Positions 1 through 64,000 of a stretch of DNA of 64,000 nt are shown in pieces. The DNA is taken from NCBI GenBank assembly GCA_965217585.1, contig OZ244561.1, forward strand, positions 288,001 through 352,000, in the 5' to 3' direction. The DNA comes from Candidatus Latescibacterota bacterium (lineage in GTDB: Bacteria; Latescibacterota; UBA2968; UBA8231). Every line of letters begins with the position of its first letter. The first letter of the stretch is position 1. Below the pieces are notes generated by a model. That model did no database searches, was not told the DNA's origin, and worked only from the letters and a program-made list of their open reading frames with translations. A program made the translations under genes and the position numbers.

Positions 1-2
1 CT

Positions 3-951
3 GGACGTGGGGGGAGACCCCGTACGGACATCTTTGCCGACTACTGGTTGGAATCAAGGATCGGGGCTTCTGTTAGCACTCGACGTGTATTTCGTATGTT
101 CCAAAAGCACGTGGACGAAGCCCAGGATAGCCTTAATATTTTAGGTCAAGATATTATTCAGGATGCGAAGTATTATCAGAAATTTGAACAATGGGATAGC
201 TACGAACAGACCTATGAAAGGCAGTTCCACAATCGCCGAATATCGCTAGGTGTTGGTGCTATATGGCCGCTATTACTGCATTTGCGGGGGATTGAATGCG
301 AACAGCGAAAACGAGCGTTCGCGATCTTAGAAAGTTATTTATTTCGGAGGTATATCTCCGGATATCAAGCGCGAAGCTATGATCAAGTCGCCTTGGACTT
401 GATTGGCAGGCTTAATAGCTTCCCGGCAGAGAACTGCGATGAAACTATATTCACAGTATTACAACACTATGAAGAAGGGGGAACATTCTGGCCGTCTGAT
501 AACGAGGTGAGGTTAGCGGTTCTAAACAGGAAGTTACCGCAGTATGTACAGAAAACAGTACTCCACAGCTATTGAAACACACCTGATACCTAATCGTGCT
601 GCAAATCCCACTGTATCTTGGGATGTGCAAGTTGAACACCTCATGCCCCTATCATGGGAAAATGAGCACTGGCAGTTAAGTCCACTTGAAGAAGTAGAGG
701 ATGTCACCGAGAGACGAAACAGCTTGATCCACACACTGGGTAATCTAACATTAGTCAATAGTAGCTTGAATGCTTCTATGAGCAATGGTCCTTGGCATCG
801 TAAGCAAGAAGCCATCAGAGAATCGGACAACCTCTTTATCAACAAGAAATTACTTGACGATGCATCTTATGTTTGGGATGAAGAACAGATTGTCAAACGA
901 GGTGAGTGGATGGCGGACATTATACTCAATATTTGGCCACGTAAGGCGTAA
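3..951 (+). pseudogene. 3' part of DUF262/DUF1524 (GmrSD-like) HNH restriction protein, split by a 1-nt frameshift
   Basis: Frame is open from the window edge (GRGGRPRTDIFADYWLESR...). C-terminal ORF has the DUF1524 motifs VEHLMPLSW and HTLGNLTLVNSSLNASMSN. Removing one C from CTCCACA (~561-567) joins ...QKTVL to TAIETHL... Noticeably AT-richer than the backbone. Confidence 0.75.
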
Positions 952-1102
952 CTACGACGATTATCGGGAGGCGAATGATTTCAGATTGCTGTGATCGAAA
1001 TCGCGTCGCAACTGGCTGATGGTGAGGTACTTGGAGGCTACCAAGACGAGATTGACCAAGCGCTGGGCATTGATTAGGCGACGAGTTTTTCCTTAAGGAC
1101 GG

Positions 1103-1699
1103 CTAGGACTCGCCCAAAATTTCCTGGAGCAACTCAGGATGCCGTCGCCGCAACTCCAGTAGCCTGCTGGCTGTTCCCACCGGCGTCAAGTGAGCAGAGC
1201 GCGGAATCTGCTGCTTCTCTTGTAGCATACCTCCGCGCTGCTCTACGTCCTGAATCGCGAGCGGTCGTTGGCCAAGGGAGTAGAAGAGTTCCGGTTCAAG
1301 CTGCACGAGGGCCGGAAGATCTCTGGGTTCAGCGCGCCCAATCGTAGTGCCGACGTACACGGCGACTTTCCCACCCGCGATAAATCCCGGATCGTTCCCT
1401 TCCCACACGACCTGTACTCCTTCGGGCACACTCTGCGGAAGGAGCGGTGACACCGCACCGGTTGGATCTAGCGAGAACGGACGAGTCGATCTCGCAAAGG
1501 CGACCTTGCAACCGATTTCTTCCAATGCCTCTCTAGACAGGGCATCCTCGATGGTCTCGCCCTCCTCGACAATACCACCGATGCAGCCCATGCCAATCAT
1601 CAAGATTCCGTTTCGCTGACGCCTCCATTTCGCCGGCTTCTGGAGTTCAAAGAGAAATCTATTCTCTACTCTTAAAAGGATTGCAACGCCAATGATCAA
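1103..1699 (-). CDS. NUDIX hydrolase
   Basis: Nudix box GGIVEEGETIEDALSREALEEIG. Confidence 0.85.
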   Translation of the reverse strand: MIIGVAILLRVENRFLFELQKPAKWRRQRNGILMIGMGCIGGIVEEGETIEDALSREALEEIGCKVAFARSTRPFSLDPTGAVSPLLPQSVPEGVQVVWEGNDPGFIAGGKVAVYVGTTIGRAEPRDLPALVQLEPELFYSLGQRPLAIQDVEQRGGMLQEKQQIPRSAHLTPVGTASRLLELRRRHPELLQEILGES

Positions 1700-1709
1700 A
1701 GCTATAAAC

Positions 1710-2375
1710 TCACGCGAGGTTGCCTATTGTGCTCGGCAACTCGTCGAGATCGTCAACAACCGCATCGACAATCTCAGGTGCCTTCCAGTACTCATCTCGC
1801 TTCCAAATCGCTTTCATTCCGTAGGACTTGGCACCCCGAATATCGGCTTCTGAGTTGTCGCCAATCATGACAGTCTGATCTGGCGAGACGCCTAGGTTGT
1901 CGGTCGCCCGACGGAAGATTTCCGCATCCGGTTTGGCGACCCCTTCGGCTTCCGAGATCAACATGGTGTCGAAATAGCGAGCGATCCCCAAACCATCAAT
2001 CTTCGGCTGCTGTGAATCAATTGCCCCGTTCGTGACGAGCCCCATCTTTAGTCCTAGTTGCCTGAGTATGGTAAGCGTCTGATGGGCTTTGGGAAACGGA
2101 ACGCATATATGGGGAAAGTAGGTCAGGAAATCATCCAGCAACCTCTGCCAAGTGCCAGGCGAGAGAGCGAAATCGCGTTCAATGCGCCTAAACAGCTCCT
2201 CCTTATCGGCGTGGCCATGGGCGTCCAACTCAATTACTCGCTCCATGTATTCGCCAAATGGGAGAGTGTGCAGGTCATTGGCCAATCGTTCGACCTGACC
2301 GTACAGATATACTCTAAGGCAGCTAAGCCGATCCAGCAGGGTTCCGTCAAGATCGAAGAGCACTGCTTGTAACAT
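1710..2375 (-). CDS. HAD-superfamily hydrolase
   Basis: Motifs FDLDGTL, VTNG, KPD, IGDNSEADI. Confidence 0.92.
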   Translation of the reverse strand: MLQAVLFDLDGTLLDRLSCLRVYLYGQVERLANDLHTLPFGEYMERVIELDAHGHADKEELFRRIERDFALSPGTWQRLLDDFLTYFPHICVPFPKAHQTLTILRQLGLKMGLVTNGAIDSQQPKIDGLGIARYFDTMLISEAEGVAKPDAEIFRRATDNLGVSPDQTVMIGDNSEADIRGAKSYGMKAIWKRDEYWKAPEIVDAVVDDLDELPSTIGNLA

Positions 2376-2475
2376 TAGTACCTAGCTTCTGTGAATCAGA
2401 GATTAGATCGCCGTCGCCAAAACCCACCATCAACACATATTCACCGATTCGCAGCCAACTGCCATCGTGGATGCG

Positions 2476-3369
2476 TTAAAGCGCGCCCAAAGTCTCTAGG
2501 CGTTTGCGTACTTCGGCCTGCACAGGTGCCGTCAGTTCCACCAGCGGCAGACGGATACCAACGTCGATCTTGCCCATGGCGTTGAGCGCCCATTTGGTCG
2601 GGATGGGACTCGTCTCCATGAACAGGGCCTCGTGAATCGGCTGTAGCTTGGCATCCAACTCGCGAGCCTTGTCGTCGTCGCCGTCGACGAATGCTTGGCA
2701 GAACTCAACCATGGCCGCCGGCAAGACGTTGGCAGTCACCGAAATCGCCCCAACGGCGCCGTACCCTGCCATAGTGAACGTCTGCGCGTCCTCGCCGGAC
2801 AGCAGGACGAAGTCGTCCGGCACCAGCGCCTTGATCTCGGCGACGCGGTTAGGGGCGCCACACGCCTCCTTAATGCCGACGATCGAATCGACAGCAGACA
2901 ACCGAGCTACGGTCGCAGCCTGCATGTCGCACGCCGTGCGCGGCGGCACATTGTAGAGAACCATCGGCAGGTCCACGGCCTCAGCAATGGCGCAATAGTG
3001 ACGGTAAAGGCCCTCCTGAGTCGGCTTGTTGTAGTACGGCGTAACCGATAGACAATAGTCAGCACCGTCGCCCTGCGCGGCCCGAGTAAACTCGATGGCC
3101 TCGGCCGTCGCGTTGGCACCAGTGCCTGCGACCACCGGCACTCGGCCATCCACCCGGCGCACCACGGCTTCGATCACTTGTTTTTGTTCGGCGTGAGTTA
3201 GCGTAGCCGATTCGCCAGTAGTCCCCACCGGCACAATACCGTGCGTTCCGGACTCCAAGTGCCAATCCACCAAGCCGTCCAGCGCCGCCCAGTCGATGGC
3301 ACCCGATGCCGTCATCGGCGTCACCAAGGCGACCAAGCTGCCCCTCAAATCATCTGTTACTTGCGACAT
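2476..3369 (-). CDS. dapA: 4-hydroxy-tetrahydrodipicolinate synthase
   Basis: Motifs GTTGES, TPYYNKPTQEG, LYNVPPRT, GIKEA, IRLPL. Confidence 0.95.
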   Translation of the reverse strand: MSQVTDDLRGSLVALVTPMTASGAIDWAALDGLVDWHLESGTHGIVPVGTTGESATLTHAEQKQVIEAVVRRVDGRVPVVAGTGANATAEAIEFTRAAQGDGADYCLSVTPYYNKPTQEGLYRHYCAIAEAVDLPMVLYNVPPRTACDMQAATVARLSAVDSIVGIKEACGAPNRVAEIKALVPDDFVLLSGEDAQTFTMAGYGAVGAISVTANVLPAAMVEFCQAFVDGDDDKARELDAKLQPIHEALFMETSPIPTKWALNAMGKIDVGIRLPLVELTAPVQAEVRKRLETLGAL

Positions 3370-3512
3370 GATACCCCCCGCGAGATAAAGAAAAATGGAG
3401 GGTGTGAATGAAAGGTACTATCGTAGGGTGTCAAGGAGACGATGCCCGCAATCGGCCTCGTCCCAGCGAACGTGGGCAAATCCGGCGAGCGGTTGGGCGC
3501 AAGTCTTGTATA

Positions 3513-3875
3513 TCAGCGAATTCTGATTCTGTCTGGTTCTACGAGAATCAGTTTGCCAGTAAGGTCGGATCCTTCCTGGCTTGCAAGGAAATCGAGGAGA
3601 CGGGACATGATGTGCGGGATGAGTATCGGGCGATTTTTGACCTGTAGTCCAATGATTCCACGGTAGTTGCTCGGTGGAAAGCGCACTATGTCTGCGAAAT
3701 CTCCATCGAGCGATATCAGTACCGCTTCAAGCCTCCCGGCTTCATCAATGACAACCTCATCGGACGATGCAGTCGGAAGGTGATCCTTTAACACAAGCAC
3801 CTCGTAGCCTGCTTGTTGTAGATCGTTTACGACTACCGTCGGCACGCAATGGTCGGCAAAGAAAATGGCCGCCAT
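3513..3875 (-). CDS. DUF5615 PIN-like toxin
   Basis: FFADHCVP...SDEVV...LISLDGDF; stop/start-coupled to the upstream DUF433 gene. Confidence 0.85.
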   Translation of the reverse strand: MAAIFFADHCVPTVVVNDLQQAGYEVLVLKDHLPTASSDEVVIDEAGRLEAVLISLDGDFADIVRFPPSNYRGIIGLQVKNRPILIPHIMSRLLDFLASQEGSDLTGKLILVEPDRIRIR

Positions 3876-4105
3876 CAGGCCGCTACTTCAAAATCCGCCA
3901 ATTCACGGGCATAATCCAAGCAGGCGGCGATGCTCTCGGTCGTCAGATCTGGAAATTCGGCTTTTATCTCGTCGGCGGAATAACCATCCGCCAAGTAACC
4001 GAGCACCAGAGCCACAGGGATTCGTGTATTCTTGATACGCGGTTTCCCGCGCAGCACGTCCGAAGTGCTCTCAATGTAGTCTTTCCACGCCGTATGCATT
4101 ATCAT
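3875..4105 (-). CDS. DUF433 antitoxin
   Basis: GKPRIKNTRIPV...FPDLT...ACLDYA; RBS GGAGG. Confidence 0.9.
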   Translation of the reverse strand: MIMHTAWKDYIESTSDVLRGKPRIKNTRIPVALVLGYLADGYSADEIKAEFPDLTTESIAACLDYARELADFEVAA

Positions 4106-4150
4106 GAGCCTCCTATAACAGCTTGCAGATTACCGTTTCGTCCTAATATA

Positions 4151-4836
4151 TCATCTAGACCCGCCAGTTGTATAATCGAAGAAGGCCAAGCCTCTATCTG
4201 AGATCCTGGCCTCACTCCTCTTCAGCGTCCCCAAGCGGATGCAGATCAATCGGCGTCAGAATCCCATAGAAACCGTATTTGATGCCCTGTCGATCCCCTT
4301 TCCCCGGAGGAAAGTACTCTTCTATAAGCGCCAATAATCGACGACCAAATTCGGCTGCCTGTTCTTCAGATAGTCGCGCGCGGTTGTGATTGACTGACAT
4401 CTGGAATCTCGAACCATATAAGCCCTCGGCAGCTTCGCGAGATGCTTGATTGAACTGGCTAACAACATCCGCTGGTATGGCCTCCGCAATTTGGTCATTC
4501 GCCGAACGGGTCTCTCGAACGCGAACTTTGCCTACCGCTGGCAAACAACGCCATTCTTGGGGATCGGCTCCATCTTCTGCCAAACGTACGACACCTGTTT
4601 GCGCCAGTCGTTGCAAGTGGTACAGCACCCGAGCATCGGTAACGTCCAACGTCTGCGAAATTTCCGCAACCGACTTCCCTTCTCCTAGGATTTCGAGAAT
4701 GCGCCAACGAAGCGGATCGGCGAGTACGTTCGCACGATCATCTTCGATAACGAGTACCGCGTCCTTTAAGGAGTTGGTCGGAAAGGTCAATTCACGCCAC
4801 GTACTCATTCAGACTCTCCAGTGTATAATCGAGGAA
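4151..4836. repeat. Imperfect 33-bp direct repeat (4151-4183 / 4805-4836) bracketing the wHTH gene
   Basis: TCATCTAGACCCGCCAGTTGTATAATCGAAGAA vs TCATTCAGACTCTCCAGT-GTATAATCGAGGAA, 27/33 identical. The second copy is the leader, RBS and ATG of the wHTH gene. Confidence 0.7.
4212..4808 (-). CDS. ArsR-like winged-helix regulator
   Basis: LADPLRWRILEIL...SVAEISQTL...VLYHLQRL. Confidence 0.8.
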   Translation of the reverse strand: MSTWRELTFPTNSLKDAVLVIEDDRANVLADPLRWRILEILGEGKSVAEISQTLDVTDARVLYHLQRLAQTGVVRLAEDGADPQEWRCLPAVGKVRVRETRSANDQIAEAIPADVVSQFNQASREAAEGLYGSRFQMSVNHNRARLSEEQAAEFGRRLLALIEEYFPPGKGDRQGIKYGFYGILTPIDLHPLGDAEEE

Positions 4837-4880
4837 TCCCCTATACCTGACATAGACGACGCGAGCTTCGACCTACTCAT

Positions 4881-5627
4881 TCAGGCATCCTTGGCTGGTG
4901 TGAAAGCCAACAGGATCGTGTCGGCAAACATGCGCCAGACGACAGCCACTTCATCAAACCCGGCCTCGATCATGGCGTCGATCATGTTCTCTGCGCTGTG
5001 TTCGTACTCGATATCCTGCCCAGCGGCCTTCATCGCTCGCTTGTACTCCACCCTAGCATCAATCTCTTGCTGAGTAGCTATCCCTGAAGCAACTGCGTCT
5101 TGGAGATGACGCTGGCGGAAGCGCGACGACTGCCGCCGAACACTTGCTCCCCAGTGAGGTCCGACCGACATCGCATCGTACAGGATGAAGCAACCACCCG
5201 GCCGGAGTGCGTCCTCGATCCGGGCAAAAAGTTCGGGTAGATCGGCCGGAGGAACGTGGTGAATGGTCTTGGCCGAGAAAACCACGTCACACTGCTGGAT
5301 ATCACAACCAATTATGTTCGCTTCCCGTACCTCGATCCGATCCGAATATAACGTCAGTTTCCGCCCAGCGAGCGCAAGCATCTCCGGTTCGCTGTCTATG
5401 CAGGTGCCGGTAGCGCGGCGGAAGTGTTCCAACACGCGCGCAGTTGGCTCCGCCGTACCACAGCCGAGTTCCACAAACTCGAATGAATCATCGGGATCGA
5501 AGGGAATCAGATCCACAATCATGTCCAAGCCTCTACTGTAAGGTGGACTTAAGACGGGCTGGAGCCGATCATACGAATCCGCAATCGTTGCGAAGTAACT
5601 GCGCCATTCAGGTAAAGATGAATCCAT
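4881..5627 (-). CDS. Class I SAM-dependent methyltransferase
   Basis: ELGCGTA, IDSEPEML, TIHH, LRPGGCF. Confidence 0.88.
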   Translation of the reverse strand: MDSSLPEWRSYFATIADSYDRLQPVLSPPYSRGLDMIVDLIPFDPDDSFEFVELGCGTAEPTARVLEHFRRATGTCIDSEPEMLALAGRKLTLYSDRIEVREANIIGCDIQQCDVVFSAKTIHHVPPADLPELFARIEDALRPGGCFILYDAMSVGPHWGASVRRQSSRFRQRHLQDAVASGIATQQEIDARVEYKRAMKAAGQDIEYEHSAENMIDAMIEAGFDEVAVVWRMFADTILLAFTPAKDA

Positions 5628-5684
5628 TTCTACTCCATCTGATGAGATTAATTCTGATTCCAGATGTCGAGTCTAAACCACTGC

Positions 5685-6548
5685 CTAGATCCCGACGCCG
5701 AACTTCTCCTCAAACGCCACCCAAATTTCAGCGGGCACTTCCTGAGTCGCCGCGTCGTACGCGTCCTGAAGCTGGTGGCGGTCGGCTGGGCCGCTCATGA
5801 CGATGCCATCGATGGGTGCGTCGAGACAGAACTGCATGGCCAAGTGCTTGATGTCCACGTCTTGCCCTTGGCACCACTGCCACATGGCGTGAGCACGCGA
5901 CTCGGCGGCCCGATCCGGCTCGATACCGGTCAAGCGACCCATGCCGAAGACACTGGCTAAGATCAGGCCGGTGCCGTGCTTTTTGGCCAAGCGCATGGTG
6001 GTGCGGGCGACGGATTGATCAAGGAGCGTGTAGTCGAGGAATGTGAGGACGATCTCGGCGTGGCCGGCCTCGATGGCGGCGCGGTGAAATTCGTGCTCGC
6101 GAACCCCCAAACCAATGTGCCGCACCAAGCCCTCTTCCTTCATTTTTTGCAGCTCGTCAAAGGCGCGACCGGGGCCTAACGGGTCGGCAATATTGGGTGG
6201 GTCGTGGACCAGCACGGCGTCGAGGTAATCGACGCGGAGCGATTGCAGGCTTTGTTCGACGCTCCAGCGCGTGGTCTCCGCCGAAAAGTCCTTGGGGCGC
6301 TCGGGGTGCGGGCCAACTTTGGCCTGCATGTAATAACTCGACCGCTCGACGCCGGCTAGCGCCTTGCCCCAGCGATCCTCGTTGCGGCCAGCATAGCTAT
6401 CGAAATAGTCGATGCCTAGATCGAGGGCGCGTTCGATGGTGGCGATGGTCTCGGCCTCGCCGGCCGCACCGACGAAGGCTGCACCCATGCCGAGTGCCCG
6501 GGGCTGCATGCCGGTGCGGCCCATGTTGCGGCGCGGTAGCTTGCTCAT
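5685..6548 (-). CDS. Aldo/keto reductase
   Basis: GIDYFDSY, SLQSLRVDYLD, GLVRHIG. Confidence 0.88.
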   Translation of the reverse strand: MSKLPRRNMGRTGMQPRALGMGAAFVGAAGEAETIATIERALDLGIDYFDSYAGRNEDRWGKALAGVERSSYYMQAKVGPHPERPKDFSAETTRWSVEQSLQSLRVDYLDAVLVHDPPNIADPLGPGRAFDELQKMKEEGLVRHIGLGVREHEFHRAAIEAGHAEIVLTFLDYTLLDQSVARTTMRLAKKHGTGLILASVFGMGRLTGIEPDRAAESRAHAMWQWCQGQDVDIKHLAMQFCLDAPIDGIVMSGPADRHQLQDAYDAATQEVPAEIWVAFEEKFGVGI

Positions 6549-6552
6549 GGAT

Positions 6553-6999
6553 TTAACTCCCTTTTATCTCGTATAACTCGATTTCAAAAATTAAGGTCGC
6601 GCAAGGGGGGACGCTGCCTGGCTTGCCCTTTTTGCCGTAGGCCAGTTCCGGCGGGATCACCAGCCGCGCCTGGCCGCCGCCCTTCATCATCTGCAGGCCC
6701 TCGGTCCAGCCGGGGATGACCCTTTTGAGCGAGAGCGTGCTGGGGTGGCCTCGTTCGTACGAGCTGTCGAAGACCTTGCCGTCGGCAAACATGCCCTTAT
6801 AGTGGACAGTGACGCGATCTTTAGGCCCTGGCTTGGGGCCGTAGCCCCCTTTTAGCTGCTGATAGATGAGGCCGGATTCGGTGCGCACGGCTCCTTCTTT
6901 GGCGGCCTCGCCGTCGAGAAAGGCTTGGTCGATGGATTCGGCGCAGGGGTCGGAGCAGGCGGCGAGCGCCAATAGGACGAAGGGGAGTAAGGGGTTCAT
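6553..6999 (-). CDS. FKBP-type peptidyl-prolyl isomerase lipoprotein
   Basis: Lipobox LAAC; VHYKG, FDSS, VIPGWTEG, IPPELAYG; start placed at ATG 6999. Confidence 0.92.
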   Translation of the reverse strand: MNPLLPFVLLALAACSDPCAESIDQAFLDGEAAKEGAVRTESGLIYQQLKGGYGPKPGPKDRVTVHYKGMFADGKVFDSSYERGHPSTLSLKRVIPGWTEGLQMMKGGGQARLVIPPELAYGKKGKPGSVPPCATLIFEIELYEIKGS

Positions 7000-7171
7000 G
7001 GCGGGACCTCGGGGAGTGAGGGTGGGCAAGGTATACCTTCCATATTAGCGCACGCGGCCCGCTCGCTCAAGGGACGGCGCGGGAGCGGATATGGACAACG
7101 GAGAACTCCGCGCGTTATGTTACCTAAACGTTGTACAACTTACGTCTCGCACGGAGGATAATACGGCGAAT

Positions 7172-8929
7172 ATGGGAAAACGGTCTAAGGCACTCGTTTG
7201 GCGCTTGGCACTCTTATGCGGCGTAGTACTGATAGCCTGTACCAGCGAACAGACGCCGGACGGTTTGCAGCAAGTGCCGCGCAACCGCACGCTGATCGTC
7301 GATTGCGCCGAGAACAACACCTGCGGCGGCCAGATCCAAGACTACAACACCTTCAACCCCTTCGTGCCGGGCGGAATCTCGCGGATCGGCTATCAGTTCC
7401 TCTACGAGCCGCTCTACTTCTTCAATGGCTACAAAGCCGACGCCGAACCGCTGCCGTGGATCGCCACCGGACACCGATTCAACGCGGACTACACTGAAGT
7501 CGTGGTGGATATCCGCCCAGGCGTGGAGTGGAGCGACGGGCAGCCGTGGACGGCGCACGACTTTGTCTTTACGGTCAATATGCTCAAAGAACACGCGCCG
7601 CAACTGGTGTTCTCGACCGATATGGAAACTTGGGTCCAAGAGGCGGTAGCGCTCGACAGCCTGACGGCAAAGATCGTCCTCAAATCGCCTAACCCGCGCT
7701 TTCTCTTCAGTTATTTCACCCACAACCACGGCAACGGAGTGCCGATCGTCCCCAAACACATCTGGGAGCGGCAAGATCCCTTGCGCTTTGCCAATTACGA
7801 TCTGGCCAGCGGTTGGCCGGTGGTCACGGGGCCGTATCGCATTGCGCTGTCGGAGCCAGCACAGCGGATCTGGGATCTGCGCCCGGACTGGTGGGCGGCC
7901 AAGATCGGCTTCCACGCGCTGCCGCAGGTCGAGCGCTTGATCTTTCTGCCCTATATGGAAGAGCACCAGCGAGTGCAGAACCTGCTGGCCAACAAGCTCG
8001 ACACCTGTTTGGAACTCCGACCTTCCAACATCATTACCCTGCTCGAACAACACGACAAAATGAGCACCTGGACGGGGCGGGAGCCGCCCTATAGCTACAT
8101 GACGCCGTGGGCGATCACCCTGGGCTTTAACAATATGGAAGCCCCTTTCGACGACCCCGAGATCCGGCGGGCGATCAACTTTGCCATCAACCGCGAACAA
8201 CTGGTCGAGATCGGCTGGCAGAACTCGGGCGACTACGCGCTGTTGCCGCTGCCGGACGTGCCGCAGATGCAGCCCTATTTCGCGACGGCGGCGGATCTAG
8301 TGGCCCGATACGAGATCGGCGTCCACGACACTGCGCGCACCGCGACGATCATGGCAAGCAAGGGGTGGATGCGGGGGCCGGATGGATTCTGGGAGAAGGA
8401 CGGCGAGACATTTTCGCTCGTCATCGACATCTTCGCGCATTTCCAGGACCTGACGCCGATTTTGGTCGCCCAACTCCAAGCGGCGGGCTTCGACGCCTCG
8501 TTCCGCATGACCTCGGACTACATTTCGCGGATGGCCCAGGGCGAGGCGCGCGCTTTTATGTTTGGCAACCTGAGCTCAATGCGCGATCCCTACCAAGTGC
8601 TGAGCCACTACCACAGCCGTTTCGCCAAGCCGACGGGCGAGACTGCCGAGCACTACTGGCGCTGGCAAAACGCCGAGTTCGACGCGCTAGTGGACCGCAT
8701 GGCGCAGACGCCCAACGACGATCCCGCGATGATGGCGATTTACCGGCAGGCAATGGCGATCTGGCTCGCAGAACTGCCGGCGATTCCAATTGTGCAGTGG
8801 CCGCACCGGATCCCAGTCAACGAGACGTACTGGACGGGGTGGCCTTCGGCGGAAGATCCTTATATGAACACTTCGTACTGGGCGCGGTCTTGGCTGCTGG
8901 TATTGCTCAATTTGCGCCCGGTCGGCTAA
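7172..8929 (+). CDS. ABC transporter substrate-binding lipoprotein, family 5
   Basis: Lipobox LIAC; WSDGQPWTAHD, TGPY, PFDDPEIRRAINFAINR; GGAGG upstream. Confidence 0.9.
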   Translation: MGKRSKALVWRLALLCGVVLIACTSEQTPDGLQQVPRNRTLIVDCAENNTCGGQIQDYNTFNPFVPGGISRIGYQFLYEPLYFFNGYKADAEPLPWIATGHRFNADYTEVVVDIRPGVEWSDGQPWTAHDFVFTVNMLKEHAPQLVFSTDMETWVQEAVALDSLTAKIVLKSPNPRFLFSYFTHNHGNGVPIVPKHIWERQDPLRFANYDLASGWPVVTGPYRIALSEPAQRIWDLRPDWWAAKIGFHALPQVERLIFLPYMEEHQRVQNLLANKLDTCLELRPSNIITLLEQHDKMSTWTGREPPYSYMTPWAITLGFNNMEAPFDDPEIRRAINFAINREQLVEIGWQNSGDYALLPLPDVPQMQPYFATAADLVARYEIGVHDTARTATIMASKGWMRGPDGFWEKDGETFSLVIDIFAHFQDLTPILVAQLQAAGFDASFRMTSDYISRMAQGEARAFMFGNLSSMRDPYQVLSHYHSRFAKPTGETAEHYWRWQNAEFDALVDRMAQTPNDDPAMMAIYRQAMAIWLAELPAIPIVQWPHRIPVNETYWTGWPSAEDPYMNTSYWARSWLLVLLNLRPVG

Positions 8930-8932
8930 GCT

Positions 8933-10939
8933 GTGCCCTCCATGTCCCCCACCCTGTTCGACCGCACCCTGTTGCCCGAGGCCCTAGGCGAATTCGTCGT
9001 CATCGCCGATACCCACTATGCGTTGGCAGGAGGCGTCGGGATGGACGAATTCCCCTCCCGCGCCCAACAGAGCCGACGGGCGGCCGCGGCGTTGCATCTG
9101 GTGGCCGCCTTGGAGCCGGATTTTGTCGTGCATATGGGCGATGTGGTGCAGGAGTACCCCGGGAGCGCGGGCTTTATTCCGGCCCTGGATCAAGCCTTAG
9201 AGCAGATGGCCGCCTGCGGCGTGCAGCCGCGTTGGGTGGCGGGCAACCACGACGTCGGCGACAAACCCGACCCCACCATGCCGACCCATCCGGTTACAGC
9301 CGAAGGACTGGCCACATACCACCGACGCTTTGGCCCATCCTGGTACAGCTTTGACCATCACGACCTGCACTTGGTGGTGCTCAATAGCCAGATTCTGAAC
9401 ACCGGCCTGCCGGCAGAGGAAGAGCAAAGAACTTGGTTGGAAGCCGACCTAGCCGCGCACGCCCAGATGCGCATCGCGGCATTTTTGCACTTACCTCCCT
9501 ATCTGCACAATCCTGCCGAGCCGCATCTGGGGCACTACGACAACATCGGCGAACCAGCCCGCACTTGGCTGCTAAAATTATTGGCCGCCCACCGGGTGGC
9601 TTGGCTCTTTGCGGCCCACGTGCACTTTGCCTTTTGCGATCCGGCGGGAGCTTTGGACTATCGCACCGTCCCCTCCACTTCTTTTACGCGCCCCGGTTTT
9701 AGCCACTTGTTCAACAGCGCACCGCCGCCCGAGCAAGGCCGCAACGACCAACCCAAGCTGGGTTTTTACCTGTGTCGCCTGCGCCATAACCGACTCGACA
9801 TCCACCTGATCCGCACCGCCGAGACACCGGGATCGCGGCGATTGCTCACCCCGGCAACCGCCGACTTGGGCGGGGGCCCATTGGGACTGACCGCGACTCA
9901 TCCGCTGGGCTGGGAAGCGCAAGTTCCCATAACCTTCCCCTCGGTGGTGCGTCAGCTAGTGCGCAACGACTATCCCCTACTGGCCTGTCTAGAGCTAGGC
10001 GCACAGGCCCTGCGCTGCCCTTGGACCGATTTGGACCAGTCCGGTGACCGCTTGCGCTTTTTGCGCAGCCAAGGCGTCCAAGTGCAAGCGACCATGCTCG
10101 ACGACGAGACCACCCAGTACGAGTCCATTCTAGAAAGTTGCCGTGACCAAGTGGATACTTGGGAGATCCAGACGCCGGGCGGGCCTTGGCCATCTCCGGC
10201 GTGTCTGTATTTGTTCAAGAGCTACCATCGCAATCTGCGGCTGTCTTTGGCCCCGGTGATCCCCGGCCAGCAGATGGCCGGCAAGCAGCATCCCCGCACC
10301 CGAGTCGGCTACCGGCCCGACGAAATGGCCCAACTCGACCGTCGCTTGCAGGACACTGATACCTGGATAGAAGCGGCCCTCTGCCGACTGGATGCAACGG
10401 CCCCTTGGGAAGATGCCTTGGCTTGGCGCGAAGTAAGTGCCCTGACCACGATGGGTCGGCTGGATTTGCTCTTTGAGTTGCCGGGGCAAAGCGACCAAGA
10501 CGATGCGCTCCGAGCCGCAGAAGCACTCTTTGCAACGGCACTGCTGCCGAGGGCGCGGCTCTTTGTCGAGCCTTTTATCGATCTGGACCGCACCATGGAT
10601 GTCGGTCAGGGGCTTTTGGATCCCCTGTGCAACCCCCGCCCCGCCTTTGGCGTCCTGCGCTGCCTCAATACGCTGCTACAGCGCTTTCGCGTGCCCTTCG
10701 CCGAGGCCACTAGTAGTATAGAAGATGATGGCGCGACAGCGCGGCTGCTCCGGGGACCGACCCGCACGTTAGCATTGCTGTTGCCAGCGGTTGCAGGGGC
10801 TACAATTCCGTCGGTTGTGCCGGTTACCGGATCGGCGCGGCTCTATCGCCTAGCCGACGGCACCGTAGAAGAGATGGAGGCCGAGCGGCTGTCAGAGATA
10901 GCACTCGATCAGCCGAGCTTGGTGATCGTCGAAGATTAG
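8933..10939 (+). CDS. Metallophosphoesterase with long C-terminal extension
   Basis: DTH, GD, GNHD and HVH motifs in the N-terminal ~290 aa. Confidence 0.8.
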   Translation: MPSMSPTLFDRTLLPEALGEFVVIADTHYALAGGVGMDEFPSRAQQSRRAAAALHLVAALEPDFVVHMGDVVQEYPGSAGFIPALDQALEQMAACGVQPRWVAGNHDVGDKPDPTMPTHPVTAEGLATYHRRFGPSWYSFDHHDLHLVVLNSQILNTGLPAEEEQRTWLEADLAAHAQMRIAAFLHLPPYLHNPAEPHLGHYDNIGEPARTWLLKLLAAHRVAWLFAAHVHFAFCDPAGALDYRTVPSTSFTRPGFSHLFNSAPPPEQGRNDQPKLGFYLCRLRHNRLDIHLIRTAETPGSRRLLTPATADLGGGPLGLTATHPLGWEAQVPITFPSVVRQLVRNDYPLLACLELGAQALRCPWTDLDQSGDRLRFLRSQGVQVQATMLDDETTQYESILESCRDQVDTWEIQTPGGPWPSPACLYLFKSYHRNLRLSLAPVIPGQQMAGKQHPRTRVGYRPDEMAQLDRRLQDTDTWIEAALCRLDATAPWEDALAWREVSALTTMGRLDLLFELPGQSDQDDALRAAEALFATALLPRARLFVEPFIDLDRTMDVGQGLLDPLCNPRPAFGVLRCLNTLLQRFRVPFAEATSSIEDDGATARLLRGPTRTLALLLPAVAGATIPSVVPVTGSARLYRLADGTVEEMEAERLSEIALDQPSLVIVED

Positions 10940-11625
10940 TCGATGTGCTCGGTGCGGTCCGAGTCGAGCAGCGCGCGCATTTCCTCAATATTGTCCAGCC
11001 CCAGCCGGACTCGGCGAGTGAGGTTTTCCTCGGCCTCGCGCACCTTGGGCAAGGTTTCCACAATATGGTCGAACTGGTCGTGCGGGATGACCACCACCCC
11101 GTCGCGGTCGGCGACGACAATTTCCCCCGCATCGACGCAGGTCCCCCCCATGACTACGGGCATTCCGGCGGTACCCGGTCCATTGCGGGTGCAGGAGTTG
11201 GGAGTGATGCCCATGCAGAAGGCGGGCAGGCCAACGGGCAGGATGCCATCGATGTCGCGCATCAGACCGTCGGTGACAAGGCCGGTGATGCCTCGATTCC
11301 GCCCCATCGCTATCATGATGTCGCCGGCAACTGCGGTGCGGGTGAACGTATCCGTGGCAATGAAGATCGCGTCCCCTCGCTGCGCGATCTCGAGCGCGGC
11401 AAAGACGGCGAGGTTGTCGCCCGGCCCCGGATGACAGGTGACGACGGGCGCGACGAACTTGCAGTTGTCGGGGTCGAGCGGCTTGATGCGGTAGTCGAGC
11501 GCGCCGCGACCGTTCATGCAATCGACGATAAAACCGGTGGGAACATTGCGGAGAGCGCGTAGGACAGCTTCCGAAGGCCGCGGGAAGTTGCGGCGAACAG
11601 TGAGTAGCGGAGGATCTTTAATCAT
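10936..11625 (-). CDS. RraA family / HMG aldolase
   Basis: GDNL, AGD, DGLMRD, ADRDGVVVIP. Confidence 0.88.
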   Translation of the reverse strand: MIKDPPLLTVRRNFPRPSEAVLRALRNVPTGFIVDCMNGRGALDYRIKPLDPDNCKFVAPVVTCHPGPGDNLAVFAALEIAQRGDAIFIATDTFTRTAVAGDIMIAMGRNRGITGLVTDGLMRDIDGILPVGLPAFCMGITPNSCTRNGPGTAGMPVVMGGTCVDAGEIVVADRDGVVVIPHDQFDHIVETLPKVREAEENLTRRVRLGLDNIEEMRALLDSDRTEHID

Positions 11626-11655
11626 GTCAGCTCCAAGGGTGAATGAAGGCGGACT

Positions 11656-11685
11656 ATTCTATAAGAGGCCAAGGGCAGTTGTCAA
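11656..11685 (-). promoter_or_regulatory. Putative sigma70 promoter of the RraA-family gene
   Basis: TTGACA-N18-TAGAAT on the minus strand. Confidence 0.55.
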
Positions 11686-11752
11686 ACCCTAGGTCGGTAC
11701 AAGGGCTACCCTGCCATCGAAAAACGTCCAGTGTGGATTTTGACTATGCTTT

Positions 11753-12919
11753 TCAGCGCTCCACCGCACGCCCCCAAGGCCCAGGGATGTAGGGGAAGCG
11801 AGTTTCTAGGTCGTCGGCTAATTCCACGCCCCAGCCGGGCGCAGCGGGCAGCGCGAGGTAGCCTTCAGTCGCGGGCGGGTCTTTAAAGATGTCCCATTGC
11901 AACGGCCCTTGGCCGATGAACATTTCCATCACGTGCTCTTCGGGGAGAGCGGCGAGGAAGTGGGCGTTGGCTATGGTCAACAGACCGTTGTGCCAGTTCT
12001 GAGTAAAAAGCTCAATACCATACTCTTTGGCGCGGTGGTAGATGCGGATGGCCTCGCCGAGGCTGCAAACGCCAACATCGAGCTGGCCCTTGGCGTACGC
12101 TTTTTGCGCGAAGAACGGCTCAAACTGATCGAGGGTCGAGTTGGATTCGCCGCCGGTGATGGGCAGACTCAGTTCGGCGTTGAGGCGGGTGTAGCCGTCG
12201 ATCTGCTCCTTGGGCAGCGGTTCTTCAAACCACGTCCAGCCCTCTTCGTCGAGAAAGTGGCCAATCTCGCGGGCCTGCGCCTCGTCGAGGCGGCAATTGC
12301 CCTCCAGCATCAGCTCCATGCGCGCGCCCACCGCGTCGGTCACCTCCTGCAACAGGTCGATCATCTGCGCGACGGTGACGCCCGACCACGACCACTCGGT
12401 GCCCAGCCGCATCTTATAGGCGGTGAAGCCCCGGTCGGCGAGCGCCCGCGCTTCATCAACCACAGATGTGGGGCGATCGTCCCAGTCGTACTGCACGCCA
12501 CCCGAAGCATAGAGGCGCAAGAGGGTGCGCGGTTTGCGCTCGGGGGTTTCGGGCGTGATGAGGGGAACGATGAGTTCGGCGACTGTTTTGTTTTGCGCCT
12601 TGGCGCGCAGATCCCACAGCGCCAATTCGAGACCAGCGTGGACAATGTGCATCGAGCGGTCGCCGGTAGGTCTGAGAGCTAGATCCGGGTCGAGCGGATC
12701 GCGGCCGATGAGACTGGGCTTGAGCGCATCGAGCCGCTGGCGAATGAGCGGTGGATCGCCATAAGTGGAAGGTTCGGCGATGCCCTGCAAGCCGACGTCC
12801 GTGTCGATGATGACGATGGGACAGTCGGCTTTTTCCACGTGGAAGGTGGCGCTGAACCACTGACGGTCGGGTTCGTGGGGACGAGAAAGGCAGAGGGTGC
12901 GGATGTCGGTGATTTTCAC
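11753..12919 (-). CDS. Mandelate racemase/muconate lactonizing enzyme family protein
   Basis: LALWDLRAK, YASGG, KMR, WFEEP, GGE, PGWGVE. Confidence 0.9.
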   Translation of the reverse strand: MKITDIRTLCLSRPHEPDRQWFSATFHVEKADCPIVIIDTDVGLQGIAEPSTYGDPPLIRQRLDALKPSLIGRDPLDPDLALRPTGDRSMHIVHAGLELALWDLRAKAQNKTVAELIVPLITPETPERKPRTLLRLYASGGVQYDWDDRPTSVVDEARALADRGFTAYKMRLGTEWSWSGVTVAQMIDLLQEVTDAVGARMELMLEGNCRLDEAQAREIGHFLDEEGWTWFEEPLPKEQIDGYTRLNAELSLPITGGESNSTLDQFEPFFAQKAYAKGQLDVGVCSLGEAIRIYHRAKEYGIELFTQNWHNGLLTIANAHFLAALPEEHVMEMFIGQGPLQWDIFKDPPATEGYLALPAAPGWGVELADDLETRFPYIPGPWGRAVER

Positions 12920-12928
12920 GAGATCTCC

Positions 12929-13963
12929 TCAGCGCGAGTCGCGCATCCAATCCAGCGAGAAGCGGGCCAGGGTCAGACGCTCATAGGGCTGCTCGGTGCC
13001 GCATTCATAGAGACAGGCGACGCGACCGTCGGGCAGAACCGCTAGACAGGAGTACGCTGCCGGGCCGGGATGCAGGACGCGGGCACAGGCCCACGTTTGG
13101 CCGTCGTCGTCGCTGAGCCGCACGGTCATATTCTGGCGGCCCTCGGCGCTGGCGGGATTAGAAAAGAGCAAGCTAGTGCCGACCCGGCGGATGCTGGCCT
13201 GACAGATCGGCTCGACGAGGACGGGATCGCGCGCTATGGACGACCAGCTCTGGCCGCCGTCGTCGCTAAACGAAACGGCGCGGGCGCGGATGCTTGGATC
13301 GTAGTTGCGCATATTGAGCAGCAGGCGACCGTCCTGCAACTCGACGACTTCGCACTCGTTGACTTGGTCTTGCGGGGTCGAGCCGCCGAGCCGCCAGCTC
13401 TGGCCGCCATCGTCGCTGAGCAGGACGTGCGAGTAGTATTTCCTGGTGCCCGCTTCGATGTGGTCGCAGGGGACGACGAGCCGGCCAGTGGCTAGCTGGA
13501 TGCCAGCGCCTGGACCGGTGGCGTACCAAGTCCAGTTAGGTTGCTTAGCTGTGGCAGTGATCTCCACGGGAGGTGACCAAGTGCGTCCGTCGTCCTCGCT
13601 GCGCGTCAGCCACACCGTGCGGGTGCCCTCGCTCGTTTGGTCGATGATCTCGGGCTCGTGGTCACCGCCGAGATTGTGGGTCATCAGTAGAGAAATCGCA
13701 CCCGTGCGGGCATCGATTACCGGGCAGGGATTGCCGCAGGTGTTTGGACCGTCGTCCCACACCAGCTCGTAGGGAGCAAACGTCTGCCCGCCGTCGTCGC
13801 TGCGCCGCAACAGCATGTCGATGTCGCCAGTGTCGCCGCGGGCATTCTTGCGGCCCTCGCAAAAGGCGAGCACCGCGCCCGTTGGTGTGGTAATCAGGGA
13901 TGGGATGCGGAAGGTATGGTAGCCTTGGGTCCCGCTCTCAAAGAGGTCAATGGAATCGATCAT
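12929..13963 (-). CDS. Sialidase (GH33-like)
   Basis: FRIP motif and five Asp-boxes SxDxGxT/SW(F). Confidence 0.9.
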   Translation of the reverse strand: MIDSIDLFESGTQGYHTFRIPSLITTPTGAVLAFCEGRKNARGDTGDIDMLLRRSDDGGQTFAPYELVWDDGPNTCGNPCPVIDARTGAISLLMTHNLGGDHEPEIIDQTSEGTRTVWLTRSEDDGRTWSPPVEITATAKQPNWTWYATGPGAGIQLATGRLVVPCDHIEAGTRKYYSHVLLSDDGGQSWRLGGSTPQDQVNECEVVELQDGRLLLNMRNYDPSIRARAVSFSDDGGQSWSSIARDPVLVEPICQASIRRVGTSLLFSNPASAEGRQNMTVRLSDDDGQTWACARVLHPGPAAYSCLAVLPDGRVACLYECGTEQPYERLTLARFSLDWMRDSR

Positions 13964-13974
13964 GTCGTTGGCTC

Positions 13975-14331
13975 CTATACCATAAATCCTTCTACCGGCT
14001 CAAGTCTTTTGGCCACTGGATTGACGCCCATGAACACGCCTTCAAGGGCCAGAGCACCTAGCAACGGCACAGTCTCCTCCGCATTGAATAAAACGAGCGT
14101 AACCACCTCTCGCCCTTCAACTCGCAGCCACGTCTGGCCAACGTCCATAAGCCTAACCTCGCCTTGGCCAAACTGAAAACGCTGTTGCATCAAGGGCGTC
14201 ACCCCCAATTGGCGCAGAACGGACGCCGGAACCGAGGTTATAGACGCTCCTGTATCCACTAGCGCATCCAAGTCGATCCAGTGTGCCCGCTGTTGGTCGC
14301 CGATGCTAATCTGTACGTTGAACGTTCCCAT
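13975..14331 (-). CDS. Clan AA (retropepsin-like) aspartic protease
   Basis: ALVDTGAS and PLLGALALE. Confidence 0.85.
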   Translation of the reverse strand: MGTFNVQISIGDQQRAHWIDLDALVDTGASITSVPASVLRQLGVTPLMQQRFQFGQGEVRLMDVGQTWLRVEGREVVTLVLFNAEETVPLLGALALEGVFMGVNPVAKRLEPVEGFMV

Positions 14332-14501
14332 GTAATGCGGTCCTCGGAAAGGAAATCATTGGTTAGATATGTGGAATATACCCTGTCGAATCGGAGTAGA
14401 GCAAGAGCGTCCCTATATTGGTTGCAGGGAAAAAGTACGTCTGAGTAGATTCGGGTCGTTCACCTTCTTTGCCAACGACCACTAAACGGAGGAAACGCAA
14501 C

Positions 14502-15881
14502 GTGGACCCCATAACAGAGCTAGCCGAATTCGACCGCGAGACCGTCGCCCAAGCCAAAGCCGTCGAACAGCGCATCCAAGCCGAGGGCCTTGCAGCCGGG
14601 CACACCCTCCGCGACGTGCGCGTCTTCCGGGTGCTAATGCCCTGGGTTGGGACCAAGCGCTGGGATGGCTCGGCCGAGGGGTTTACCTTTGCCGAGTTCG
14701 AGACCGATAAGGGCTTGGTCGGCATTGCCGAGGGAGCCAACGCGGACGCCGAAGAATTAAAGGGCAAAGTCCTAGGCAAAAATCCTTTTGACCCCAGCAT
14801 CCGCGCCGATATGGGCCTAGCCTACTGGGACCTGAGCGGCAAAATCGCCAACCGACCATTGGGCCAGTACTTGCACGAACTCTTCGCGCTAGAGACCCCC
14901 TTGGCAGAGCGCGTACCCATGTCGGCCTATACTTGGTATAGCTTCCCCGACCTCAACGGCGAAAACGCCGTTACCTTTGAGAGTTATCCTTCCTACGTAC
15001 AGGAAATTATCCACACCCACGGCTTCCACAACATCAAGCTCTCAATGTGCGATTTTGAGCCGCATCACTATGTGGAATTGGTGCGCAACATCCGCGCGGC
15101 TGTGGGAGCAGACGTGGACATTCGCGTCGACCCACACGCTTCTTGGGGCGAGGCGCAGGCGCTGCGCTTTATGCGCGAGGTCGAGGACTACCACCCGGAG
15201 TGGATTGAGGAGCCGGTAGGAGGGCGTTTTGCTCACATCTTCCGCGCTGGCCATCGCCTGCGGCTGTTGAGCACCATACCGATCTCGTCACACGCTTGGC
15301 TGCCGCCGCTAGTACCGCATTCTGATGCCAAGGGTCGTTACGGCGATGGTGCTCTAGATGCAGCGCTGGATCTGGACGCACTACACCGCTGGAAACCGGC
15401 CGACATTTCCGCTCCCGACGCGTACGCGGGGCCGCTGGCGCTCAAGCGCTATTACGACGCGGCGCGCTTTCTGGGTATGGGGATCGGCATGCACAGCGCT
15501 TATGAACTGGGACCGGCGACAGCCATCCGCCTGCACATCGCTGCCTTCACCTTTCCCTATGAAATGCCCTATCACATCGTCTGGGGGCGGGACCGCGCCT
15601 TTCCGCCCTTTTCAGCGCATGCGATCGACGCGCATTACAACCAGTGGGCCGACGACGTAATCTGCGGCGGCAAGATGGCCTACGACCAAGGGTTCCTCAC
15701 CGTACCTACGGGGCCCGGGCTAGGCGTCGAACTCGACCCCGAGCGCCTGCGTCACTACGCCTTCAGCGAAGAAAAGGCCGCAGCCCATACCCGCCACATC
15801 GAACAGATCCGCGCAACCCATCTCGACGCGCTGGGCTGGCGTGTGGAGCGCAGCGGCTGGCGACGTTATCGGACGCGCTAG
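14502..15881 (+). CDS. Enolase-superfamily dehydratase (glucarate-dehydratase-like, divergent)
   Basis: YWDLSGK, RVDPH, WIEEP, MHS, GPGLGVELD; GTG start after GGAGG. Confidence 0.8.
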   Translation: MDPITELAEFDRETVAQAKAVEQRIQAEGLAAGHTLRDVRVFRVLMPWVGTKRWDGSAEGFTFAEFETDKGLVGIAEGANADAEELKGKVLGKNPFDPSIRADMGLAYWDLSGKIANRPLGQYLHELFALETPLAERVPMSAYTWYSFPDLNGENAVTFESYPSYVQEIIHTHGFHNIKLSMCDFEPHHYVELVRNIRAAVGADVDIRVDPHASWGEAQALRFMREVEDYHPEWIEEPVGGRFAHIFRAGHRLRLLSTIPISSHAWLPPLVPHSDAKGRYGDGALDAALDLDALHRWKPADISAPDAYAGPLALKRYYDAARFLGMGIGMHSAYELGPATAIRLHIAAFTFPYEMPYHIVWGRDRAFPPFSAHAIDAHYNQWADDVICGGKMAYDQGFLTVPTGPGLGVELDPERLRHYAFSEEKAAAHTRHIEQIRATHLDALGWRVERSGWRRYRTR

Positions 15882-15907
15882 GCTCTTTTAATAAACCACG
15901 GAAAGCT

Positions 15908-18283
15908 TCAATAGACCACTGAAATCACGCGCCGGACGCGCTGCTCATGCGCGTCTCCATCAAGGTGGAGTTCGAGCACGTAGAGGCCGGGCGGCACCAG
16001 TTGCCCTGCTTGATCGCGGCCGTCCCAAGTGAAGTGCTGAGCACCCGCAGTGACGGCTTGGGAGTGCTCGACGAGCGCGTGGCCGGCCAAGTCGTAGAGC
16101 CGCAGATGCCAAGGACGCGGTTCGAGGATGTTGATCACGTCGGCGCGGACGGCGAGCACATCGTTTATGCCGTCGCCGTTGGGCGTCAGCACCTCCGTGT
16201 CAAAGACGACGTTGAGCAGCAGGTCGCGGGCAACGGGCAGGCCGACGACATTGCTGCTGCTGGCAACTTGATCGGTAGCATCCCCGGGATCGACGCGCTG
16301 GCGGCTGGCGTCCTCGGTGCGAGCGTCTTGGATAAAAAGGACGAAGGGGGTGGACTGCTGGAAAACCTGTGCGGCGAAGCGCAATTCGACGAGATCGTCG
16401 TCGCGCAGCGGCTGGGGGAAGGTCACCGCAAAGCCAGCTTCGACCGGCTGGTCTGTGACCTCTAAGGGGGCGTCGTTGACCAAGGCACGGACAAAGCGCG
16501 TCGGCGTCGGCGTCTCCAAGACGAGGCGATCGAACCCAGATGCCCTAGTCTCGCGCGGGCGCAAGAAGAAGCGGAACTCGGTTTCCTCGCCCGGCAAAAC
16601 ATGGGTCGGGAAAATTTCGCTGACGGCGCGCTGGGATAGCGGATCGCTGAATGCAATGTTGAGTGCGTCGAGTTGGAGTGCCACCGATGGGGCTGCGGTG
16701 ACCATCCGCATCTGTAGCTGAGCGTAGCGGCGCGGCGAAGGCGACTGGAACTCCTGGCCTGAGAAGGCGTAGAGCTTGCTCCACGCGCTCCAGTCGCCGC
16801 CGATGACCTGGGAGGTATCGATCGGCCCCTTGAAGCTGGGAATCAGCTTGTCATAGCGCTTCTTGCTGACTTGCTTGCCGTTCTTGTCGTAGTAGGTGAG
16901 CAAGTTTTCGACTTCATTGCCAGAGCGGCTGCGTAATTCCAATCGGGTGCCCAGCGGGATGTCGGCCTCGTAGGATAGAGCGTTGAGGCTTTTTGGGCTT
17001 TGGAAGTCAATGATGTGCGAGCGAAATTTTAGGTTCTGCGGGAAGCCCTCACCGAACACCTGAAGCTCTTCGGCGAACCCCCGGAAAACCCAGCGATTAC
17101 TCGCGTCCCAGTTCTTCCACAACACCCGGATAAAGCGGGTGGGCACCAGCCCGAACTCGTGGGTGGCGGCACCAGTTACTTTTTTGACGTGTTCGCTAGC
17201 GGTGCCGGAATAGTACTTCTGCCAGATCAGGGTGCCATCGGGCGCTACGGAGCCGTCGGAACCGAGCACCTCGTAGAAATTGAACCCAAAGGAGCGCCGG
17301 GTGATGAAGAAGTCGATGACCCGGCCGCTGCCAGCGGTGATGCCGCCACCGGGCCGGGCAACTACGCCGCCGACGATTTTGAGTTTGTCGATAAAGTAGG
17401 TGGCACCCAGGTCGAGGACGATGTGCGAAAAGACGTCGCGCTCGGCTTGGATGGTGCGCCGCACAAACCAGCGGGTGGAGAGGTCGCCGTCGATGAGCAC
17501 TTGGATGTTGCCCAGCGGAATGAGGTCTTGAGTGACGAACGCATCGAGCACGACTTCGAGGTACCCGCCGCGTTCGAGCATCCCCAAGGCTATATTGTCG
17601 CCCAGCGCTTCGACCTCGACTTCGAGGAGACGGGTGTTCGGTTCGAGGGCGAGCAGATCCAAGCGCACGTACTGGATCGGCGTGTGGAAGGGCTGATCGA
17701 GTTCATAGGTAATCTCGTGGCGGGTGTTTTCCTTGAAGCGCTCGCGCCAGCGGTAGATGACGGTCCCGGCGATGGGGTTGTCCACCTCGTCAACGGCGTG
17801 TTCGCCAGTAGAGAGCAGCAGGTCAAAAAGCGACGGCGCAGGGCCTTGGGGATCAAAGATCAGCTTGACTCGGCGGGCGGAGACGCCCCGGCCCAAATCG
17901 ACCTCAATGGTCCAGTTTGCGGGGGGATCGTCCAGATGGGGGTGCCAGCCGGTGGAGCGATCGCCATCCATGACCAGCGGCGCGTCTCGTAGGTTGGAAC
18001 CAGCGCGGCGGATGCCGCCGCCAAAGGCCGCGGCATTGAGGACGGCATTGATGTCGCGGTGAACAGCGACGGGCTTGAGGGCACCCTGTGGGGTCAGCTC
18101 GACCGTGCCGGGTAGCGGCCAGGCCTGCCAGTCGCGGCGGGAGGCAAAGCGAATCTCGTCGGCACTCGCTGGGGGCACACTGAGAACGGCGCAGACAACC
18201 GCACATATAGCAATCCTGAATGATTGAACAATTCGAGATGCGGATCGTCTTGTTTCTACTATTCTGCGTCCTTCTGCGTCCAT
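15908..18283 (-). CDS. Secreted protein with discoidin-like modules and C-terminal FlgD Ig-like domain
   Basis: Signal-like N-terminus; TPNGDG...WDGRD..G..VPPGLY; paralog of 19435-21741; start uncertain because of an insert. Confidence 0.8.
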   Translation of the reverse strand: MDAEGRRIVETRRSASRIVQSFRIAICAVVCAVLSVPPASADEIRFASRRDWQAWPLPGTVELTPQGALKPVAVHRDINAVLNAAAFGGGIRRAGSNLRDAPLVMDGDRSTGWHPHLDDPPANWTIEVDLGRGVSARRVKLIFDPQGPAPSLFDLLLSTGEHAVDEVDNPIAGTVIYRWRERFKENTRHEITYELDQPFHTPIQYVRLDLLALEPNTRLLEVEVEALGDNIALGMLERGGYLEVVLDAFVTQDLIPLGNIQVLIDGDLSTRWFVRRTIQAERDVFSHIVLDLGATYFIDKLKIVGGVVARPGGGITAGSGRVIDFFITRRSFGFNFYEVLGSDGSVAPDGTLIWQKYYSGTASEHVKKVTGAATHEFGLVPTRFIRVLWKNWDASNRWVFRGFAEELQVFGEGFPQNLKFRSHIIDFQSPKSLNALSYEADIPLGTRLELRSRSGNEVENLLTYYDKNGKQVSKKRYDKLIPSFKGPIDTSQVIGGDWSAWSKLYAFSGQEFQSPSPRRYAQLQMRMVTAAPSVALQLDALNIAFSDPLSQRAVSEIFPTHVLPGEETEFRFFLRPRETRASGFDRLVLETPTPTRFVRALVNDAPLEVTDQPVEAGFAVTFPQPLRDDDLVELRFAAQVFQQSTPFVLFIQDARTEDASRQRVDPGDATDQVASSSNVVGLPVARDLLLNVVFDTEVLTPNGDGINDVLAVRADVINILEPRPWHLRLYDLAGHALVEHSQAVTAGAQHFTWDGRDQAGQLVPPGLYVLELHLDGDAHEQRVRRVISVVY

Positions 18284-18322
18284 CTGTGTCTATCTGCGGA
18301 TCATCGCATGAATGATTGAACA
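18217..18322. repeat. 78-bp insert containing four decamer repeats, flanked by a perfect 14-bp direct repeat
   Basis: TGAATGATTGAACA at 18217-18230 and 18309-18322; ATTCTGCGTC/CTTCTGCGTC/CATCTGTGTC/TATCTGCGGA at 18261-18300. Confidence 0.75.
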
Positions 18323-18339
18323 TTGCTTGGATTCAAACG

Positions 18340-19104
18340 CTACTTCTGCCAAACTTGGCCGGTGCCATGGCGGTCCCAAATCCCCACCGCGCCGTTGCGC
18401 TGCTCATCGGCCCCCAAGAAGATGAGGTGGGTTCCATTGGCGGCATTGACGTGCAAACCGCCGTTGCCACCAGCACCGGCACCCGCGTAGATCAAGTTTT
18501 CGCCGGTGTGGCTATTGATCAACAGGCCGCCGTTTTGCGACGAATCAGCTCCAGCGAGGAAGATGTTGATGCCCGCGGCATTGTTGGCCATCAGCAGGCC
18601 GCTGCCTTCGTCTTCGCCTGCGGCGATTAGCAAATTGCCGGCCGCGCTCCGCAGGGCCAAGTGGCCGCTGCCGACCTCGCTCTCGCCTAGGTATGCCAAC
18701 TGCTCGCCCTTCGCACTGTACACCTGCAACGCACCCCCCTCTTGGTCGCTGCTTACAACCGAGACCAGCGGCGCGCCAGTAGCGGTATCGACCACGAGCA
18801 AGCCGTGGCCGGCTGCGTCGGTACTAAGGCTGACCCCGCCTTGGCCATTGCCGGCCCCCACCCACAAAGCGCCATTTTGGCGCTCATCGGCCGTGGCTAC
18901 GAACACGGGCTGCCCCTCGTCGTTGAGGATTTCAATGGCCCGGGCGCGGACCACATCGGCCCCGGATGCCGTGCTCATCAAGGCGGTACTCAGCGACGCG
19001 CTCAGCACAATGGCAATGTCGATTAGGGCTAGCGCAGCCAGCAGTGCCAAGAGGCGGTGACCAATGTATTGCTCCAAAGAAGCGTAGGGTTGGAAGTTGC
19101 TCAT
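18340..19104 (-). CDS. Membrane-anchored protein with about eight 22-24 aa Gly-rich beta repeats
   Basis: N-terminal TM helix, then repeats of the form G..L..LG.D...NG.L.(V/I). Confidence 0.65.
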   Translation of the reverse strand: MSNFQPYASLEQYIGHRLLALLAALALIDIAIVLSASLSTALMSTASGADVVRARAIEILNDEGQPVFVATADERQNGALWVGAGNGQGGVSLSTDAAGHGLLVVDTATGAPLVSVVSSDQEGGALQVYSAKGEQLAYLGESEVGSGHLALRSAAGNLLIAAGEDEGSGLLMANNAAGINIFLAGADSSQNGGLLINSHTGENLIYAGAGAGGNGGLHVNAANGTHLIFLGADEQRNGAVGIWDRHGTGQVWQK

Positions 19105-19161
19105 ACGTATCCTCGTAGTAAAAAGCGGTTTTTCGCCCATCGCATGGGCTTATCTGCATGG

Positions 19162-19202
19162 CAAACCTACACAAGGAGACACTCATGGCCAAGATCAAGG
19201 AA
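19162..19202 (+). repeat. Duplicate of the RBS and first 6 codons of the 21851 dehydratase gene
   Basis: 39/41 identical to 21828-21868. Confidence 0.9.
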
Positions 19203-19434
19203 TACGGACCAGCGAACAACCTAGGCGGAATATCAAATCAAGAGACACTGCAAATTCACTGAGGAGATTGCCATTGTGGCCCAAGCCGCCGACGGCCGGC
19301 GGTAGGCGGCGGCGATATCGAGGCGCAGACGCGCCAAGTTCCCCTGCGAGCGAGTGCAGAAGCCTGCGACTTGTTAGGCTCCTTTTGCGCGTCCTATATT
19401 GGGGTATTGGCTTGGCTCAACCGGATAGACCCCC

Positions 19435-21741
19435 ATGCGCAACGCCATCCTCGTAAGTGCCCTAGTGCTCGCCACGCCCCTCGCGGGCGACCAACTCCGC
19501 ATCGCCACCTCGAACGACTGGCGCCAATGGCAACTGCCCGGCGACGCCGTCAAGGTCGCACGCGGTACGCTCAAACCCTCCTTTGTCCGCCGCAATATCA
19601 ACGCTGCCGCCAACGCCTTTGACTTTGCCAGCGGCGGCATCCGCAACGTGGGCTCCAACCCCGGCGACGCCCTCAAGCTCATCGATGGCGACCTAGCCAC
19701 CTATTGGGCTCCCGATCCGACCGCTAGCGTCGAGGATTGGTGGATCGAAGTCGATCTGGGGCGCGTCGTATCGGCGCGCAAAATTGAGCTCCACTTCGCC
19801 TCCGACAGCACCCCGCTGGAGTTTTTCAAAATCTTTACCTCCGACGGCGAGCCTTTCTTCAGCAATGCCAATTCCATTCTCCCCGGCACGCTGCGCTACA
19901 ACAAGCGCTGGCGCTATAGCTTTAACCAAGCACCCATCATCGAGATTGACTACCAGCTTAAGCCGCTCAAGAATATCCGCATCGAGGCCGACCTGCCCAC
20001 GGAGAATATCCGCCTGAGCGAGGTGGTAGTCGAGAGCATCGGCGACAACCTTTCGCTGGGGATTTGGGGCCGGGGGGGCAGCGTCGAAATCATCTCTGAG
20101 GTCACCTCTAAGCTCGGCCGCACCCTCACCGAGTCGAAAGGGATCAGCAATACCCTCGTCGATGGCGATATTACCACCTATTGGGGGACGGTGCATCGCG
20201 GCGGCGCAGGCACGCAGCCCGAACAGCAGATCGGACAGTTCAAGATTGACCTAGGTGCGCTGTATTGGGTGGACAGGGTGCGAATGCTCGGTGATCCCAG
20301 TGGCATCGCGCCTTCGGCGTCGTGCGGCGATTGTGGCCGGCATCGTCAATTCAACTACCTCTGGTACCAATTCTTCACGTCGGACGGCTCCCAGGCACCG
20401 GATGGCTCGCTGAGTTGGGAGCTGTTGGGCGAATTGCCCTCGGATCGCCGCAACCTAACACAAGTCCGCCATTTCCAAGAGCACTTCCCATTGCGCAAGG
20501 TTCGCCACGTGCGGCTGATCTTCCCCATGTCCGAGGGCTTCGAAGCCTTTAACGGCCGCATCGGCACCACGGCCGAGTGGCAGGTCTTCGGCGAAGGCCA
20601 CCCGGCCGCCGTGATGGCGCGCTCGCCGATTTACGACCTGGGCTCCATACAGCATATTGCGGAAATAGGCTGGGCCATCGACGCACCGCCGCAGACGCGC
20701 GTCGAAATCCGCAGCCGCACCGGCAACCTCCTCGACGATCAGCACATCTTTTACGATAAAAACGGCAAGCAAGTCACCGAGAAGAAATACGACAAGCTGA
20801 TCCCCAGCTTCCGAGGGGCCATCGACACCATCCGCACCGCTGGGGCCGACTGGAGCAACTGGAGCCGGGCCTACGCGACCTCCGGTCAGGTCTTCCTCTC
20901 CCCCGGCCCTCGGCGCTACGTGCAGTTGGAAGTTCACCTCCGCTCCGAAGACCCTTCCGCCACCGCGACCTTAGACGATATCGTCCTCGAATTCAATAAC
21001 CCACTGGCCCAACAGACGCGCGCCGAAGTCTTTCCCATCGAGGTCTCCCCCGGCGAAATGAACCAATTTACCTACTATCTTCGCTCCGACTTCGTCTCGT
21101 CCAGCCGGGGCTTTGATCAGATCCAACTGGCCTCCACCGCTGGGGCCACCTTCCGCGCGCTGCGCCTCGCCGGCGAGCCGGTCGCCCCCACCGTCGAAGC
21201 GACCGCAAATGGCTTCAAGATCCTCCTCGCTGAGCCGGTGCGCCGCTCGACCCTAATCGAAATCGACTTCGAGAGCATCCTCTATCTCAACCAGACCCGC
21301 TTCGAAGCCTTTCTCTTCAACAGCGCCTTGTCGACCACCGCGCGTCAACAGGTTGACCCCGGCGACGCCGAGGCCGCCATTGCCAGCGACCGGACCTTTG
21401 TCTCCTTGCCCACCGACGGGCGACTCTTTGCGGCCCTCTCGCTATCGAACCGGGTCCTAACTCCCAATGGCGACGGTATCTCAGACCGGTTGCAAATTGA
21501 CCTCGACCTGTTCAAAGTACTCGACCCCCGACCGGTCATCATCGGCGTCTATAACTTGACTGGCCACCGGGTCGCCCTCATCAGCGACGCGGCCACCACG
21601 GCCGGGCACCAGACCTATCAATGGGACGGACGCGACAGCCAAGGTCGCACCGTCGCACCCGGCATCTACATCCTCCGCGTCACGGCCGAGGGCGACGCGC
21701 TGACCCGCAGCGCAAATCGCCTGATCTCGGTAGTCTACTAA
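19435..21741 (+). CDS. Secreted protein with discoidin-like modules and C-terminal FlgD Ig-like domain
   Basis: Signal peptide; shares YDKNGKQV.xK.YDKLIPSF, SP.PRRY.QL, VDPGDA, TPNGDG and WDGRD with the 15908 gene. Confidence 0.85.
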   Translation: MRNAILVSALVLATPLAGDQLRIATSNDWRQWQLPGDAVKVARGTLKPSFVRRNINAAANAFDFASGGIRNVGSNPGDALKLIDGDLATYWAPDPTASVEDWWIEVDLGRVVSARKIELHFASDSTPLEFFKIFTSDGEPFFSNANSILPGTLRYNKRWRYSFNQAPIIEIDYQLKPLKNIRIEADLPTENIRLSEVVVESIGDNLSLGIWGRGGSVEIISEVTSKLGRTLTESKGISNTLVDGDITTYWGTVHRGGAGTQPEQQIGQFKIDLGALYWVDRVRMLGDPSGIAPSASCGDCGRHRQFNYLWYQFFTSDGSQAPDGSLSWELLGELPSDRRNLTQVRHFQEHFPLRKVRHVRLIFPMSEGFEAFNGRIGTTAEWQVFGEGHPAAVMARSPIYDLGSIQHIAEIGWAIDAPPQTRVEIRSRTGNLLDDQHIFYDKNGKQVTEKKYDKLIPSFRGAIDTIRTAGADWSNWSRAYATSGQVFLSPGPRRYVQLEVHLRSEDPSATATLDDIVLEFNNPLAQQTRAEVFPIEVSPGEMNQFTYYLRSDFVSSSRGFDQIQLASTAGATFRALRLAGEPVAPTVEATANGFKILLAEPVRRSTLIEIDFESILYLNQTRFEAFLFNSALSTTARQQVDPGDAEAAIASDRTFVSLPTDGRLFAALSLSNRVLTPNGDGISDRLQIDLDLFKVLDPRPVIIGVYNLTGHRVALISDAATTAGHQTYQWDGRDSQGRTVAPGIYILRVTAEGDALTRSANRLISVVY

Positions 21742-21850
21742 TGGATAAGCTCTTTAGATGTTGAGGCTGACGCCTCCCTAGGCGCTGGGGACCCGACCCA
21801 CAGGACGCCGTTTTGGCGCTCTAATCTCAAACCCACACCAGGAGACACTC

Positions 21851-23059
21851 ATGGCCAAGATCAAGGAAGTCCGCTGCATCCGCACCCGCCCAAACGGCAC
21901 TTGGGTCATCGTCAAAATCATCACCGACCAGCCCGGCCTCTACGGCATCGGCTCGGCCAGCGAGCACAACCACGCCGCCACCGTCGCCACGGCCCTCGAA
22001 GAAAGCCTAGGACCGCTGCTGATTGGCCGCGAGGCCAGCCGCATCGAAGACATCTGGCAGTGCGTGTACAACAGCGGCTACTGGCGCAGCGGCTCCATCC
22101 TCAACGCCGCGCTAGGCGGCATCGACATGGCCCTGTGGGACATCAAGGGCAAGGAGGCCGGGATGCCCGTGTACGAACTGCTGGGCGGGGCCTGCCGCGC
22201 GGCGGTCCCCTGCTACGCCCACGCCGGCGGCGGCGACCACGAAGCGCTCGTCGATGACATCCAACGCTACATCGACGAGGGCTGGCCGGTAATCCGCTGC
22301 CAACTCGGCGGCTATGGCGGCGGCGGATTCGTGGAAAACGCGATCAAGCCGCGCAATGCCTGGTCGGCGGCACCGGCCTTTGACGACGAAGCTTATCTGG
22401 AAGCTATCCCCGCGATGTTCGAGTACCTGCGCAACAAGTTGGGTTTTGGCCCCAAGCTCACCCACGACGTCCACGAGCACCTCAAACCCCAAATCGCGGT
22501 GGCACTAGCCAAGCGATTGGAACCCTACCGGTTGTTTTTCCTCGAAGACGCGCTGGCGCCAGAGCAAATCGGCTGGTACCGGCTCATGCGCCAGCAATGC
22601 ACCACGCCGCAGGCCATGGGCGAGCTATTCGTCAATGTCCACGAATACCTGCCGCTGATCAGCGAACGCCTCATCGACTACGTCCGCGTGCGGGTGGCCA
22701 AAGGCGGCGGCATCACCCCCTGCCGCAAAATCGCCGCGCTCTGCGAATTCTACGGAGTGCAGACGGCTTGGCAGGAAGGCGGAGACAACGATCCGGTCAA
22801 CCAAGCGGCGGCCATGCATCTCGATATGTCGAGCTATAGCTTCGGGATCCAGGAGGAAAACGGTTTCAGTCCAGCAGAGCTAGAAGCGTTCCCCGGACAC
22901 GCGACCATGGAAGGGGGCTATATGTATCCCAACGATCAGCCGGGGTTGGGGGTTGATATCGACGAGGAAAAGGCGAAGAATCTGTTGGTCGGAGATCAGG
23001 TGCGCGCCTTTTACGCAGCCGAGGACCGCCGGGCCGACGGGAGCGTGGTGCGGCCTTAG
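21851..23059 (+). CDS. RspA/ManD-like sugar-acid dehydratase (enolase superfamily)
   Basis: YWRSG, DMALWDIKGK, HDVHE, FFLED, MGE, FGIQE, RRADGSVVRP. Confidence 0.88.
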   Translation: MAKIKEVRCIRTRPNGTWVIVKIITDQPGLYGIGSASEHNHAATVATALEESLGPLLIGREASRIEDIWQCVYNSGYWRSGSILNAALGGIDMALWDIKGKEAGMPVYELLGGACRAAVPCYAHAGGGDHEALVDDIQRYIDEGWPVIRCQLGGYGGGGFVENAIKPRNAWSAAPAFDDEAYLEAIPAMFEYLRNKLGFGPKLTHDVHEHLKPQIAVALAKRLEPYRLFFLEDALAPEQIGWYRLMRQQCTTPQAMGELFVNVHEYLPLISERLIDYVRVRVAKGGGITPCRKIAALCEFYGVQTAWQEGGDNDPVNQAAAMHLDMSSYSFGIQEENGFSPAELEAFPGHATMEGGYMYPNDQPGLGVDIDEEKAKNLLVGDQVRAFYAAEDRRADGSVVRP

Positions 23060-23088
23060 AGTCGAGGCCGGTGAAGTTCCTCTTTTAC

Positions 23089-24798
23089 TCAGCGGGCGAT
23101 CAGCATCGTCACCCTATGTGGCTCAACTCCCGGCGGCAGTCTCCGGGCCCCGTGAGCATCTCGTAGCGTGAACGGGTGATGCATGAGGATGTCCTGCTTG
23201 CCGTCCTTGTTGAGGTCCACCAGCCAAGTGTATTCCTCGTTGGGCATGGAGACCGCCACCTTCTGAGGCCGCCGGGCGAACAGGTCCGGCCCCGGCACGC
23301 CGACAAAGACGCGCAGTTCTTTCCGGCTCCTCCCCACCAGCAGGTCCGAGCGGCTGTCGCCGTTCACATCCCCGATCAGCACGGACGGCAAGAGCGCGGC
23401 TCTTTCCCCTGACTTGCCGAGAGAGTCCGTCTTGATCTTACGGGTGGCGTTGGGTTTGTCGGGGTAGATGCCGCCTTCCATGCGATAGAAGTCGAGATCC
23501 AGCGACACGGAACGAGTCAGCACCGCCCCGGCAATCATGCGGATGGTCTTGAAGAACCCGACCTTGATGGTTGTGAACATCATGTCGACCTGGCCGTCGT
23601 GGTCGAAGTCGTGCTGCCCCATCCCGCGCGGGACGCCGTCCGACTGGATCGCGGTGCCGACGTCCGGCGCGAACACGGTGCCGCCATCGGGTGTTGGCGT
23701 GCCGAAATACACCTCGTAGGTGGAGTGCGCACTCCACATGCTCCTGATCTCCAGCGAGAACACCACGAGGTCGGCGACGCCGTCGCCGTTCATGTCGGTT
23801 AGCGAGTGCAGCACCCGTCCCGTCATGTCTCCGGTCGGCATGTGATCTTTACGCCGCCGGCGAAGCCCCTGTGGAGCGGCGAGCGAGGCGGGGTCGTCGG
23901 AGTCGAATAACACATCGGTCGTAAAGGTCTTGGCCACGGGGGCAAACAGCCCGCGCTCGTCCTGGTGATGAACCTCAAAGTGGTCCGCGTTCCAGAACAC
24001 CAGGTCGCGGCGACCATCTCGGTTGTAGTCCATCTCGTGGACGCGGCCACCCTGAACCCAGGGTTTGTATCGATATCCCTCGTCCCCGTAGATACTACTC
24101 ATCTCGATGGAGGGGCCGACCTTCACCGGATCGGCGAACGCGCCGTCGCTCATCTGGATGAACACCCAGAAGCTATCGACATCCGGCACGACCAGATCGT
24201 CGCGCTCGTCGCCGTTCACGTCCCGCGTGACATCTACATGGGGGATTTCGCCGCGGCGAGGCGGATTGAAGTTGGAAGTCACCGCCACCAGTGCGCGTTC
24301 CGTCGCCGATTCGGGATCGAACCAGTTCAGGCGACCGGGCTCGTACGCAATCAACCGATCGCGTCCACCGATATTGGCCACATCGACGAACAACACTTCG
24401 GGACGCAGCGTTGCGTCGAATATGGGCACCCAGGTACCGTCGCCGAACGCGTAGATGCGCAAGCGGCGGTCGTCGTTGTCGTCGATGTTCACCACGGCAA
24501 GTTCCGCGATAGCACCACCGAGAAGAAATCCCGTCAAAACGGTCTGGCGTTTCGCGGAGCCGATGACGACCTCGTACTGCTCGAAGACAACTTCCCGCTC
24601 GAAAGTGGATTGGGCAGCGGCAGGAGTCGTGAAACACACACCGAATTCGATCGTAGGGAATTGCCCACTGGATTGGTTAAAACCGGATAAAACACCCACG
24701 CCCGTCTGGACGTAAAGGTCGTTCCCCTCTGCTGCGAAAAGGCTTCCGGGTACAACAAACCCAAGGAGATACATGAGTCGCTTTCTATTCGATCTCAT
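23089..24798 (-). CDS. FG-GAP/VCBS repeat protein (tandem paralog 1)
   Basis: Repeated DxNGDxxxDL motifs. Confidence 0.8.
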   Translation of the reverse strand: MRSNRKRLMYLLGFVVPGSLFAAEGNDLYVQTGVGVLSGFNQSSGQFPTIEFGVCFTTPAAAQSTFEREVVFEQYEVVIGSAKRQTVLTGFLLGGAIAELAVVNIDDNDDRRLRIYAFGDGTWVPIFDATLRPEVLFVDVANIGGRDRLIAYEPGRLNWFDPESATERALVAVTSNFNPPRRGEIPHVDVTRDVNGDERDDLVVPDVDSFWVFIQMSDGAFADPVKVGPSIEMSSIYGDEGYRYKPWVQGGRVHEMDYNRDGRRDLVFWNADHFEVHHQDERGLFAPVAKTFTTDVLFDSDDPASLAAPQGLRRRRKDHMPTGDMTGRVLHSLTDMNGDGVADLVVFSLEIRSMWSAHSTYEVYFGTPTPDGGTVFAPDVGTAIQSDGVPRGMGQHDFDHDGQVDMMFTTIKVGFFKTIRMIAGAVLTRSVSLDLDFYRMEGGIYPDKPNATRKIKTDSLGKSGERAALLPSVLIGDVNGDSRSDLLVGRSRKELRVFVGVPGPDLFARRPQKVAVSMPNEEYTWLVDLNKDGKQDILMHHPFTLRDAHGARRLPPGVEPHRVTMLIAR

Positions 24799-26410
24799 TG
24801 AATAAGTCCTCTTTTGCCCATCGGGCAATCAGCATCGTCACCCGCTGCGGCTCGGTTCCCAGCGGCAGTTTCCGGGCCCCGTGTGCATCTCGTAGCGTGA
24901 ACGGGTGATGCATGAGGATGTCCTGCTTGCCATCCTTGTTGAGGTCCACTAGCCAAGTGTATTCCTCGTCGTTGGGCATGGCGACCGCAACGTCCTGAGG
25001 CCGCTGGGAAAACAGGTCCGGCCCCGGCACGCCGACAAAGACGCCCAGGTGCCTAGGGTGCTGCCCGATGAGCAGGTCGGAGAGGCCGTCGCCGGTCACA
25101 TCCCCGATGAGCAAAGTCGAGTTGAACGCGCGCGGCCAACTCTTTTGTGTCCTTCGGCGTTCGTGCGTCGCCCCTCGAAGCACGATGTCCAAGGACACCG
25201 ACCCCGGCTCACGATGGCTGGGCACACCGTCCAACGCGATTCTGCGGATGGCGTCGGGTGTGTCGGGATAGCGGCCCCCTTCCAGGTGGTAGAACTCGAG
25301 ATCCAACCGGATGTCATCGCCCATGAACCCCTTGATGCTCTTCCAGAGGCTGCCTTCGAGGAAGTCGAGATCGATGGTTGTCAACATAAGGTCGACCTGG
25401 CCGTCGCGATCAAAGTCGTGTCGGCCCATCCCGAGTTGGATGCTGCCATCAGACTGGAACGTGGCATCGACCTCCAGCGCAAACACGGTGCCGCCATCGG
25501 CTGTTGGCGTACCGAAATGCACATCGAAAGCGGAACGCTTGCTGGAAATGCTCCGGCCCTCTAGCAAGAAAACCACTAGGTCTGCGACCCCGTCGCCGTT
25601 CAGGTCGCTTAACGAGTGCAGCACCTTCCCCGTCATATCTCCGGTGGCGAGTGAGGAAAGATTGTCAGAGTCGAATGCTACATCGGTCGTGAAGGTCTCC
25701 GCCTCCGGGGCAAACAGCCCACGCTCGTTCTGAAGATGAACCTCGAAGTGGTCCTCCTTCCAGAACACCAAATCGCGGCGGCCATCTCGGTTGTAGTCTA
25801 TCTCGTGGAAACGACTCTGAGACCAAGGGTTGTATCGATATCCGTCGGCTCCGTAGATCCTACTCATATCGGTGGAGGGACCGATCTTCACTGGATCGGC
25901 AAACGCGCCGTCGCTCATCTGGATGAACACCCAGAAGCCATCGACATCCGGCACGACCAAGTCGTCGCGCTCGTCGCCGTTCACGTCCCGCGTGACATCT
26001 ACATGGGGGATTTCACCTCTGCGAGGCGGATTAAAGTTGGCAGTCGCCGCCACCAGCGCGCGTTCCGTCACCGTCTCGGGATCGAACCAGTTCAGGTGGC
26101 CGGACTCGTACGCAATCAAGCGGTCGCGTCCGCCGATGTTAGCAACATCGACGAACAACACTTCGGGACGCAGCGTTGCGTCGAGCAGCGGAACCCAAGT
26201 GCTATCGCCGAACGCGTAGATGCGCAAGCGGCGGTCGTCGTTCTCGTCGACGTTCACCACGGCCAGTTCGGCCATAGCACCACCGAGCAGGAACCCCGTC
26301 AAAACGGTCTGGCGTTCCGCCGAGCCGATGACGACCTCGTACTGCTCGAAAGTGAATTCCGCAGCGGCAGGCGACGTGAAACTCGAGAGGAAAATTCCAA
26401 AAACCAGCAT
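24785..26410 (-). CDS. FG-GAP/VCBS repeat protein (tandem paralog 2)
   Basis: Signal peptide MLVFGIFLSSFTSPAAA; long near-identical DNA blocks shared with paralog 1. Confidence 0.82.
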   Translation of the reverse strand: MLVFGIFLSSFTSPAAAEFTFEQYEVVIGSAERQTVLTGFLLGGAMAELAVVNVDENDDRRLRIYAFGDSTWVPLLDATLRPEVLFVDVANIGGRDRLIAYESGHLNWFDPETVTERALVAATANFNPPRRGEIPHVDVTRDVNGDERDDLVVPDVDGFWVFIQMSDGAFADPVKIGPSTDMSRIYGADGYRYNPWSQSRFHEIDYNRDGRRDLVFWKEDHFEVHLQNERGLFAPEAETFTTDVAFDSDNLSSLATGDMTGKVLHSLSDLNGDGVADLVVFLLEGRSISSKRSAFDVHFGTPTADGGTVFALEVDATFQSDGSIQLGMGRHDFDRDGQVDLMLTTIDLDFLEGSLWKSIKGFMGDDIRLDLEFYHLEGGRYPDTPDAIRRIALDGVPSHREPGSVSLDIVLRGATHERRRTQKSWPRAFNSTLLIGDVTGDGLSDLLIGQHPRHLGVFVGVPGPDLFSQRPQDVAVAMPNDEEYTWLVDLNKDGKQDILMHHPFTLRDAHGARKLPLGTEPQRVTMLIARWAKEDLFNEIE

Positions 26411-26435
26411 GGAGATCAGGTTCCTCGTGCTGTTC

Positions 26436-27374
26436 CTAGGGCCGGACAGAGAAGCCGAAGGAATCCACTGCGGCAGAAGCAAACAGACCGATCCCGTTTT
26501 CGATGTGGAAAAGCGGCCGTTGAAAACTCTGGCCGGCCTCGCCGCTGCTCCGTTCCGCATCCACATTGTCGGTGCGAACCAAGTCGAACCAGTTCTGGTC
26601 AACGGCGAAGAGCTTGATTTTATGGCGCCCGGCATAGTAGATGCCATCCCAAGGCAGATAGAGTTCGCCACTTTCCAAACTCAACAGGGGCGAGGTCTCT
26701 ACACGCTCGAGTTCAAAGTCTTCAAAATCCTCAATCCATTCGTCGTCAAATAGCAGCGGGCTTTCATACTCTAGATTGGCTACGCGTACTTGGTAGGATG
26801 TGGCAGTGCCATCGCCGTGAAATTGGGCTTCTAGCACCCCCTTGTCGTACTCCAACTGGTTTTCCGCGGCCTGATAGACCTCGTCGCCGACCTCGGAAAA
26901 CAACCTCAGACGCCGCAGCTCGGTTTCTAAATCGTCCTCTAAAAGCCGCAACTCGTCAATGCGGATACGCGCTGGCGTCTGGGTTTGGGCGCGCACCTCT
27001 AACGCGTCTTCGGTGTTGACGCGCAACTCGTACCGGCGGCTAGGCTCAACCACCGGCGCGTCGTCCGGCGGCAGGTAGTGTCCGGTTCTGATCGGGTCGC
27101 GCCGGTATTTGAACACCGCGTCGCCGCGGTGGATGGAGACCGTGGCTCCCTCCAGCGCCGTGGCCACCGCCGAATAGGAACGACCGGGAGCTACCGTGCG
27201 CCGCAGGATGACAGGCGGCAGCGGCGCATCGACGATGAGGATGGCATCGACGACAATGAGGTCGGCCTCGCTAGGGCCAAACAGTTCGTCGGGGTCTCGG
27301 TCGGCTGCTAGCGGCCCGGGGGCCTTGCAGGACAGCAGCGGAAACAGTGCTAGGAGCAGTAGGTAGCGGTACAT
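26436..27374 (-). CDS. DUF4249-like lipoprotein
   Basis: Lipobox LLSC; C-terminal HIENGIGLFAS; directly downstream of a TonB receptor. Confidence 0.7.
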   Translation of the reverse strand: MYRYLLLLALFPLLSCKAPGPLAADRDPDELFGPSEADLIVVDAILIVDAPLPPVILRRTVAPGRSYSAVATALEGATVSIHRGDAVFKYRRDPIRTGHYLPPDDAPVVEPSRRYELRVNTEDALEVRAQTQTPARIRIDELRLLEDDLETELRRLRLFSEVGDEVYQAAENQLEYDKGVLEAQFHGDGTATSYQVRVANLEYESPLLFDDEWIEDFEDFELERVETSPLLSLESGELYLPWDGIYYAGRHKIKLFAVDQNWFDLVRTDNVDAERSSGEAGQSFQRPLFHIENGIGLFASAAVDSFGFSVRP

Positions 27375-27377
27375 AGC

Positions 27378-29681
27378 TTAAAACCTGAAGTCAAAGCCGA
27401 AGGTCGGCACGATGGGCAGCATCTTAACTACAATCGGTTGCTCGGTAGAATCGTTGGGGTCGTACTGGACAAACCATTCGTTGCGGCGGTTGTAGGCATT
27501 GAAAATCTGCACATAGAAATCGACATCCGCACCAAACAGCCCAAAGGTGCGCCGCATCCCAACATCCAAGCGGTGGTAGGGCAGCAGCCGGGCCGTGTTG
27601 CGCCGCGCCGCTAGCAGCCGGTCAACGGAGCGGTCAGAGGCTGGGTCGCGCAGGGTGTAGCGGGCCGCGGCTGGCGTGTAGGCTTGGCCGGTGCCGTACA
27701 CGAAATTGGCGGTCCAAGTCCAGCGGGCCAAGCGATAGGTGGCCGTCAACGACACGTCGTGGCGTCGGTCGTATTTGGGCGGAAAGGTCCGGCCGCCATC
27801 GATATCCGGGAATGTCCTCCGCGTCCATCCGAAGGTGTAGCCCAGCCAGCCGCTGAGACGCCCGCGGCGCTTTTCGGCAAATAGCTCCACGCCGGTAGCA
27901 TAGCCGGTGCCGCCGGTTTTGAACACGTCCTCGGAGGTTTCCTGCTCGTCGTTTTCCCCCTGCTCCTCGTCGAGGACGACGAGGTTGGCCAAGTCCGTAT
28001 AGTAGGTCTCGAGGCTGAATCGGTAGTTGTCAGAAGGCTCCCACTCCAAGCCCGAAACCGCCTGATAGGAGCGCCCAGGCTCTACCGTCTCGTCGAGCGG
28101 AAGCCACAAATCGCCGCCACTGAAGCCCTCCGACGACACGAGCTGCAAGTATTGCCGATAGCTGCCCCCGGCCAGCTTGAAGCGCCAGCCTTCTTGCAGC
28201 ACGCGACTCAGCGAAAAGCGCGGGTTGAGCGACAGGTGTCCGCCCTCTTTGTAATAGGTTCCGCGCAGGCCCAGCCGGGCCTCGGTCAGCGGCGTCACTT
28301 GCCAGTCGTCTTGGATATATGCCGACAAGAGATAGGGCTTTACTACTTGGTTATTCTCGTACTGATCAAAGCGCACGCCGTAATCAAAGCGGAAGGCAGT
28401 AAGGCCGACCCCCGTGCGGAGGGTGTGATTAGCCGCGGCGAAGTAATCGAGGTCTCCCTTGATGGAGACGTCCCGCACGCGATTGCTCACCGCGATGGGC
28501 GTGCCAAACAAATTGAGGGTGATGTCGCTTTGGTATTTGGAGTACAGGGCGATCATGCGCCCGAAGAGCGCCGGCGAAAACACGTGCGTCCAGCGCCCGG
28601 TCAAGGCCTCGTTGCCCCAGTTATTGCCAAAGGACACGGTGTTGGTGCTGTCGCCCTCGGTGCTGTTATCGCTCACGCTGATGTCGAGGTGGTCGTTGCC
28701 CCCATACGCGCTGAGCATGAGGTTGTCGTTGGGACTGAGCTGGGTATTGACCTTGGCGTTGACATCGTAAAACCAGTAGCCGAGGCCATCGAGTTCGTCG
28801 GTGCTCCGCCGCATCGCCCGCAGCACGGGATCGATGTATGTGCGCCGACCAGCCACCATCCACGAGCCTTGGCCGAGCGGCCCCTCGCTCATAAGCCGGC
28901 TGGAGATCAGGCTAACGCCGCCGCTGGTGCTAAAGTTGCGGCGATTGCCATCGCGGTTTTGCACATCGAGGACAGCACTCAGGCTGCCGCCGTACTGGGC
29001 TGGATAGGCCCCCTTGTAGAAGGTGACGTCTTTGATCGCGTCCGGGTTGAAGGTGGAGAAAAAACCAAAAGCATGCGACGGATTGTAGAGCCGCATCTGG
29101 TCGAGCAGGATGCCGGTTTGGTCGGGGCCACCGCCGCGCACGTAGAGTCCACTGCTAAAATCCGATGCCGCTTGCACGCCCGGCAGCAGTTGCAAACTGC
29201 GCAGCAGGTCCGGCTCGGCCATGGCCGCCATCTGTTGTACGTCCGTTACTTGCAGGGCAACCACGCTCGGTCGCTGGTTCACTTCGCTCTCCACCGCGGT
29301 CGCCTCGGCCTCCACGACGACCTCCCCCATCTCCAGCGCTTGCCGCTCCAGTTCGATATCCCAGCGCAGCGCTTGGCCAGCGATCAACGCCAGCGTGTCG
29401 CGGTGGGTTGTGTAGCCAATGTAGGACGCAGTAACGACCCAAGTCCCCGCCGGGATGTCCGGGATGGCGTAATAGCCTTCGGCGTTGCTCAGCGCACCCA
29501 TTGCTCGGTTTTCAACGGCGATGGCGACCGCGGCATTGGGCAAGCGCTCGCCGTTGCTGCTGTCGCGGACAAACCCGCTGAGGGTACTAGTGCGTTGAGT
29601 CTGCGCCCATGACGCGTTGCTTAGGACGGCCATCACCGCCACCGCCACAATCGAGGTTCTTGCCTTGCTCAATGGATTCAC
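27378..29681 (-). CDS. TonB-dependent receptor
   Basis: CarboxypepD-like N-terminus; plug LPGV...VRGGGPDQ; C-terminal Phe. Confidence 0.92.
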   Translation of the reverse strand: MNPLSKARTSIVAVAVMAVLSNASWAQTQRTSTLSGFVRDSSNGERLPNAAVAIAVENRAMGALSNAEGYYAIPDIPAGTWVVTASYIGYTTHRDTLALIAGQALRWDIELERQALEMGEVVVEAEATAVESEVNQRPSVVALQVTDVQQMAAMAEPDLLRSLQLLPGVQAASDFSSGLYVRGGGPDQTGILLDQMRLYNPSHAFGFFSTFNPDAIKDVTFYKGAYPAQYGGSLSAVLDVQNRDGNRRNFSTSGGVSLISSRLMSEGPLGQGSWMVAGRRTYIDPVLRAMRRSTDELDGLGYWFYDVNAKVNTQLSPNDNLMLSAYGGNDHLDISVSDNSTEGDSTNTVSFGNNWGNEALTGRWTHVFSPALFGRMIALYSKYQSDITLNLFGTPIAVSNRVRDVSIKGDLDYFAAANHTLRTGVGLTAFRFDYGVRFDQYENNQVVKPYLLSAYIQDDWQVTPLTEARLGLRGTYYKEGGHLSLNPRFSLSRVLQEGWRFKLAGGSYRQYLQLVSSEGFSGGDLWLPLDETVEPGRSYQAVSGLEWEPSDNYRFSLETYYTDLANLVVLDEEQGENDEQETSEDVFKTGGTGYATGVELFAEKRRGRLSGWLGYTFGWTRRTFPDIDGGRTFPPKYDRRHDVSLTATYRLARWTWTANFVYGTGQAYTPAAARYTLRDPASDRSVDRLLAARRNTARLLPYHRLDVGMRRTFGLFGADVDFYVQIFNAYNRRNEWFVQYDPNDSTEQPIVVKMLPIVPTFGFDFRF

Positions 29682-29840
29682 GTTCCCTCGGATAGGATTG
29701 TCTCCAGCACTACTTACTTTAACTGACGCTACGCATCGTCCTGCCTGTGCGCTAGGCGCTGGCCGCCCTAGAGATGCCCGTGCGTAACATCCGTTACTTT
29801 AACACCGGTGCCAGTGATAATTGTTACCCGTGCAGAGGTC

Positions 29841-32324
29841 CTATCGAATCAAGGCCATCCGCCCCACCGCAGTAAAGTCCTCCCCAGCGGTGAGTCGGTA
29901 CAGATAGACGCCGCTGGCAGCCGGGCGACCCTCGTCGTCGCGGCCGTTCCAAGAAGTGCGATAGTGACCGGCCCTCAGCAACTCCCCACTGTGCAAGGCG
30001 CGGACGCGGCGGCCAAGCACGTCGTACACCACGAGATGTACGGGTACGGTCCTTGCCACATCGAAGGCAATAGTCGCGTTGGCATTAAATGGATTGGGCC
30101 AGTTGCCGTGCAACCGAAACGCCTCGGGTACTCCTGTGGCCTGTTCGGCAATCGCCGTCTGAACCTGATTCGGAGCACCCGGCGTAGGGTTGCTTACGGT
30201 CTGAAAATCGCCCGTGATATCCGGCACTCGCGCCCAACTCGTTCCCTCATCGGCCTGTCCCTTTTCCCAGTCGATTTGAGCGACCAAGGTGCCGTCTGCC
30301 GTCCAGATGCCCAGCTCTTCGTCGCGGCCGAGGGCAAAGCCGGGCCACCCGTCTTTATCCAACTCGATCTGTAGAAACTCACCCGCCTCGATGACCGTGC
30401 CAGCCGGGAAGGGGGTGCGCTTACTTTCGTCCGTCAGATCGTCGGCCATCACAAAGTCCGCAAGATCTATCGGCCCATCCGAGGCATTGTAGAGTTCAAA
30501 CCAATCGAGCGGATCGCCCTGGGCGGCGACCTCGTTGATAACCAGTCCAATCTCTGCCCCGGCTTCGACGTCATCTTCTGGGGCCGTATCCCCTCCCCCG
30601 CCAAAGCTGAATAAGGTGCCATAAAACCGGCCCGAAATTTTCGCGCCCGGCTCCGTGCTGGCCTCGTCGAATTCAATCCCTCCCTTGGCAATTAGTTCAA
30701 ATTGGTCCGGAGCGCTATCAGGCGATGGCAACGACAAGCGGTAGCCACGGACTGCATTCATGTCGATGGGCAAGCTGGCACCGCTCACCACCCAGTCAAT
30801 CGGCAGCGAAGCGGTGAGAATGTCGATGTCTTTTCCAAGGCTGATAATGGATACAGACGCCCTGTCCTTGTCCGTGCGCCCTCCATCCTCTTCAAAGCCG
30901 GCTATGGCTCCCGAGAGCCCAAAGCCCTGCTCTTTTCCCCCTAGCTTGTACTCAGTGAATTCGACCGTCCCTTCCCCCAGCGGATTCTCGCTTGCACTCG
31001 ATCCCCATGTCGTCTCAAAGTGCAGATCAAACACGCCCCTTTCCGGCCAGCAGATATCGGCTGCGGCCAGCGGCCAAGACCAAGTGGGCGGCTCTGGATC
31101 GAGATCGGCCAAAATCACCGCTCGCCGCTCGCGGATGAATTGACGCACCCGGTCTGCGTCGCGGGCGGCATCCGCGCGCCTTTTGGCCAGCGCGTGCTGC
31201 TGGACGATCGCCGCCATCTCGTCGGCGAGGCTGAGCAGCTCTTCTTCGTTCCAGACCGTGTCGAGCAGTTGCTTGAGGCGGGCTACATAGGTGGCTCGCG
31301 TCGCGTCTTCGCGGTATAAACGGTGGGCGATGGCCCCGTGCGCCATGACCGCAGGCGGCGACACAAAATCGTCAAAGGGGCCATCGGTCGAGGTGAAAAC
31401 TTGATCTGCACCCCAAGGCATGAACACAAAAGGCGCATCCGGCTCGCGGTAGACGTAGAAATTATTGCGGTTGCCAGCGTACCCATCCCAGTGCCCAATG
31501 AGTACTTCGGTCGCCCAGAAAGTGAGAAAGTGGTCGAGGTCAATGGCGGCGGCGAGAGCTTCGAGGCCGGCCGGAGAGGGATCTTGTAGCGCGGCGACGA
31601 CCGCGTCGATATCCGACCAGTCCGCGTCCTCCTCGTTGGTTTTCTTCTGCAAGGTGCCGCGCCATTCGGGCCGAAAATCGCTGACGGTCCCCTCGTAAAA
31701 ATTGCCGCTTGGATCGGAGAAATTGCGCTCCAAAAAGGCGGTTTTCATGCTCTCGACGTGTACGTACACGCCCAAGTTTTCGCCGTTTACCGCAACGGTA
31801 GCAAAGTTGCAGCGCGGCGCTGGCAGGCCGGCGGCAGCAAAGACGTGGTAGGCCATACAGGTATTGAGCATGGACGGGTCTTGCTGGGCATTGTTCAGAG
31901 TCAGGCGCTTCATTGCTCCGCCGAGGAGCTGACCGTCGATGAACTTGTCGAAGCGGACCTTGAGCGCGGGTTTCCCCTTACTCAGCGATCCGAAGAATCC
32001 TTTCTTGCGGACGCCGACTTGGGTGTGGGTTTCGCCGTCCACGCTTACGGTCGCTTCGAACCAAGTGAAGATCTCATCCGCGGGGCTGTCGAGACAGTCG
32101 GAACCGCCGAGTATATCCACGAGGGTCCGCGTCTGAGCGCGCAGGCGATCCCAATCCTCGGGTGCCATTTCGATGGCCACGTCGAGCACGCGGTCGAGGG
32201 CAAAGTAGGGGTCGCTGGGATGGGAGGCATCCTCGGCGGCTTGGCCAAATGTTGGATGGACGGCCAAGAGTAATGCCGCGATCACTATATGCGCGACCGC
32301 AAGTACGCTCTGGTGGTTTTTCAT
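29841..32324 (-). CDS. CotH-kinase + lamin-tail + FlgD/CTD secreted protein
   Basis: GVRKKG, HWDGY...NN, PWGAD; LVINEV...DWFELYN; NWPNPFN...WNGRD...SGVY. Confidence 0.88.
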   Translation of the reverse strand: MKNHQSVLAVAHIVIAALLLAVHPTFGQAAEDASHPSDPYFALDRVLDVAIEMAPEDWDRLRAQTRTLVDILGGSDCLDSPADEIFTWFEATVSVDGETHTQVGVRKKGFFGSLSKGKPALKVRFDKFIDGQLLGGAMKRLTLNNAQQDPSMLNTCMAYHVFAAAGLPAPRCNFATVAVNGENLGVYVHVESMKTAFLERNFSDPSGNFYEGTVSDFRPEWRGTLQKKTNEEDADWSDIDAVVAALQDPSPAGLEALAAAIDLDHFLTFWATEVLIGHWDGYAGNRNNFYVYREPDAPFVFMPWGADQVFTSTDGPFDDFVSPPAVMAHGAIAHRLYREDATRATYVARLKQLLDTVWNEEELLSLADEMAAIVQQHALAKRRADAARDADRVRQFIRERRAVILADLDPEPPTWSWPLAAADICWPERGVFDLHFETTWGSSASENPLGEGTVEFTEYKLGGKEQGFGLSGAIAGFEEDGGRTDKDRASVSIISLGKDIDILTASLPIDWVVSGASLPIDMNAVRGYRLSLPSPDSAPDQFELIAKGGIEFDEASTEPGAKISGRFYGTLFSFGGGGDTAPEDDVEAGAEIGLVINEVAAQGDPLDWFELYNASDGPIDLADFVMADDLTDESKRTPFPAGTVIEAGEFLQIELDKDGWPGFALGRDEELGIWTADGTLVAQIDWEKGQADEGTSWARVPDITGDFQTVSNPTPGAPNQVQTAIAEQATGVPEAFRLHGNWPNPFNANATIAFDVARTVPVHLVVYDVLGRRVRALHSGELLRAGHYRTSWNGRDDEGRPAASGVYLYRLTAGEDFTAVGRMALIR

Positions 32325-32391
32325 TTGCTCCTCTTCGTCTGATCGAGAAAGGGATAGTGAGAGAATAACGATGGCCCCGCTGCTGGTCCGA

Positions 32392-32428
32392 GCTTGTAAA
32401 CTGATGATGGTATCATCAATTTACAAGC
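32392..32428. promoter_or_regulatory. 37-bp AT-rich palindrome, probable operator upstream of the CotH gene
   Basis: GCTTGTAAACTGATGAT-GGT-ATCATCAATTTACAAGC, 16/17 arm pairing. Confidence 0.6.
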
Positions 32429-32534
32429 ATAAATGGCCCTAGAATTATAGTCGCTCCCGTAGAAGAGGTTTTCCAGCTACGCGACGAGGTGCTCGTCATC
32501 CCGTATGATCTGCTGTAAACGAAGTTGAAGTTCC

Positions 32535-32642
32535 TCAGCCGTGCAGGATGGGATGGCCGTTGCCGGTAAAAAACGCCACATCAATGAGGAAGGAGAGGCC
32601 GACGCCGAGGAAGTAGCCTGCGATCAGGCCGATGAAGAAGGG
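32535..32642 (-). pseudogene. Diverged duplicate of the last 35 codons of the DUF6785-type gene
   Basis: PFFIGLIAGYFLGVGLSFLIDVAFFTGNGHPILHG*, 26/35 aa identical to the intact gene end. Confidence 0.85.
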
Positions 32643-32845
32643 TCTAAATCGTGGGTGCGCGGAATCGGCTGGGCATGGAATACCAGCACGGCTTTGAGGT
32701 ACTTTTCGGCCGCCTGCTGACTGTGAAAGCAGATCGTATCCCAAGGTATTTCTTGGGCCGCCAGATTATTCCTGACGTTTAGCAGATCATTTTCAGCCCG
32801 GCTGGTCCACTGCCGTACTAGGATTTTTTGCGGAGATTCGCTCAT
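32624..32845 (-). pseudogene. 3'-truncated HEPN protein
   Basis: W..RAENDL...CFHSQQAAEKYLKA...PRTHDL, then fuses into the duplicated gene end; the Rx4Y half is missing. Confidence 0.8.
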
Positions 32846-33167
32846 ATAAAGTGGTGCCCTCGGCCAATACCTGGGACGCGAATGAAGACGGAGCTTCTTT
32901 CCAATAGTCCAGTTCGGCGGGGGTGTACACGACAACATCCAAGGGACAATCAATGTCTTCGAGTAGGCGGCGCACTTCAAGGGCGCGCTCCAACGGGGGC
33001 AAATCCGTCTGCCAGACTATGAGTAAATCCAAATCGCTGTCCCATTGGCTATGACCCGTAGCATGGGAGCCGAATAGAACGATCCGCTCAAAGGGGTGTG
33101 CGCGGACGAGAGTCTCTACGACGAGATCGAGCGTTTGGTTGGTCTTTTTGGTTGTCTCTGTGGTCAT
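32793..33167 (-). CDS. Minimal nucleotidyltransferase (MNT antitoxin)
   Basis: LFGSHATG...DSDLDLL. Confidence 0.88.
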   Translation of the reverse strand: MTTETTKKTNQTLDLVVETLVRAHPFERIVLFGSHATGHSQWDSDLDLLIVWQTDLPPLERALEVRRLLEDIDCPLDVVVYTPAELDYWKEAPSSFASQVLAEGTTLYERISAKNPSTAVDQPG

Positions 33168-33208
33168 AGTGTAGAATCTAAAGAATCAACCCATTAAATC
33201 CAAAATCC

Positions 33209-33268
33209 TCAGCCGTGCAAGATGGGATGGCCGTTGCCGGGGAAGAACGCTACATCCACGAGCAAGGA
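33209..33268 (-). pseudogene. Second duplicate of the DUF6785-type gene 3' end (19 codons)
   Basis: SLLVDVAFFPGNGHPILHG*. Confidence 0.85.
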
Positions 33269-33311
33269 GCGCACGGTGACGCCTGTTGCGGGATAGGTTG
33301 ACAACGCGGCC

Positions 33312-35312
33312 TCAGCCGTGCAAGATGGGATGGCCGTTGCCGGGGAAGAAAATCATATCGACGATAAACGAGATCCCCACCCCGAAGAAGTGCCCGAGAA
33401 TCAGGCCGATGAAAAACGGCGCAGCCTTGCGGTATAGCTCAATGCCGCCAAAGCGCATGATCAGACTCTTGGCCGCCCAAGACACAAAGATCGCCGGGGC
33501 TTGGTTGCGCACCATCCAGATCGCGGAGATGGCCAAGCCCACCGGATGCAGGGGCCACCACGGGAAGCGGTACTGCATAAACGTCAAAACCGCCATCGCC
33601 GCCGCGCCGATGCCGAAAAAGCTGAGCTTTTGCACGTGGAAATCGGCCGGAGTTTTGATCTTGCTCAGCGCGTCGTCAAAGGAGCGCACCCCCGCGCCCG
33701 AGGAGACACGGAAAAACCAGGAGTTGAAGTTGGAGGCTCCCTGCTCGTAGGCCATGGCAATGACGTACACAATGGCGGCGATAAAGCCGACTAGTAGAGC
33801 CAGCGCAATGGCCAAGCACAGGCCGCGACGGCTCATGCGCATGGCGTCGTGCAGCCGGGTGGCATGGGCGGCCGACGGCATGAAGATCGACTGCACATCG
33901 CTGAAGAACCCATAACTCATCCCCAGGGCCGCCAAGCCCGTCGGCGAAATCGCACTCGTGCCAAAGGTCATCATGGTCATGGCTTGGCTGACCACGGGCG
34001 TCGTCAGGTAGAAGACGCCAGCCTGCACCACCAAGCGGGTAATGCCCAAGTAGGCAATCAGCACGCCGCCCAAGAAAAACGCCGCCACCGGCATTTCCAT
34101 ACCAGCCTTGTTGAGCCACGCCAGCATGTAGACGACTCCGACCAACAGGCCGACGACTGCGCTGCGATAGGACATCAACTCGCGGCTGTCGTCAACCGGA
34201 TGGGCGGGATTCCACGCCTTGCGGAACACGTCCTTAAGGTGATCGCGCGCCATCCACAACCCCCACAACACCAGCACCACAAAAGCCCCCCAACACTGCC
34301 AAGACGTCGACGGCAAGCCCCACACGAAGTTGTCGGCTTCGGTCACGCCAACGCCAAAGCGGTTAAACAGGCCCTCTTCGAGCAGCAGCAGCAAAAAGAA
34401 AAACCAGATGCTGAAGGTGACGTTGAGGTTGGCGAAATACATGAAGCCGACGACCGGGAAGTAGAAGCGGATGTTGATCGTGGGAAAGCCGTGCGCGATT
34501 TGGATGGGATGGTGCCACTCGATCTTGGGAAAGAAGTGGAAGAAAAAGCCGACGATGTTCCACAAGACGATGCACAGGGGGATCGCCGCCCCCATCCAAA
34601 AGACCTTGTTGCGCAAGACGGCCGGCACGCGCGCAGGGCCATCGGCGTCCGCCACGAGGGCCTGCGGCACCTCCATCAGCGGATAGGCCAACCGCTCGCG
34701 CTCGACCCACTGCTTGCGCAATATGACGACGAGGCAAAAACAGACCGCGTACAAAGTCCAGATAAAGCTCAGCCACCAAAACAGCGGCATGGCCCACGCA
34801 TCGAGCAGCGTGCCCCAAGGCATCGGCTCACCGAGAGGCAGTCCCTCAAAGAACCAAGTCATGGCCAAGCCGTCGTTGCTCGGCAGCAGCCACGCCGGCA
34901 AGTAGGGCAAGACGTACGTGCCCCACTGGTTTTCCGCGGAGGCAAAGTAATAGGGCGTGGTGGGGATCGACAGCACGTAGCCCATCATAAAGATGGGGAT
35001 GCCGGTCGTCACCAAGCCCATGACCACGACCGTGATCATCTCGGCCGGCCGCAAGGCCCAGCCGGGATTGATCGTCTTGAGCAGGATGTTGAGCAGGATG
35101 AGGCAGCAGAACGAGAAGCCGACGGCAATCGGAAAAAACGACCACGTGATCTCGGACGACCCCAAGACCCAGATGGCGTAGGGCGCGCCTAAACACACGA
35201 TGAGGACTTGGATGACGCCGAGCACCAAGGAGCGGAGCGTGAGGCCGCTAGCCGCGCCTTGGCTAGTGCTTGTTTCTCGATATGTAGTGGTCGCAGTCGG
35301 CGACGTCATCAA
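33312..35312 (-). CDS. DUF6785/DUF6784-type polytopic membrane protein (putative transporter)
   Basis: Many TM helices; LRKQWVERERLAYPL, WWPLHPVG, PFFIGLILG. Confidence 0.75.
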   Translation of the reverse strand: MMTSPTATTTYRETSTSQGAASGLTLRSLVLGVIQVLIVCLGAPYAIWVLGSSEITWSFFPIAVGFSFCCLILLNILLKTINPGWALRPAEMITVVVMGLVTTGIPIFMMGYVLSIPTTPYYFASAENQWGTYVLPYLPAWLLPSNDGLAMTWFFEGLPLGEPMPWGTLLDAWAMPLFWWLSFIWTLYAVCFCLVVILRKQWVERERLAYPLMEVPQALVADADGPARVPAVLRNKVFWMGAAIPLCIVLWNIVGFFFHFFPKIEWHHPIQIAHGFPTINIRFYFPVVGFMYFANLNVTFSIWFFFLLLLLEEGLFNRFGVGVTEADNFVWGLPSTSWQCWGAFVVLVLWGLWMARDHLKDVFRKAWNPAHPVDDSRELMSYRSAVVGLLVGVVYMLAWLNKAGMEMPVAAFFLGGVLIAYLGITRLVVQAGVFYLTTPVVSQAMTMMTFGTSAISPTGLAALGMSYGFFSDVQSIFMPSAAHATRLHDAMRMSRRGLCLAIALALLVGFIAAIVYVIAMAYEQGASNFNSWFFRVSSGAGVRSFDDALSKIKTPADFHVQKLSFFGIGAAAMAVLTFMQYRFPWWPLHPVGLAISAIWMVRNQAPAIFVSWAAKSLIMRFGGIELYRKAAPFFIGLILGHFFGVGISFIVDMIFFPGNGHPILHG

Positions 35313-35393
35313 AAGCCAGCTTCAGAGGCAATTCTAGCGGAATTCAAAGCGGACAATATGGTTTCAAGACACCGCAGCCGCAATCCTGCCGCG

Positions 35394-37001
35394 CTAGTCC
35401 CCATCTAACCCAGCGGCGTGGCGGCCCGCAGCCGGATCGCCAGCCGCGTAGTACGTGCCCGCGTCGGCCCACAGCATGACCGGGGTGGCGATGGGGCCGT
35501 TGCGGGCCTCGACTTGGTGGCCGCGCCGCGCCAGTTCGTCCCGGTCATTCGCATCAACGGCCGAGCTGATGGCCAGCGAGCCGGCCTCGATGAACGTCTG
35601 CTCGCGCACCGGGTTGGGATCAAACGAGTCCTCGTGGTGGTCCGTGGCAAAGCGCGGCGCGATGACCGCTTCGGCCGGCTGCATCCCAAACTCCACAAAG
35701 TCGAGCAACAGGTTCAAGGTGGCCTGATCTTGCAGATCGCCGCCGGCCACGCTGATGGCCAGCACGGGGGCACCGTCTTTGAGCACCATTGTGGGGGTCA
35801 GGGTGATGCGGGGCCGCTTGCCCGGTGCGATGCAGTTGGGATGCCCAAGGGTTGTGTTGAGGCTGCGCAGGCGGTTGCCATACGAGACGCCCGTGCTGCC
35901 GGTGCCGCCGGCGTGATAGACATTCGCGCTCGGCGTGGCCGATACGACCATGCCCCAGCGATCGGCCACTACGCACGTGGTGGTGCCGCCGACTCCGGGC
36001 CGGAACGCGCCCCCCTCCTGCACTGCCTTCATGCCGCGCGGGTCGCCAGGGCGGGCGTCCAGCGCAGCGTGGCCCATGTCGATCAGGGGCTGCCGGAGCT
36101 GGGTATATTCGTCGGACAGCAAGGCGTTCATGGGCACATCCACGAACAGGGGGTCGCCGTAGTGCGCGTCGCGGTCGGCCATGGCCAGCTTCATCGCTTC
36201 GACAACCGCGTGGACGTAGTCGGCCGAGCAATGCCCCATGCCTTTGAGATCAAACCCTTCAAGCAGGCGCAGGGCTTGACACAGATAAGGGCCTTGGGTC
36301 CACGGGCCGCACTTGTACACTTGGTAGCCTCGATAATCGACTGCCACCGGCTCTTCGATCAAGGTCCTATGGGCGGCCAGATCCGCGCGGCGCAAGAACC
36401 CGCCCTGCTCCACGTAGAACGCCTCCAGATCTTCGGCTATATCGCCGTGTTCGGCGCGGCGACCATAGAAGTGATCGCAGGCTGCTTGCAGCTTTTCTTG
36501 GCGATCGCCAGTGGCGCGATGTTCCTCCTCCACCATCCGCCGCAGCGTCTGCGCTAAGTCGGGGTGCCACGCCTCCTCGCCTTCGTCGAGCAGGGCCAAG
36601 GTCGGCGCGACAATCGCGGCAAAGCTCTGCGTGCCATAGTGCTGCAAGAGGGTAATGCACAAATCCACGACCGAGGGCACCGGAGCCATCTTGATGTCGC
36701 GGTCTGGGATACCGTGCTCCATGTACCAAGCAATGGCCTCCGGCGACAGCGGCGCGCGCCCCTGACCGGACAGCGACTTGACCGCTTTCCCGTCCCAGAC
36801 GAGCACCGGCACTTCCCCGCCGATGGAGCAAGCCCCGTGATCGGTGACGTTGAGCGCGATAATCGCGCCGGCTGTAGCATCGGCCGCATTGCCGCCTTGA
36901 CCGAGAATTTCAATGCCGGCGGCTACGGCACCAGCGCCGCCTGCCGCAATGACGCCGGTTTTGCTCTGGGCCTGCCAGCCGATCTGATCTACCCTACTCA
37001 T
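35394..37001 (-). CDS. Gamma-glutamyltransferase family protein
   Basis: GGNAADA, KLAMADRD..YGDP, nucleophile GTT, PGKRPRITLTP, GGD.Q.Q; RBS AAGGAG. Confidence 0.9.
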   Translation of the reverse strand: MSRVDQIGWQAQSKTGVIAAGGAGAVAAGIEILGQGGNAADATAGAIIALNVTDHGACSIGGEVPVLVWDGKAVKSLSGQGRAPLSPEAIAWYMEHGIPDRDIKMAPVPSVVDLCITLLQHYGTQSFAAIVAPTLALLDEGEEAWHPDLAQTLRRMVEEEHRATGDRQEKLQAACDHFYGRRAEHGDIAEDLEAFYVEQGGFLRRADLAAHRTLIEEPVAVDYRGYQVYKCGPWTQGPYLCQALRLLEGFDLKGMGHCSADYVHAVVEAMKLAMADRDAHYGDPLFVDVPMNALLSDEYTQLRQPLIDMGHAALDARPGDPRGMKAVQEGGAFRPGVGGTTTCVVADRWGMVVSATPSANVYHAGGTGSTGVSYGNRLRSLNTTLGHPNCIAPGKRPRITLTPTMVLKDGAPVLAISVAGGDLQDQATLNLLLDFVEFGMQPAEAVIAPRFATDHHEDSFDPNPVREQTFIEAGSLAISSAVDANDRDELARRGHQVEARNGPIATPVMLWADAGTYYAAGDPAAGRHAAGLDGD

Positions 37002-37199
37002 GTGTTGCTCCTTGTCAAAAAGAAGATGTGCCGCGCTCAATATCGCCTTGCGAGGGCGGTCTGTCGAGTCTAGCGACGGAGGGACAAGCCCCTTCCACGC
37101 GGAGCGGGCCAATATCCATGCTCCAAATAAGAGAAAATTCGATTATGTCTCAACATCCCATTATATTTATAGGCTCGTCGCGATGCCGCGCCGCAGTGC

Positions 37200-37353
37200 T
37201 GGCCGTTGTCTCCCTCGACCGCGAGAAGATGAAAAATCGGCACGCTGGCGGCGAAAATCGAGACCGCTACGAACATCTGCAAAAGTACCGTTCCGCCCTC
37301 ATCACCGCGCCTAGACCGGCAAAATTGACGTGAGAGAGAAAGCCGCTTTATGA
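37200..37353 (+). pseudogene. hsdS: Eroded 3' end of a type I R-M specificity subunit
   Basis: Across frameshifts it reads LDREKMK/IGTLAAKIETA/EHLQKYRSALITA/TGKIDVREKAAL*, matching the HsdS C-terminal helix (..EYRSALITAAVTGKIDVR). Confidence 0.8.
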
Positions 37354-38714
37354 AAGCCGATTCTATATACTTCAAGGGATATAGCTGTTTCAAAAAGGAT
37401 TGGGCCGGCTTCGACAAAATCAAGCCGATCAACGTCATCATTGGGCGTAATAACTCTGGAAAGTCCCATCTATTAGACTTGGTTGAAGCACTATGCGACG
37501 GTAAACTGTTCGACCGTGAGTGGGAGTACCGGTGTCATGGTGTGTTAGAAGAAAAGCCGCTGAGGGAAGTTTTTCCAGAAAATACAAGAGGAGGCTATCT
37601 TGGCGGAAACCACTGGGAAAACCATGGACGGTATTTTGTCGGGAAGGAGGTGACGTGGGAAGTTACCGCAAATGAGGTGGCGGACGTAAAATTTTCAGAC
37701 GATTTCGCCTTAGCCTCTCCCTCGCAAAACCTTTCCCTTCAAGACCAAGTAATCTTCGATGCTAGGCTTTCAAGAGTTAGAGAGACACTGAAGGGCGTAA
37801 CGCACCAGCTTAATGGGACGGCTTTCCGCAGGCTCTTTGCAGACCGGGACATCGAGCCCGAACAAGGAGACTCAAACTCAAAGCTTGGCTCTGATGGGCA
37901 ACTGGCTACAAATATAATACGTCAGTTCCTCCTAACGTCTAACGAGGAACTCCCACGAGAGGTTATCGAAGAGGATCTTCGAGATGCGTTGAATTTGATA
38001 TTTGAAGGTGACGGCCAGTTTTCAGATATCCGAGTACTATTTCACGATGTTGATAAGGAGGACCAACCAAAGGACCATTGGGAGGTCTATCTCGGCGAAA
38101 AGAAAAAGGGCTTGATTCCCCTCAGTAAATCGGGAAGCGGTCTGAAGACCGTTCTTTTAGTTCTGCTTAATCTACTGGTCGTTCCCAAAATTGAGAACAA
38201 GGATAAATCTCAGTTCACGTTCGCCTTCGAGGAACTTGAAAACAATCTCCATCCGGCACTCTTACGACGGTTATTTCAGTACCTTGAGACCTACGCACTC
38301 AACGAAAAAGCGACGATCTTCCTGACGACCCATTCCAGCATCGCCCTAGACTTTTTCGGCGTATCTGATAATGCCCAGATTATCCGCGTGCTCCACGATG
38401 GCGAGTCCGCCCACACGGAAACCGTCCACACGCATTCTAACCTTATCAAGATAGTTTCCGAATTAGGAGCAAGGCCGTCAGATTTGCTCCAAGCGAACGG
38501 ACTCATTTGGGTGGAGGGACCTTCGGACCGCATCTATCTCAATCGCTGGATTGAGCTCTATACCAATGGCCGTCTCCGAGAAGGCCGCGATTATCAGTGC
38601 GTATTCTACGGCGGTTCGCTCATAGCACGAGTAGAGTTAGCGTCACCCGAAAACGGGGCAGCCGAGGATAAAGTGAACAAACTCGTGAACCTGTTCCCAA
38701 TCAATCATAACCTA

Positions 38715-39870
38715 AGTAGTTAACAAAAAGTCCGTTGACACTTTTCCCTTGCCCTCTAAACTTAGTTGTATGCCCGGAGGCCGCTTATGACTCCGTTTTC
38801 CCTTCCCCGCCGCGAGCGCCGCTTGTTGGAGGCTTTGGTCGTCCAAACCCCGGATGCGATGGTCTTACGTCGAGCGCAAGCCCTGCTTTGGGTGGCGGCG
38901 GGCGATTCGGTAACTCATGTTGCTCAACGCCTGTGTGTTACGCGTCAAGCCATCTATAAATGGATCCGGCTGTTTGAGCAATCGTCGATCTCGAATCTGG
39001 CGACGCGCCTTCAAGCCGCCCCCCGCAGTGGACGACCGGGTAAAGTAAAAGGCGTGATTGAGCCCCTGCTAGACGAAGTCATCGATCACGATCCTCGTCT
39101 TTTCGGCCTCAATTCAACGGTATGGACCGCGTCGTTATTGGCGCAGTATCTACACGCAGAGCATACCCTCTGCGTTTCGGTGTCTAGTATCCGCCAAGCG
39201 CTGGTTCGATTAGATATTAAATGGAAACGGCCTCGGCATACCTTGTCCTTGCGCTCGCCGACTTGGCGGCAAGCCAAAGGCGGGTTAAAAAGGGGCTGGC
39301 GACGCGGAAACGCACCGTAATCCTCATGCTGGATGAAGTCATTCTCACCGAAACGCCGCCGTTGTATAGTTGTTATGGGCACCGTGGCCAACCGGTGCAG
39401 GTGCCGATCACCGGCCAGCGCGCCAAACGGATTCTGCACGGCGCGCTTAACATCAAAAGTGGCGAGGTCGCGCTGCTGATTTCGCAGGAATGGACGCAAG
39501 ATACCCACCAGATTTTTCTGCGTCTCATACGCGCCCACTGGCGCGGATGGCAGATCGTCCTCTTTGAAGATCGGGGCTCGCCTCATAAAGCGGAAGGCAG
39601 TTTGCGGTTGGCGGCCGACCTGAATATGGAAATTCGTCTATTACCGCGGGCCACCCCGGAGTTGAATGCGATGGATCATTTATGGCGTTGGGTGAAAGGA
39701 CGCGGGTTGGCCAACCAACCCACCGCCTCCATCGATGAGTCCGCCGATAGGGCATGCCAGTATATCTGGCAACTGAGGCCGCAGGAGCGATTGCAAAAAG
39801 CCGGCGTCTACGCTGATAATTTCTGGCTGAAGTCATAAACCTGGTGTAAACGAACTTTTTGTCACCTACT
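38715..39870 (+). mobile_element. IS630-family element
   Basis: TA duplication at 38713-14 and 39871-72; imperfect TIRs AGTAGTTAACAAAAAGTCCGTTGACAC / AGTAGGTGACAAAAAGTTCGTTTACAC. Confidence 0.93.
38787..39838 (+). CDS. IS630 transposase (OrfA/OrfB, -1 frameshift)
   Basis: HTH OrfA; DDE OrfB (LDE, FEDRGSPH, PELNAMD.LW); slippery AAAAAGGGG at 39287-39295. Confidence 0.85.
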
Positions 39871-40322
39871 TAGTTGTCGTGTGCGACGGAGATCGGACTG
39901 CCGAGGATTCTAGTCTAAAGTCAAACGTGGAGAGAATTCGCGAGGAAGTCAAAAAGATAGACGACGCGCACATTTGGATCACCGAAGCTAAGGAAATTGA
40001 GAACTACCTTCCTAGCTCTGTCCTTGAGAAAGCAACAGGCTTGTCGCCGCTGCCAGATCCCGAAAAATATGAGAGTTGGTCGTCATATGCCGAAAAGCAT
40101 ATGCAGAGGAAGAGCATAGACAAGGTAGACTTAGCCATTTCGAGCGTCCAGTATATGACAAAGGAAGTAAAAGAAGTAATGGAGAGACGATTCGATTGGA
40201 AGGAACAGATGGAAGAAATCGTCAAGCGCATTGACTCGTGGAACAAAAATGGCTCCTTGGAAGGACCGTAACCAGCAAGACATTGAGCAAAGGCGGGAAG
40301 AATTTCAGCGGAGGCGTCAGCA

Positions 40323-40643
40323 ATGAAAAAACACTATCAAATAACCGAACTGCACTTTGACGGAGATTGCATGATTCTGACTATCGATGGTCTAGAAAAG
40401 ACCTTTCAAGTAAGTGAAATATCCCCTGCCCTGCAAAATGCGTCTGAAGAAGAAAAAAACCTCTTTGAAATCTCTCCTTCGGGCTACGGTATCCACTGGC
40501 CACTACTCGACGAGAATCTGTCCATTGACGACTTGCTCGGCGTTGTTCACAGGCCGAAAAAGAAAAAACTCCTCCTGCTACAAAACCACGCTATTCTTGA
40601 CGCAGATAGAAGCCGACAATATGAAGGAGAATCGTCATGCTAG
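40323..40643 (+). CDS. DUF2442 protein (copy 1, altered tail)
   Basis: SPALQNAS...GYGIHWPLLDENLS. Confidence 0.85.
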   Translation: MKKHYQITELHFDGDCMILTIDGLEKTFQVSEISPALQNASEEEKNLFEISPSGYGIHWPLLDENLSIDDLLGVVHRPKKKKLLLLQNHAILDADRSRQYEGESSC

Positions 40644-40790
40644 GATTTGAACGCATTACCTTTGACCCGGATGTAATGGGCGGTCGAGCCTGTGTCCGCG
40701 GTATGCGCGTAACGGTCTCCCTCGTGCTCAATCTGGTCGCTAACGGGATGTCAACCGAGAAGATTTTGGAAGCCTACCCATACCTCGAAG

Positions 40791-41968
40791 GGCTTTGGTG
40801 CATGAATCGTCGGTTTTTCTTGTGTTCATTGGTTGAATAAAGACAGGTTCCTTAGTAGTTTGGGCAGGACCTTTTTGGCAAAAAATCCATGCTTTCTCGT
40901 CCAAGGAACCTGTCATGCCCAAGGTATCGTCTTCTTCCTCCCCGGTCAAGTTTGCTCGCGGTCGCCCGAAGGTCGTATACCGGGTGCGTAATGGGTCTGC
41001 CTACGAGGCCGGCCTTAAACAGCGGGGGAGTCTGACGGTGTGGTTTAGCCCCCAAGCGGTTCAAGCTTGGTATTATCAAGGGCCCTCCCAGCGGGGAGCG
41101 CAATACACCTTTTCGGATGGAGCCATCCAAACGGCGTTGACGCTACGGATGCTCTATCATTTGCCGCTGCGCCAAACCGAGGGCTTTGTCGGCTCCATCT
41201 TGGCCTTGATGGGACTGGATCTACAGGGGCCCGATCACACGACCTGGTCTCGCCGTCAGGCGGATTTGGCGGTGGATCTACCGCCCCAGCGTACCGACCA
41301 ACCCCTGCACTTGGTGGTTGACTCGACGGGGCTGAAAGTGTATGGGGAAGGCGAGTGGAAGGTGCGTCAGCACGGTTGGACGAAGCGGCGCGCATGGCGC
41401 AAATTGCACCTAGGGGTCAACGAGGCTACCGGCGAAATCGTCGCACAGACCTTGACCACCAACCGCCGAGATGATGCCTCGCAGGTGGAGCCGTTGCTGC
41501 AGCAAGTCGAAGCGTCCGTGGTCGCGTTGGGTGGCGATGGAGCCTATGATAAGCGCAAGGTCTTCGACGCGTTGGCCGCGCCCGATCAAGGCCGGCCTAT
41601 TCGCCCGATCATTCCGCCGCGCAAGGACGCCAAAATCGAGCAACATGGCAACACTCACGCCGAGCCGTTACCCCGCGATGAGACGATTCGAGCGATCCGC
41701 CAACGGGGCCGTCGAACCTGGAAAAACGACAGCGGCTATCATCGCCGCTCGATCGCCGAAACGCAGATAGGCCGCTATAAACAGATACTCGGCGATACCT
41801 TACGCGCCCGAACCTTACCCCACCAACAGACCGAAACACGGTTGGGTTGTGCGGTACTTAACCGACTGCTCGCGTTGGCCAAACCCGAGTCCTATCCGAT
41901 CACAAAAAAAGCGTAAACCAAAAAACCAAGAGGCCAACACAGCCGACCTGGTTTCATGCAACAAAGCC
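40791..41968 (+). mobile_element. IS5-family (IS903 group) element
   Basis: TIRs GGCTTTGGTGCATGAA / GGCTTTGTTGCATGAA; 8-bp TSD CCTCGAAG at 40783-90 and 41969-76. Confidence 0.93.
40915..41916 (+). CDS. IS5-family transposase
   Basis: LKQRGSLTVW, VDSTGLKVYGEGEW, WRKLH, GDGAYD, YHRRSIAET. Confidence 0.95.
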   Translation: MPKVSSSSSPVKFARGRPKVVYRVRNGSAYEAGLKQRGSLTVWFSPQAVQAWYYQGPSQRGAQYTFSDGAIQTALTLRMLYHLPLRQTEGFVGSILALMGLDLQGPDHTTWSRRQADLAVDLPPQRTDQPLHLVVDSTGLKVYGEGEWKVRQHGWTKRRAWRKLHLGVNEATGEIVAQTLTTNRRDDASQVEPLLQQVEASVVALGGDGAYDKRKVFDALAAPDQGRPIRPIIPPRKDAKIEQHGNTHAEPLPRDETIRAIRQRGRRTWKNDSGYHRRSIAETQIGRYKQILGDTLRARTLPHQQTETRLGCAVLNRLLALAKPESYPITKKA

Positions 41969-42157
41969 CCTCGAAGCCGAAGATGTCAGCGAATGTCTGC
42001 GTTACGCGGCGTGGTTGGCGGAAGATGCCGTATATTCTGTGGTACCGTCCTCGGCATGAAATTCACGAGGACGGCCAGAAATTTGGGCCTGCCGATCAAG
42101 GTGCAACGGACGCCGCTCTTGGAAAGCGGATTCCTCCCGGACGAAGGCTCCGTTTGA

Positions 42158-42186
42158 TTGACAAGAGGTCCGATTCTTGTCATCTT
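42158..42186 (+). promoter_or_regulatory. Putative promoter overlapped by an inverted repeat, upstream of HEPN-MNT
   Basis: TTGACA-N17-CATCTT with an extended TG; TGACAAGA-N8-TCTTGTCA. Confidence 0.45.
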
Positions 42187-42283
42187 GTCCTAGAGCTTCT
42201 CTGGATTCTGGCTTTCGCTGGAAGGAAGGATGACATGCCTCTATCCACGTCGTACACAGCCTATATGACCTGATTAGAAAACT

Positions 42284-42692
42284 ATGTCGAATACCGAAGC
42301 TGAAAAATCCCTATCACACGCAAAGCAACATCTAGAACGCGTCCTTGCGGCATGGGAGGATCCCACTGATTGGGCGGACCTCATAATCTATGGGTTTTAC
42401 TGTCTCGAAGCCTCTGTTGTTGCAGCAGCATTACATATAGGTCTAGAATTCAAAAAAAACCCATGCAGAGAAAGCCGAAATAGCGCGTAAACTCTCTCGC
42501 TCTCACAGCCTGCCCGATGTTGGCGATTTTCTTCGAGTTCTCAATGATGCTCGCAAGGCTATGGCCTATGGAGATGTAGGTTTTCCAGTATTGAATGCAG
42601 AGGATGTGGCCATTAAAATTGAGGAATATGTGGAAGCAGTCTCTGCGTTATTGGGAGATGAACCAAATGAGCAATCATCTGATGAACAATAG
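42284..42692 (+). pseudogene. HEPN protein frameshifted in an A8 tract
   Basis: A7 instead of A8 at 42452-42459 gives ...EFKKTHAEKAEIA...LNDARKAMAYGD...*. Confidence 0.75.
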
Positions 42693-43353
42693 GCCCGAGA
42701 ACGTGGATTCATCTCACGTCCTCGAAACGATCGATAAATGGCCCAGTACTCGTGCAAAAGAATGGGTCGAAAATTTTGTACAAACATCGCGTCAGCAATC
42801 CGACATCTGGACAATTGTGATTTTCGGTTCCATCATTCGTCCGCAAGTCAGATATAGTGTTGATGTTGACTTACTGGTCATTTATGAGAGCGAAAGACCG
42901 AATTTTGTACTCCCACCTCTTGATGTCGATATTCGGTCGTATCGTCAAGAGGATATAGAATCTCTTATTTCAGAAGGGCATGAACTTCTTTGCTGGACGA
43001 TTCGTTTGGGGAAGATCCTCTATGAAAAAGATAAATATTGGACAACCTTATGTAATAAATGGAAAGATCACCTGCCCTTTCCCTCTGCAAAAACAGCGGA
43101 TAAACGTGCGAAAAGAGCGAAGCGGCTTTTTGAGGATCTTAAAGTGATTGGTGACGAAGATGCTGCTCAGGAACAATACATTACGATGTTGACACAAATT
43201 GGCCGTGCATATTTAATCAGATCAGATACTTATCCCGCATCCCGCCCTGAATTACCAGATCAATTAAAATCTGTTGGAGAACACGAGCTTGCCTCTCAAT
43301 TGGAAAAAGCATTGCAGACGCGTCTTGAGTGGATGGAGACGCAAGCAATTTAG
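42667..43353 (+). CDS. Nucleotidyltransferase (MNT) with helical C-terminal extension
   Basis: IFGSIIR...DVDLLV. Confidence 0.8.
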   Translation: MSNHLMNNRPENVDSSHVLETIDKWPSTRAKEWVENFVQTSRQQSDIWTIVIFGSIIRPQVRYSVDVDLLVIYESERPNFVLPPLDVDIRSYRQEDIESLISEGHELLCWTIRLGKILYEKDKYWTTLCNKWKDHLPFPSAKTADKRAKRAKRLFEDLKVIGDEDAAQEQYITMLTQIGRAYLIRSDTYPASRPELPDQLKSVGEHELASQLEKALQTRLEWMETQAI

Positions 43354-43487
43354 CTGAACCTTGGCCATTCTGCGCCGATAAATCATTGGACGCATCGACT
43401 CGTGGAATGACAATGGCCGCTCAGTGTGTAAGATCGACGCGAGAAGCCGTGTTCCCGCGAACAATTCAGAGCCAAAGCTCCTCTTCC

Positions 43488-46400
43488 ATGAGCAACCAAA
43501 CCAACGAACAAGCCTTTGAAGCCCAAGTCGAGGCGACGCTCCTCGGGCCGGGCGGCTGGCATTGCGGCACCACCGCCGCGTGGGATGTCGAGCGCGCCCT
43601 CTTCCCTACTCAGGTCTGTACTTTCCTCGCCGAAACCCAGCCGACGCTGTGGGAACAGATGCGTGCCCTACACGGCGCTGGGCTTGAAGACCTGCTGATA
43701 GACGCGCTAGTCAAAGAACTCGACATCAAAGGCGCGCTGCACGTGCTGCGCCACGGCTTCAAGTTCTACGGCAAGACCTTCCGGCTAGCGTATTTCAAGC
43801 CTGCCCACGCGCTCAACGACGAAGTGCTGGCACTGTACGCGCAAAACAAGCTAACGGTCACGCGGCAAGTTCCCTGCCATCCCAATAAGCGCGATACAGT
43901 CGATCTGTTGTTCGCACTAAACGGGCTGCCCGTGGCGACCTGCGAACTGAAAAATCCCGGCACCGGCCAAAGCTGGCGGCAAGCCGTGCGGCAATACCAG
44001 GAAGACCGCGACCCACGCGCGCCGCTATTCAGTTTCAAGACGCGGGCATTAGTGCATTTCGCCGCCGATCCGGACGAAGTACACATGAGCACGCGCCTTA
44101 ACGGTGAAGACACGCGCTTCCTCCCCTTCAACCGAGGCAGCCACCCAGGCGAAGTACAATGCGGCGCAGGCAACCCGCAGCACACCTCGGGCTACCGCAC
44201 CGGCTATTTCTGGCAAGAAGTGCTGGAGCGCGACAGTTTCCTCGACATCCTCGGCCACTTCATGTTCGTCGAGAAGAAAGAAGAAAAGAGCGAAGACGAC
44301 CAAGGCAGTGCTCGGCGCATCGTCCACGAGACCATGATTTTCCCCCGCTATCACCAGCTCGACTCCGTACGGCAGCTAGTCGCCGCAGCGCGAGCAGACG
44401 GGGCCGGCCAGAATTATTTGGTGCAGCATTCGGCGGGCAGCGGCAAGACCAACAGTATCTCTTGGCTTTCACACCGCCTCGCCAGCTTGCACGACGACGA
44501 GGACCGCAAAGTCTTCGACTGCGTCGTCGTCATCACCGACCGCCGCGTGTTAGACCAGCAACTCCAAGACGCAATTTACCAGATCGAACACGCCCAAGGC
44601 GTAGTCAAGGCGATTGACCAAGACAGCCAGCAACTCGCCAGCGCCCTAATCGACGGCACCAAAATCGTCGTCACCACGCTCCAGAAATTCCCGTTCGTAT
44701 TGCGCGGGTTACTGCGCACCGCTGGGGCCGAGTCGCAGGAGGCCGCCACCGCCGAGGAGCGAGCGCAGGCTAAGGCTTGGGAAGCGGAAATCGGCAAGCG
44801 CCGGTATGCGGTGATTGTAGATGAGGCGCACTCCAGCCAGACCGGAGAGAGCGCACGGGAGCTCAAGGAGATTTTGGGCACAGGCACGGATGCCGAAGGC
44901 GAGCAGGACTGGGAAGACCGCCTAAACCAAGTGATGGCTTCGAGAGGCCGTCAGCCGAACTTGTCGTTTTTCGCCTTCACAGCCACCCCCAAAGGCAAGA
45001 CGCTAGAGCTGTTTGGCCGCCCCGGTGCCCGAGGTGTACCCGAAGCGTTCCACCTGTACAGCATGAGGCAGGCCATTGAGGAAGGCTTCATCCTCGACGT
45101 GCTCTCGAACTACACGACCTACAACGTCTATTACCGGCTGCTCAAAAACGCGGAGGACGACCCGAACCTGCCAAAGAAGAAGGCGGCCCGCGCTCTAGCG
45201 AAGTTCGCAAGCTTTCACCCTCATAACATCGAGCAGAAGACCGAGGTAATCGTCGAGCACTTCCGCAATAAGGTGCGGCATCGGCTAGATGGTCGCGCCA
45301 AGGCCATGGTAGTCACTGCATCGCGGCTACACGCCGTACGCTACAAACTCTCCTTCGAGCGCTACATAGAGGAGAAAGGCTATGCGGACATCCGTCCGCT
45401 CGTCGCCTTCAGCGGCACCGTACGCGACCCCGATACCGGCCTTGAATACACGGAGCCGGGCATGAACGTGGATGTCGTCACCGGCAAGCCCATCAGCGAA
45501 GCGGCGCTGCCCGACCGCTTCGACTCACCCTCCTACCAAGTGCTGCTAGTTGCGAACAAGTACCAGACGGGCTTTGATCAGCCGCGCCTATGCGCGATGT
45601 ACGTGGACAAGCGGCTCGACGGGGTACAGGCCGTGCAGACGCTCTCGCGGCTCAACCGCACGGCTCCGGGTAAGGACGCTCCGTTCGTGCTCGATTTCGT
45701 CAACAATGCCGAAGACATCTTGAATGCCTTCAAGCCGTATTACGACAAGACCGAGGTAGTAGAGGCGTCTGACCCTTCGAGGCTAGAGGCCCTAAAACAC
45801 GAACTCGACCAAGCACAGGTCTACTACTGGAGTGAGGTCGAGAAGTTCGCCGGGGTGTTCTACAAAGCCCCCGAGGACCAAAGGCCTAGCGATCACGCCG
45901 ACATGCAAAAGTGCCTCCAGCCAGCCATAACTCGCTTCACCGCAATCGAGCAAGACGACGCCCGCGACCAGTTCCGCGACAAACTCTCCGGCTACGTAGG
46001 ACTATACGCTTACTTGAGTCAGATCGTCCCCTACGGCGACCCAGACCAAGAAATGCTTTACAGCTATGGGCACTTTCTACTACCGCACCTGCCTCTCGAC
46101 CGCGACGACGCAGTTGTCAAGCTAGGCAGCGAAGTCGCTCTCCAGTACTACCGACTGGAGCGCGTTTCCTCGGGGCCGATACATGTGGCGGAAGGCGATC
46201 CTCAGTACGTCAGACCCCCGACCGAGGTCGGCACTGGCCGGGCACAGGACCCCAAGGCTCCCCTGTCGGAGATCATCGAGGTGCTGAACGAACGCTTCGG
46301 GACGCAGTTTGATGAAGTGGATCGGCTCTTTTTTCAGCAGATCAAGGAAAAAGCCTGCAACGACGAAACCGTAGTAGAGACGGCGCGCGCCAATCCGCGT

Positions 46401-46589
46401 GACCGGTTCGAGTTGGGAATCAAGAGCCGCCTCGACGAATTAATGATCGAGCGCATGAGCGAGAACGACCAGATCGCGGAGCGCTACCTGTCGGACGAAA
46501 CGTTTCGGAGTTTGGCCCTGCCCATCCTCGCGCAGGCCATATTCGAGGACCTACAGACGAAAGATGCGGATACACCCGCGCCGAAATAA
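43488..46589 (+). CDS. hsdR: Type I restriction endonuclease subunit R
   Basis: D..NGLP...ELKN, QHSAGSGKT, TTLQKF, DEAHSSQ, FTATPK, QTGFDQP, QTLSRLNR. Confidence 0.95.
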   Translation: MSNQTNEQAFEAQVEATLLGPGGWHCGTTAAWDVERALFPTQVCTFLAETQPTLWEQMRALHGAGLEDLLIDALVKELDIKGALHVLRHGFKFYGKTFRLAYFKPAHALNDEVLALYAQNKLTVTRQVPCHPNKRDTVDLLFALNGLPVATCELKNPGTGQSWRQAVRQYQEDRDPRAPLFSFKTRALVHFAADPDEVHMSTRLNGEDTRFLPFNRGSHPGEVQCGAGNPQHTSGYRTGYFWQEVLERDSFLDILGHFMFVEKKEEKSEDDQGSARRIVHETMIFPRYHQLDSVRQLVAAARADGAGQNYLVQHSAGSGKTNSISWLSHRLASLHDDEDRKVFDCVVVITDRRVLDQQLQDAIYQIEHAQGVVKAIDQDSQQLASALIDGTKIVVTTLQKFPFVLRGLLRTAGAESQEAATAEERAQAKAWEAEIGKRRYAVIVDEAHSSQTGESARELKEILGTGTDAEGEQDWEDRLNQVMASRGRQPNLSFFAFTATPKGKTLELFGRPGARGVPEAFHLYSMRQAIEEGFILDVLSNYTTYNVYYRLLKNAEDDPNLPKKKAARALAKFASFHPHNIEQKTEVIVEHFRNKVRHRLDGRAKAMVVTASRLHAVRYKLSFERYIEEKGYADIRPLVAFSGTVRDPDTGLEYTEPGMNVDVVTGKPISEAALPDRFDSPSYQVLLVANKYQTGFDQPRLCAMYVDKRLDGVQAVQTLSRLNRTAPGKDAPFVLDFVNNAEDILNAFKPYYDKTEVVEASDPSRLEALKHELDQAQVYYWSEVEKFAGVFYKAPEDQRPSDHADMQKCLQPAITRFTAIEQDDARDQFRDKLSGYVGLYAYLSQIVPYGDPDQEMLYSYGHFLLPHLPLDRDDAVVKLGSEVALQYYRLERVSSGPIHVAEGDPQYVRPPTEVGTGRAQDPKAPLSEIIEVLNERFGTQFDEVDRLFFQQIKEKACNDETVVETARANPRDRFELGIKSRLDELMIERMSENDQIAERYLSDETFRSLALPILAQAIFEDLQTKDADTPAPK

Positions 46590-46772
46590 TTATTATTTTA
46601 CAGGCTCGCAAGCTGGAAACCGCCCTCATTCCACGGCCGTAATCGACAAAATCGACGTATTGGCAGAAAGCAAATTTATCGTCCGTGCAAGAGACCACTC
46701 CGGCTTTGTGCTCAATTTTGGCCCTATCCGACAGGCTACGCGCTAGTTCTTTCATATCGACGAGAGGACGAC

Positions 46773-48581
46773 ATGAGACTGCTACATTACCTAGAGCTAC
46801 AAAACTTCAAGCGCTTTGGCGACAGACAGCGCATTGAGTTGGATCATCCGTCCGTGCTCATCGGCCCAAACAACTGCGGCAAAACGACGGCCATACAGGC
46901 CATCGCACTCTGGTCACAAGCCGTCAAAACTTGGTTGGAAAACAAAGGCACAGCACCGCCCAAAGAGCGGACATCAACATCAATCAACCGGCTCAATATC
47001 GTCTCGGTGCCCGTGCAGCGTACGCGCTACTTCTGGCACAACATGGCCGTTCGCACCGGCAACCACGACATCTACTTTCATATCACCCTAGGCGTCTTAC
47101 ACGAGCACAAAGTCGAGCCTGTCACCATGCGCTTCCGTAATCAGGGCAACGAATTGGTCTATTGCACACCCGACGAATCAACGCTCAAAAGGCCAGAACT
47201 CATCGAAACAGCCGCCGAATTCAATGTCAAGTTGCTATACCCCATGTCGGGTCTCGATACTGAAGAAGCCGTTTTACAGCCCGGACGAATAGACGTATTG
47301 CTCGGCCAGGGGCAAACGGCGCAAGTGCTCCGTAACCTTTGCTTGACTGTATTCCAAAACGCGCCCAAAGATTGGGAAAAGATCGTTGATCTGATGAAGC
47401 GTTTGTTTACAGTTGATCTTGAAAATCCGAAAGAGACTACACGCGGCAGCATTGATCTGTTCTATCGGCAATCTCATGTCAAGGATCGGTTAGATGTGTC
47501 ACTTGCTGGACGTGGACTTCAGCAGATGCTCCTAATCGTCGCCTACCTGTATTCTGATCAGCGCAACGTCCTTCTAATCGACGAGCCAGACGCCCACCTC
47601 GAAATCCTGCGCCAAAAACAGATCTACGTATTGTTGCGCGAAATCGCCACCGAGAGAGAGTCGCAAATCATACTCGCTACGCATTCTGAGGTAGTCTTAG
47701 AGGAAGCGCGCGATCACAACCTCACACTGCTGTTGCAGGGACGGGCCGACGACCTCGCGGCAAAGAAGGACATCCTCAATACACTCAAACACTACGGGAC
47801 CGAACATTACATCCGGGCACAGCAGCGGGGCTACGTGCTCTACGTGGAGGGAAGCACAGATATCGATATCCTACGGGCGTTAGCAAAACAACTGAATCAC
47901 AAGGCAGAAAGCGTTTGGGACGAGCGCGCCAACGCATTCTACGTAAAAAACACCTTCCCGAGGGCCAGCTTGAACTCAGAACTCGAGCGCGTGGAAGGTG
48001 GCTTCGACGCAATGCCGGAGCAACATTTCTTCGCGCTGCGGCCTATGGTGCCTCACCTAAGAGGATTGGCGATCCTCGATAACGACGGCCGAGAGCGGAA
48101 GGACTCGGATGAAGGAGGACTTCAGATCGCCTACTGGCGTCGCTATGAAGCGGAGAACTATTTTATCACGCCAGACGTGTTGCGAAACTACGTTGCGGAA
48201 CAATACCAAGATCTAACGCTCTTTGACGGGTTTCAGAGACAGACCAACGAAGTCCTAGACGAATTGATCCAAGACCGTGTTTTTGACGGTAGCCAGAGTG
48301 ATTTCACTACATGGCGCGATACAAACGAGGACGCGAAACGGCTCTTGTGGGAAACACGAACCGAGCGATTGAAGCTGAGCGACTTTGCCGAAGAATTCTT
48401 TCGACGTCTCGCAGAGAAGCTCAGACACGCTATGCTGCTCAGGAAAGGCGAACTCCATCACCTTATCCACTTCGCTGATCCCGCCACGATCCCCAAAGAG
48501 GTGAGCGAAAAACTCGACTTGCTGCAAAAACTCTTTGAGCAAGCTAACCGAGGTGAGGAAGAGTCGGGAGAGCCTGAATGA
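46773..48581 (+). CDS. ABC-ATPase + TOPRIM-like (OLD-family-like) protein
   Basis: GPNNCGKT, AGRG, IDEPDAHL, ATHS, YVEGSTD, LDND, EAENY. Confidence 0.82.
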   Translation: MRLLHYLELQNFKRFGDRQRIELDHPSVLIGPNNCGKTTAIQAIALWSQAVKTWLENKGTAPPKERTSTSINRLNIVSVPVQRTRYFWHNMAVRTGNHDIYFHITLGVLHEHKVEPVTMRFRNQGNELVYCTPDESTLKRPELIETAAEFNVKLLYPMSGLDTEEAVLQPGRIDVLLGQGQTAQVLRNLCLTVFQNAPKDWEKIVDLMKRLFTVDLENPKETTRGSIDLFYRQSHVKDRLDVSLAGRGLQQMLLIVAYLYSDQRNVLLIDEPDAHLEILRQKQIYVLLREIATERESQIILATHSEVVLEEARDHNLTLLLQGRADDLAAKKDILNTLKHYGTEHYIRAQQRGYVLYVEGSTDIDILRALAKQLNHKAESVWDERANAFYVKNTFPRASLNSELERVEGGFDAMPEQHFFALRPMVPHLRGLAILDNDGRERKDSDEGGLQIAYWRRYEAENYFITPDVLRNYVAEQYQDLTLFDGFQRQTNEVLDELIQDRVFDGSQSDFTTWRDTNEDAKRLLWETRTERLKLSDFAEEFFRRLAEKLRHAMLLRKGELHHLIHFADPATIPKEVSEKLDLLQKLFEQANRGEEESGEPE

Positions 48582-48847
48582 AGATTACACTCACGCCTGA
48601 TATGGAGCGCACGTTGATCAAGCAGGCTCGCAAGTTGGGTATTACTCCTGAACAGCTCGTCGTGGATAGCTTGAAGGAGCGTCTCGCGTCGGCATCGGCC
48701 GTGCCAGAGTCACAAGGAACGCTGGCAGATTTTCTCCATGAGCATATCGGCGTTTTAGATAGCCGCGAATACATCCCCGGCGGTGCGCGTATGTCGGAAG
48801 ATAGTGGCAAGAAATTCGCCGCGGGATTGCTCAAACAACATCGATAG
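48578..48847 (+). CDS. Small antitoxin-like protein with no adjacent toxin
   Basis: ITLTPDMERTL..QARKLG.TPE ribbon-helix-like N-terminus; coupled to the upstream gene. Confidence 0.55.
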   Translation: MKITLTPDMERTLIKQARKLGITPEQLVVDSLKERLASASAVPESQGTLADFLHEHIGVLDSREYIPGGARMSEDSGKKFAAGLLKQHR

Positions 48848-48855
48848 AGCACGGG

Positions 48856-49116
48856 ATGAAAAAACACCATCAAATAACCGGATTGCACTTTGACGGGGAT
48901 TGCATGGTTTTGACTATCGATGGTCAAGAAAAAACCTTTCGCGTGAGCGAAATATCCCCTGCGCTGCAAAATGCGTCCGACGAAAAAAAGAACCTCTTTG
49001 AAATCTCTCCTTCGGGCTACGGTATCCACTGGCCACTACTCGACGAAGATCTGTCCATTGACGGATTGCTCGGCGTCGTTCACAGGCCTGAAAAGAAAAA
49101 AGCTCCTCTCCTATGA
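48856..49116 (+). CDS. DUF2442 protein (copy 2)
   Basis: Near-identical to the 40323 copy. Confidence 0.88.
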   Translation: MKKHHQITGLHFDGDCMVLTIDGQEKTFRVSEISPALQNASDEKKNLFEISPSGYGIHWPLLDEDLSIDGLLGVVHRPEKKKAPLL

Positions 49117-49170
49117 GCGAGCAGACCAACGAACAAGCCTTTGAAGCCTAAATCGAGGCGACGCTCCTCG
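49113..49170 (+). pseudogene. Duplicate of the first 19 codons of hsdR, with an internal stop
   Basis: 53/58 nt identical to 43488-43545; MSEQTNEQAFEA*IEATLL. Confidence 0.9.
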
Positions 49171-49722
49171 CTAGAAAATCTCGTTTAAGCCAACGGAGAA
49201 ACCTGTGAGCGTGGACGAGGTCATCGCTTGCCCCTCGCCGTAGATGGCCTCCACCTCGAAGGCACCCTCGCCGAGCCGCAGCACCGTCACCGTCCGGGCG
49301 TCTGAATCGACTAGCCAGTATTCCTTCACGCCATACTTGGCGTACAGGGCGCGTTTGAGCGTCCGATCCCGCCCGGCAGTGGAGGGGGACAGGATTTCGA
49401 CGACCAAATCCGGTGCACCGAGGACATTCGCGCCGCCGAGCAGCAGGTGCGCTCGCTCATTGGAGACGAACAATAGGTCCGGCTGTACCACATCCGTATT
49501 CGACAGCACCACGTCGCAGGGCGCGTGGAAGACCTCGCCTAAACCCCTCTCCTGTACGAAACCATGGAGCAACGCTCCTAGCCGGATGCCAATTCTCTGG
49601 TGCTCTAGGTTGGGCGCGGGAGCCATAATCAACTCTCCGTCCAATAACTCGTAGCGCTTGTCCTCCGGGGTATGTTGGTAGTCCTCATAGGTGAACTTGA
49701 CGGCTGGGTTGGGGCTGAGCAT
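49171..49722 (-). CDS. Uma2-family (PD-(D/E)XK) endonuclease
   Basis: YELLDGEL...QPDL...PDLVVEILSPST...YAKYGVKEYW. Confidence 0.92.
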   Translation of the reverse strand: MLSPNPAVKFTYEDYQHTPEDKRYELLDGELIMAPAPNLEHQRIGIRLGALLHGFVQERGLGEVFHAPCDVVLSNTDVVQPDLLFVSNERAHLLLGGANVLGAPDLVVEILSPSTAGRDRTLKRALYAKYGVKEYWLVDSDARTVTVLRLGEGAFEVEAIYGEGQAMTSSTLTGFSVGLNEIF

Positions 49723-49838
49723 ATCGCCCTCCTCTCGTCGCTGGATGTGCGGTTTACGGACGCCTAAATGCCGGTCAACCAACTACCAATAATCTAACCA
49801 CCTCCGCCCTACTCGGCGGGCCGTTGCATAAGGGCCAT

Positions 49839-50381
49839 TCACTGTATCAATCGGTCGACTTGAGCCAAAATTTCATCGGGCGTCGGCCGGTCGTCTTTGT
49901 CTTCCCCTACGTATTTCCATTCGATGTGGCCCTCAGGCGAGACAATGAAGGTGGACGGCGTCGCGACGTCGTCATTCAGAAGGTTGTAAACTCCGTAGTC
50001 CTTGGCTACCTCGGCGTCCTTGTCTGACAGAATGACGAACTCAGCGCCGGTGAGCTCCACCATTTGCAGCGCGTCGGCCATCTCATCAGTGCTGATCGCC
50101 GCAAGCGACACGTTGCGCTTTAGAAACTCGGGATACACATCTGCCAACTCACCTAGTTGGCTCTTGCAGGCACCTCAGAAGAATCCTCTGTAGAACAGCA
50201 GTACCGCCGCCGCGCGGTTGTCGAGTAAGTCGGACAGGGAAACAGAAGTCCCATCCACCGCAGGTAAGGTGAATGCAGGCGCAGACGCTTGATCGTCCGA
50301 GGAGACCGCATTGGAGCTGCAGCCGGCGAGGGCGATGAGGGTCGCGATTGCTAAAGGCAGAAACACTGCGATATGGTGCAT
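49839..50381 (-). CDS. Selenocysteine-containing AhpC/TSA (peroxiredoxin-like) lipoprotein
   Basis: ORFs 50175-50381 and 49839-50147 are in one frame: LAGC...APAFTL...FYRGFF-UGA-GACKSQL...AISTD; 180 aa. Confidence 0.88.
50143..50161 (-). promoter_or_regulatory. Bacterial SECIS candidate
   Basis: GCCAACU-AGGUG-AGUUGGC, a 7-bp stem whose loop begins 20 nt after the UGA. Confidence 0.75.
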
Positions 50382-50402
50382 TTTCTTTCTCCTTAAAAGA
50401 AC

Positions 50403-51218
50403 CTACTCGGCGAGCCGACCAATCGGTTTGCGCGGGCCGACCAAAATCATCCGGCCCCACGTGTTGTCGTCGTCGCCATTGCCGTAGATCATGAAGTGGC
50501 CGCCGTACGCGCCGCCGTCCGGGTCGGTGTGGACGATTTCCATGCTGTATTCGTCCCCCACTTGCGGCGGCTGCCAGCGGGGGTCGCTCTGGCCAAACGT
50601 CGGAACCATCTCGACGCGGGCCTCCAAGATGAAATCGGCCGCGCTCCGGCCCCAAGGATCCATGCGCACGACGTAGTTACAAGCGGCCTCGGGGATCGGC
50701 TCTTCAATGTAGCTCTGGCCGGGCGCACCGTGCCGCCACCAAGCGTTTTGTGGGGTGCGCTGCGGGTCGGCGACAAAACAGAAGGCGTTGTCGCCTTGGC
50801 CGAAGCGCTCGTTGGCCCGGTCGCGCGGGCCTTCCATAAACCAGCAAATCGCATCCTTGAAATACCAGCGCTTGTCCGCCGGGTCGGGGTCGTCGAGGTC
50901 GTTGACATTGTCCCAGACCTCGGCCCCAAAGTAGAAGTTTTGCGCGTCCCAAGCAATGTAGTAGCGAGCGCTCAAGTCGTCTTCGAGGTGCGGCTCATTG
51001 CCGTGGTCGGTGAGGCGATTGCGCGCGCCGCGATCGAGGCGGTAGAAGCCAGCCTCGCTGATACGGCGCATATCCCAGACGCCGTCGTTGTGGGCGCGGT
51101 CCTTCCACTCGGCAAGGTCGCCGTCAATGGTCGGGGCCGCCTCCAACAAGGGGGCGTTGATGTTCATGTCCGCGCACGCGGCAGAGGCGGCGAGCAAAAT
51201 CGCGCACAAGGGCAGCAT
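50403..51218 (-). CDS. Secreted CBM9/DOMON-like sugar-binding protein
   Basis: Signal MLPLCAILLAASAACA; PTIDGDLAEW, AWD...YFGAEVWD; RBS GAGGAG. Confidence 0.65.
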   Translation of the reverse strand: MLPLCAILLAASAACADMNINAPLLEAAPTIDGDLAEWKDRAHNDGVWDMRRISEAGFYRLDRGARNRLTDHGNEPHLEDDLSARYYIAWDAQNFYFGAEVWDNVNDLDDPDPADKRWYFKDAICWFMEGPRDRANERFGQGDNAFCFVADPQRTPQNAWWRHGAPGQSYIEEPIPEAACNYVVRMDPWGRSAADFILEARVEMVPTFGQSDPRWQPPQVGDEYSMEIVHTDPDGGAYGGHFMIYGNGDDDNTWGRMILVGPRKPIGRLAE

Positions 51219-51229
51219 GGATGTTCTCC

Positions 51230-51976
51230 TCAGCGGTAGTCTTCGGCTCGGTCCGCGGGCACAAAGCCCACCGTCTGGCGAGCGTGCTCTAAGTCGCGGT
51301 AGCCCCATTTGTTGTCCGAGTTGACGAAGAAGGTGTCGAAGGGCAAGTCGAGGGGGGCTGCAAGGCACTTTTCGATCATCTGCACGGCGTCGCGCTGGCT
51401 GCACCAGACGCAGTACTCGCGGGAATGGGTCGGGCGGTTCTCCGGGTTGACGCGGCCAAAGCGCAGGCAGAGGACGGACATGCCGTGGGCCGAGGCGTAT
51501 TCGCGACCCAACTCTTCGCCCCAGACCTTGCTGGCCGCGTACAGGCCCGTTGGCCGCAGGGGCGATTGCGCGGTCAGCATCGGCCACGTAGCGGGGACTT
51601 GGTCGTACTCGCCGGCCAGAAGCTCCTTGTACGGAGAAAGCGCGGTGTACCCACCCATGACCGACCCGCTGCTGGCAAAGAGGACGCGCCGCACCCCAGC
51701 CTCGTGGGCCGCGGCGAAAACATTCCCAGTTCCCTGCAAGTTGGCGCGGAAGATCGCCGGCAGGTCGTTGGCGATGTGGGCGGCGAGATGGACGACCGCA
51801 TCCATCCCGGCAAAGGCCGACCGGATGGCGTCGAGATCGGCGATGTCGGCCTGGTGGCAGTCGATGTTCGGGAGCGGGCGGCGGTTGAGGGCGCGCAGGT
51901 TATAGCGGGTGCGCAGGCTGGCGACAGCGCCCGTGCCGATCAGACCCGTGGCACCCGTGATGAGGACGTTTTGCAT
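51230..51976 (-). CDS. NAD-dependent epimerase/dehydratase (uronate-dehydrogenase-like)
   Basis: TGATGLIG, ASS, YAASK, W.SQRD. Confidence 0.85.
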   Translation of the reverse strand: MQNVLITGATGLIGTGAVASLRTRYNLRALNRRPLPNIDCHQADIADLDAIRSAFAGMDAVVHLAAHIANDLPAIFRANLQGTGNVFAAAHEAGVRRVLFASSGSVMGGYTALSPYKELLAGEYDQVPATWPMLTAQSPLRPTGLYAASKVWGEELGREYASAHGMSVLCLRFGRVNPENRPTHSREYCVWCSQRDAVQMIEKCLAAPLDLPFDTFFVNSDNKWGYRDLEHARQTVGFVPADRAEDYR

Positions 51977-52125
51977 GGCATATCCGAACGGTTATGAGGT
52001 TCCATTAAGTACGGAATTGTGGACGCGGTGTCCAGCAGAGCAGATTGTCGGTAAAGAGCGGTTTGGCTAATATAGACGGCGCGAAATGCACTGGAGCAAT
52101 TTGCGGATTCTATGCGGCTATATCC

Positions 52126-53388
52126 TTGAAAAAAATACTAGTTCCATTGTTCATAAGCCTAGCCGCCTGCGGGGGAAACGACCGCCCGCGCCCCGGTGAG
52201 CCGACCACGGTGGTGCTGTGGGAATTCGGGGGCGTGCCGGGCCTGCGCGCATGGGTACAGCAGGCCGTGGCCGACTTCAACGCCTCCCGCAGCGACATCC
52301 AAATCGAGCTGGAATTCCGCGACTGGGCGACGCAACGCGAGAGCCTGATCAGCACCACCATCGTCGGCGATGGGCCGGATATTGTGCGGGTGCATCACAA
52401 GTACTCGGTGGAGTTCGGCGAGTTGGGGGGATTGTACGCGCTGGAGAATTTCCCCGATTTCCCCCAAGTCAAGGAGCGCATCCTCGACAATGTTTGGGAA
52501 CTGGTCGAATACGACGGCCAGCACTATGGCTTGCCGGTGACCATGCTGCCCTTCGTGCTGGCGGTCAACACCGACATTATGGCGCGGATGGAACTCGAAG
52601 TTCCCAAGACCTGGGATGAGATGCTGGCGCTCGGCCCACAATTCGCGGGCACGGGGATCGAGCCTTTTACCATGCCTGGAGGCGTCAATCTGGACACGGC
52701 CTACCGCTTCTTGCCGCTGCTGTACAAAGCGGGCGGGCGCGTCTTTAACGATGATTGGTCTGCCGCTGCTTTTAACGGCCCAGCCGGGCAAGCGGCGCTG
52801 GAGTTTTTAGTAGAAATGAAAAACAAGGGTTATTTGCCGCCCGGCAGCGCGGCCTATCGCTTCGACGAGAACGCCGCGCACTGGTCAACCGGCAAGGCGG
52901 CGCTGTCGATTGAGGGGCCGTGGTGGCAGGATATCGTCCACGGCAACTACGACTTCGATCTGAACAATCTGGCGCTGGCGCAGATTCCCACGCCCACCAA
53001 GCACATCGGGCCGCACGAATCGCGGACCTTGCTCGACGTGATTATGATTGCCATAACGGGTTATACCAAGGTCCCCAAGGAAGCATGGGAAGTGGTCAAG
53101 GCGCTGGATTTGGACCATCCGGTCTGGCGCAACCCCAACCCGACCATGGGTGGCATTCCCACGCTGAAGGCGGCCTATGCCGAAGGCGTGCAATCCGATT
53201 ACATCGACCTGGACCAGCTCGCCATAGCCGGGGCCAATGGGCTGGGCTGGCCGGGGCATCCGGCGGTCACCCAAATCCAGCGGCACATTGCCGACGCGGT
53301 CAATATGGCACTGACCGGCTCGCTAAGCCCCAAGGAGGCGCTGGACTTTGCCGCCGAAGAAGTAAACGAGGTGTTGAGTGATTACTAA
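52126..53388 (+). CDS. Sugar ABC transporter substrate-binding lipoprotein
   Basis: Lipobox LAAC after a TTG start; GPDI, YGLP, P.TWDE, GPW. Confidence 0.88.
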   Translation: MKKILVPLFISLAACGGNDRPRPGEPTTVVLWEFGGVPGLRAWVQQAVADFNASRSDIQIELEFRDWATQRESLISTTIVGDGPDIVRVHHKYSVEFGELGGLYALENFPDFPQVKERILDNVWELVEYDGQHYGLPVTMLPFVLAVNTDIMARMELEVPKTWDEMLALGPQFAGTGIEPFTMPGGVNLDTAYRFLPLLYKAGGRVFNDDWSAAAFNGPAGQAALEFLVEMKNKGYLPPGSAAYRFDENAAHWSTGKAALSIEGPWWQDIVHGNYDFDLNNLALAQIPTPTKHIGPHESRTLLDVIMIAITGYTKVPKEAWEVVKALDLDHPVWRNPNPTMGGIPTLKAAYAEGVQSDYIDLDQLAIAGANGLGWPGHPAVTQIQRHIADAVNMALTGSLSPKEALDFAAEEVNEVLSDY

Positions 53389-54283
53389 AGGTGCGCTGCG
53401 CAAAAATCTGACGCCGTACTATTTCTTGCTGCCGGCGATTCTGGTCTTGGCGGTGGTCATCCTCTATCCGGTGTTCAGCAATCTCGTGATGAGCGTCTAC
53501 AAGGTGAAGCTCTTCCGCGGAGCCGGCGACGAGTTCATCGGCCTTACCCACTACGCCAAGCTCTTCGGCAGCCGCACCTTTGTCAACAGCATCTGGAGTT
53601 CGGTGCGCTTTACGCTCTATTCCCTGCCGGTGGCCTTCGTCTTGGGCTTGGGGATGGCGTTGATCTTCAACGAGATCCGCAAGTATCGGCCGGTCTTTAC
53701 CGGCTTTCTGCTCATCCCTTGGGCCATCGCCCCAGTAGTGACCGGCTACATGTGGCGCTGGCTGTTCCACGACAGCTTCGGCCTCGTCAATCATACGCTC
53801 CTGAGCCTCGGCTTCATCGACGCCAATGTCCCTTGGCTAGCGCAGCCGGACACGGCTATCGGCGCAGTGGTGGTGGCCAATGTCTGGCGCTTCATGCCCT
53901 ACATCACCATCATGCTGCTGGCCGGTTTGCAGGGTGTATCCTCCGAGCTGTACGAGGCCGCGCACGTCGATGGAGCCAATGTGTTCGAGCGCTTCTTCCA
54001 CGTGACCCTGCCGCAGCTCAAACACGTAATCGGAGTGGTCTTCCTCTTCGCCACCATCTGGATGGTCAATGACTTCGCGCTAATTTTTATTATGACCGAG
54101 GGCGGCCCGGCCAAGGCCACGCAAGTGGTGCCGATTACGGTCTATCGCATCGCCTTCGAGCACCTGCGGCTCGGCAAGGGCGCGGCCGCGGCACTCATTC
54201 TGCTGCTCTTTTTGCTGTCGTTGAGCATCGTCTTCATCCGCATGCTCTTCCGCGAGGAGAGGAGGAGCGGGGATGCGAATTAA
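53378..54283 (+). CDS. Sugar ABC permease (MalF-type)
   Basis: EAA loop LYEAAHVDGA; TEGGP. Confidence 0.93.
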   Translation: MITKGALRKNLTPYYFLLPAILVLAVVILYPVFSNLVMSVYKVKLFRGAGDEFIGLTHYAKLFGSRTFVNSIWSSVRFTLYSLPVAFVLGLGMALIFNEIRKYRPVFTGFLLIPWAIAPVVTGYMWRWLFHDSFGLVNHTLLSLGFIDANVPWLAQPDTAIGAVVVANVWRFMPYITIMLLAGLQGVSSELYEAAHVDGANVFERFFHVTLPQLKHVIGVVFLFATIWMVNDFALIFIMTEGGPAKATQVVPITVYRIAFEHLRLGKGAAAALILLLFLLSLSIVFIRMLFREERRSGDAN

Positions 54284-54320
54284 GGCCCAAGAAAATGACA
54301 GAAGGAGGATGCGCCGATGA
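54273..54320 (+). other. Relic start of the downstream MalG-type permease, now a 15-codon mini-ORF
   Basis: GAGGAG then ATG, reading MRIKAQEN... vs MMSIPIKTQEN at 56489 (16/18 nt); its TGA overlaps the WD40 ATG. Confidence 0.7.
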
Positions 54321-56476
54321 ACAAGACCCGGTTGTCCCACGTCATCTTCTTAGTCGTCTGTGCCTTATGGGTGCAGAGCAGTCTCGCCCAAGACTACACC
54401 CCTTGGAGTTTGCCCGCAGAGGCCCCCGCCCGCTCGGGCAAAGCGAGCACCGGTGCGGGCGACCAAACGGCGGCTAGCCGCGTTGGCGTCTGGCTCGACG
54501 ATACGAACACCAGTGCTGAAATCGCTCTATTCACAGGCCATACGGATTTTGTGACTTCCGTGGCGTTTTCGCCGGATGGAACCACCCTCGCCAGTGCTAG
54601 TTCGGACGGCACAGTACGGCTGTGGAACGTAGCATCAGGACAACTGGTAAAAACCTTAGCGCATACGGATCATGTGATTTCCGTGGCGTTTTCGCCAGAT
54701 GGAACCACCCTCGCCAGTGCTAGTGCCAGTGGGAACGGCACGGTGCGGCTGTGGAACGTCGAATCTGGACAACTGGTAACCTCCTTAGAGCATACAGATT
54801 ATGTCTCTTCCGTAGTGTTCTCGCCGGATGGAACCACCCTCGCCAGTGCCAGTGCCAGTGCCAGTGGGAACGGCACGGTGCGGCTGTGGAACGTCGAATC
54901 TGGACAACTGGTAAACACACTCACAGGACATACGGGTCATGTCTTGTCCGTGGCGTTTTCACCGGATGGAAACACTCTCGCCAGTGCCGGTTGGGAAATG
55001 GTGCGGCTGTGGAACGTAGCATCAGGACAACTGGTAAAAACCTTAGCGCATACGGATCATGTGATTTCCGTGGCGTTTTCGCCGGATGGAAACACTCTCG
55101 CCAGTGCCGGTGAGGACCGCACAGTACGGCTGTGGAACGTCGAATCTGGACAACGGATAAACACCTTAGAGCATACGAATGATGTCTTGTCCGTGGCGTT
55201 TTCGCCGGATGGAAATACCCTCGCCAGTGCCAGTTGGGAAACGGTGCGGCTGTGGAACGTCGAATCTGGACAACGGATAAACACCTTAAAGAATACTTGG
55301 TATTGGGTCAATTCCGTGGCGTTCTCACCGGACGGGACCCTCGCCAGTGGTAATGGGGACGGCACGGTGCGGCTGTGGAAGGTGGAATCAGGACAATGGT
55401 TAACCTCCTTAGAGCATACGGATTATGTTTCTTCCGTGGCATTCTCACCGGATGGAACCACCCTCGCTAGTGCCAGTTGGGACGGCACAGTACGGCTGTG
55501 GGATGTGGTATCAGGACAACAGGTAACCTCCTTAGAGCATACGGATTATGTCTTGTCCGTGGCGTTTTCGCCCGATGGAAACACCCTCGCCAGTGCCAGA
55601 GGGAAAACGGTGTGGCTGTGGGATGTGGTATCAGGACAACGGATAAAGTCCCTCACAGGCCATACGGATTATGTATATTCCGTGGCGTTTTCGCCCGATG
55701 GAAACACTCTCGCCAGTGCCGGTCATGACGACACAGCGCGGCTGTGGAACGTGGCATCAGGACAACTGGTATACACCTTAGAGCATACGGATTATGTCTC
55801 TTCTGTGGCGTTCGCGCCGGATGGAAACACCTTCGCCAGTGGCAGTGCCGGTGCCAGTGAGGACCGCACGGTGCGGCTGTGGAACGTGGCATCAGGACAA
55901 CTGGTAAACTCCCTCACAGGCCATCATGTCTTGTCTATGGCGTTCTCACCGGATGGAACCACCCTCGTCAGTGGCAGTTACGATGGCACGGTGCGGCTGT
56001 GGGATGTGGCATCAGGACAACTAGTAAACACAATCACAGGCCATACGGATCATGTCTTTTCCGTGGTGTTCTCACCGGATGGAATCACCCTCGCCAGTGC
56101 CAGTCGGGACGGCACAGTGCTACTATGGGATATGTCGCCTTACATCACTCCCTCTGAACCGACGGCGATTCAATCTTCAGCACCGCACTTGTCACCAGCC
56201 GTCAGCGGCCTAGAGCCCAATTATCCCAATCCGTTCAACGCCAGCACCTATCTTATCTATCGTATAGCCACCCCCGGCGCGGTGCGGCTGAAGATTTACA
56301 ACACCTTGGGGCAGCCGGTGCGCACCCTCGTGGATCAATACCAGCCCACTGGCTTCTACCAAGTCGCCTGGGATGGCCGCAACCAGCGCGGGGCAGCGGT
56401 GGCCGCGGGCGTCTATCTGACGCGGCTTTTCTATCCCGGCGGCGAGCAGACCCGCCGGATGCTCTTGCTCAAGTAA
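54317..56476 (+). CDS. Secreted WD40-repeat protein with FlgD/CTD tail
   Basis: Signal peptide, 13 F(S/A)PDG repeats, NYPNPFN...WDGRN. Confidence 0.93.
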   Translation: MNKTRLSHVIFLVVCALWVQSSLAQDYTPWSLPAEAPARSGKASTGAGDQTAASRVGVWLDDTNTSAEIALFTGHTDFVTSVAFSPDGTTLASASSDGTVRLWNVASGQLVKTLAHTDHVISVAFSPDGTTLASASASGNGTVRLWNVESGQLVTSLEHTDYVSSVVFSPDGTTLASASASASGNGTVRLWNVESGQLVNTLTGHTGHVLSVAFSPDGNTLASAGWEMVRLWNVASGQLVKTLAHTDHVISVAFSPDGNTLASAGEDRTVRLWNVESGQRINTLEHTNDVLSVAFSPDGNTLASASWETVRLWNVESGQRINTLKNTWYWVNSVAFSPDGTLASGNGDGTVRLWKVESGQWLTSLEHTDYVSSVAFSPDGTTLASASWDGTVRLWDVVSGQQVTSLEHTDYVLSVAFSPDGNTLASARGKTVWLWDVVSGQRIKSLTGHTDYVYSVAFSPDGNTLASAGHDDTARLWNVASGQLVYTLEHTDYVSSVAFAPDGNTFASGSAGASEDRTVRLWNVASGQLVNSLTGHHVLSMAFSPDGTTLVSGSYDGTVRLWDVASGQLVNTITGHTDHVFSVVFSPDGITLASASRDGTVLLWDMSPYITPSEPTAIQSSAPHLSPAVSGLEPNYPNPFNASTYLIYRIATPGAVRLKIYNTLGQPVRTLVDQYQPTGFYQVAWDGRNQRGAAVAAGVYLTRLFYPGGEQTRRMLLLK

Positions 56477-56488
56477 TAGGCCCTACGA

Positions 56489-57337
56489 ATGATGTCTATT
56501 CCGATTAAAACCCAAGAAAATATCCGCGCCTATCTCGCCTACGGCTTGGGCACGGTCTTTGTCCTCGCGCTGGTGCTGCCGCTGATATGGGTAGTCACGA
56601 CTTCGGTGCGTCCCCTGTCCGAGATGACGCAGACGCCGCCTTTGGTCTTTCCGCGCTCGGTCACTTTCAGCGCCTATGTCGATATGTGGGACACCGGGCC
56701 GTTTGTGAAGTACTTTGCCAACAGCATGGTGATTTCCCTTTCGACGGCCCTGATTGCCCTCGCGTTTAGCATCTGCGCGGCGTATGCCTTTGCCCGCTTC
56801 CGCTTTCGCGGCAACACCTTGTTGCTGATGGTAGTGGTGATGTCGCAAATGCTGCCCGGCTCTTCGATCCTCATCCCGCTCTTTCAGGTGATTCGCTCGT
56901 TCGGCTTGCTCGACACGCACGTGGGCATGGTGCTGATCTACACGGGCTTTGCCATCCCCTTTTGCACTTGGCTGCTCAACGGCTATTTCCGCGCCATTCC
57001 TACAGATCTAGAGCAGGCCGCGCTCATCGACGGCTGCAACCGCCTCCAGCTACTCTACCGGATCGTCTTGCCGCTGGCCGCACCGGCAATCGTAGCAGTG
57101 GGGACCTTTGCGTTTTTGCTTTCGTGGAATGAATTCTTGTTCGCTTTTGTGTTTACCAAATCGCAGGCCCTAACCATTCCGGTGGGGCTGCGCGCCGCGT
57201 TTTTGGGCCAATACGTCAACAAATACGACCAGCTATTCGCCGCGTCGCTAATTTTTAGCCTGCCGCCAATCGCGCTCTTTGTGGGGTTGCAGCGGTATTT
57301 TGTCCAGGGACTGACGGCTGGTGCCGTAAAGGGATAA
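56489..57337 (+). CDS. Sugar ABC permease (MalG-type)
   Basis: LEQAALIDG, WNEFLFA, QRYFVQGLTAGAVKG. Confidence 0.93.
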   Translation: MMSIPIKTQENIRAYLAYGLGTVFVLALVLPLIWVVTTSVRPLSEMTQTPPLVFPRSVTFSAYVDMWDTGPFVKYFANSMVISLSTALIALAFSICAAYAFARFRFRGNTLLLMVVVMSQMLPGSSILIPLFQVIRSFGLLDTHVGMVLIYTGFAIPFCTWLLNGYFRAIPTDLEQAALIDGCNRLQLLYRIVLPLAAPAIVAVGTFAFLLSWNEFLFAFVFTKSQALTIPVGLRAAFLGQYVNKYDQLFAASLIFSLPPIALFVGLQRYFVQGLTAGAVKG

Positions 57338-57349
57338 GGAGTCCTCGCG

Positions 57350-58924
57350 ATGCGCTTTTTCAACACGAGCGGTCCGGTGGTGGCCGACGATCACTACTGC
57401 ATCCCGCCCTTGGAGCGGCTAAGCCTGTCCGAGGTTCGCCGGCTCCTCCGCGACAAACGCTACTTCGTCCTGCACGCGCCGCGGCAGACGGGCAAGACGT
57501 CCGCCCTGCTGGCGCTGCGCGACCTGCTCAACGCCGAAGGGGCCTATCGCTGCGTGTACGTCAACGTGGAAGGCGCACAAGCCATGCGCGAAGATGTGGA
57601 ACGGGCGACGCAGGTCATCTTGGGCGAACTGGCCTCTTGGGCGCGCATAACACTGGACGACGAGTTTCTGGATGCGATTTGGCTCGACATCTTGGCGAAA
57701 TACGGTCCGGGGGCACTGGGCGAGGTATTGACGCGCTGGTCAGAAGCAGACCCTACCCCCTTGGTACTGCTCATCGACGAGATTGATTCCTTGATCGGCG
57801 ACACGCTGCTGTCGGTGCTGCGGCAGTTGCGGGCTGGCTACGTGCGCCGTCCCGGAGGATTTCCACAGAGCGTGGTGCTGTGCGGAGTGCGCGATGTGCG
57901 CGATTACCGCATTCAATCTACCGCAGAGAATGCGCTTATCGCCGGGGGCAGCGCGTTCAACATCAAGGCGCGATCACTGCGTCTGGGCGATTTTTCGCGG
58001 ACGGAGGTGCTGGCGCTACTGGGTCAGCACACCGAGGAGACGGGACAGGTATTCACCGCTGATGCGCTGGACACGGTTTGGACGCAGACCCAAGGGCAGC
58101 CGTGGCTGGTCAACGCGCTGGCCGACGAAGCCTGCTTCTATGGCGAATTTGCGGAGGCGTGGCATCGTCCGGTTACCGCCGAAGCCATCCGCGCCGCGCA
58201 AGAGCAACTCATCCTACGGCGCGAGACGCATCTGGATCAGTTAGCCGACAAGCTCAAGGAGGAGCGGGTGCGCCGGGTGGTGGAGCCGCTGTTGAGCGGC
58301 GGCGAAGCTCGCTCTATGCCCTCCGACGACTTGACCTATGTCCGCGATCTGGGGCTGATCAGTGCAGATGATCCGGCTCGTATTGCCAACCCCATTTACC
58401 GCGAGGTTATTCCGCGGGAACTCACCTATACCACCCAAGCGATGTTGGCGCAAGAAACGGCGTGGTATGTGGGGGACGATGGAGACCTACACGTCGGCAA
58501 ACTGCTAACCGCGTTCCAAGCCTTTTTCCGCGAGCACTCCGAGCATTGGGTCGAGCGGTTCGAGTACAAGGAAGCGGGTCCACAGTTGCTATTGCAGGCG
58601 TTTTTGCAGCGGATCGTCAACAGCGGCGGACGCATCGAGCGCGAATACGGCCTCGGTCGGATGCGGACGGACTTGCTGATCGTCTGGCCGCAAGACGGGC
58701 AGACGCGCCGGTTCGTCGTCGAGTGCAAGGTGTTGCACAAGAGCTTGGAGCAGACCATCGCCGAGGGCTTGACGCAGACGGCGGAATACATGGACCGCTG
58801 CGCGGCAGAGTCGGGTCATCTGGTAATTTTCGACCGGCGTGTGGGTCGGCGGTGGACCGACAAAGTGTTCCACTGCCGCCGGACAGCGGACAGCGGTGTC
58901 GAGATCGATATTTGGGGGATATGA
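57350..58924 (+). CDS. AAA-like ATPase with C-terminal PD-(D/E)XK nuclease
   Basis: FFNTSGP, HAPRQTGKT, LIDEID, TQGQPWLV, EREY..GRMRTDL...VECK. Confidence 0.85.
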   Translation: MRFFNTSGPVVADDHYCIPPLERLSLSEVRRLLRDKRYFVLHAPRQTGKTSALLALRDLLNAEGAYRCVYVNVEGAQAMREDVERATQVILGELASWARITLDDEFLDAIWLDILAKYGPGALGEVLTRWSEADPTPLVLLIDEIDSLIGDTLLSVLRQLRAGYVRRPGGFPQSVVLCGVRDVRDYRIQSTAENALIAGGSAFNIKARSLRLGDFSRTEVLALLGQHTEETGQVFTADALDTVWTQTQGQPWLVNALADEACFYGEFAEAWHRPVTAEAIRAAQEQLILRRETHLDQLADKLKEERVRRVVEPLLSGGEARSMPSDDLTYVRDLGLISADDPARIANPIYREVIPRELTYTTQAMLAQETAWYVGDDGDLHVGKLLTAFQAFFREHSEHWVERFEYKEAGPQLLLQAFLQRIVNSGGRIEREYGLGRMRTDLLIVWPQDGQTRRFVVECKVLHKSLEQTIAEGLTQTAEYMDRCAAESGHLVIFDRRVGRRWTDKVFHCRRTADSGVEIDIWGI

Positions 58925-58946
58925 CCGTAGAGAAGGAATACGACCT

Positions 58947-59930
58947 ATGAAAAAAACATGGCTATTGAGTCTGCTATTGGTCGCCGCCTGCGGGCAGCCG
59001 GACGACGCGCCCGATACACTCAAGATCGGCTACGTGATCAACTTCATGTCGCACGAGTGGTATCAAAACATCAGCAAGTCGGCGACAGCGCGAGCGGCCG
59101 AGTTAGGTGTCGAGCTGATCGTCGCCGATGCCAACCTCGACGTGGCAGCGCAAATCTCCAAGGCCGAAAACCTGCTCGCCCAAGGGGTCGAGGTGCTGAT
59201 CTTGTCGCCGGTGGATGCCAAGGCTATGGGGCCGATAGTGCGGCAGGCCAAGGCCGCGGGTGCCAAGGTGATTACCGAATCCAACCCCGTGCCAGAGGCC
59301 GACAGCTACGTGGGGATCGACAACTACGCCGGCGGGGTCAAGGCCGGCGAGTGGTTTGCCGAGTACGCCCAAGCCAAGGGGATCGACCCCAAGATCCTCA
59401 CCGTCGGCTTCCCCAACTTCGAGGATTGCCGGCAGCGGGTCGATGGCTTCAAAGACGCGCTCGCCGCCTCGGGTCTGACCTATACAATCGTCCAAGAAGT
59501 CGATGGGCAGGGCCTCAAGGAAAAGGCGTTCAAGGTGGCGCAGGACGCGCTGACAGCTAACCCGCAGATCAACGTGATCTACGGCATCAACGACGATTCG
59601 ACGACCGGCGGCATGGCGGCCTATAAGGCCGCGGGCCTCGACGAAGCAGCGCTGACCGCGATTGGCTTTGGCTTTGAGGGCACCGTGGGACAGACGGCTC
59701 TGACCGGCGATACGCCCTACGCAGCGGCCCTGGCGATGTTTCCCAACTTCGTCGGCGCATCGCTGATTGACGCAGCCGTACAGTTGAGCGAGGGCAAGTC
59801 GTTGCCCGACCACTACGAGACGCCAACCATTGTCGTCACCCGCGACAATCTCAGCCGCTTCTACGACATGAGCACCGAGCCGCCCTTCGCCCTCAAGGTA
59901 GATGCGGTGCGGGCCTTGATGCCGCAATGA
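58947..59930 (+). CDS. Monosaccharide ABC substrate-binding lipoprotein (RbsB-like)
   Basis: Lipobox VAAC; VGIDNYAGG, R..GF, INDD. Confidence 0.88.
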   Translation: MKKTWLLSLLLVAACGQPDDAPDTLKIGYVINFMSHEWYQNISKSATARAAELGVELIVADANLDVAAQISKAENLLAQGVEVLILSPVDAKAMGPIVRQAKAAGAKVITESNPVPEADSYVGIDNYAGGVKAGEWFAEYAQAKGIDPKILTVGFPNFEDCRQRVDGFKDALAASGLTYTIVQEVDGQGLKEKAFKVAQDALTANPQINVIYGINDDSTTGGMAAYKAAGLDEAALTAIGFGFEGTVGQTALTGDTPYAAALAMFPNFVGASLIDAAVQLSEGKSLPDHYETPTIVVTRDNLSRFYDMSTEPPFALKVDAVRALMPQ

Positions 59931-60898
59931 GCCGCTTTCTTTCGCGAGTACTCCACAGCGAGCAGGCCGGACTGTTGCTAGCACTGGTCCTGCTCTGCGT
60001 GGGGATTTCGCTGCTGACGCCGGTCTTTTTTACCGCCATCAATATCAAAAACGTGCTGCGCGACGCCTCGCTGGTGGCCATCGCCGGGATCGGCATGGTG
60101 ATGATCATCCTGCTCGGCGAGATCGACCTGAGCGTCGGCTCGACCCAAGCCGTGGCCGGGATCATCGCCGTAGCCGTACTCAACCAGTTTGAGAGCGTGA
60201 CGCTGGCGCTGGGGGCCGCACTAGTTGCCGGGGCGCTCGTCGGCCTGTGCAACGGACTGTTGGTCACCAAGGCCGGCATCAACTCCCTGATCGCCACCTT
60301 GGGCATGATGGCGATTTTGCGCGGCGCGGCCATGGTCAGTACCCAAGCGGTATCGATCCAGGGCAAAGTAGAAGGCTTCGTCGAAGTGGGGACCGGATAC
60401 TTGGGGCCGATCCCGATCCCGGTGCTGGTGACCTTTGTCCTCTTCGGGCTGTTTTACTACGTCCTCCACCACACCATCCTCGGCCGCTACATCTACGCCA
60501 TCGGCGGCAATATCCAAGCGGCGCGGCTGGCGGGCTTGGCCGTCGATCGCACGCGCGTCTTGGTCTTTGTGCTCGGCGGCGTGCTGGCGGCCCTGAGCGC
60601 CTTTATCTTGGCCTCGCGCCTCAACTCCGGGCAGCCGAATGCCGGCCTCGGTTTTGAATTGCAGGTGATCGCGGCGGTGATCTTGGGCGGCATCAGCCTG
60701 ACGGGCGGCGTGGGTACGCTCGGCGGTGCTTTTATCGGCATCCTGATTCTGACGGTGCTCTCCAACGGCTTGGTGCTTCTGAACGTGTCGTCCTTCTACC
60801 ACGATATTGCGCGCGGCGCGGTGATTATTCTCGCCGTGTATCTGGACACCCGGCGCAAGCAGAGCCTCCTGCGACGGCTACTCGCCCCCTCAACATGA
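59927..60898 (+). CDS. Monosaccharide ABC permease (RbsC-like)
   Basis: IDLSVGS, YAIGGN..AARLAG, ELQVIAAVILGG. Confidence 0.92.
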   Translation: MSRFLSRVLHSEQAGLLLALVLLCVGISLLTPVFFTAINIKNVLRDASLVAIAGIGMVMIILLGEIDLSVGSTQAVAGIIAVAVLNQFESVTLALGAALVAGALVGLCNGLLVTKAGINSLIATLGMMAILRGAAMVSTQAVSIQGKVEGFVEVGTGYLGPIPIPVLVTFVLFGLFYYVLHHTILGRYIYAIGGNIQAARLAGLAVDRTRVLVFVLGGVLAALSAFILASRLNSGQPNAGLGFELQVIAAVILGGISLTGGVGTLGGAFIGILILTVLSNGLVLLNVSSFYHDIARGAVIILAVYLDTRRKQSLLRRLLAPST

Positions 60899-62385
60899 CG
60901 CCGCTGCTTTCCCTAGAGGATATCCACAAGCGCTTCCCCGGCGTCTATGCGCTCAAGGGCGTTGATTTCGAGGTACTGCCAGGGGAAGTCCACGCGCTGG
61001 TCGGCGAAAACGGCGCGGGCAAGAGCACCTTGATCAAAATTGCGGCCGGCGTGTATAGCCGCGACCAAGGCCGCTACCAGATCGCGGGCCGCCCTGTAGA
61101 TATCCGCCATCCGCGCCAAGCCTTAGACCACGGGCTGGCGGTCGTTTACCAAGAGTTAGAGTTAGTCCCTTCGCTGTCGGTGGCTGAGAATCTGTTCTTC
61201 GGCCGCCTGCCGCACGGACGCGGCGGGCGCGTCCAGTGGAACGCGCTCTACGCAGCGTCTGCAACGCTATTGGCCGAAGTCGGGCTAGCGGTCGATCCGC
61301 AGACCAAGGTCGGCCACCTCGGCGTAGCCGCGCAGCAATTGGTCGAGATCGCGCGGGCGCTGGCGTGCGACGCCCAGGTAATCGTCATGGACGAGCCAAC
61401 CTCGGCGCTGAGTACGCGCGAGATCGACAAGCTCTTTGCGCTCATCGCCCGGCTCAAGGCGCGAGGCGTGGGCGTGGTCTATGTATCGCACAAGCTCGCC
61501 GAGGTCATGGCGCTAGCCGACCGAGTGACGGTCTTGCGCGACGGAGAGCGCGTCGCCTGCGAGCAAGCCGCCGACCTCGACGAGGAGCGGCTTATCGCGC
61601 TGATGGTGGGGCGGGAGTTGGGCCAAGGGTTTCCCGCAGCCGATCGCACGCCGGGACCGAGTGCGCTGGAAGTGGAGGGGCTGACCACGGACCGGGTGCG
61701 GGATATTTCCTTCCGGGTGTGCGCTGGAGAAATCGTCGGGTTCTCCGGGCTGATGGGCGCGGGGCGGACGGAACTAGCGCGGGCCGTGATGGGTGTGGAT
61801 CGACGCCGTGCTGGGACTGTCACCCTCGGCGGGGTCGCCGTGCCAGCGAACGCACCGCCGAGGGCGCGTACCCTCGGATTGGGACTAGTACCAGAGGATC
61901 GCCGGGCCGACGGCCTGTTCGCCCAGCAAAGCGTGCGCGCAAACGCGAGCGTCGCGGCCTTAGAGCAGTTTTGCCGCGCTGGCCACGTGCAGGTAGGCAT
62001 GGAGCGGCAGCAAGTCGGCGCACTCGTCGCGCGCCTGCGCCTGCGTCCCCCCGACCAAGAGCAGACCATCGCGCGGCTCAGCGGCGGCAATCAGCAAAAG
62101 GCGCTGCTGGCCCGCTGGCTGCTCAAGGAAAACTTGCAGGTGCTGCTCGTCGATGAGCCGACCCGGGGAATCGATGTCGGTGCCAAGGCCGAGATCTATC
62201 AATTGCTGGACGAACTGGCGCGCCAAGGACTGGCAATCGTGGTCCTTTCGTCGGAAATGCCCGAAATTTTGGGGCTATGCGACCGAGTGTACGTGATGCG
62301 CGAGGGGCGGATTGCCGCCGAGTACGCACGGGCCGAGGCCACGCCGGAAAAACTCTTGGCCAGCGCCCTACCCGGTGGAAGCTAA
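60895..62385 (+). CDS. Monosaccharide ABC ATPase (RbsA-like)
   Basis: GENGAGKST, DEPT, LSGGNQQK, RGIDVGAK. Confidence 0.94.
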   Translation: MTPLLSLEDIHKRFPGVYALKGVDFEVLPGEVHALVGENGAGKSTLIKIAAGVYSRDQGRYQIAGRPVDIRHPRQALDHGLAVVYQELELVPSLSVAENLFFGRLPHGRGGRVQWNALYAASATLLAEVGLAVDPQTKVGHLGVAAQQLVEIARALACDAQVIVMDEPTSALSTREIDKLFALIARLKARGVGVVYVSHKLAEVMALADRVTVLRDGERVACEQAADLDEERLIALMVGRELGQGFPAADRTPGPSALEVEGLTTDRVRDISFRVCAGEIVGFSGLMGAGRTELARAVMGVDRRRAGTVTLGGVAVPANAPPRARTLGLGLVPEDRRADGLFAQQSVRANASVAALEQFCRAGHVQVGMERQQVGALVARLRLRPPDQEQTIARLSGGNQQKALLARWLLKENLQVLLVDEPTRGIDVGAKAEIYQLLDELARQGLAIVVLSSEMPEILGLCDRVYVMREGRIAAEYARAEATPEKLLASALPGGS

Positions 62386-62415
62386 AGCCATTCATCCCCA
62401 TCAAAGAGGTGCAAC

Positions 62416-63444
62416 GTGAAAATCCTAATCACCGGCGGCACCGGCCGCGTCGGAGCCAATTTGGCGCAAGCCCTGCTCGACAAAGGGCACGACATCCGCT
62501 CGTTTGTCTATCCCGGCGACCAAAGTCGCGCCCACAAGCTCGACGGCTTTGACCGCGTCGAAACCATCGAAGGCGATCTGCGCAATCTCGCCGACGTGCG
62601 CCGCGCCGTCGAAGGAGTCGATGCAGTGTACCACATTGCCGCGGCCTTTGGCGGCCCCTTCGATAACCGCGAATACCTCGAAATCAACGGCATGGGCACC
62701 ATCAACGTGCTAGAGTCCATCCGCGAGTTGACACCTAATCTGCACCGCTTGGTCTATGCTTCCACTGAGGCGATCTACTGGGACAATCCCTACAACGGCC
62801 GCTGCTTTGAAGAGCCAATCCGCGAAGATCAGGTCGCCCGCTACCAGACGATGCCCTATTTCCTCACCAAGTGGATCGGCGAGGAACTGGTAATGAGCTA
62901 TCACCGCCAGTACGGGTTGCCGTCGGTGACCACGCGCTTTGCCACGATTATTGAGCCGGGGGAATTCCTCGACGAAAATGGCTTGCCGCACCTGTTTTTG
63001 TTCGGGCCGGTTTACGAGCAGTTCAAGGACCGAGAGGGAGCCGAGGAAATCAAGGCGCTGTGGACGGGCGAAGAGCAGTTCTTGCTATCGCGGAATCCAG
63101 ACGGACGGCCCTTTCGGCAGGTGTATGCTGACGTGCGCGACATCGTCCAAGGGCTGGTGCTAGCGCTGGAGCGGGACGAGGCCGTGGGCGAGGTGTTCAA
63201 TCTGGGCGGGGCCGCGCTGTTCGATTGGAGCGAAGCCGTGCCCTATCTAGCCGAGCGCTTCGGCTTGGGGTTCGTCGATGCACGGCGACCGGATTGGAAC
63301 TACTTCGAGCTGGATTTGACGAACATCAAGGAAAAATTGGGGTTTGAACCCAAGCACGACTTGGCGAGCATACTCGATGCGGCTGAGGCCATGCGGCGCG
63401 GCGAGGACGTGGGAATCATTCCGACAGGGGTGCGCTTTGGGTAG
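62416..63444 (+). CDS. NAD-dependent epimerase/dehydratase
   Basis: TGGTGRVG, YFLTK. Confidence 0.88.
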   Translation: MKILITGGTGRVGANLAQALLDKGHDIRSFVYPGDQSRAHKLDGFDRVETIEGDLRNLADVRRAVEGVDAVYHIAAAFGGPFDNREYLEINGMGTINVLESIRELTPNLHRLVYASTEAIYWDNPYNGRCFEEPIREDQVARYQTMPYFLTKWIGEELVMSYHRQYGLPSVTTRFATIIEPGEFLDENGLPHLFLFGPVYEQFKDREGAEEIKALWTGEEQFLLSRNPDGRPFRQVYADVRDIVQGLVLALERDEAVGEVFNLGGAALFDWSEAVPYLAERFGLGFVDARRPDWNYFELDLTNIKEKLGFEPKHDLASILDAAEAMRRGEDVGIIPTGVRFG

Positions 63445-63483
63445 GCGTAGTGGTGCGCCAGAATTTCCCATTGTGAGGAGAAC

Positions 63484-64000
63484 ATGATCGAAGGACACCA
63501 AGTACTAGCCGACGGCGGCGCGGTGGCCGCCCAACAGCCAGCGGCGGCGCGCATTGGCGCGCAGATATTGTCCCAAGGCGGCAACGCCATGGATGCGGCC
63601 GCAGCCACCAGTTTGGCCTGCTGCATGTTGGCACCCCAATCCAACGGCATCGGCGGCTACATGTCAGCGGCGGTCGTTTTGGAAGGTTCCACCGGCCGCG
63701 TCTGGTCGCTCGACGCCAATGCCGTAGCCCCGACCGCCGCCCACGAGTACATGTACGATATTCTACCAGCCCGCCGCGACAACAAGGACCTCAACGAAAA
63801 GGAATACGCCTGTAGCGTGCGCGACGATGCCAACGTGTATGGCCCCCAGTCCGTAGCCGTCCCCGGCCAAATGGCTGGCATGGGCTTTTTGCACGAGCAC
63901 TGGGGACAGTTGCCTTGGGCCGCGATTGTCGCTCCGGCCCAAGGGCTGCTCGCCGACGGCTTCCCCTACGGCCCGGCCCTAGCCAGTACCATTCGCAACC
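63484..64000 (+). CDS. Gamma-glutamyltransferase family protein (runs off the window)
   Basis: Translated by hand: MIEGHQVLADGGAVAA...GGNAMDAA...P.SNGIGG...VAVPG; RBS GAGGAG. Confidence 0.85.
   Translation, partial: MIEGHQVLADGGAVAAQQPAAARIGAQILSQGGNAMDAAAATSLACCMLAPQSNGIGGYMSAAVVLEGSTGRVWSLDANAVAPTAAHEYMYDILPARRDNKDLNEKEYACSVRDDANVYGPQSVAVPGQMAGMGFLHEHWGQLPWAAIVAPAQGLLADGFPYGPALASTIRN

Follow-up and report, generated by a model that had tools for sequence, protein, structure and literature searches.

Introduction

Integrative elements such as phages and islands, with att sites in tRNA or protein genes, insert into the end of a gene and carry a substitute end with them. At integration hot spots, and in minimal mobile elements, varied cassettes lie between conserved genes and are exchanged through the flanking homology; to our knowledge, that concept does not include terminus duplications. 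Most horizontally gained bacterial genes are found in hot spots without a recognizable mobility gene, and their first entry is largely unexplained. Homology-facilitated illegitimate recombination (HFIR) is reportedly the subject of work by de Vries and Wackernagel in 2002, Prudhomme and colleagues in 2002, and Jackson and colleagues in 2009.

The one described signature of such entry is insertion with long target duplication, which has so far rested on few cases linked to restriction-modification (RM) genes. It was reported for RM systems only, at 9 of 760 locus pairs and additionally in some context cases, with the mechanism unknown and a dependence on DNA breakage by the RM enzyme suspected (Furuta et al. 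2010). For T6SS effector-immunity and Rhs loci, an HFIR-like displacement of the terminus ("C-terminal" displacement) has been proposed (Kirchberger et al. 2017, PMC5361080). In transformation-induced merodiploidy, duplications were recovered when insertion would destroy an essential gene (Johnston et al. 2013, PMC3784515).

Here we analyze a 64,000-nucleotide stretch of a Candidatus Latescibacterota genome (the window; position 1 is its first letter), in which the start or end of a target gene repeatedly occurs as two direct copies with a block of genes between them; across the genome, such copies range from 18 to about 320 nt. The copy joined to the gene keeps the gene intact, and the other is a dead stub in the native flanking context.

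Genomes and screen

The window belongs to an apparently metagenome-derived assembly of an uncultured sponge-type bacterium, a single closed contig of 7.32 Mb without N (G000), and was compared with about 30 related genomes of the genus (Candidatus Latescibacterota MAGs, many of them closed). A screen of this one genome collected isolated short local direct repeats with a genome copy number of at most 3 and, by design, inserts below 10 kb. Significance was assessed by shuffling positions, 500 times for stop codons and 300 times for start codons, the statistics for start-type repeats resting on crude start calls.

Terminus copies in the window

The preliminary description of the window named six loci at which a full gene is paired with a direct copy of its own terminus. 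Four of these hold (RspA-like, DUF6785, hsdR, and MalG-like), and two do not, the wHTH pair for its weak similarity and the FlgD pair as part of a MITE-like element (Table 1). Chance is ruled out as the origin of the four and, by shuffling, of the genome-wide set described below, but is possible for the wHTH pair.

Table 1. Positions of stubs, cargo, and target genes in the window
Position	Strand	Feature	Remark
1029..1096	+	Stub, 69 nt, matching at 90% the 3' terminus of a 387-aa gene immediately upstream of the window	Genome 286934-287002
3445..4211	-	Inserted toxin-antitoxin module	DUF433 ORF 3875-4105; DUF5615/PIN-like ORF 3513-3875
18206..18327		MITE-like dispersed element, terminal inverted repeats	Contains or abuts both 14-mer copies 18217/18309
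19162..19202	+	Stub R1: start of the RspA-like gene (native leader, ATG, 5 codons)	
19203..21827	+	Cargo: F5/8-type-C / FlgD_ig / CHU_C secreted-protein gene (19435-21741) and short flanks	Pfam
21828..23059	+	Intact enolase-superfamily (RspA-like) gene carrying R2 (21828-21868) at its start	Gene 21851-23059
32533..32642	-	Stub A: displaced 3' end of a DUF6785/DUF6784 paralogue	Kept as stub, 79-83% identity, in many relatives
32793..33167	-	Cargo: Polbeta/NTP_transf_2 nucleotidyltransferase (MNT-like)	
33207..33316	-	Stub B: last ~100 nt of tandem paralogue 2	
33312..35312	-	Intact DUF6785/DUF6784 gene	
40323..40580	+	DUF2442 gene a, then first copy of the hsdR leader	Repeat copy 1
40791..41968	+	IS5-like element	100% identical copies elsewhere in the genome
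43474..46589	+	hsdR and leader	R1 43474-43545; ATG at 43488
46773..49116	+	AAA_21/AAA_15 ATPase, 89-aa ORF, DUF2442 gene b	46773-48581; 48578-48847; 48856-49116
49099..49170	+	hsdR 5' stub R2, TAA at codon 13	Abuts stop codon of Uma2 gene 49171-49782 (minus strand)
54273..54296	+	Stub: native malG-like start, 8 codons, overlapping the malF-like stop	ATG at 54273; R1 54279-54296
54317..56503	+	Cargo: WD40-repeat gene and 27-nt WD40-repeat-like tail	Gene 54317-56476
56489..57337	+	malG-like permease gene, first 5 codons cargo-derived	R2 56504-56521

The repeat at the RspA-like locus is 41 nt long (95% identity) and spans the RBS, the ATG, and five codons. In 7 of 30 genus genomes the site is empty and only one copy is present (sequence inspected in 2), and the cargo is present in 5 genomes; at least 10 relatives have a "home" copy of 19369-21750 elsewhere, in the middle of an operon and with no RspA homologue adjoining. 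The empty sites carry two natural leader alleles, and in G035 the stub has one of these and the gene has the other. Repeated leader modules are present in G001.

At the MalG-like locus the repeat is only 18 nt with 2 mismatches and is not significant alone, and it is counted as a proven terminus copy because malF and malG abut in 7 of 18 genus genomes, where their two alignments overlap by 17 nt (sequence inspected in 3). The gene-linked copy lacks the native ATG, and the 27-nt cargo tail supplies one. A contig of run X23 contains a joint going back 259 at 54275, to 54017, which is probably from a relative with a duplication of the malF end.

The DUF6785 end is found in three copies (32533-32642, 33207-33316, and 33310-33419), with 60% and 76% identity to the reference, the last two sharing 41 nt at 100%. 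In 8 relatives the nucleotidyltransferase gene is placed between stub A and the 3' end of the paralogue; G001 lacks it and has an empty site. The body of tandem paralogue 2 is deleted in this genome and present, with 81% identity, in most relatives; judged by these sequences, stub B is a deletion remnant of that paralogue. The hsdR locus is a multi-event mosaic. Its 72-nt repeat (90% identity, with a TAA in the stub) is part of a larger interrupted repeat that has a DUF2442 copy directly before it (40323-40555 and 48856-49088, 233 nt, 90.6%), and 14 nt of the hsdR leader occur three times. Contigs of three runs join 40782 to 41969, i.e., represent forms without the IS5-like element.

A further stub lies near the left end of the window, and the cargo between it and the end of the 387-aa gene is a GmrSD-type restriction gene in two ORFs (Pfam; GmrSD_C at 544-951). 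The right junction of the toxin-antitoxin module coincides exactly with the wHTH stop codon (gene 4212-4808), and no convincing duplication was found at the flanks of the module, which is absent in G002, G011, and G001 (gap of 54 to 66 nt) and nearly absent in G005. The alignment of the wHTH pair itself (4151/4805) is gapped, extends over about 36 nt, and has a local score of 23, which 1.6% of 3,000 random pairs with the same spacing reach. Its 4151 copy does not coincide with a start codon, that of the DUF433 ORF being at 4105, and with so weak a score the pair is unconfirmed as a terminus copy. The FlgD 14-mer is an internal or subterminal repeat of the MITE-like element rather than a terminus duplication: the element is about 125 nt long, has 24 BLAST matches in G000 and dozens in G013, G002, and G001, shows terminal inverted repeats in aligned copies as a MITE does, and is missing from the orthologous site of G011 and G001.

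Empty and filled sites in related genomes

Empty-site alleles had been predicted for relatives, and a cargo-free allele is indeed present in at least one relative at 9 of 10 loci examined, mostly with one repeat copy. Among the screened cases, the site is empty in 5 of 30 genomes for case 3 and 4 of 30 for case 173, as well as in G001 (case 124), G005 (case 193), and G011 (case 68). No clean empty site was found for case 175 among 5 genomes examined; there, relatives carry the cargo beside the other flank, without a stub. Two sites hold different cargo in different species. In case 3, the X-DAO adjacency occurs only in G000, G001, and G005, each time with a stub, and a stub-free donor context, with the target gene natively followed by the cargo, was not found among the 30 genus genomes. 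In 15 of 30 genomes the DAO gene occupies a separate "home" locus, and in G000 its two copies are identical.

The stubs could be leftovers of tandem paralogues or units that are mostly deleted, with nothing inserted, a reading that is exactly true of DUF6785 stub B and that suits the hsdR stub, placed after the second DUF2442 copy as in a repeated unit. Remnants of paralogues would also end at a stop codon and differ mainly at third positions. However, at 8 repeat-flanked loci the site is uninterrupted in relatives, with the flanks abutting around one copy and no paralogue, and the native flanking context holds the stub and not the full gene, so that this explanation holds only locally and is improbable for the stubs as a whole.

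The apparent metagenomic origin of the assembly also raises the concern, included in the preliminary description, that the stubs are chimeras of co-assembled strains. This is contradicted by the recurrence of the same junctions in independent assemblies of other species (WD40|malG in G014, the RspA cargo in 5 genomes, and case 3 in G001 and G005) and by contigs of three runs, with short Logan contigs of X19 and X21 (0 differences in both) and of X23 bridging 56476-56504; together with the single closed contig, this leaves chimerism with a negligible probability.

Repeat boundaries at stop codons

The pattern recurs beyond the window as an excess of repeat boundaries at stop codons across the whole genome. 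The 182 isolated repeats of the screen include 21 with a boundary at -6 to +10 nt from the stop of a long ORF, compared with 4.4 ± 2.2 in the shuffles (maximum 15 in 500), and in the histogram of offsets around stops the bin from 0 to +5 nt holds 18 and every other 6-nt bin at most 6. The repeats of the strict end type are 31 to 319 nt long (n = 24). For start codons, the 17 boundaries observed are not a significant excess over the 9.7 ± 3.0 expected from shuffling (maximum 18 in 300), given the crude start calls.

The junction also lies 0 to +5 nt from the stop in 8 cases with a native spacer of at least 50 nt (50 to 650 nt). Insertion anywhere in a short spacer, followed by a later event, is ruled out because the junction remains at 0 to 5 nt even with long spacers. 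That the cargo is selected for co-transcription was likewise rejected, as its orientation relative to the target gene is mixed, with about half of the listed loci read as co-oriented. The stub together with its downstream flank is the native context of the target gene, and the gene-linked copy is read through in register by its gene; microhomology is inseparable from the repeat edge. No common junction motif was visible by eye at either junction of 21 pairs.

Over 32 pairs of the end type, mismatches between the stub and its gene-linked counterpart number 35, 26, and 95 at codon positions 1, 2, and 3, such that 95 of 156 (61%) are at third positions; orthologues, for comparison, have 132, 148, and 570, and in malF of G013, 17 of 19 differences are at third positions. 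These figures bear on a possible, though less likely, alternative: that the duplication was made in situ, a staggered break or replicative template switch at the boundary capturing a segment, often from the same genome, and the stretch between being copied twice. The differences between copies would then have arisen later, through decay of the stub and allelic replacement of the gene by homologous recombination. Several pairs are identical (46, 35, 37, and 53 nt at 100%), as in-situ duplication would have it; the cargo has home copies elsewhere, some within the same genome (G001 and G040; DAO), the ATG is lost from the gene-linked malG copy, and decayed stubs are seen in G001, G005, and G007. 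Further, relatives resemble the gene-linked copy at least as closely as they do the stub in cases 68 and 193 and at malF in G002 and G007, on few differences. In-situ duplication nevertheless gives no reason for junctions 0 to 5 nt after a stop with spacers of 50 to 650 nt, nor for the sharp peak in the histogram, and the 61% of mismatches at third positions exceeds the approximately 43% that we estimate by our own arithmetic for a neutrally decaying stub and a constrained gene. Replacement of the gene copy by a foreign allele after duplication in situ could also produce the third-position bias.

Cargo and candidate enzymes

The cargo is mixed, including metabolic, defense, toxin-antitoxin, WD40, and SusCD genes, and is mostly non-RM; only the GmrSD, methyltransferase, and hsdR loci are, loosely, RM-like. 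Blocks comprise one to about ten genes, with cargo as small as about 0.1 to 1 kb, and include gene-precise units cut out of operons. A Pfam scan of the 55 cargo ORFs of the end-type loci L001 to L028 (the 56 of start-type loci lying outside its scope) gave mobility matches only to DDE_3 and HTH ORFs, which belong to an IS630-like element at L013 that the same cargo lacks in G002 and G013, and no recombinase common to the scanned loci was found. The window contains no integrase, recombinase, or RT, as first described, all five tyrosine recombinases and the single RT of the genome being located outside it. ComEC, which bears on possible DNA uptake by natural transformation, is present in the closed genome and Ku was not found there, and classical end joining (NHEJ) is unlikely because Ku is absent, which is a further point against duplication in situ.

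Site-specific integration, in which a trans-acting recombinase uses att-like sites, or decay of integrative elements that brought a replacement gene end, would accord with the substitute ends that such elements carry, and two repeat pairs (genome 3360777/3369735 and 3362434/3365569) adjoin a tyrosine recombinase at 3359651. However, the repeat differs at every locus, its length varies from 18 to 319 nt, the cargo is as small as noted above, and there are only five tyrosine recombinases in 7.3 Mb and no mobility genes in the scanned cargo other than the IS630-like ORFs. As a general cause this reading is refuted because no shared core is visible among the 21 pairs, and overall it is very unlikely.

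Proposed formation of the scars

The proposal that cargo enters at gene boundaries without a linked integrase, the host gene staying whole and a copy of its terminus being left behind, is borne out by the loci above. We favor, with moderate confidence, HFIR-type terminus displacement: gene blocks would have been inserted, independently of any recombinase, at the very starts and ends of conserved genes, with the stubs left as scars; among the routes first suggested, it is homology-facilitated illegitimate recombination with DNA of sibling lineages that fits best. Incoming DNA, from a related lineage or from elsewhere in the genome, would recombine by homology inside the terminus of the target gene, and its other end would be joined illegitimately slightly further inside the gene. 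The incoming homologous terminus would thereby take over and the native terminus be displaced. The two contexts may be homologous only as far as the stop codon or RBS, which would account for the position of the repeat boundary. Long repeats would lose their cargo by ordinary recombination, such that only short ones persist, and the same deletion would restore empty sites. Once formed, cassettes may spread between species by homologous recombination in the flanking genes, giving rise to hot spots. Several points speak against this route: no donor was found for case 3, the home of the F5/8 cargo is without RspA, and malG looks like a plain staggered duplication.

A more far-reaching version of events, which we consider rather unlikely, is a systematic, enzyme-independent gain of genes in sponge-type Latescibacterota with the junction set by the boundary between translated and untranslated sequence, in effect an "integron without integrase" stacking cassettes behind duplicated leaders and ends. 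The stop codon or RBS would then be a physical point of breakage or switching, for example, at R-loops or stalled forks where ribosome cover ends. Compatible with it are the junction 0 to 5 nt after the stop at any spacer length, the gene-precise cargo, and the repeated leader modules of G001.

Relation to described systems

The preliminary description put forward a previously undescribed mechanism, and this does not hold for the class: the scars match insertion with long target duplication, known from RM genes, and therefore are not an undescribed class, and HFIR-like displacement had been proposed for T6SS and Rhs loci. As in long target duplication, the inserted genes lie between direct repeats longer than 30 bp, with one copy in the empty genome, and there is no other mobile element, repeat lengths vary, and genes are fused at the junction. 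The repeats are 41 nt at RspA, 72 nt at hsdR, about 110 nt at DUF6785, and 31 to 319 nt in the 24 strict cases, with malG an exception at only 18 nt; inserts are below 20 kb (below 10 kb by design of the screen) and, with L013 as the one exceptional locus in the scan of 55 end-type cargo ORFs, without mobility genes. In contrast to the RM cases, in which R and M genes form the insert, there are dozens of scars in one genome, the cargo is mostly non-RM, and one boundary lies at a stop or start codon. New here are how frequent the scars are in one genome, that they carry non-RM cargo, and that their junctions are fixed at the stop or start codon.

The resemblance to T6SS and Rhs loci is that a homology-anchored incoming block takes over, the resident 3' end is orphaned downstream, no integrase is involved, and arrays form by repeated events. 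There, the displaced ends are variable toxin tips and immunity genes, whereas here both ends encode the same housekeeping terminus, the cargo consists of separate genes, and 5' ends are also hit. Merodiploidy likewise involves duplications made by recombination of incoming DNA, but these are 100 to 900 kb and bordered by IS copies.

Integrative elements share direct repeats that include the gene terminus, an intact gene, and copies that are less than 100% identical, but depend on a linked integrase and a fixed att core, neither of which is found here. The malF|malG and RspA slots resemble hot spots in holding different cassettes in different lineages, although the slots here are inside an operon and at a leader.

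No published report of direct-repeat insertions in Latescibacter was found in a literature search. For annotation, the stubs yield short false ORFs, altered N and C termini (the malG start, and the malF end in relatives), and fragments of pseudo-"paralogues." For the genus, there are dozens of scars per genome together with about 30 related genomes that hold empty, filled, and differently filled alleles, which makes comparative tests of the mechanism feasible, based on donor contexts, the phylogeny of alleles, and the rules that junctions follow.

Genomic setting of the insertions

The window covers positions 288001-352000 of the source genome, a single 7,323,734-bp contig without N. For comparison, 30 genomes from its genus were searched, many of which are single contigs. 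By Pfam, the window intermixes sugar-acid metabolism genes and ABC transporters with genes for secreted repeat proteins. It also has a defence island comprising an AAA_15 ATPase, hsdR, Uma2, DUF2442 pairs, and two IS elements. The genome encodes five tyrosine recombinases and one reverse transcriptase (RT), all outside the window; ComEC is present, and a search of the closed genome finds no Ku.

Locations of individual features (window positions unless marked)
Feature	Location	Observation
Left-edge stub	1029-1096	Extra repeat-flanked case across the window's left edge; GmrSD cargo
MITE-like element	18206-18327	~125 nt, terminal inverted repeats; 24 BLAST matches in the genome, dozens in relatives G013, G002, and G001; in 5' end region of a secreted F5/8/FlgD_ig gene, whose annotated ATG (18283) is within the element
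FG-GAP repeat genes	23089-26671	Tandem pair, 79-91% identity across most of the length, which indicates a probable recent tandem duplication
IS630-like	38709-39874	100% identical copies elsewhere in genome
IS5-like	40791-41968	100% identical copies elsewhere in genome; contigs from three runs join 40782 to 41969 (forms without this copy)
Uma2	49171-49782	In G001, the gene end carries 23 nt of hsdR stub sequence, though hsdR is missing there
AhpC/TSA ORF	49839-50147	May be 5'-truncated, as the match is limited to profile positions 48-123 of 124
WD40-repeat-unit-like fragment	56477-56503	81% to repeat family D6; supplies malG-like codons 1-5
Repeat pairs at tyrosine recombinase gene	genome 3359651-3369832 (outside window)	Two pairs (98 and 107 nt) adjoin the gene; probably a classical integrative element, to be separated from integrase-free scars
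F5/8 cargo remnant (L068)	genome 3993382-3993564	184 nt (92%) of the cargo's 5' part, all that is left there; may be a decayed home copy
RspA leader modules (L060)	G001:C1:5372600-5379000	~116-nt module (75 nt + RspA leader) twice, ~2004-2150 and 4776-4887, each behind a cargo block, resembling a small cassette array

Terminus copies across the genome

Chunked self-BLAST of the whole genome yields 5421 direct local hits, which filter to 242 isolated short repeats (20-160 nt, within 10 kb), 182 of them with a genome copy number of ≤3. By loose criteria 39 repeats touch a gene 3' end and 29 touch a 5' end, in lists where some pairs are counted in both and some are misclassified. The recurrence proposed in the preliminary description is upheld for gene ends: 21 of the 182 repeats have a boundary at a stop codon (-6 to +10 nt), against 4.4 ± 2.2 expected from 500 local shuffles (maximum 15), and in the offset histogram the 0 to +5 nt bin holds 18 repeats, with every other 6-nt bin at 6 or fewer. 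At gene starts, the excess (17 versus 9.7 ± 3.0, with crude start calls) is not significant. Strict end-type repeats (n = 24) are 31 to 319 nt long, and in every case the stub, a short dead copy of the gene's terminus, lies downstream of the gene, with the gap tightly filled by cargo.

Empty sites, predicted for relatives, are present: at nine of ten loci examined at least one genome has a cargo-free allele, with one repeat copy at the eight of these that are repeat-flanked. At case 175 there is no clean empty site among five genomes examined, and in three relatives the cargo stands next to the other flank, without a stub. At case 3, the stub and the sequence following it match the native downstream sequence of empty sites, and the stub has decayed, with 5 substitutions in G001 and an internal deletion in G005.

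The cargo is varied (DAO, 2-hydroxyacid dehydrogenase, GFO/IDH, radical SAM, SusC/D, and redoxins, as well as GmrSD, methyltransferases, HNH, Uma2, PemK, HepT/MNT, DUF433/DUF5615, and DUF4160). It was also correctly described as having no linked integrase: among 55 of 111 cargo ORFs scanned, at end-type loci only, the mobility genes are just two IS630-like ORFs at one locus (L013), and no recombinase is common to several loci. No junction motif is common to 21 pairs judged by eye.

Target sites within the window

The RspA-like repeat (41 nt, 95% identity), which comprises 23 leader nucleotides plus the ATG and five codons, flanks a 2.6-kb block with an F5/8-type-C/FlgD_ig gene. In 7 of the 30 genus genomes the site is empty, with abutting flanks and a single repeat copy; five genomes have the same cargo and at least seven have other DNA in the slot. 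In G010 both repeat copies surround a different cargo. The F5/8 gene has an operon-internal 'home' copy elsewhere in many relatives, followed by an overlapping downstream gene, ~11 nt of which are carried along in the inserted copy. The RspA leader has two natural alleles, which occur together in G035, one at the stub and one at the gene.

The malF-like and malG-like genes abut in 7 of 18 genus genomes, with an 11-nt gene overlap and 17 nt common to both alignments. Here a WD40 gene is inserted between them, the native malG start persists in a stub of 8 codons, and the working gene takes its ATG from the cargo's WD40-repeat-like tail; its first five codons are cargo-derived, and the permease N-terminus has thus been rebuilt. 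Other species have different inserts at this junction, one of which has ~250 to 270 nt of the malF end duplicated and the last malF codons altered.

The other four of the six sites first described fit the initial reading in part or not at all. Most relatives have two tandem DUF6785 paralogues, and in eight a nucleotidyltransferase module is flanked on one side by stub A, an old 3'-end stub, and on the other by the end of paralogue 2. G001 has neither module nor stub A. The second end copy in the source genome, stub B, is the residue of a later deletion of the paralogue 2 body. At the wHTH gene, the DUF433/DUF5615 module is a real insertion, missing in four of five relatives, with its junction exactly at the stop codon, but similarity between the reported leader copies is weak. 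The FlgD start duplication is discounted, its 14-mer being part of the MITE-like element. The 72-nt hsdR stub is present, immediately after the second DUF2442 copy, and the short leader has three occurrences. Arrangements in relatives are many and differ, and the locus could not be reduced to a single event; in nine genus genomes Uma2 occupies a different slot, between an AhpC-like and a 394-aa gene.

Route of insertion

In 8 cases with a native spacer of 50 to 650 nt, the repeat still ends 0 to 5 nt past the stop codon. In-situ long duplication of the target offers no reason for such an edge, whereas homology between lineages with different neighbours would stop at the stop codon. Between gene-linked copy and stub (32 pairs), mismatches at codon positions 1/2/3 number 35/26/95, with 83 synonymous and 57 non-synonymous codons; orthologues differ at 16/17/67%, and in G013 malF 17 of 19 differences are third-position. 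The copies therefore appear to have diverged mainly as working genes, and together with the stop-pinned edge this bias points to homology-anchored terminus displacement, in which recombination would join two different contexts of one gene rather than copy the target in place. Against displacement, the case 3 copies are identical and no stub-free donor context for them was found in 30 genus genomes, and the F5/8 cargo comes from an operon interior. The malG case resembles a simple duplication of 18 nt whose ATG is borrowed, and in the few cases that allow a comparison the gene-linked copy is no more foreign than the stub. Allelic replacement at a later stage could also produce such a codon bias. 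Weighing this evidence, we consider the chances of displacement evenly balanced and in-situ long duplication rather unlikely.

Relation to described systems

The mechanism was first proposed as a candidate undescribed one; the class is in fact known as insertion with long target duplication, found mostly in naturally competent species, with suspected restriction-modification (RM)-made breaks and gene fusion at junctions (Furuta et al. 2010). The features tested here agree, apart from the cargo, most of which is not RM. Kirchberger et al. (PMC5361080) propose that displacement resembling homology-facilitated illegitimate recombination leaves 3' ends orphaned at T6SS loci, an idea they cite for Rhs as well, and Johnston et al. 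(PMC3784515) describe duplications from transformation where an insertion would kill. The scars in this genome are real, frequent, and interpretable; what is new is the breadth of this known class and the codon-pinned junction.
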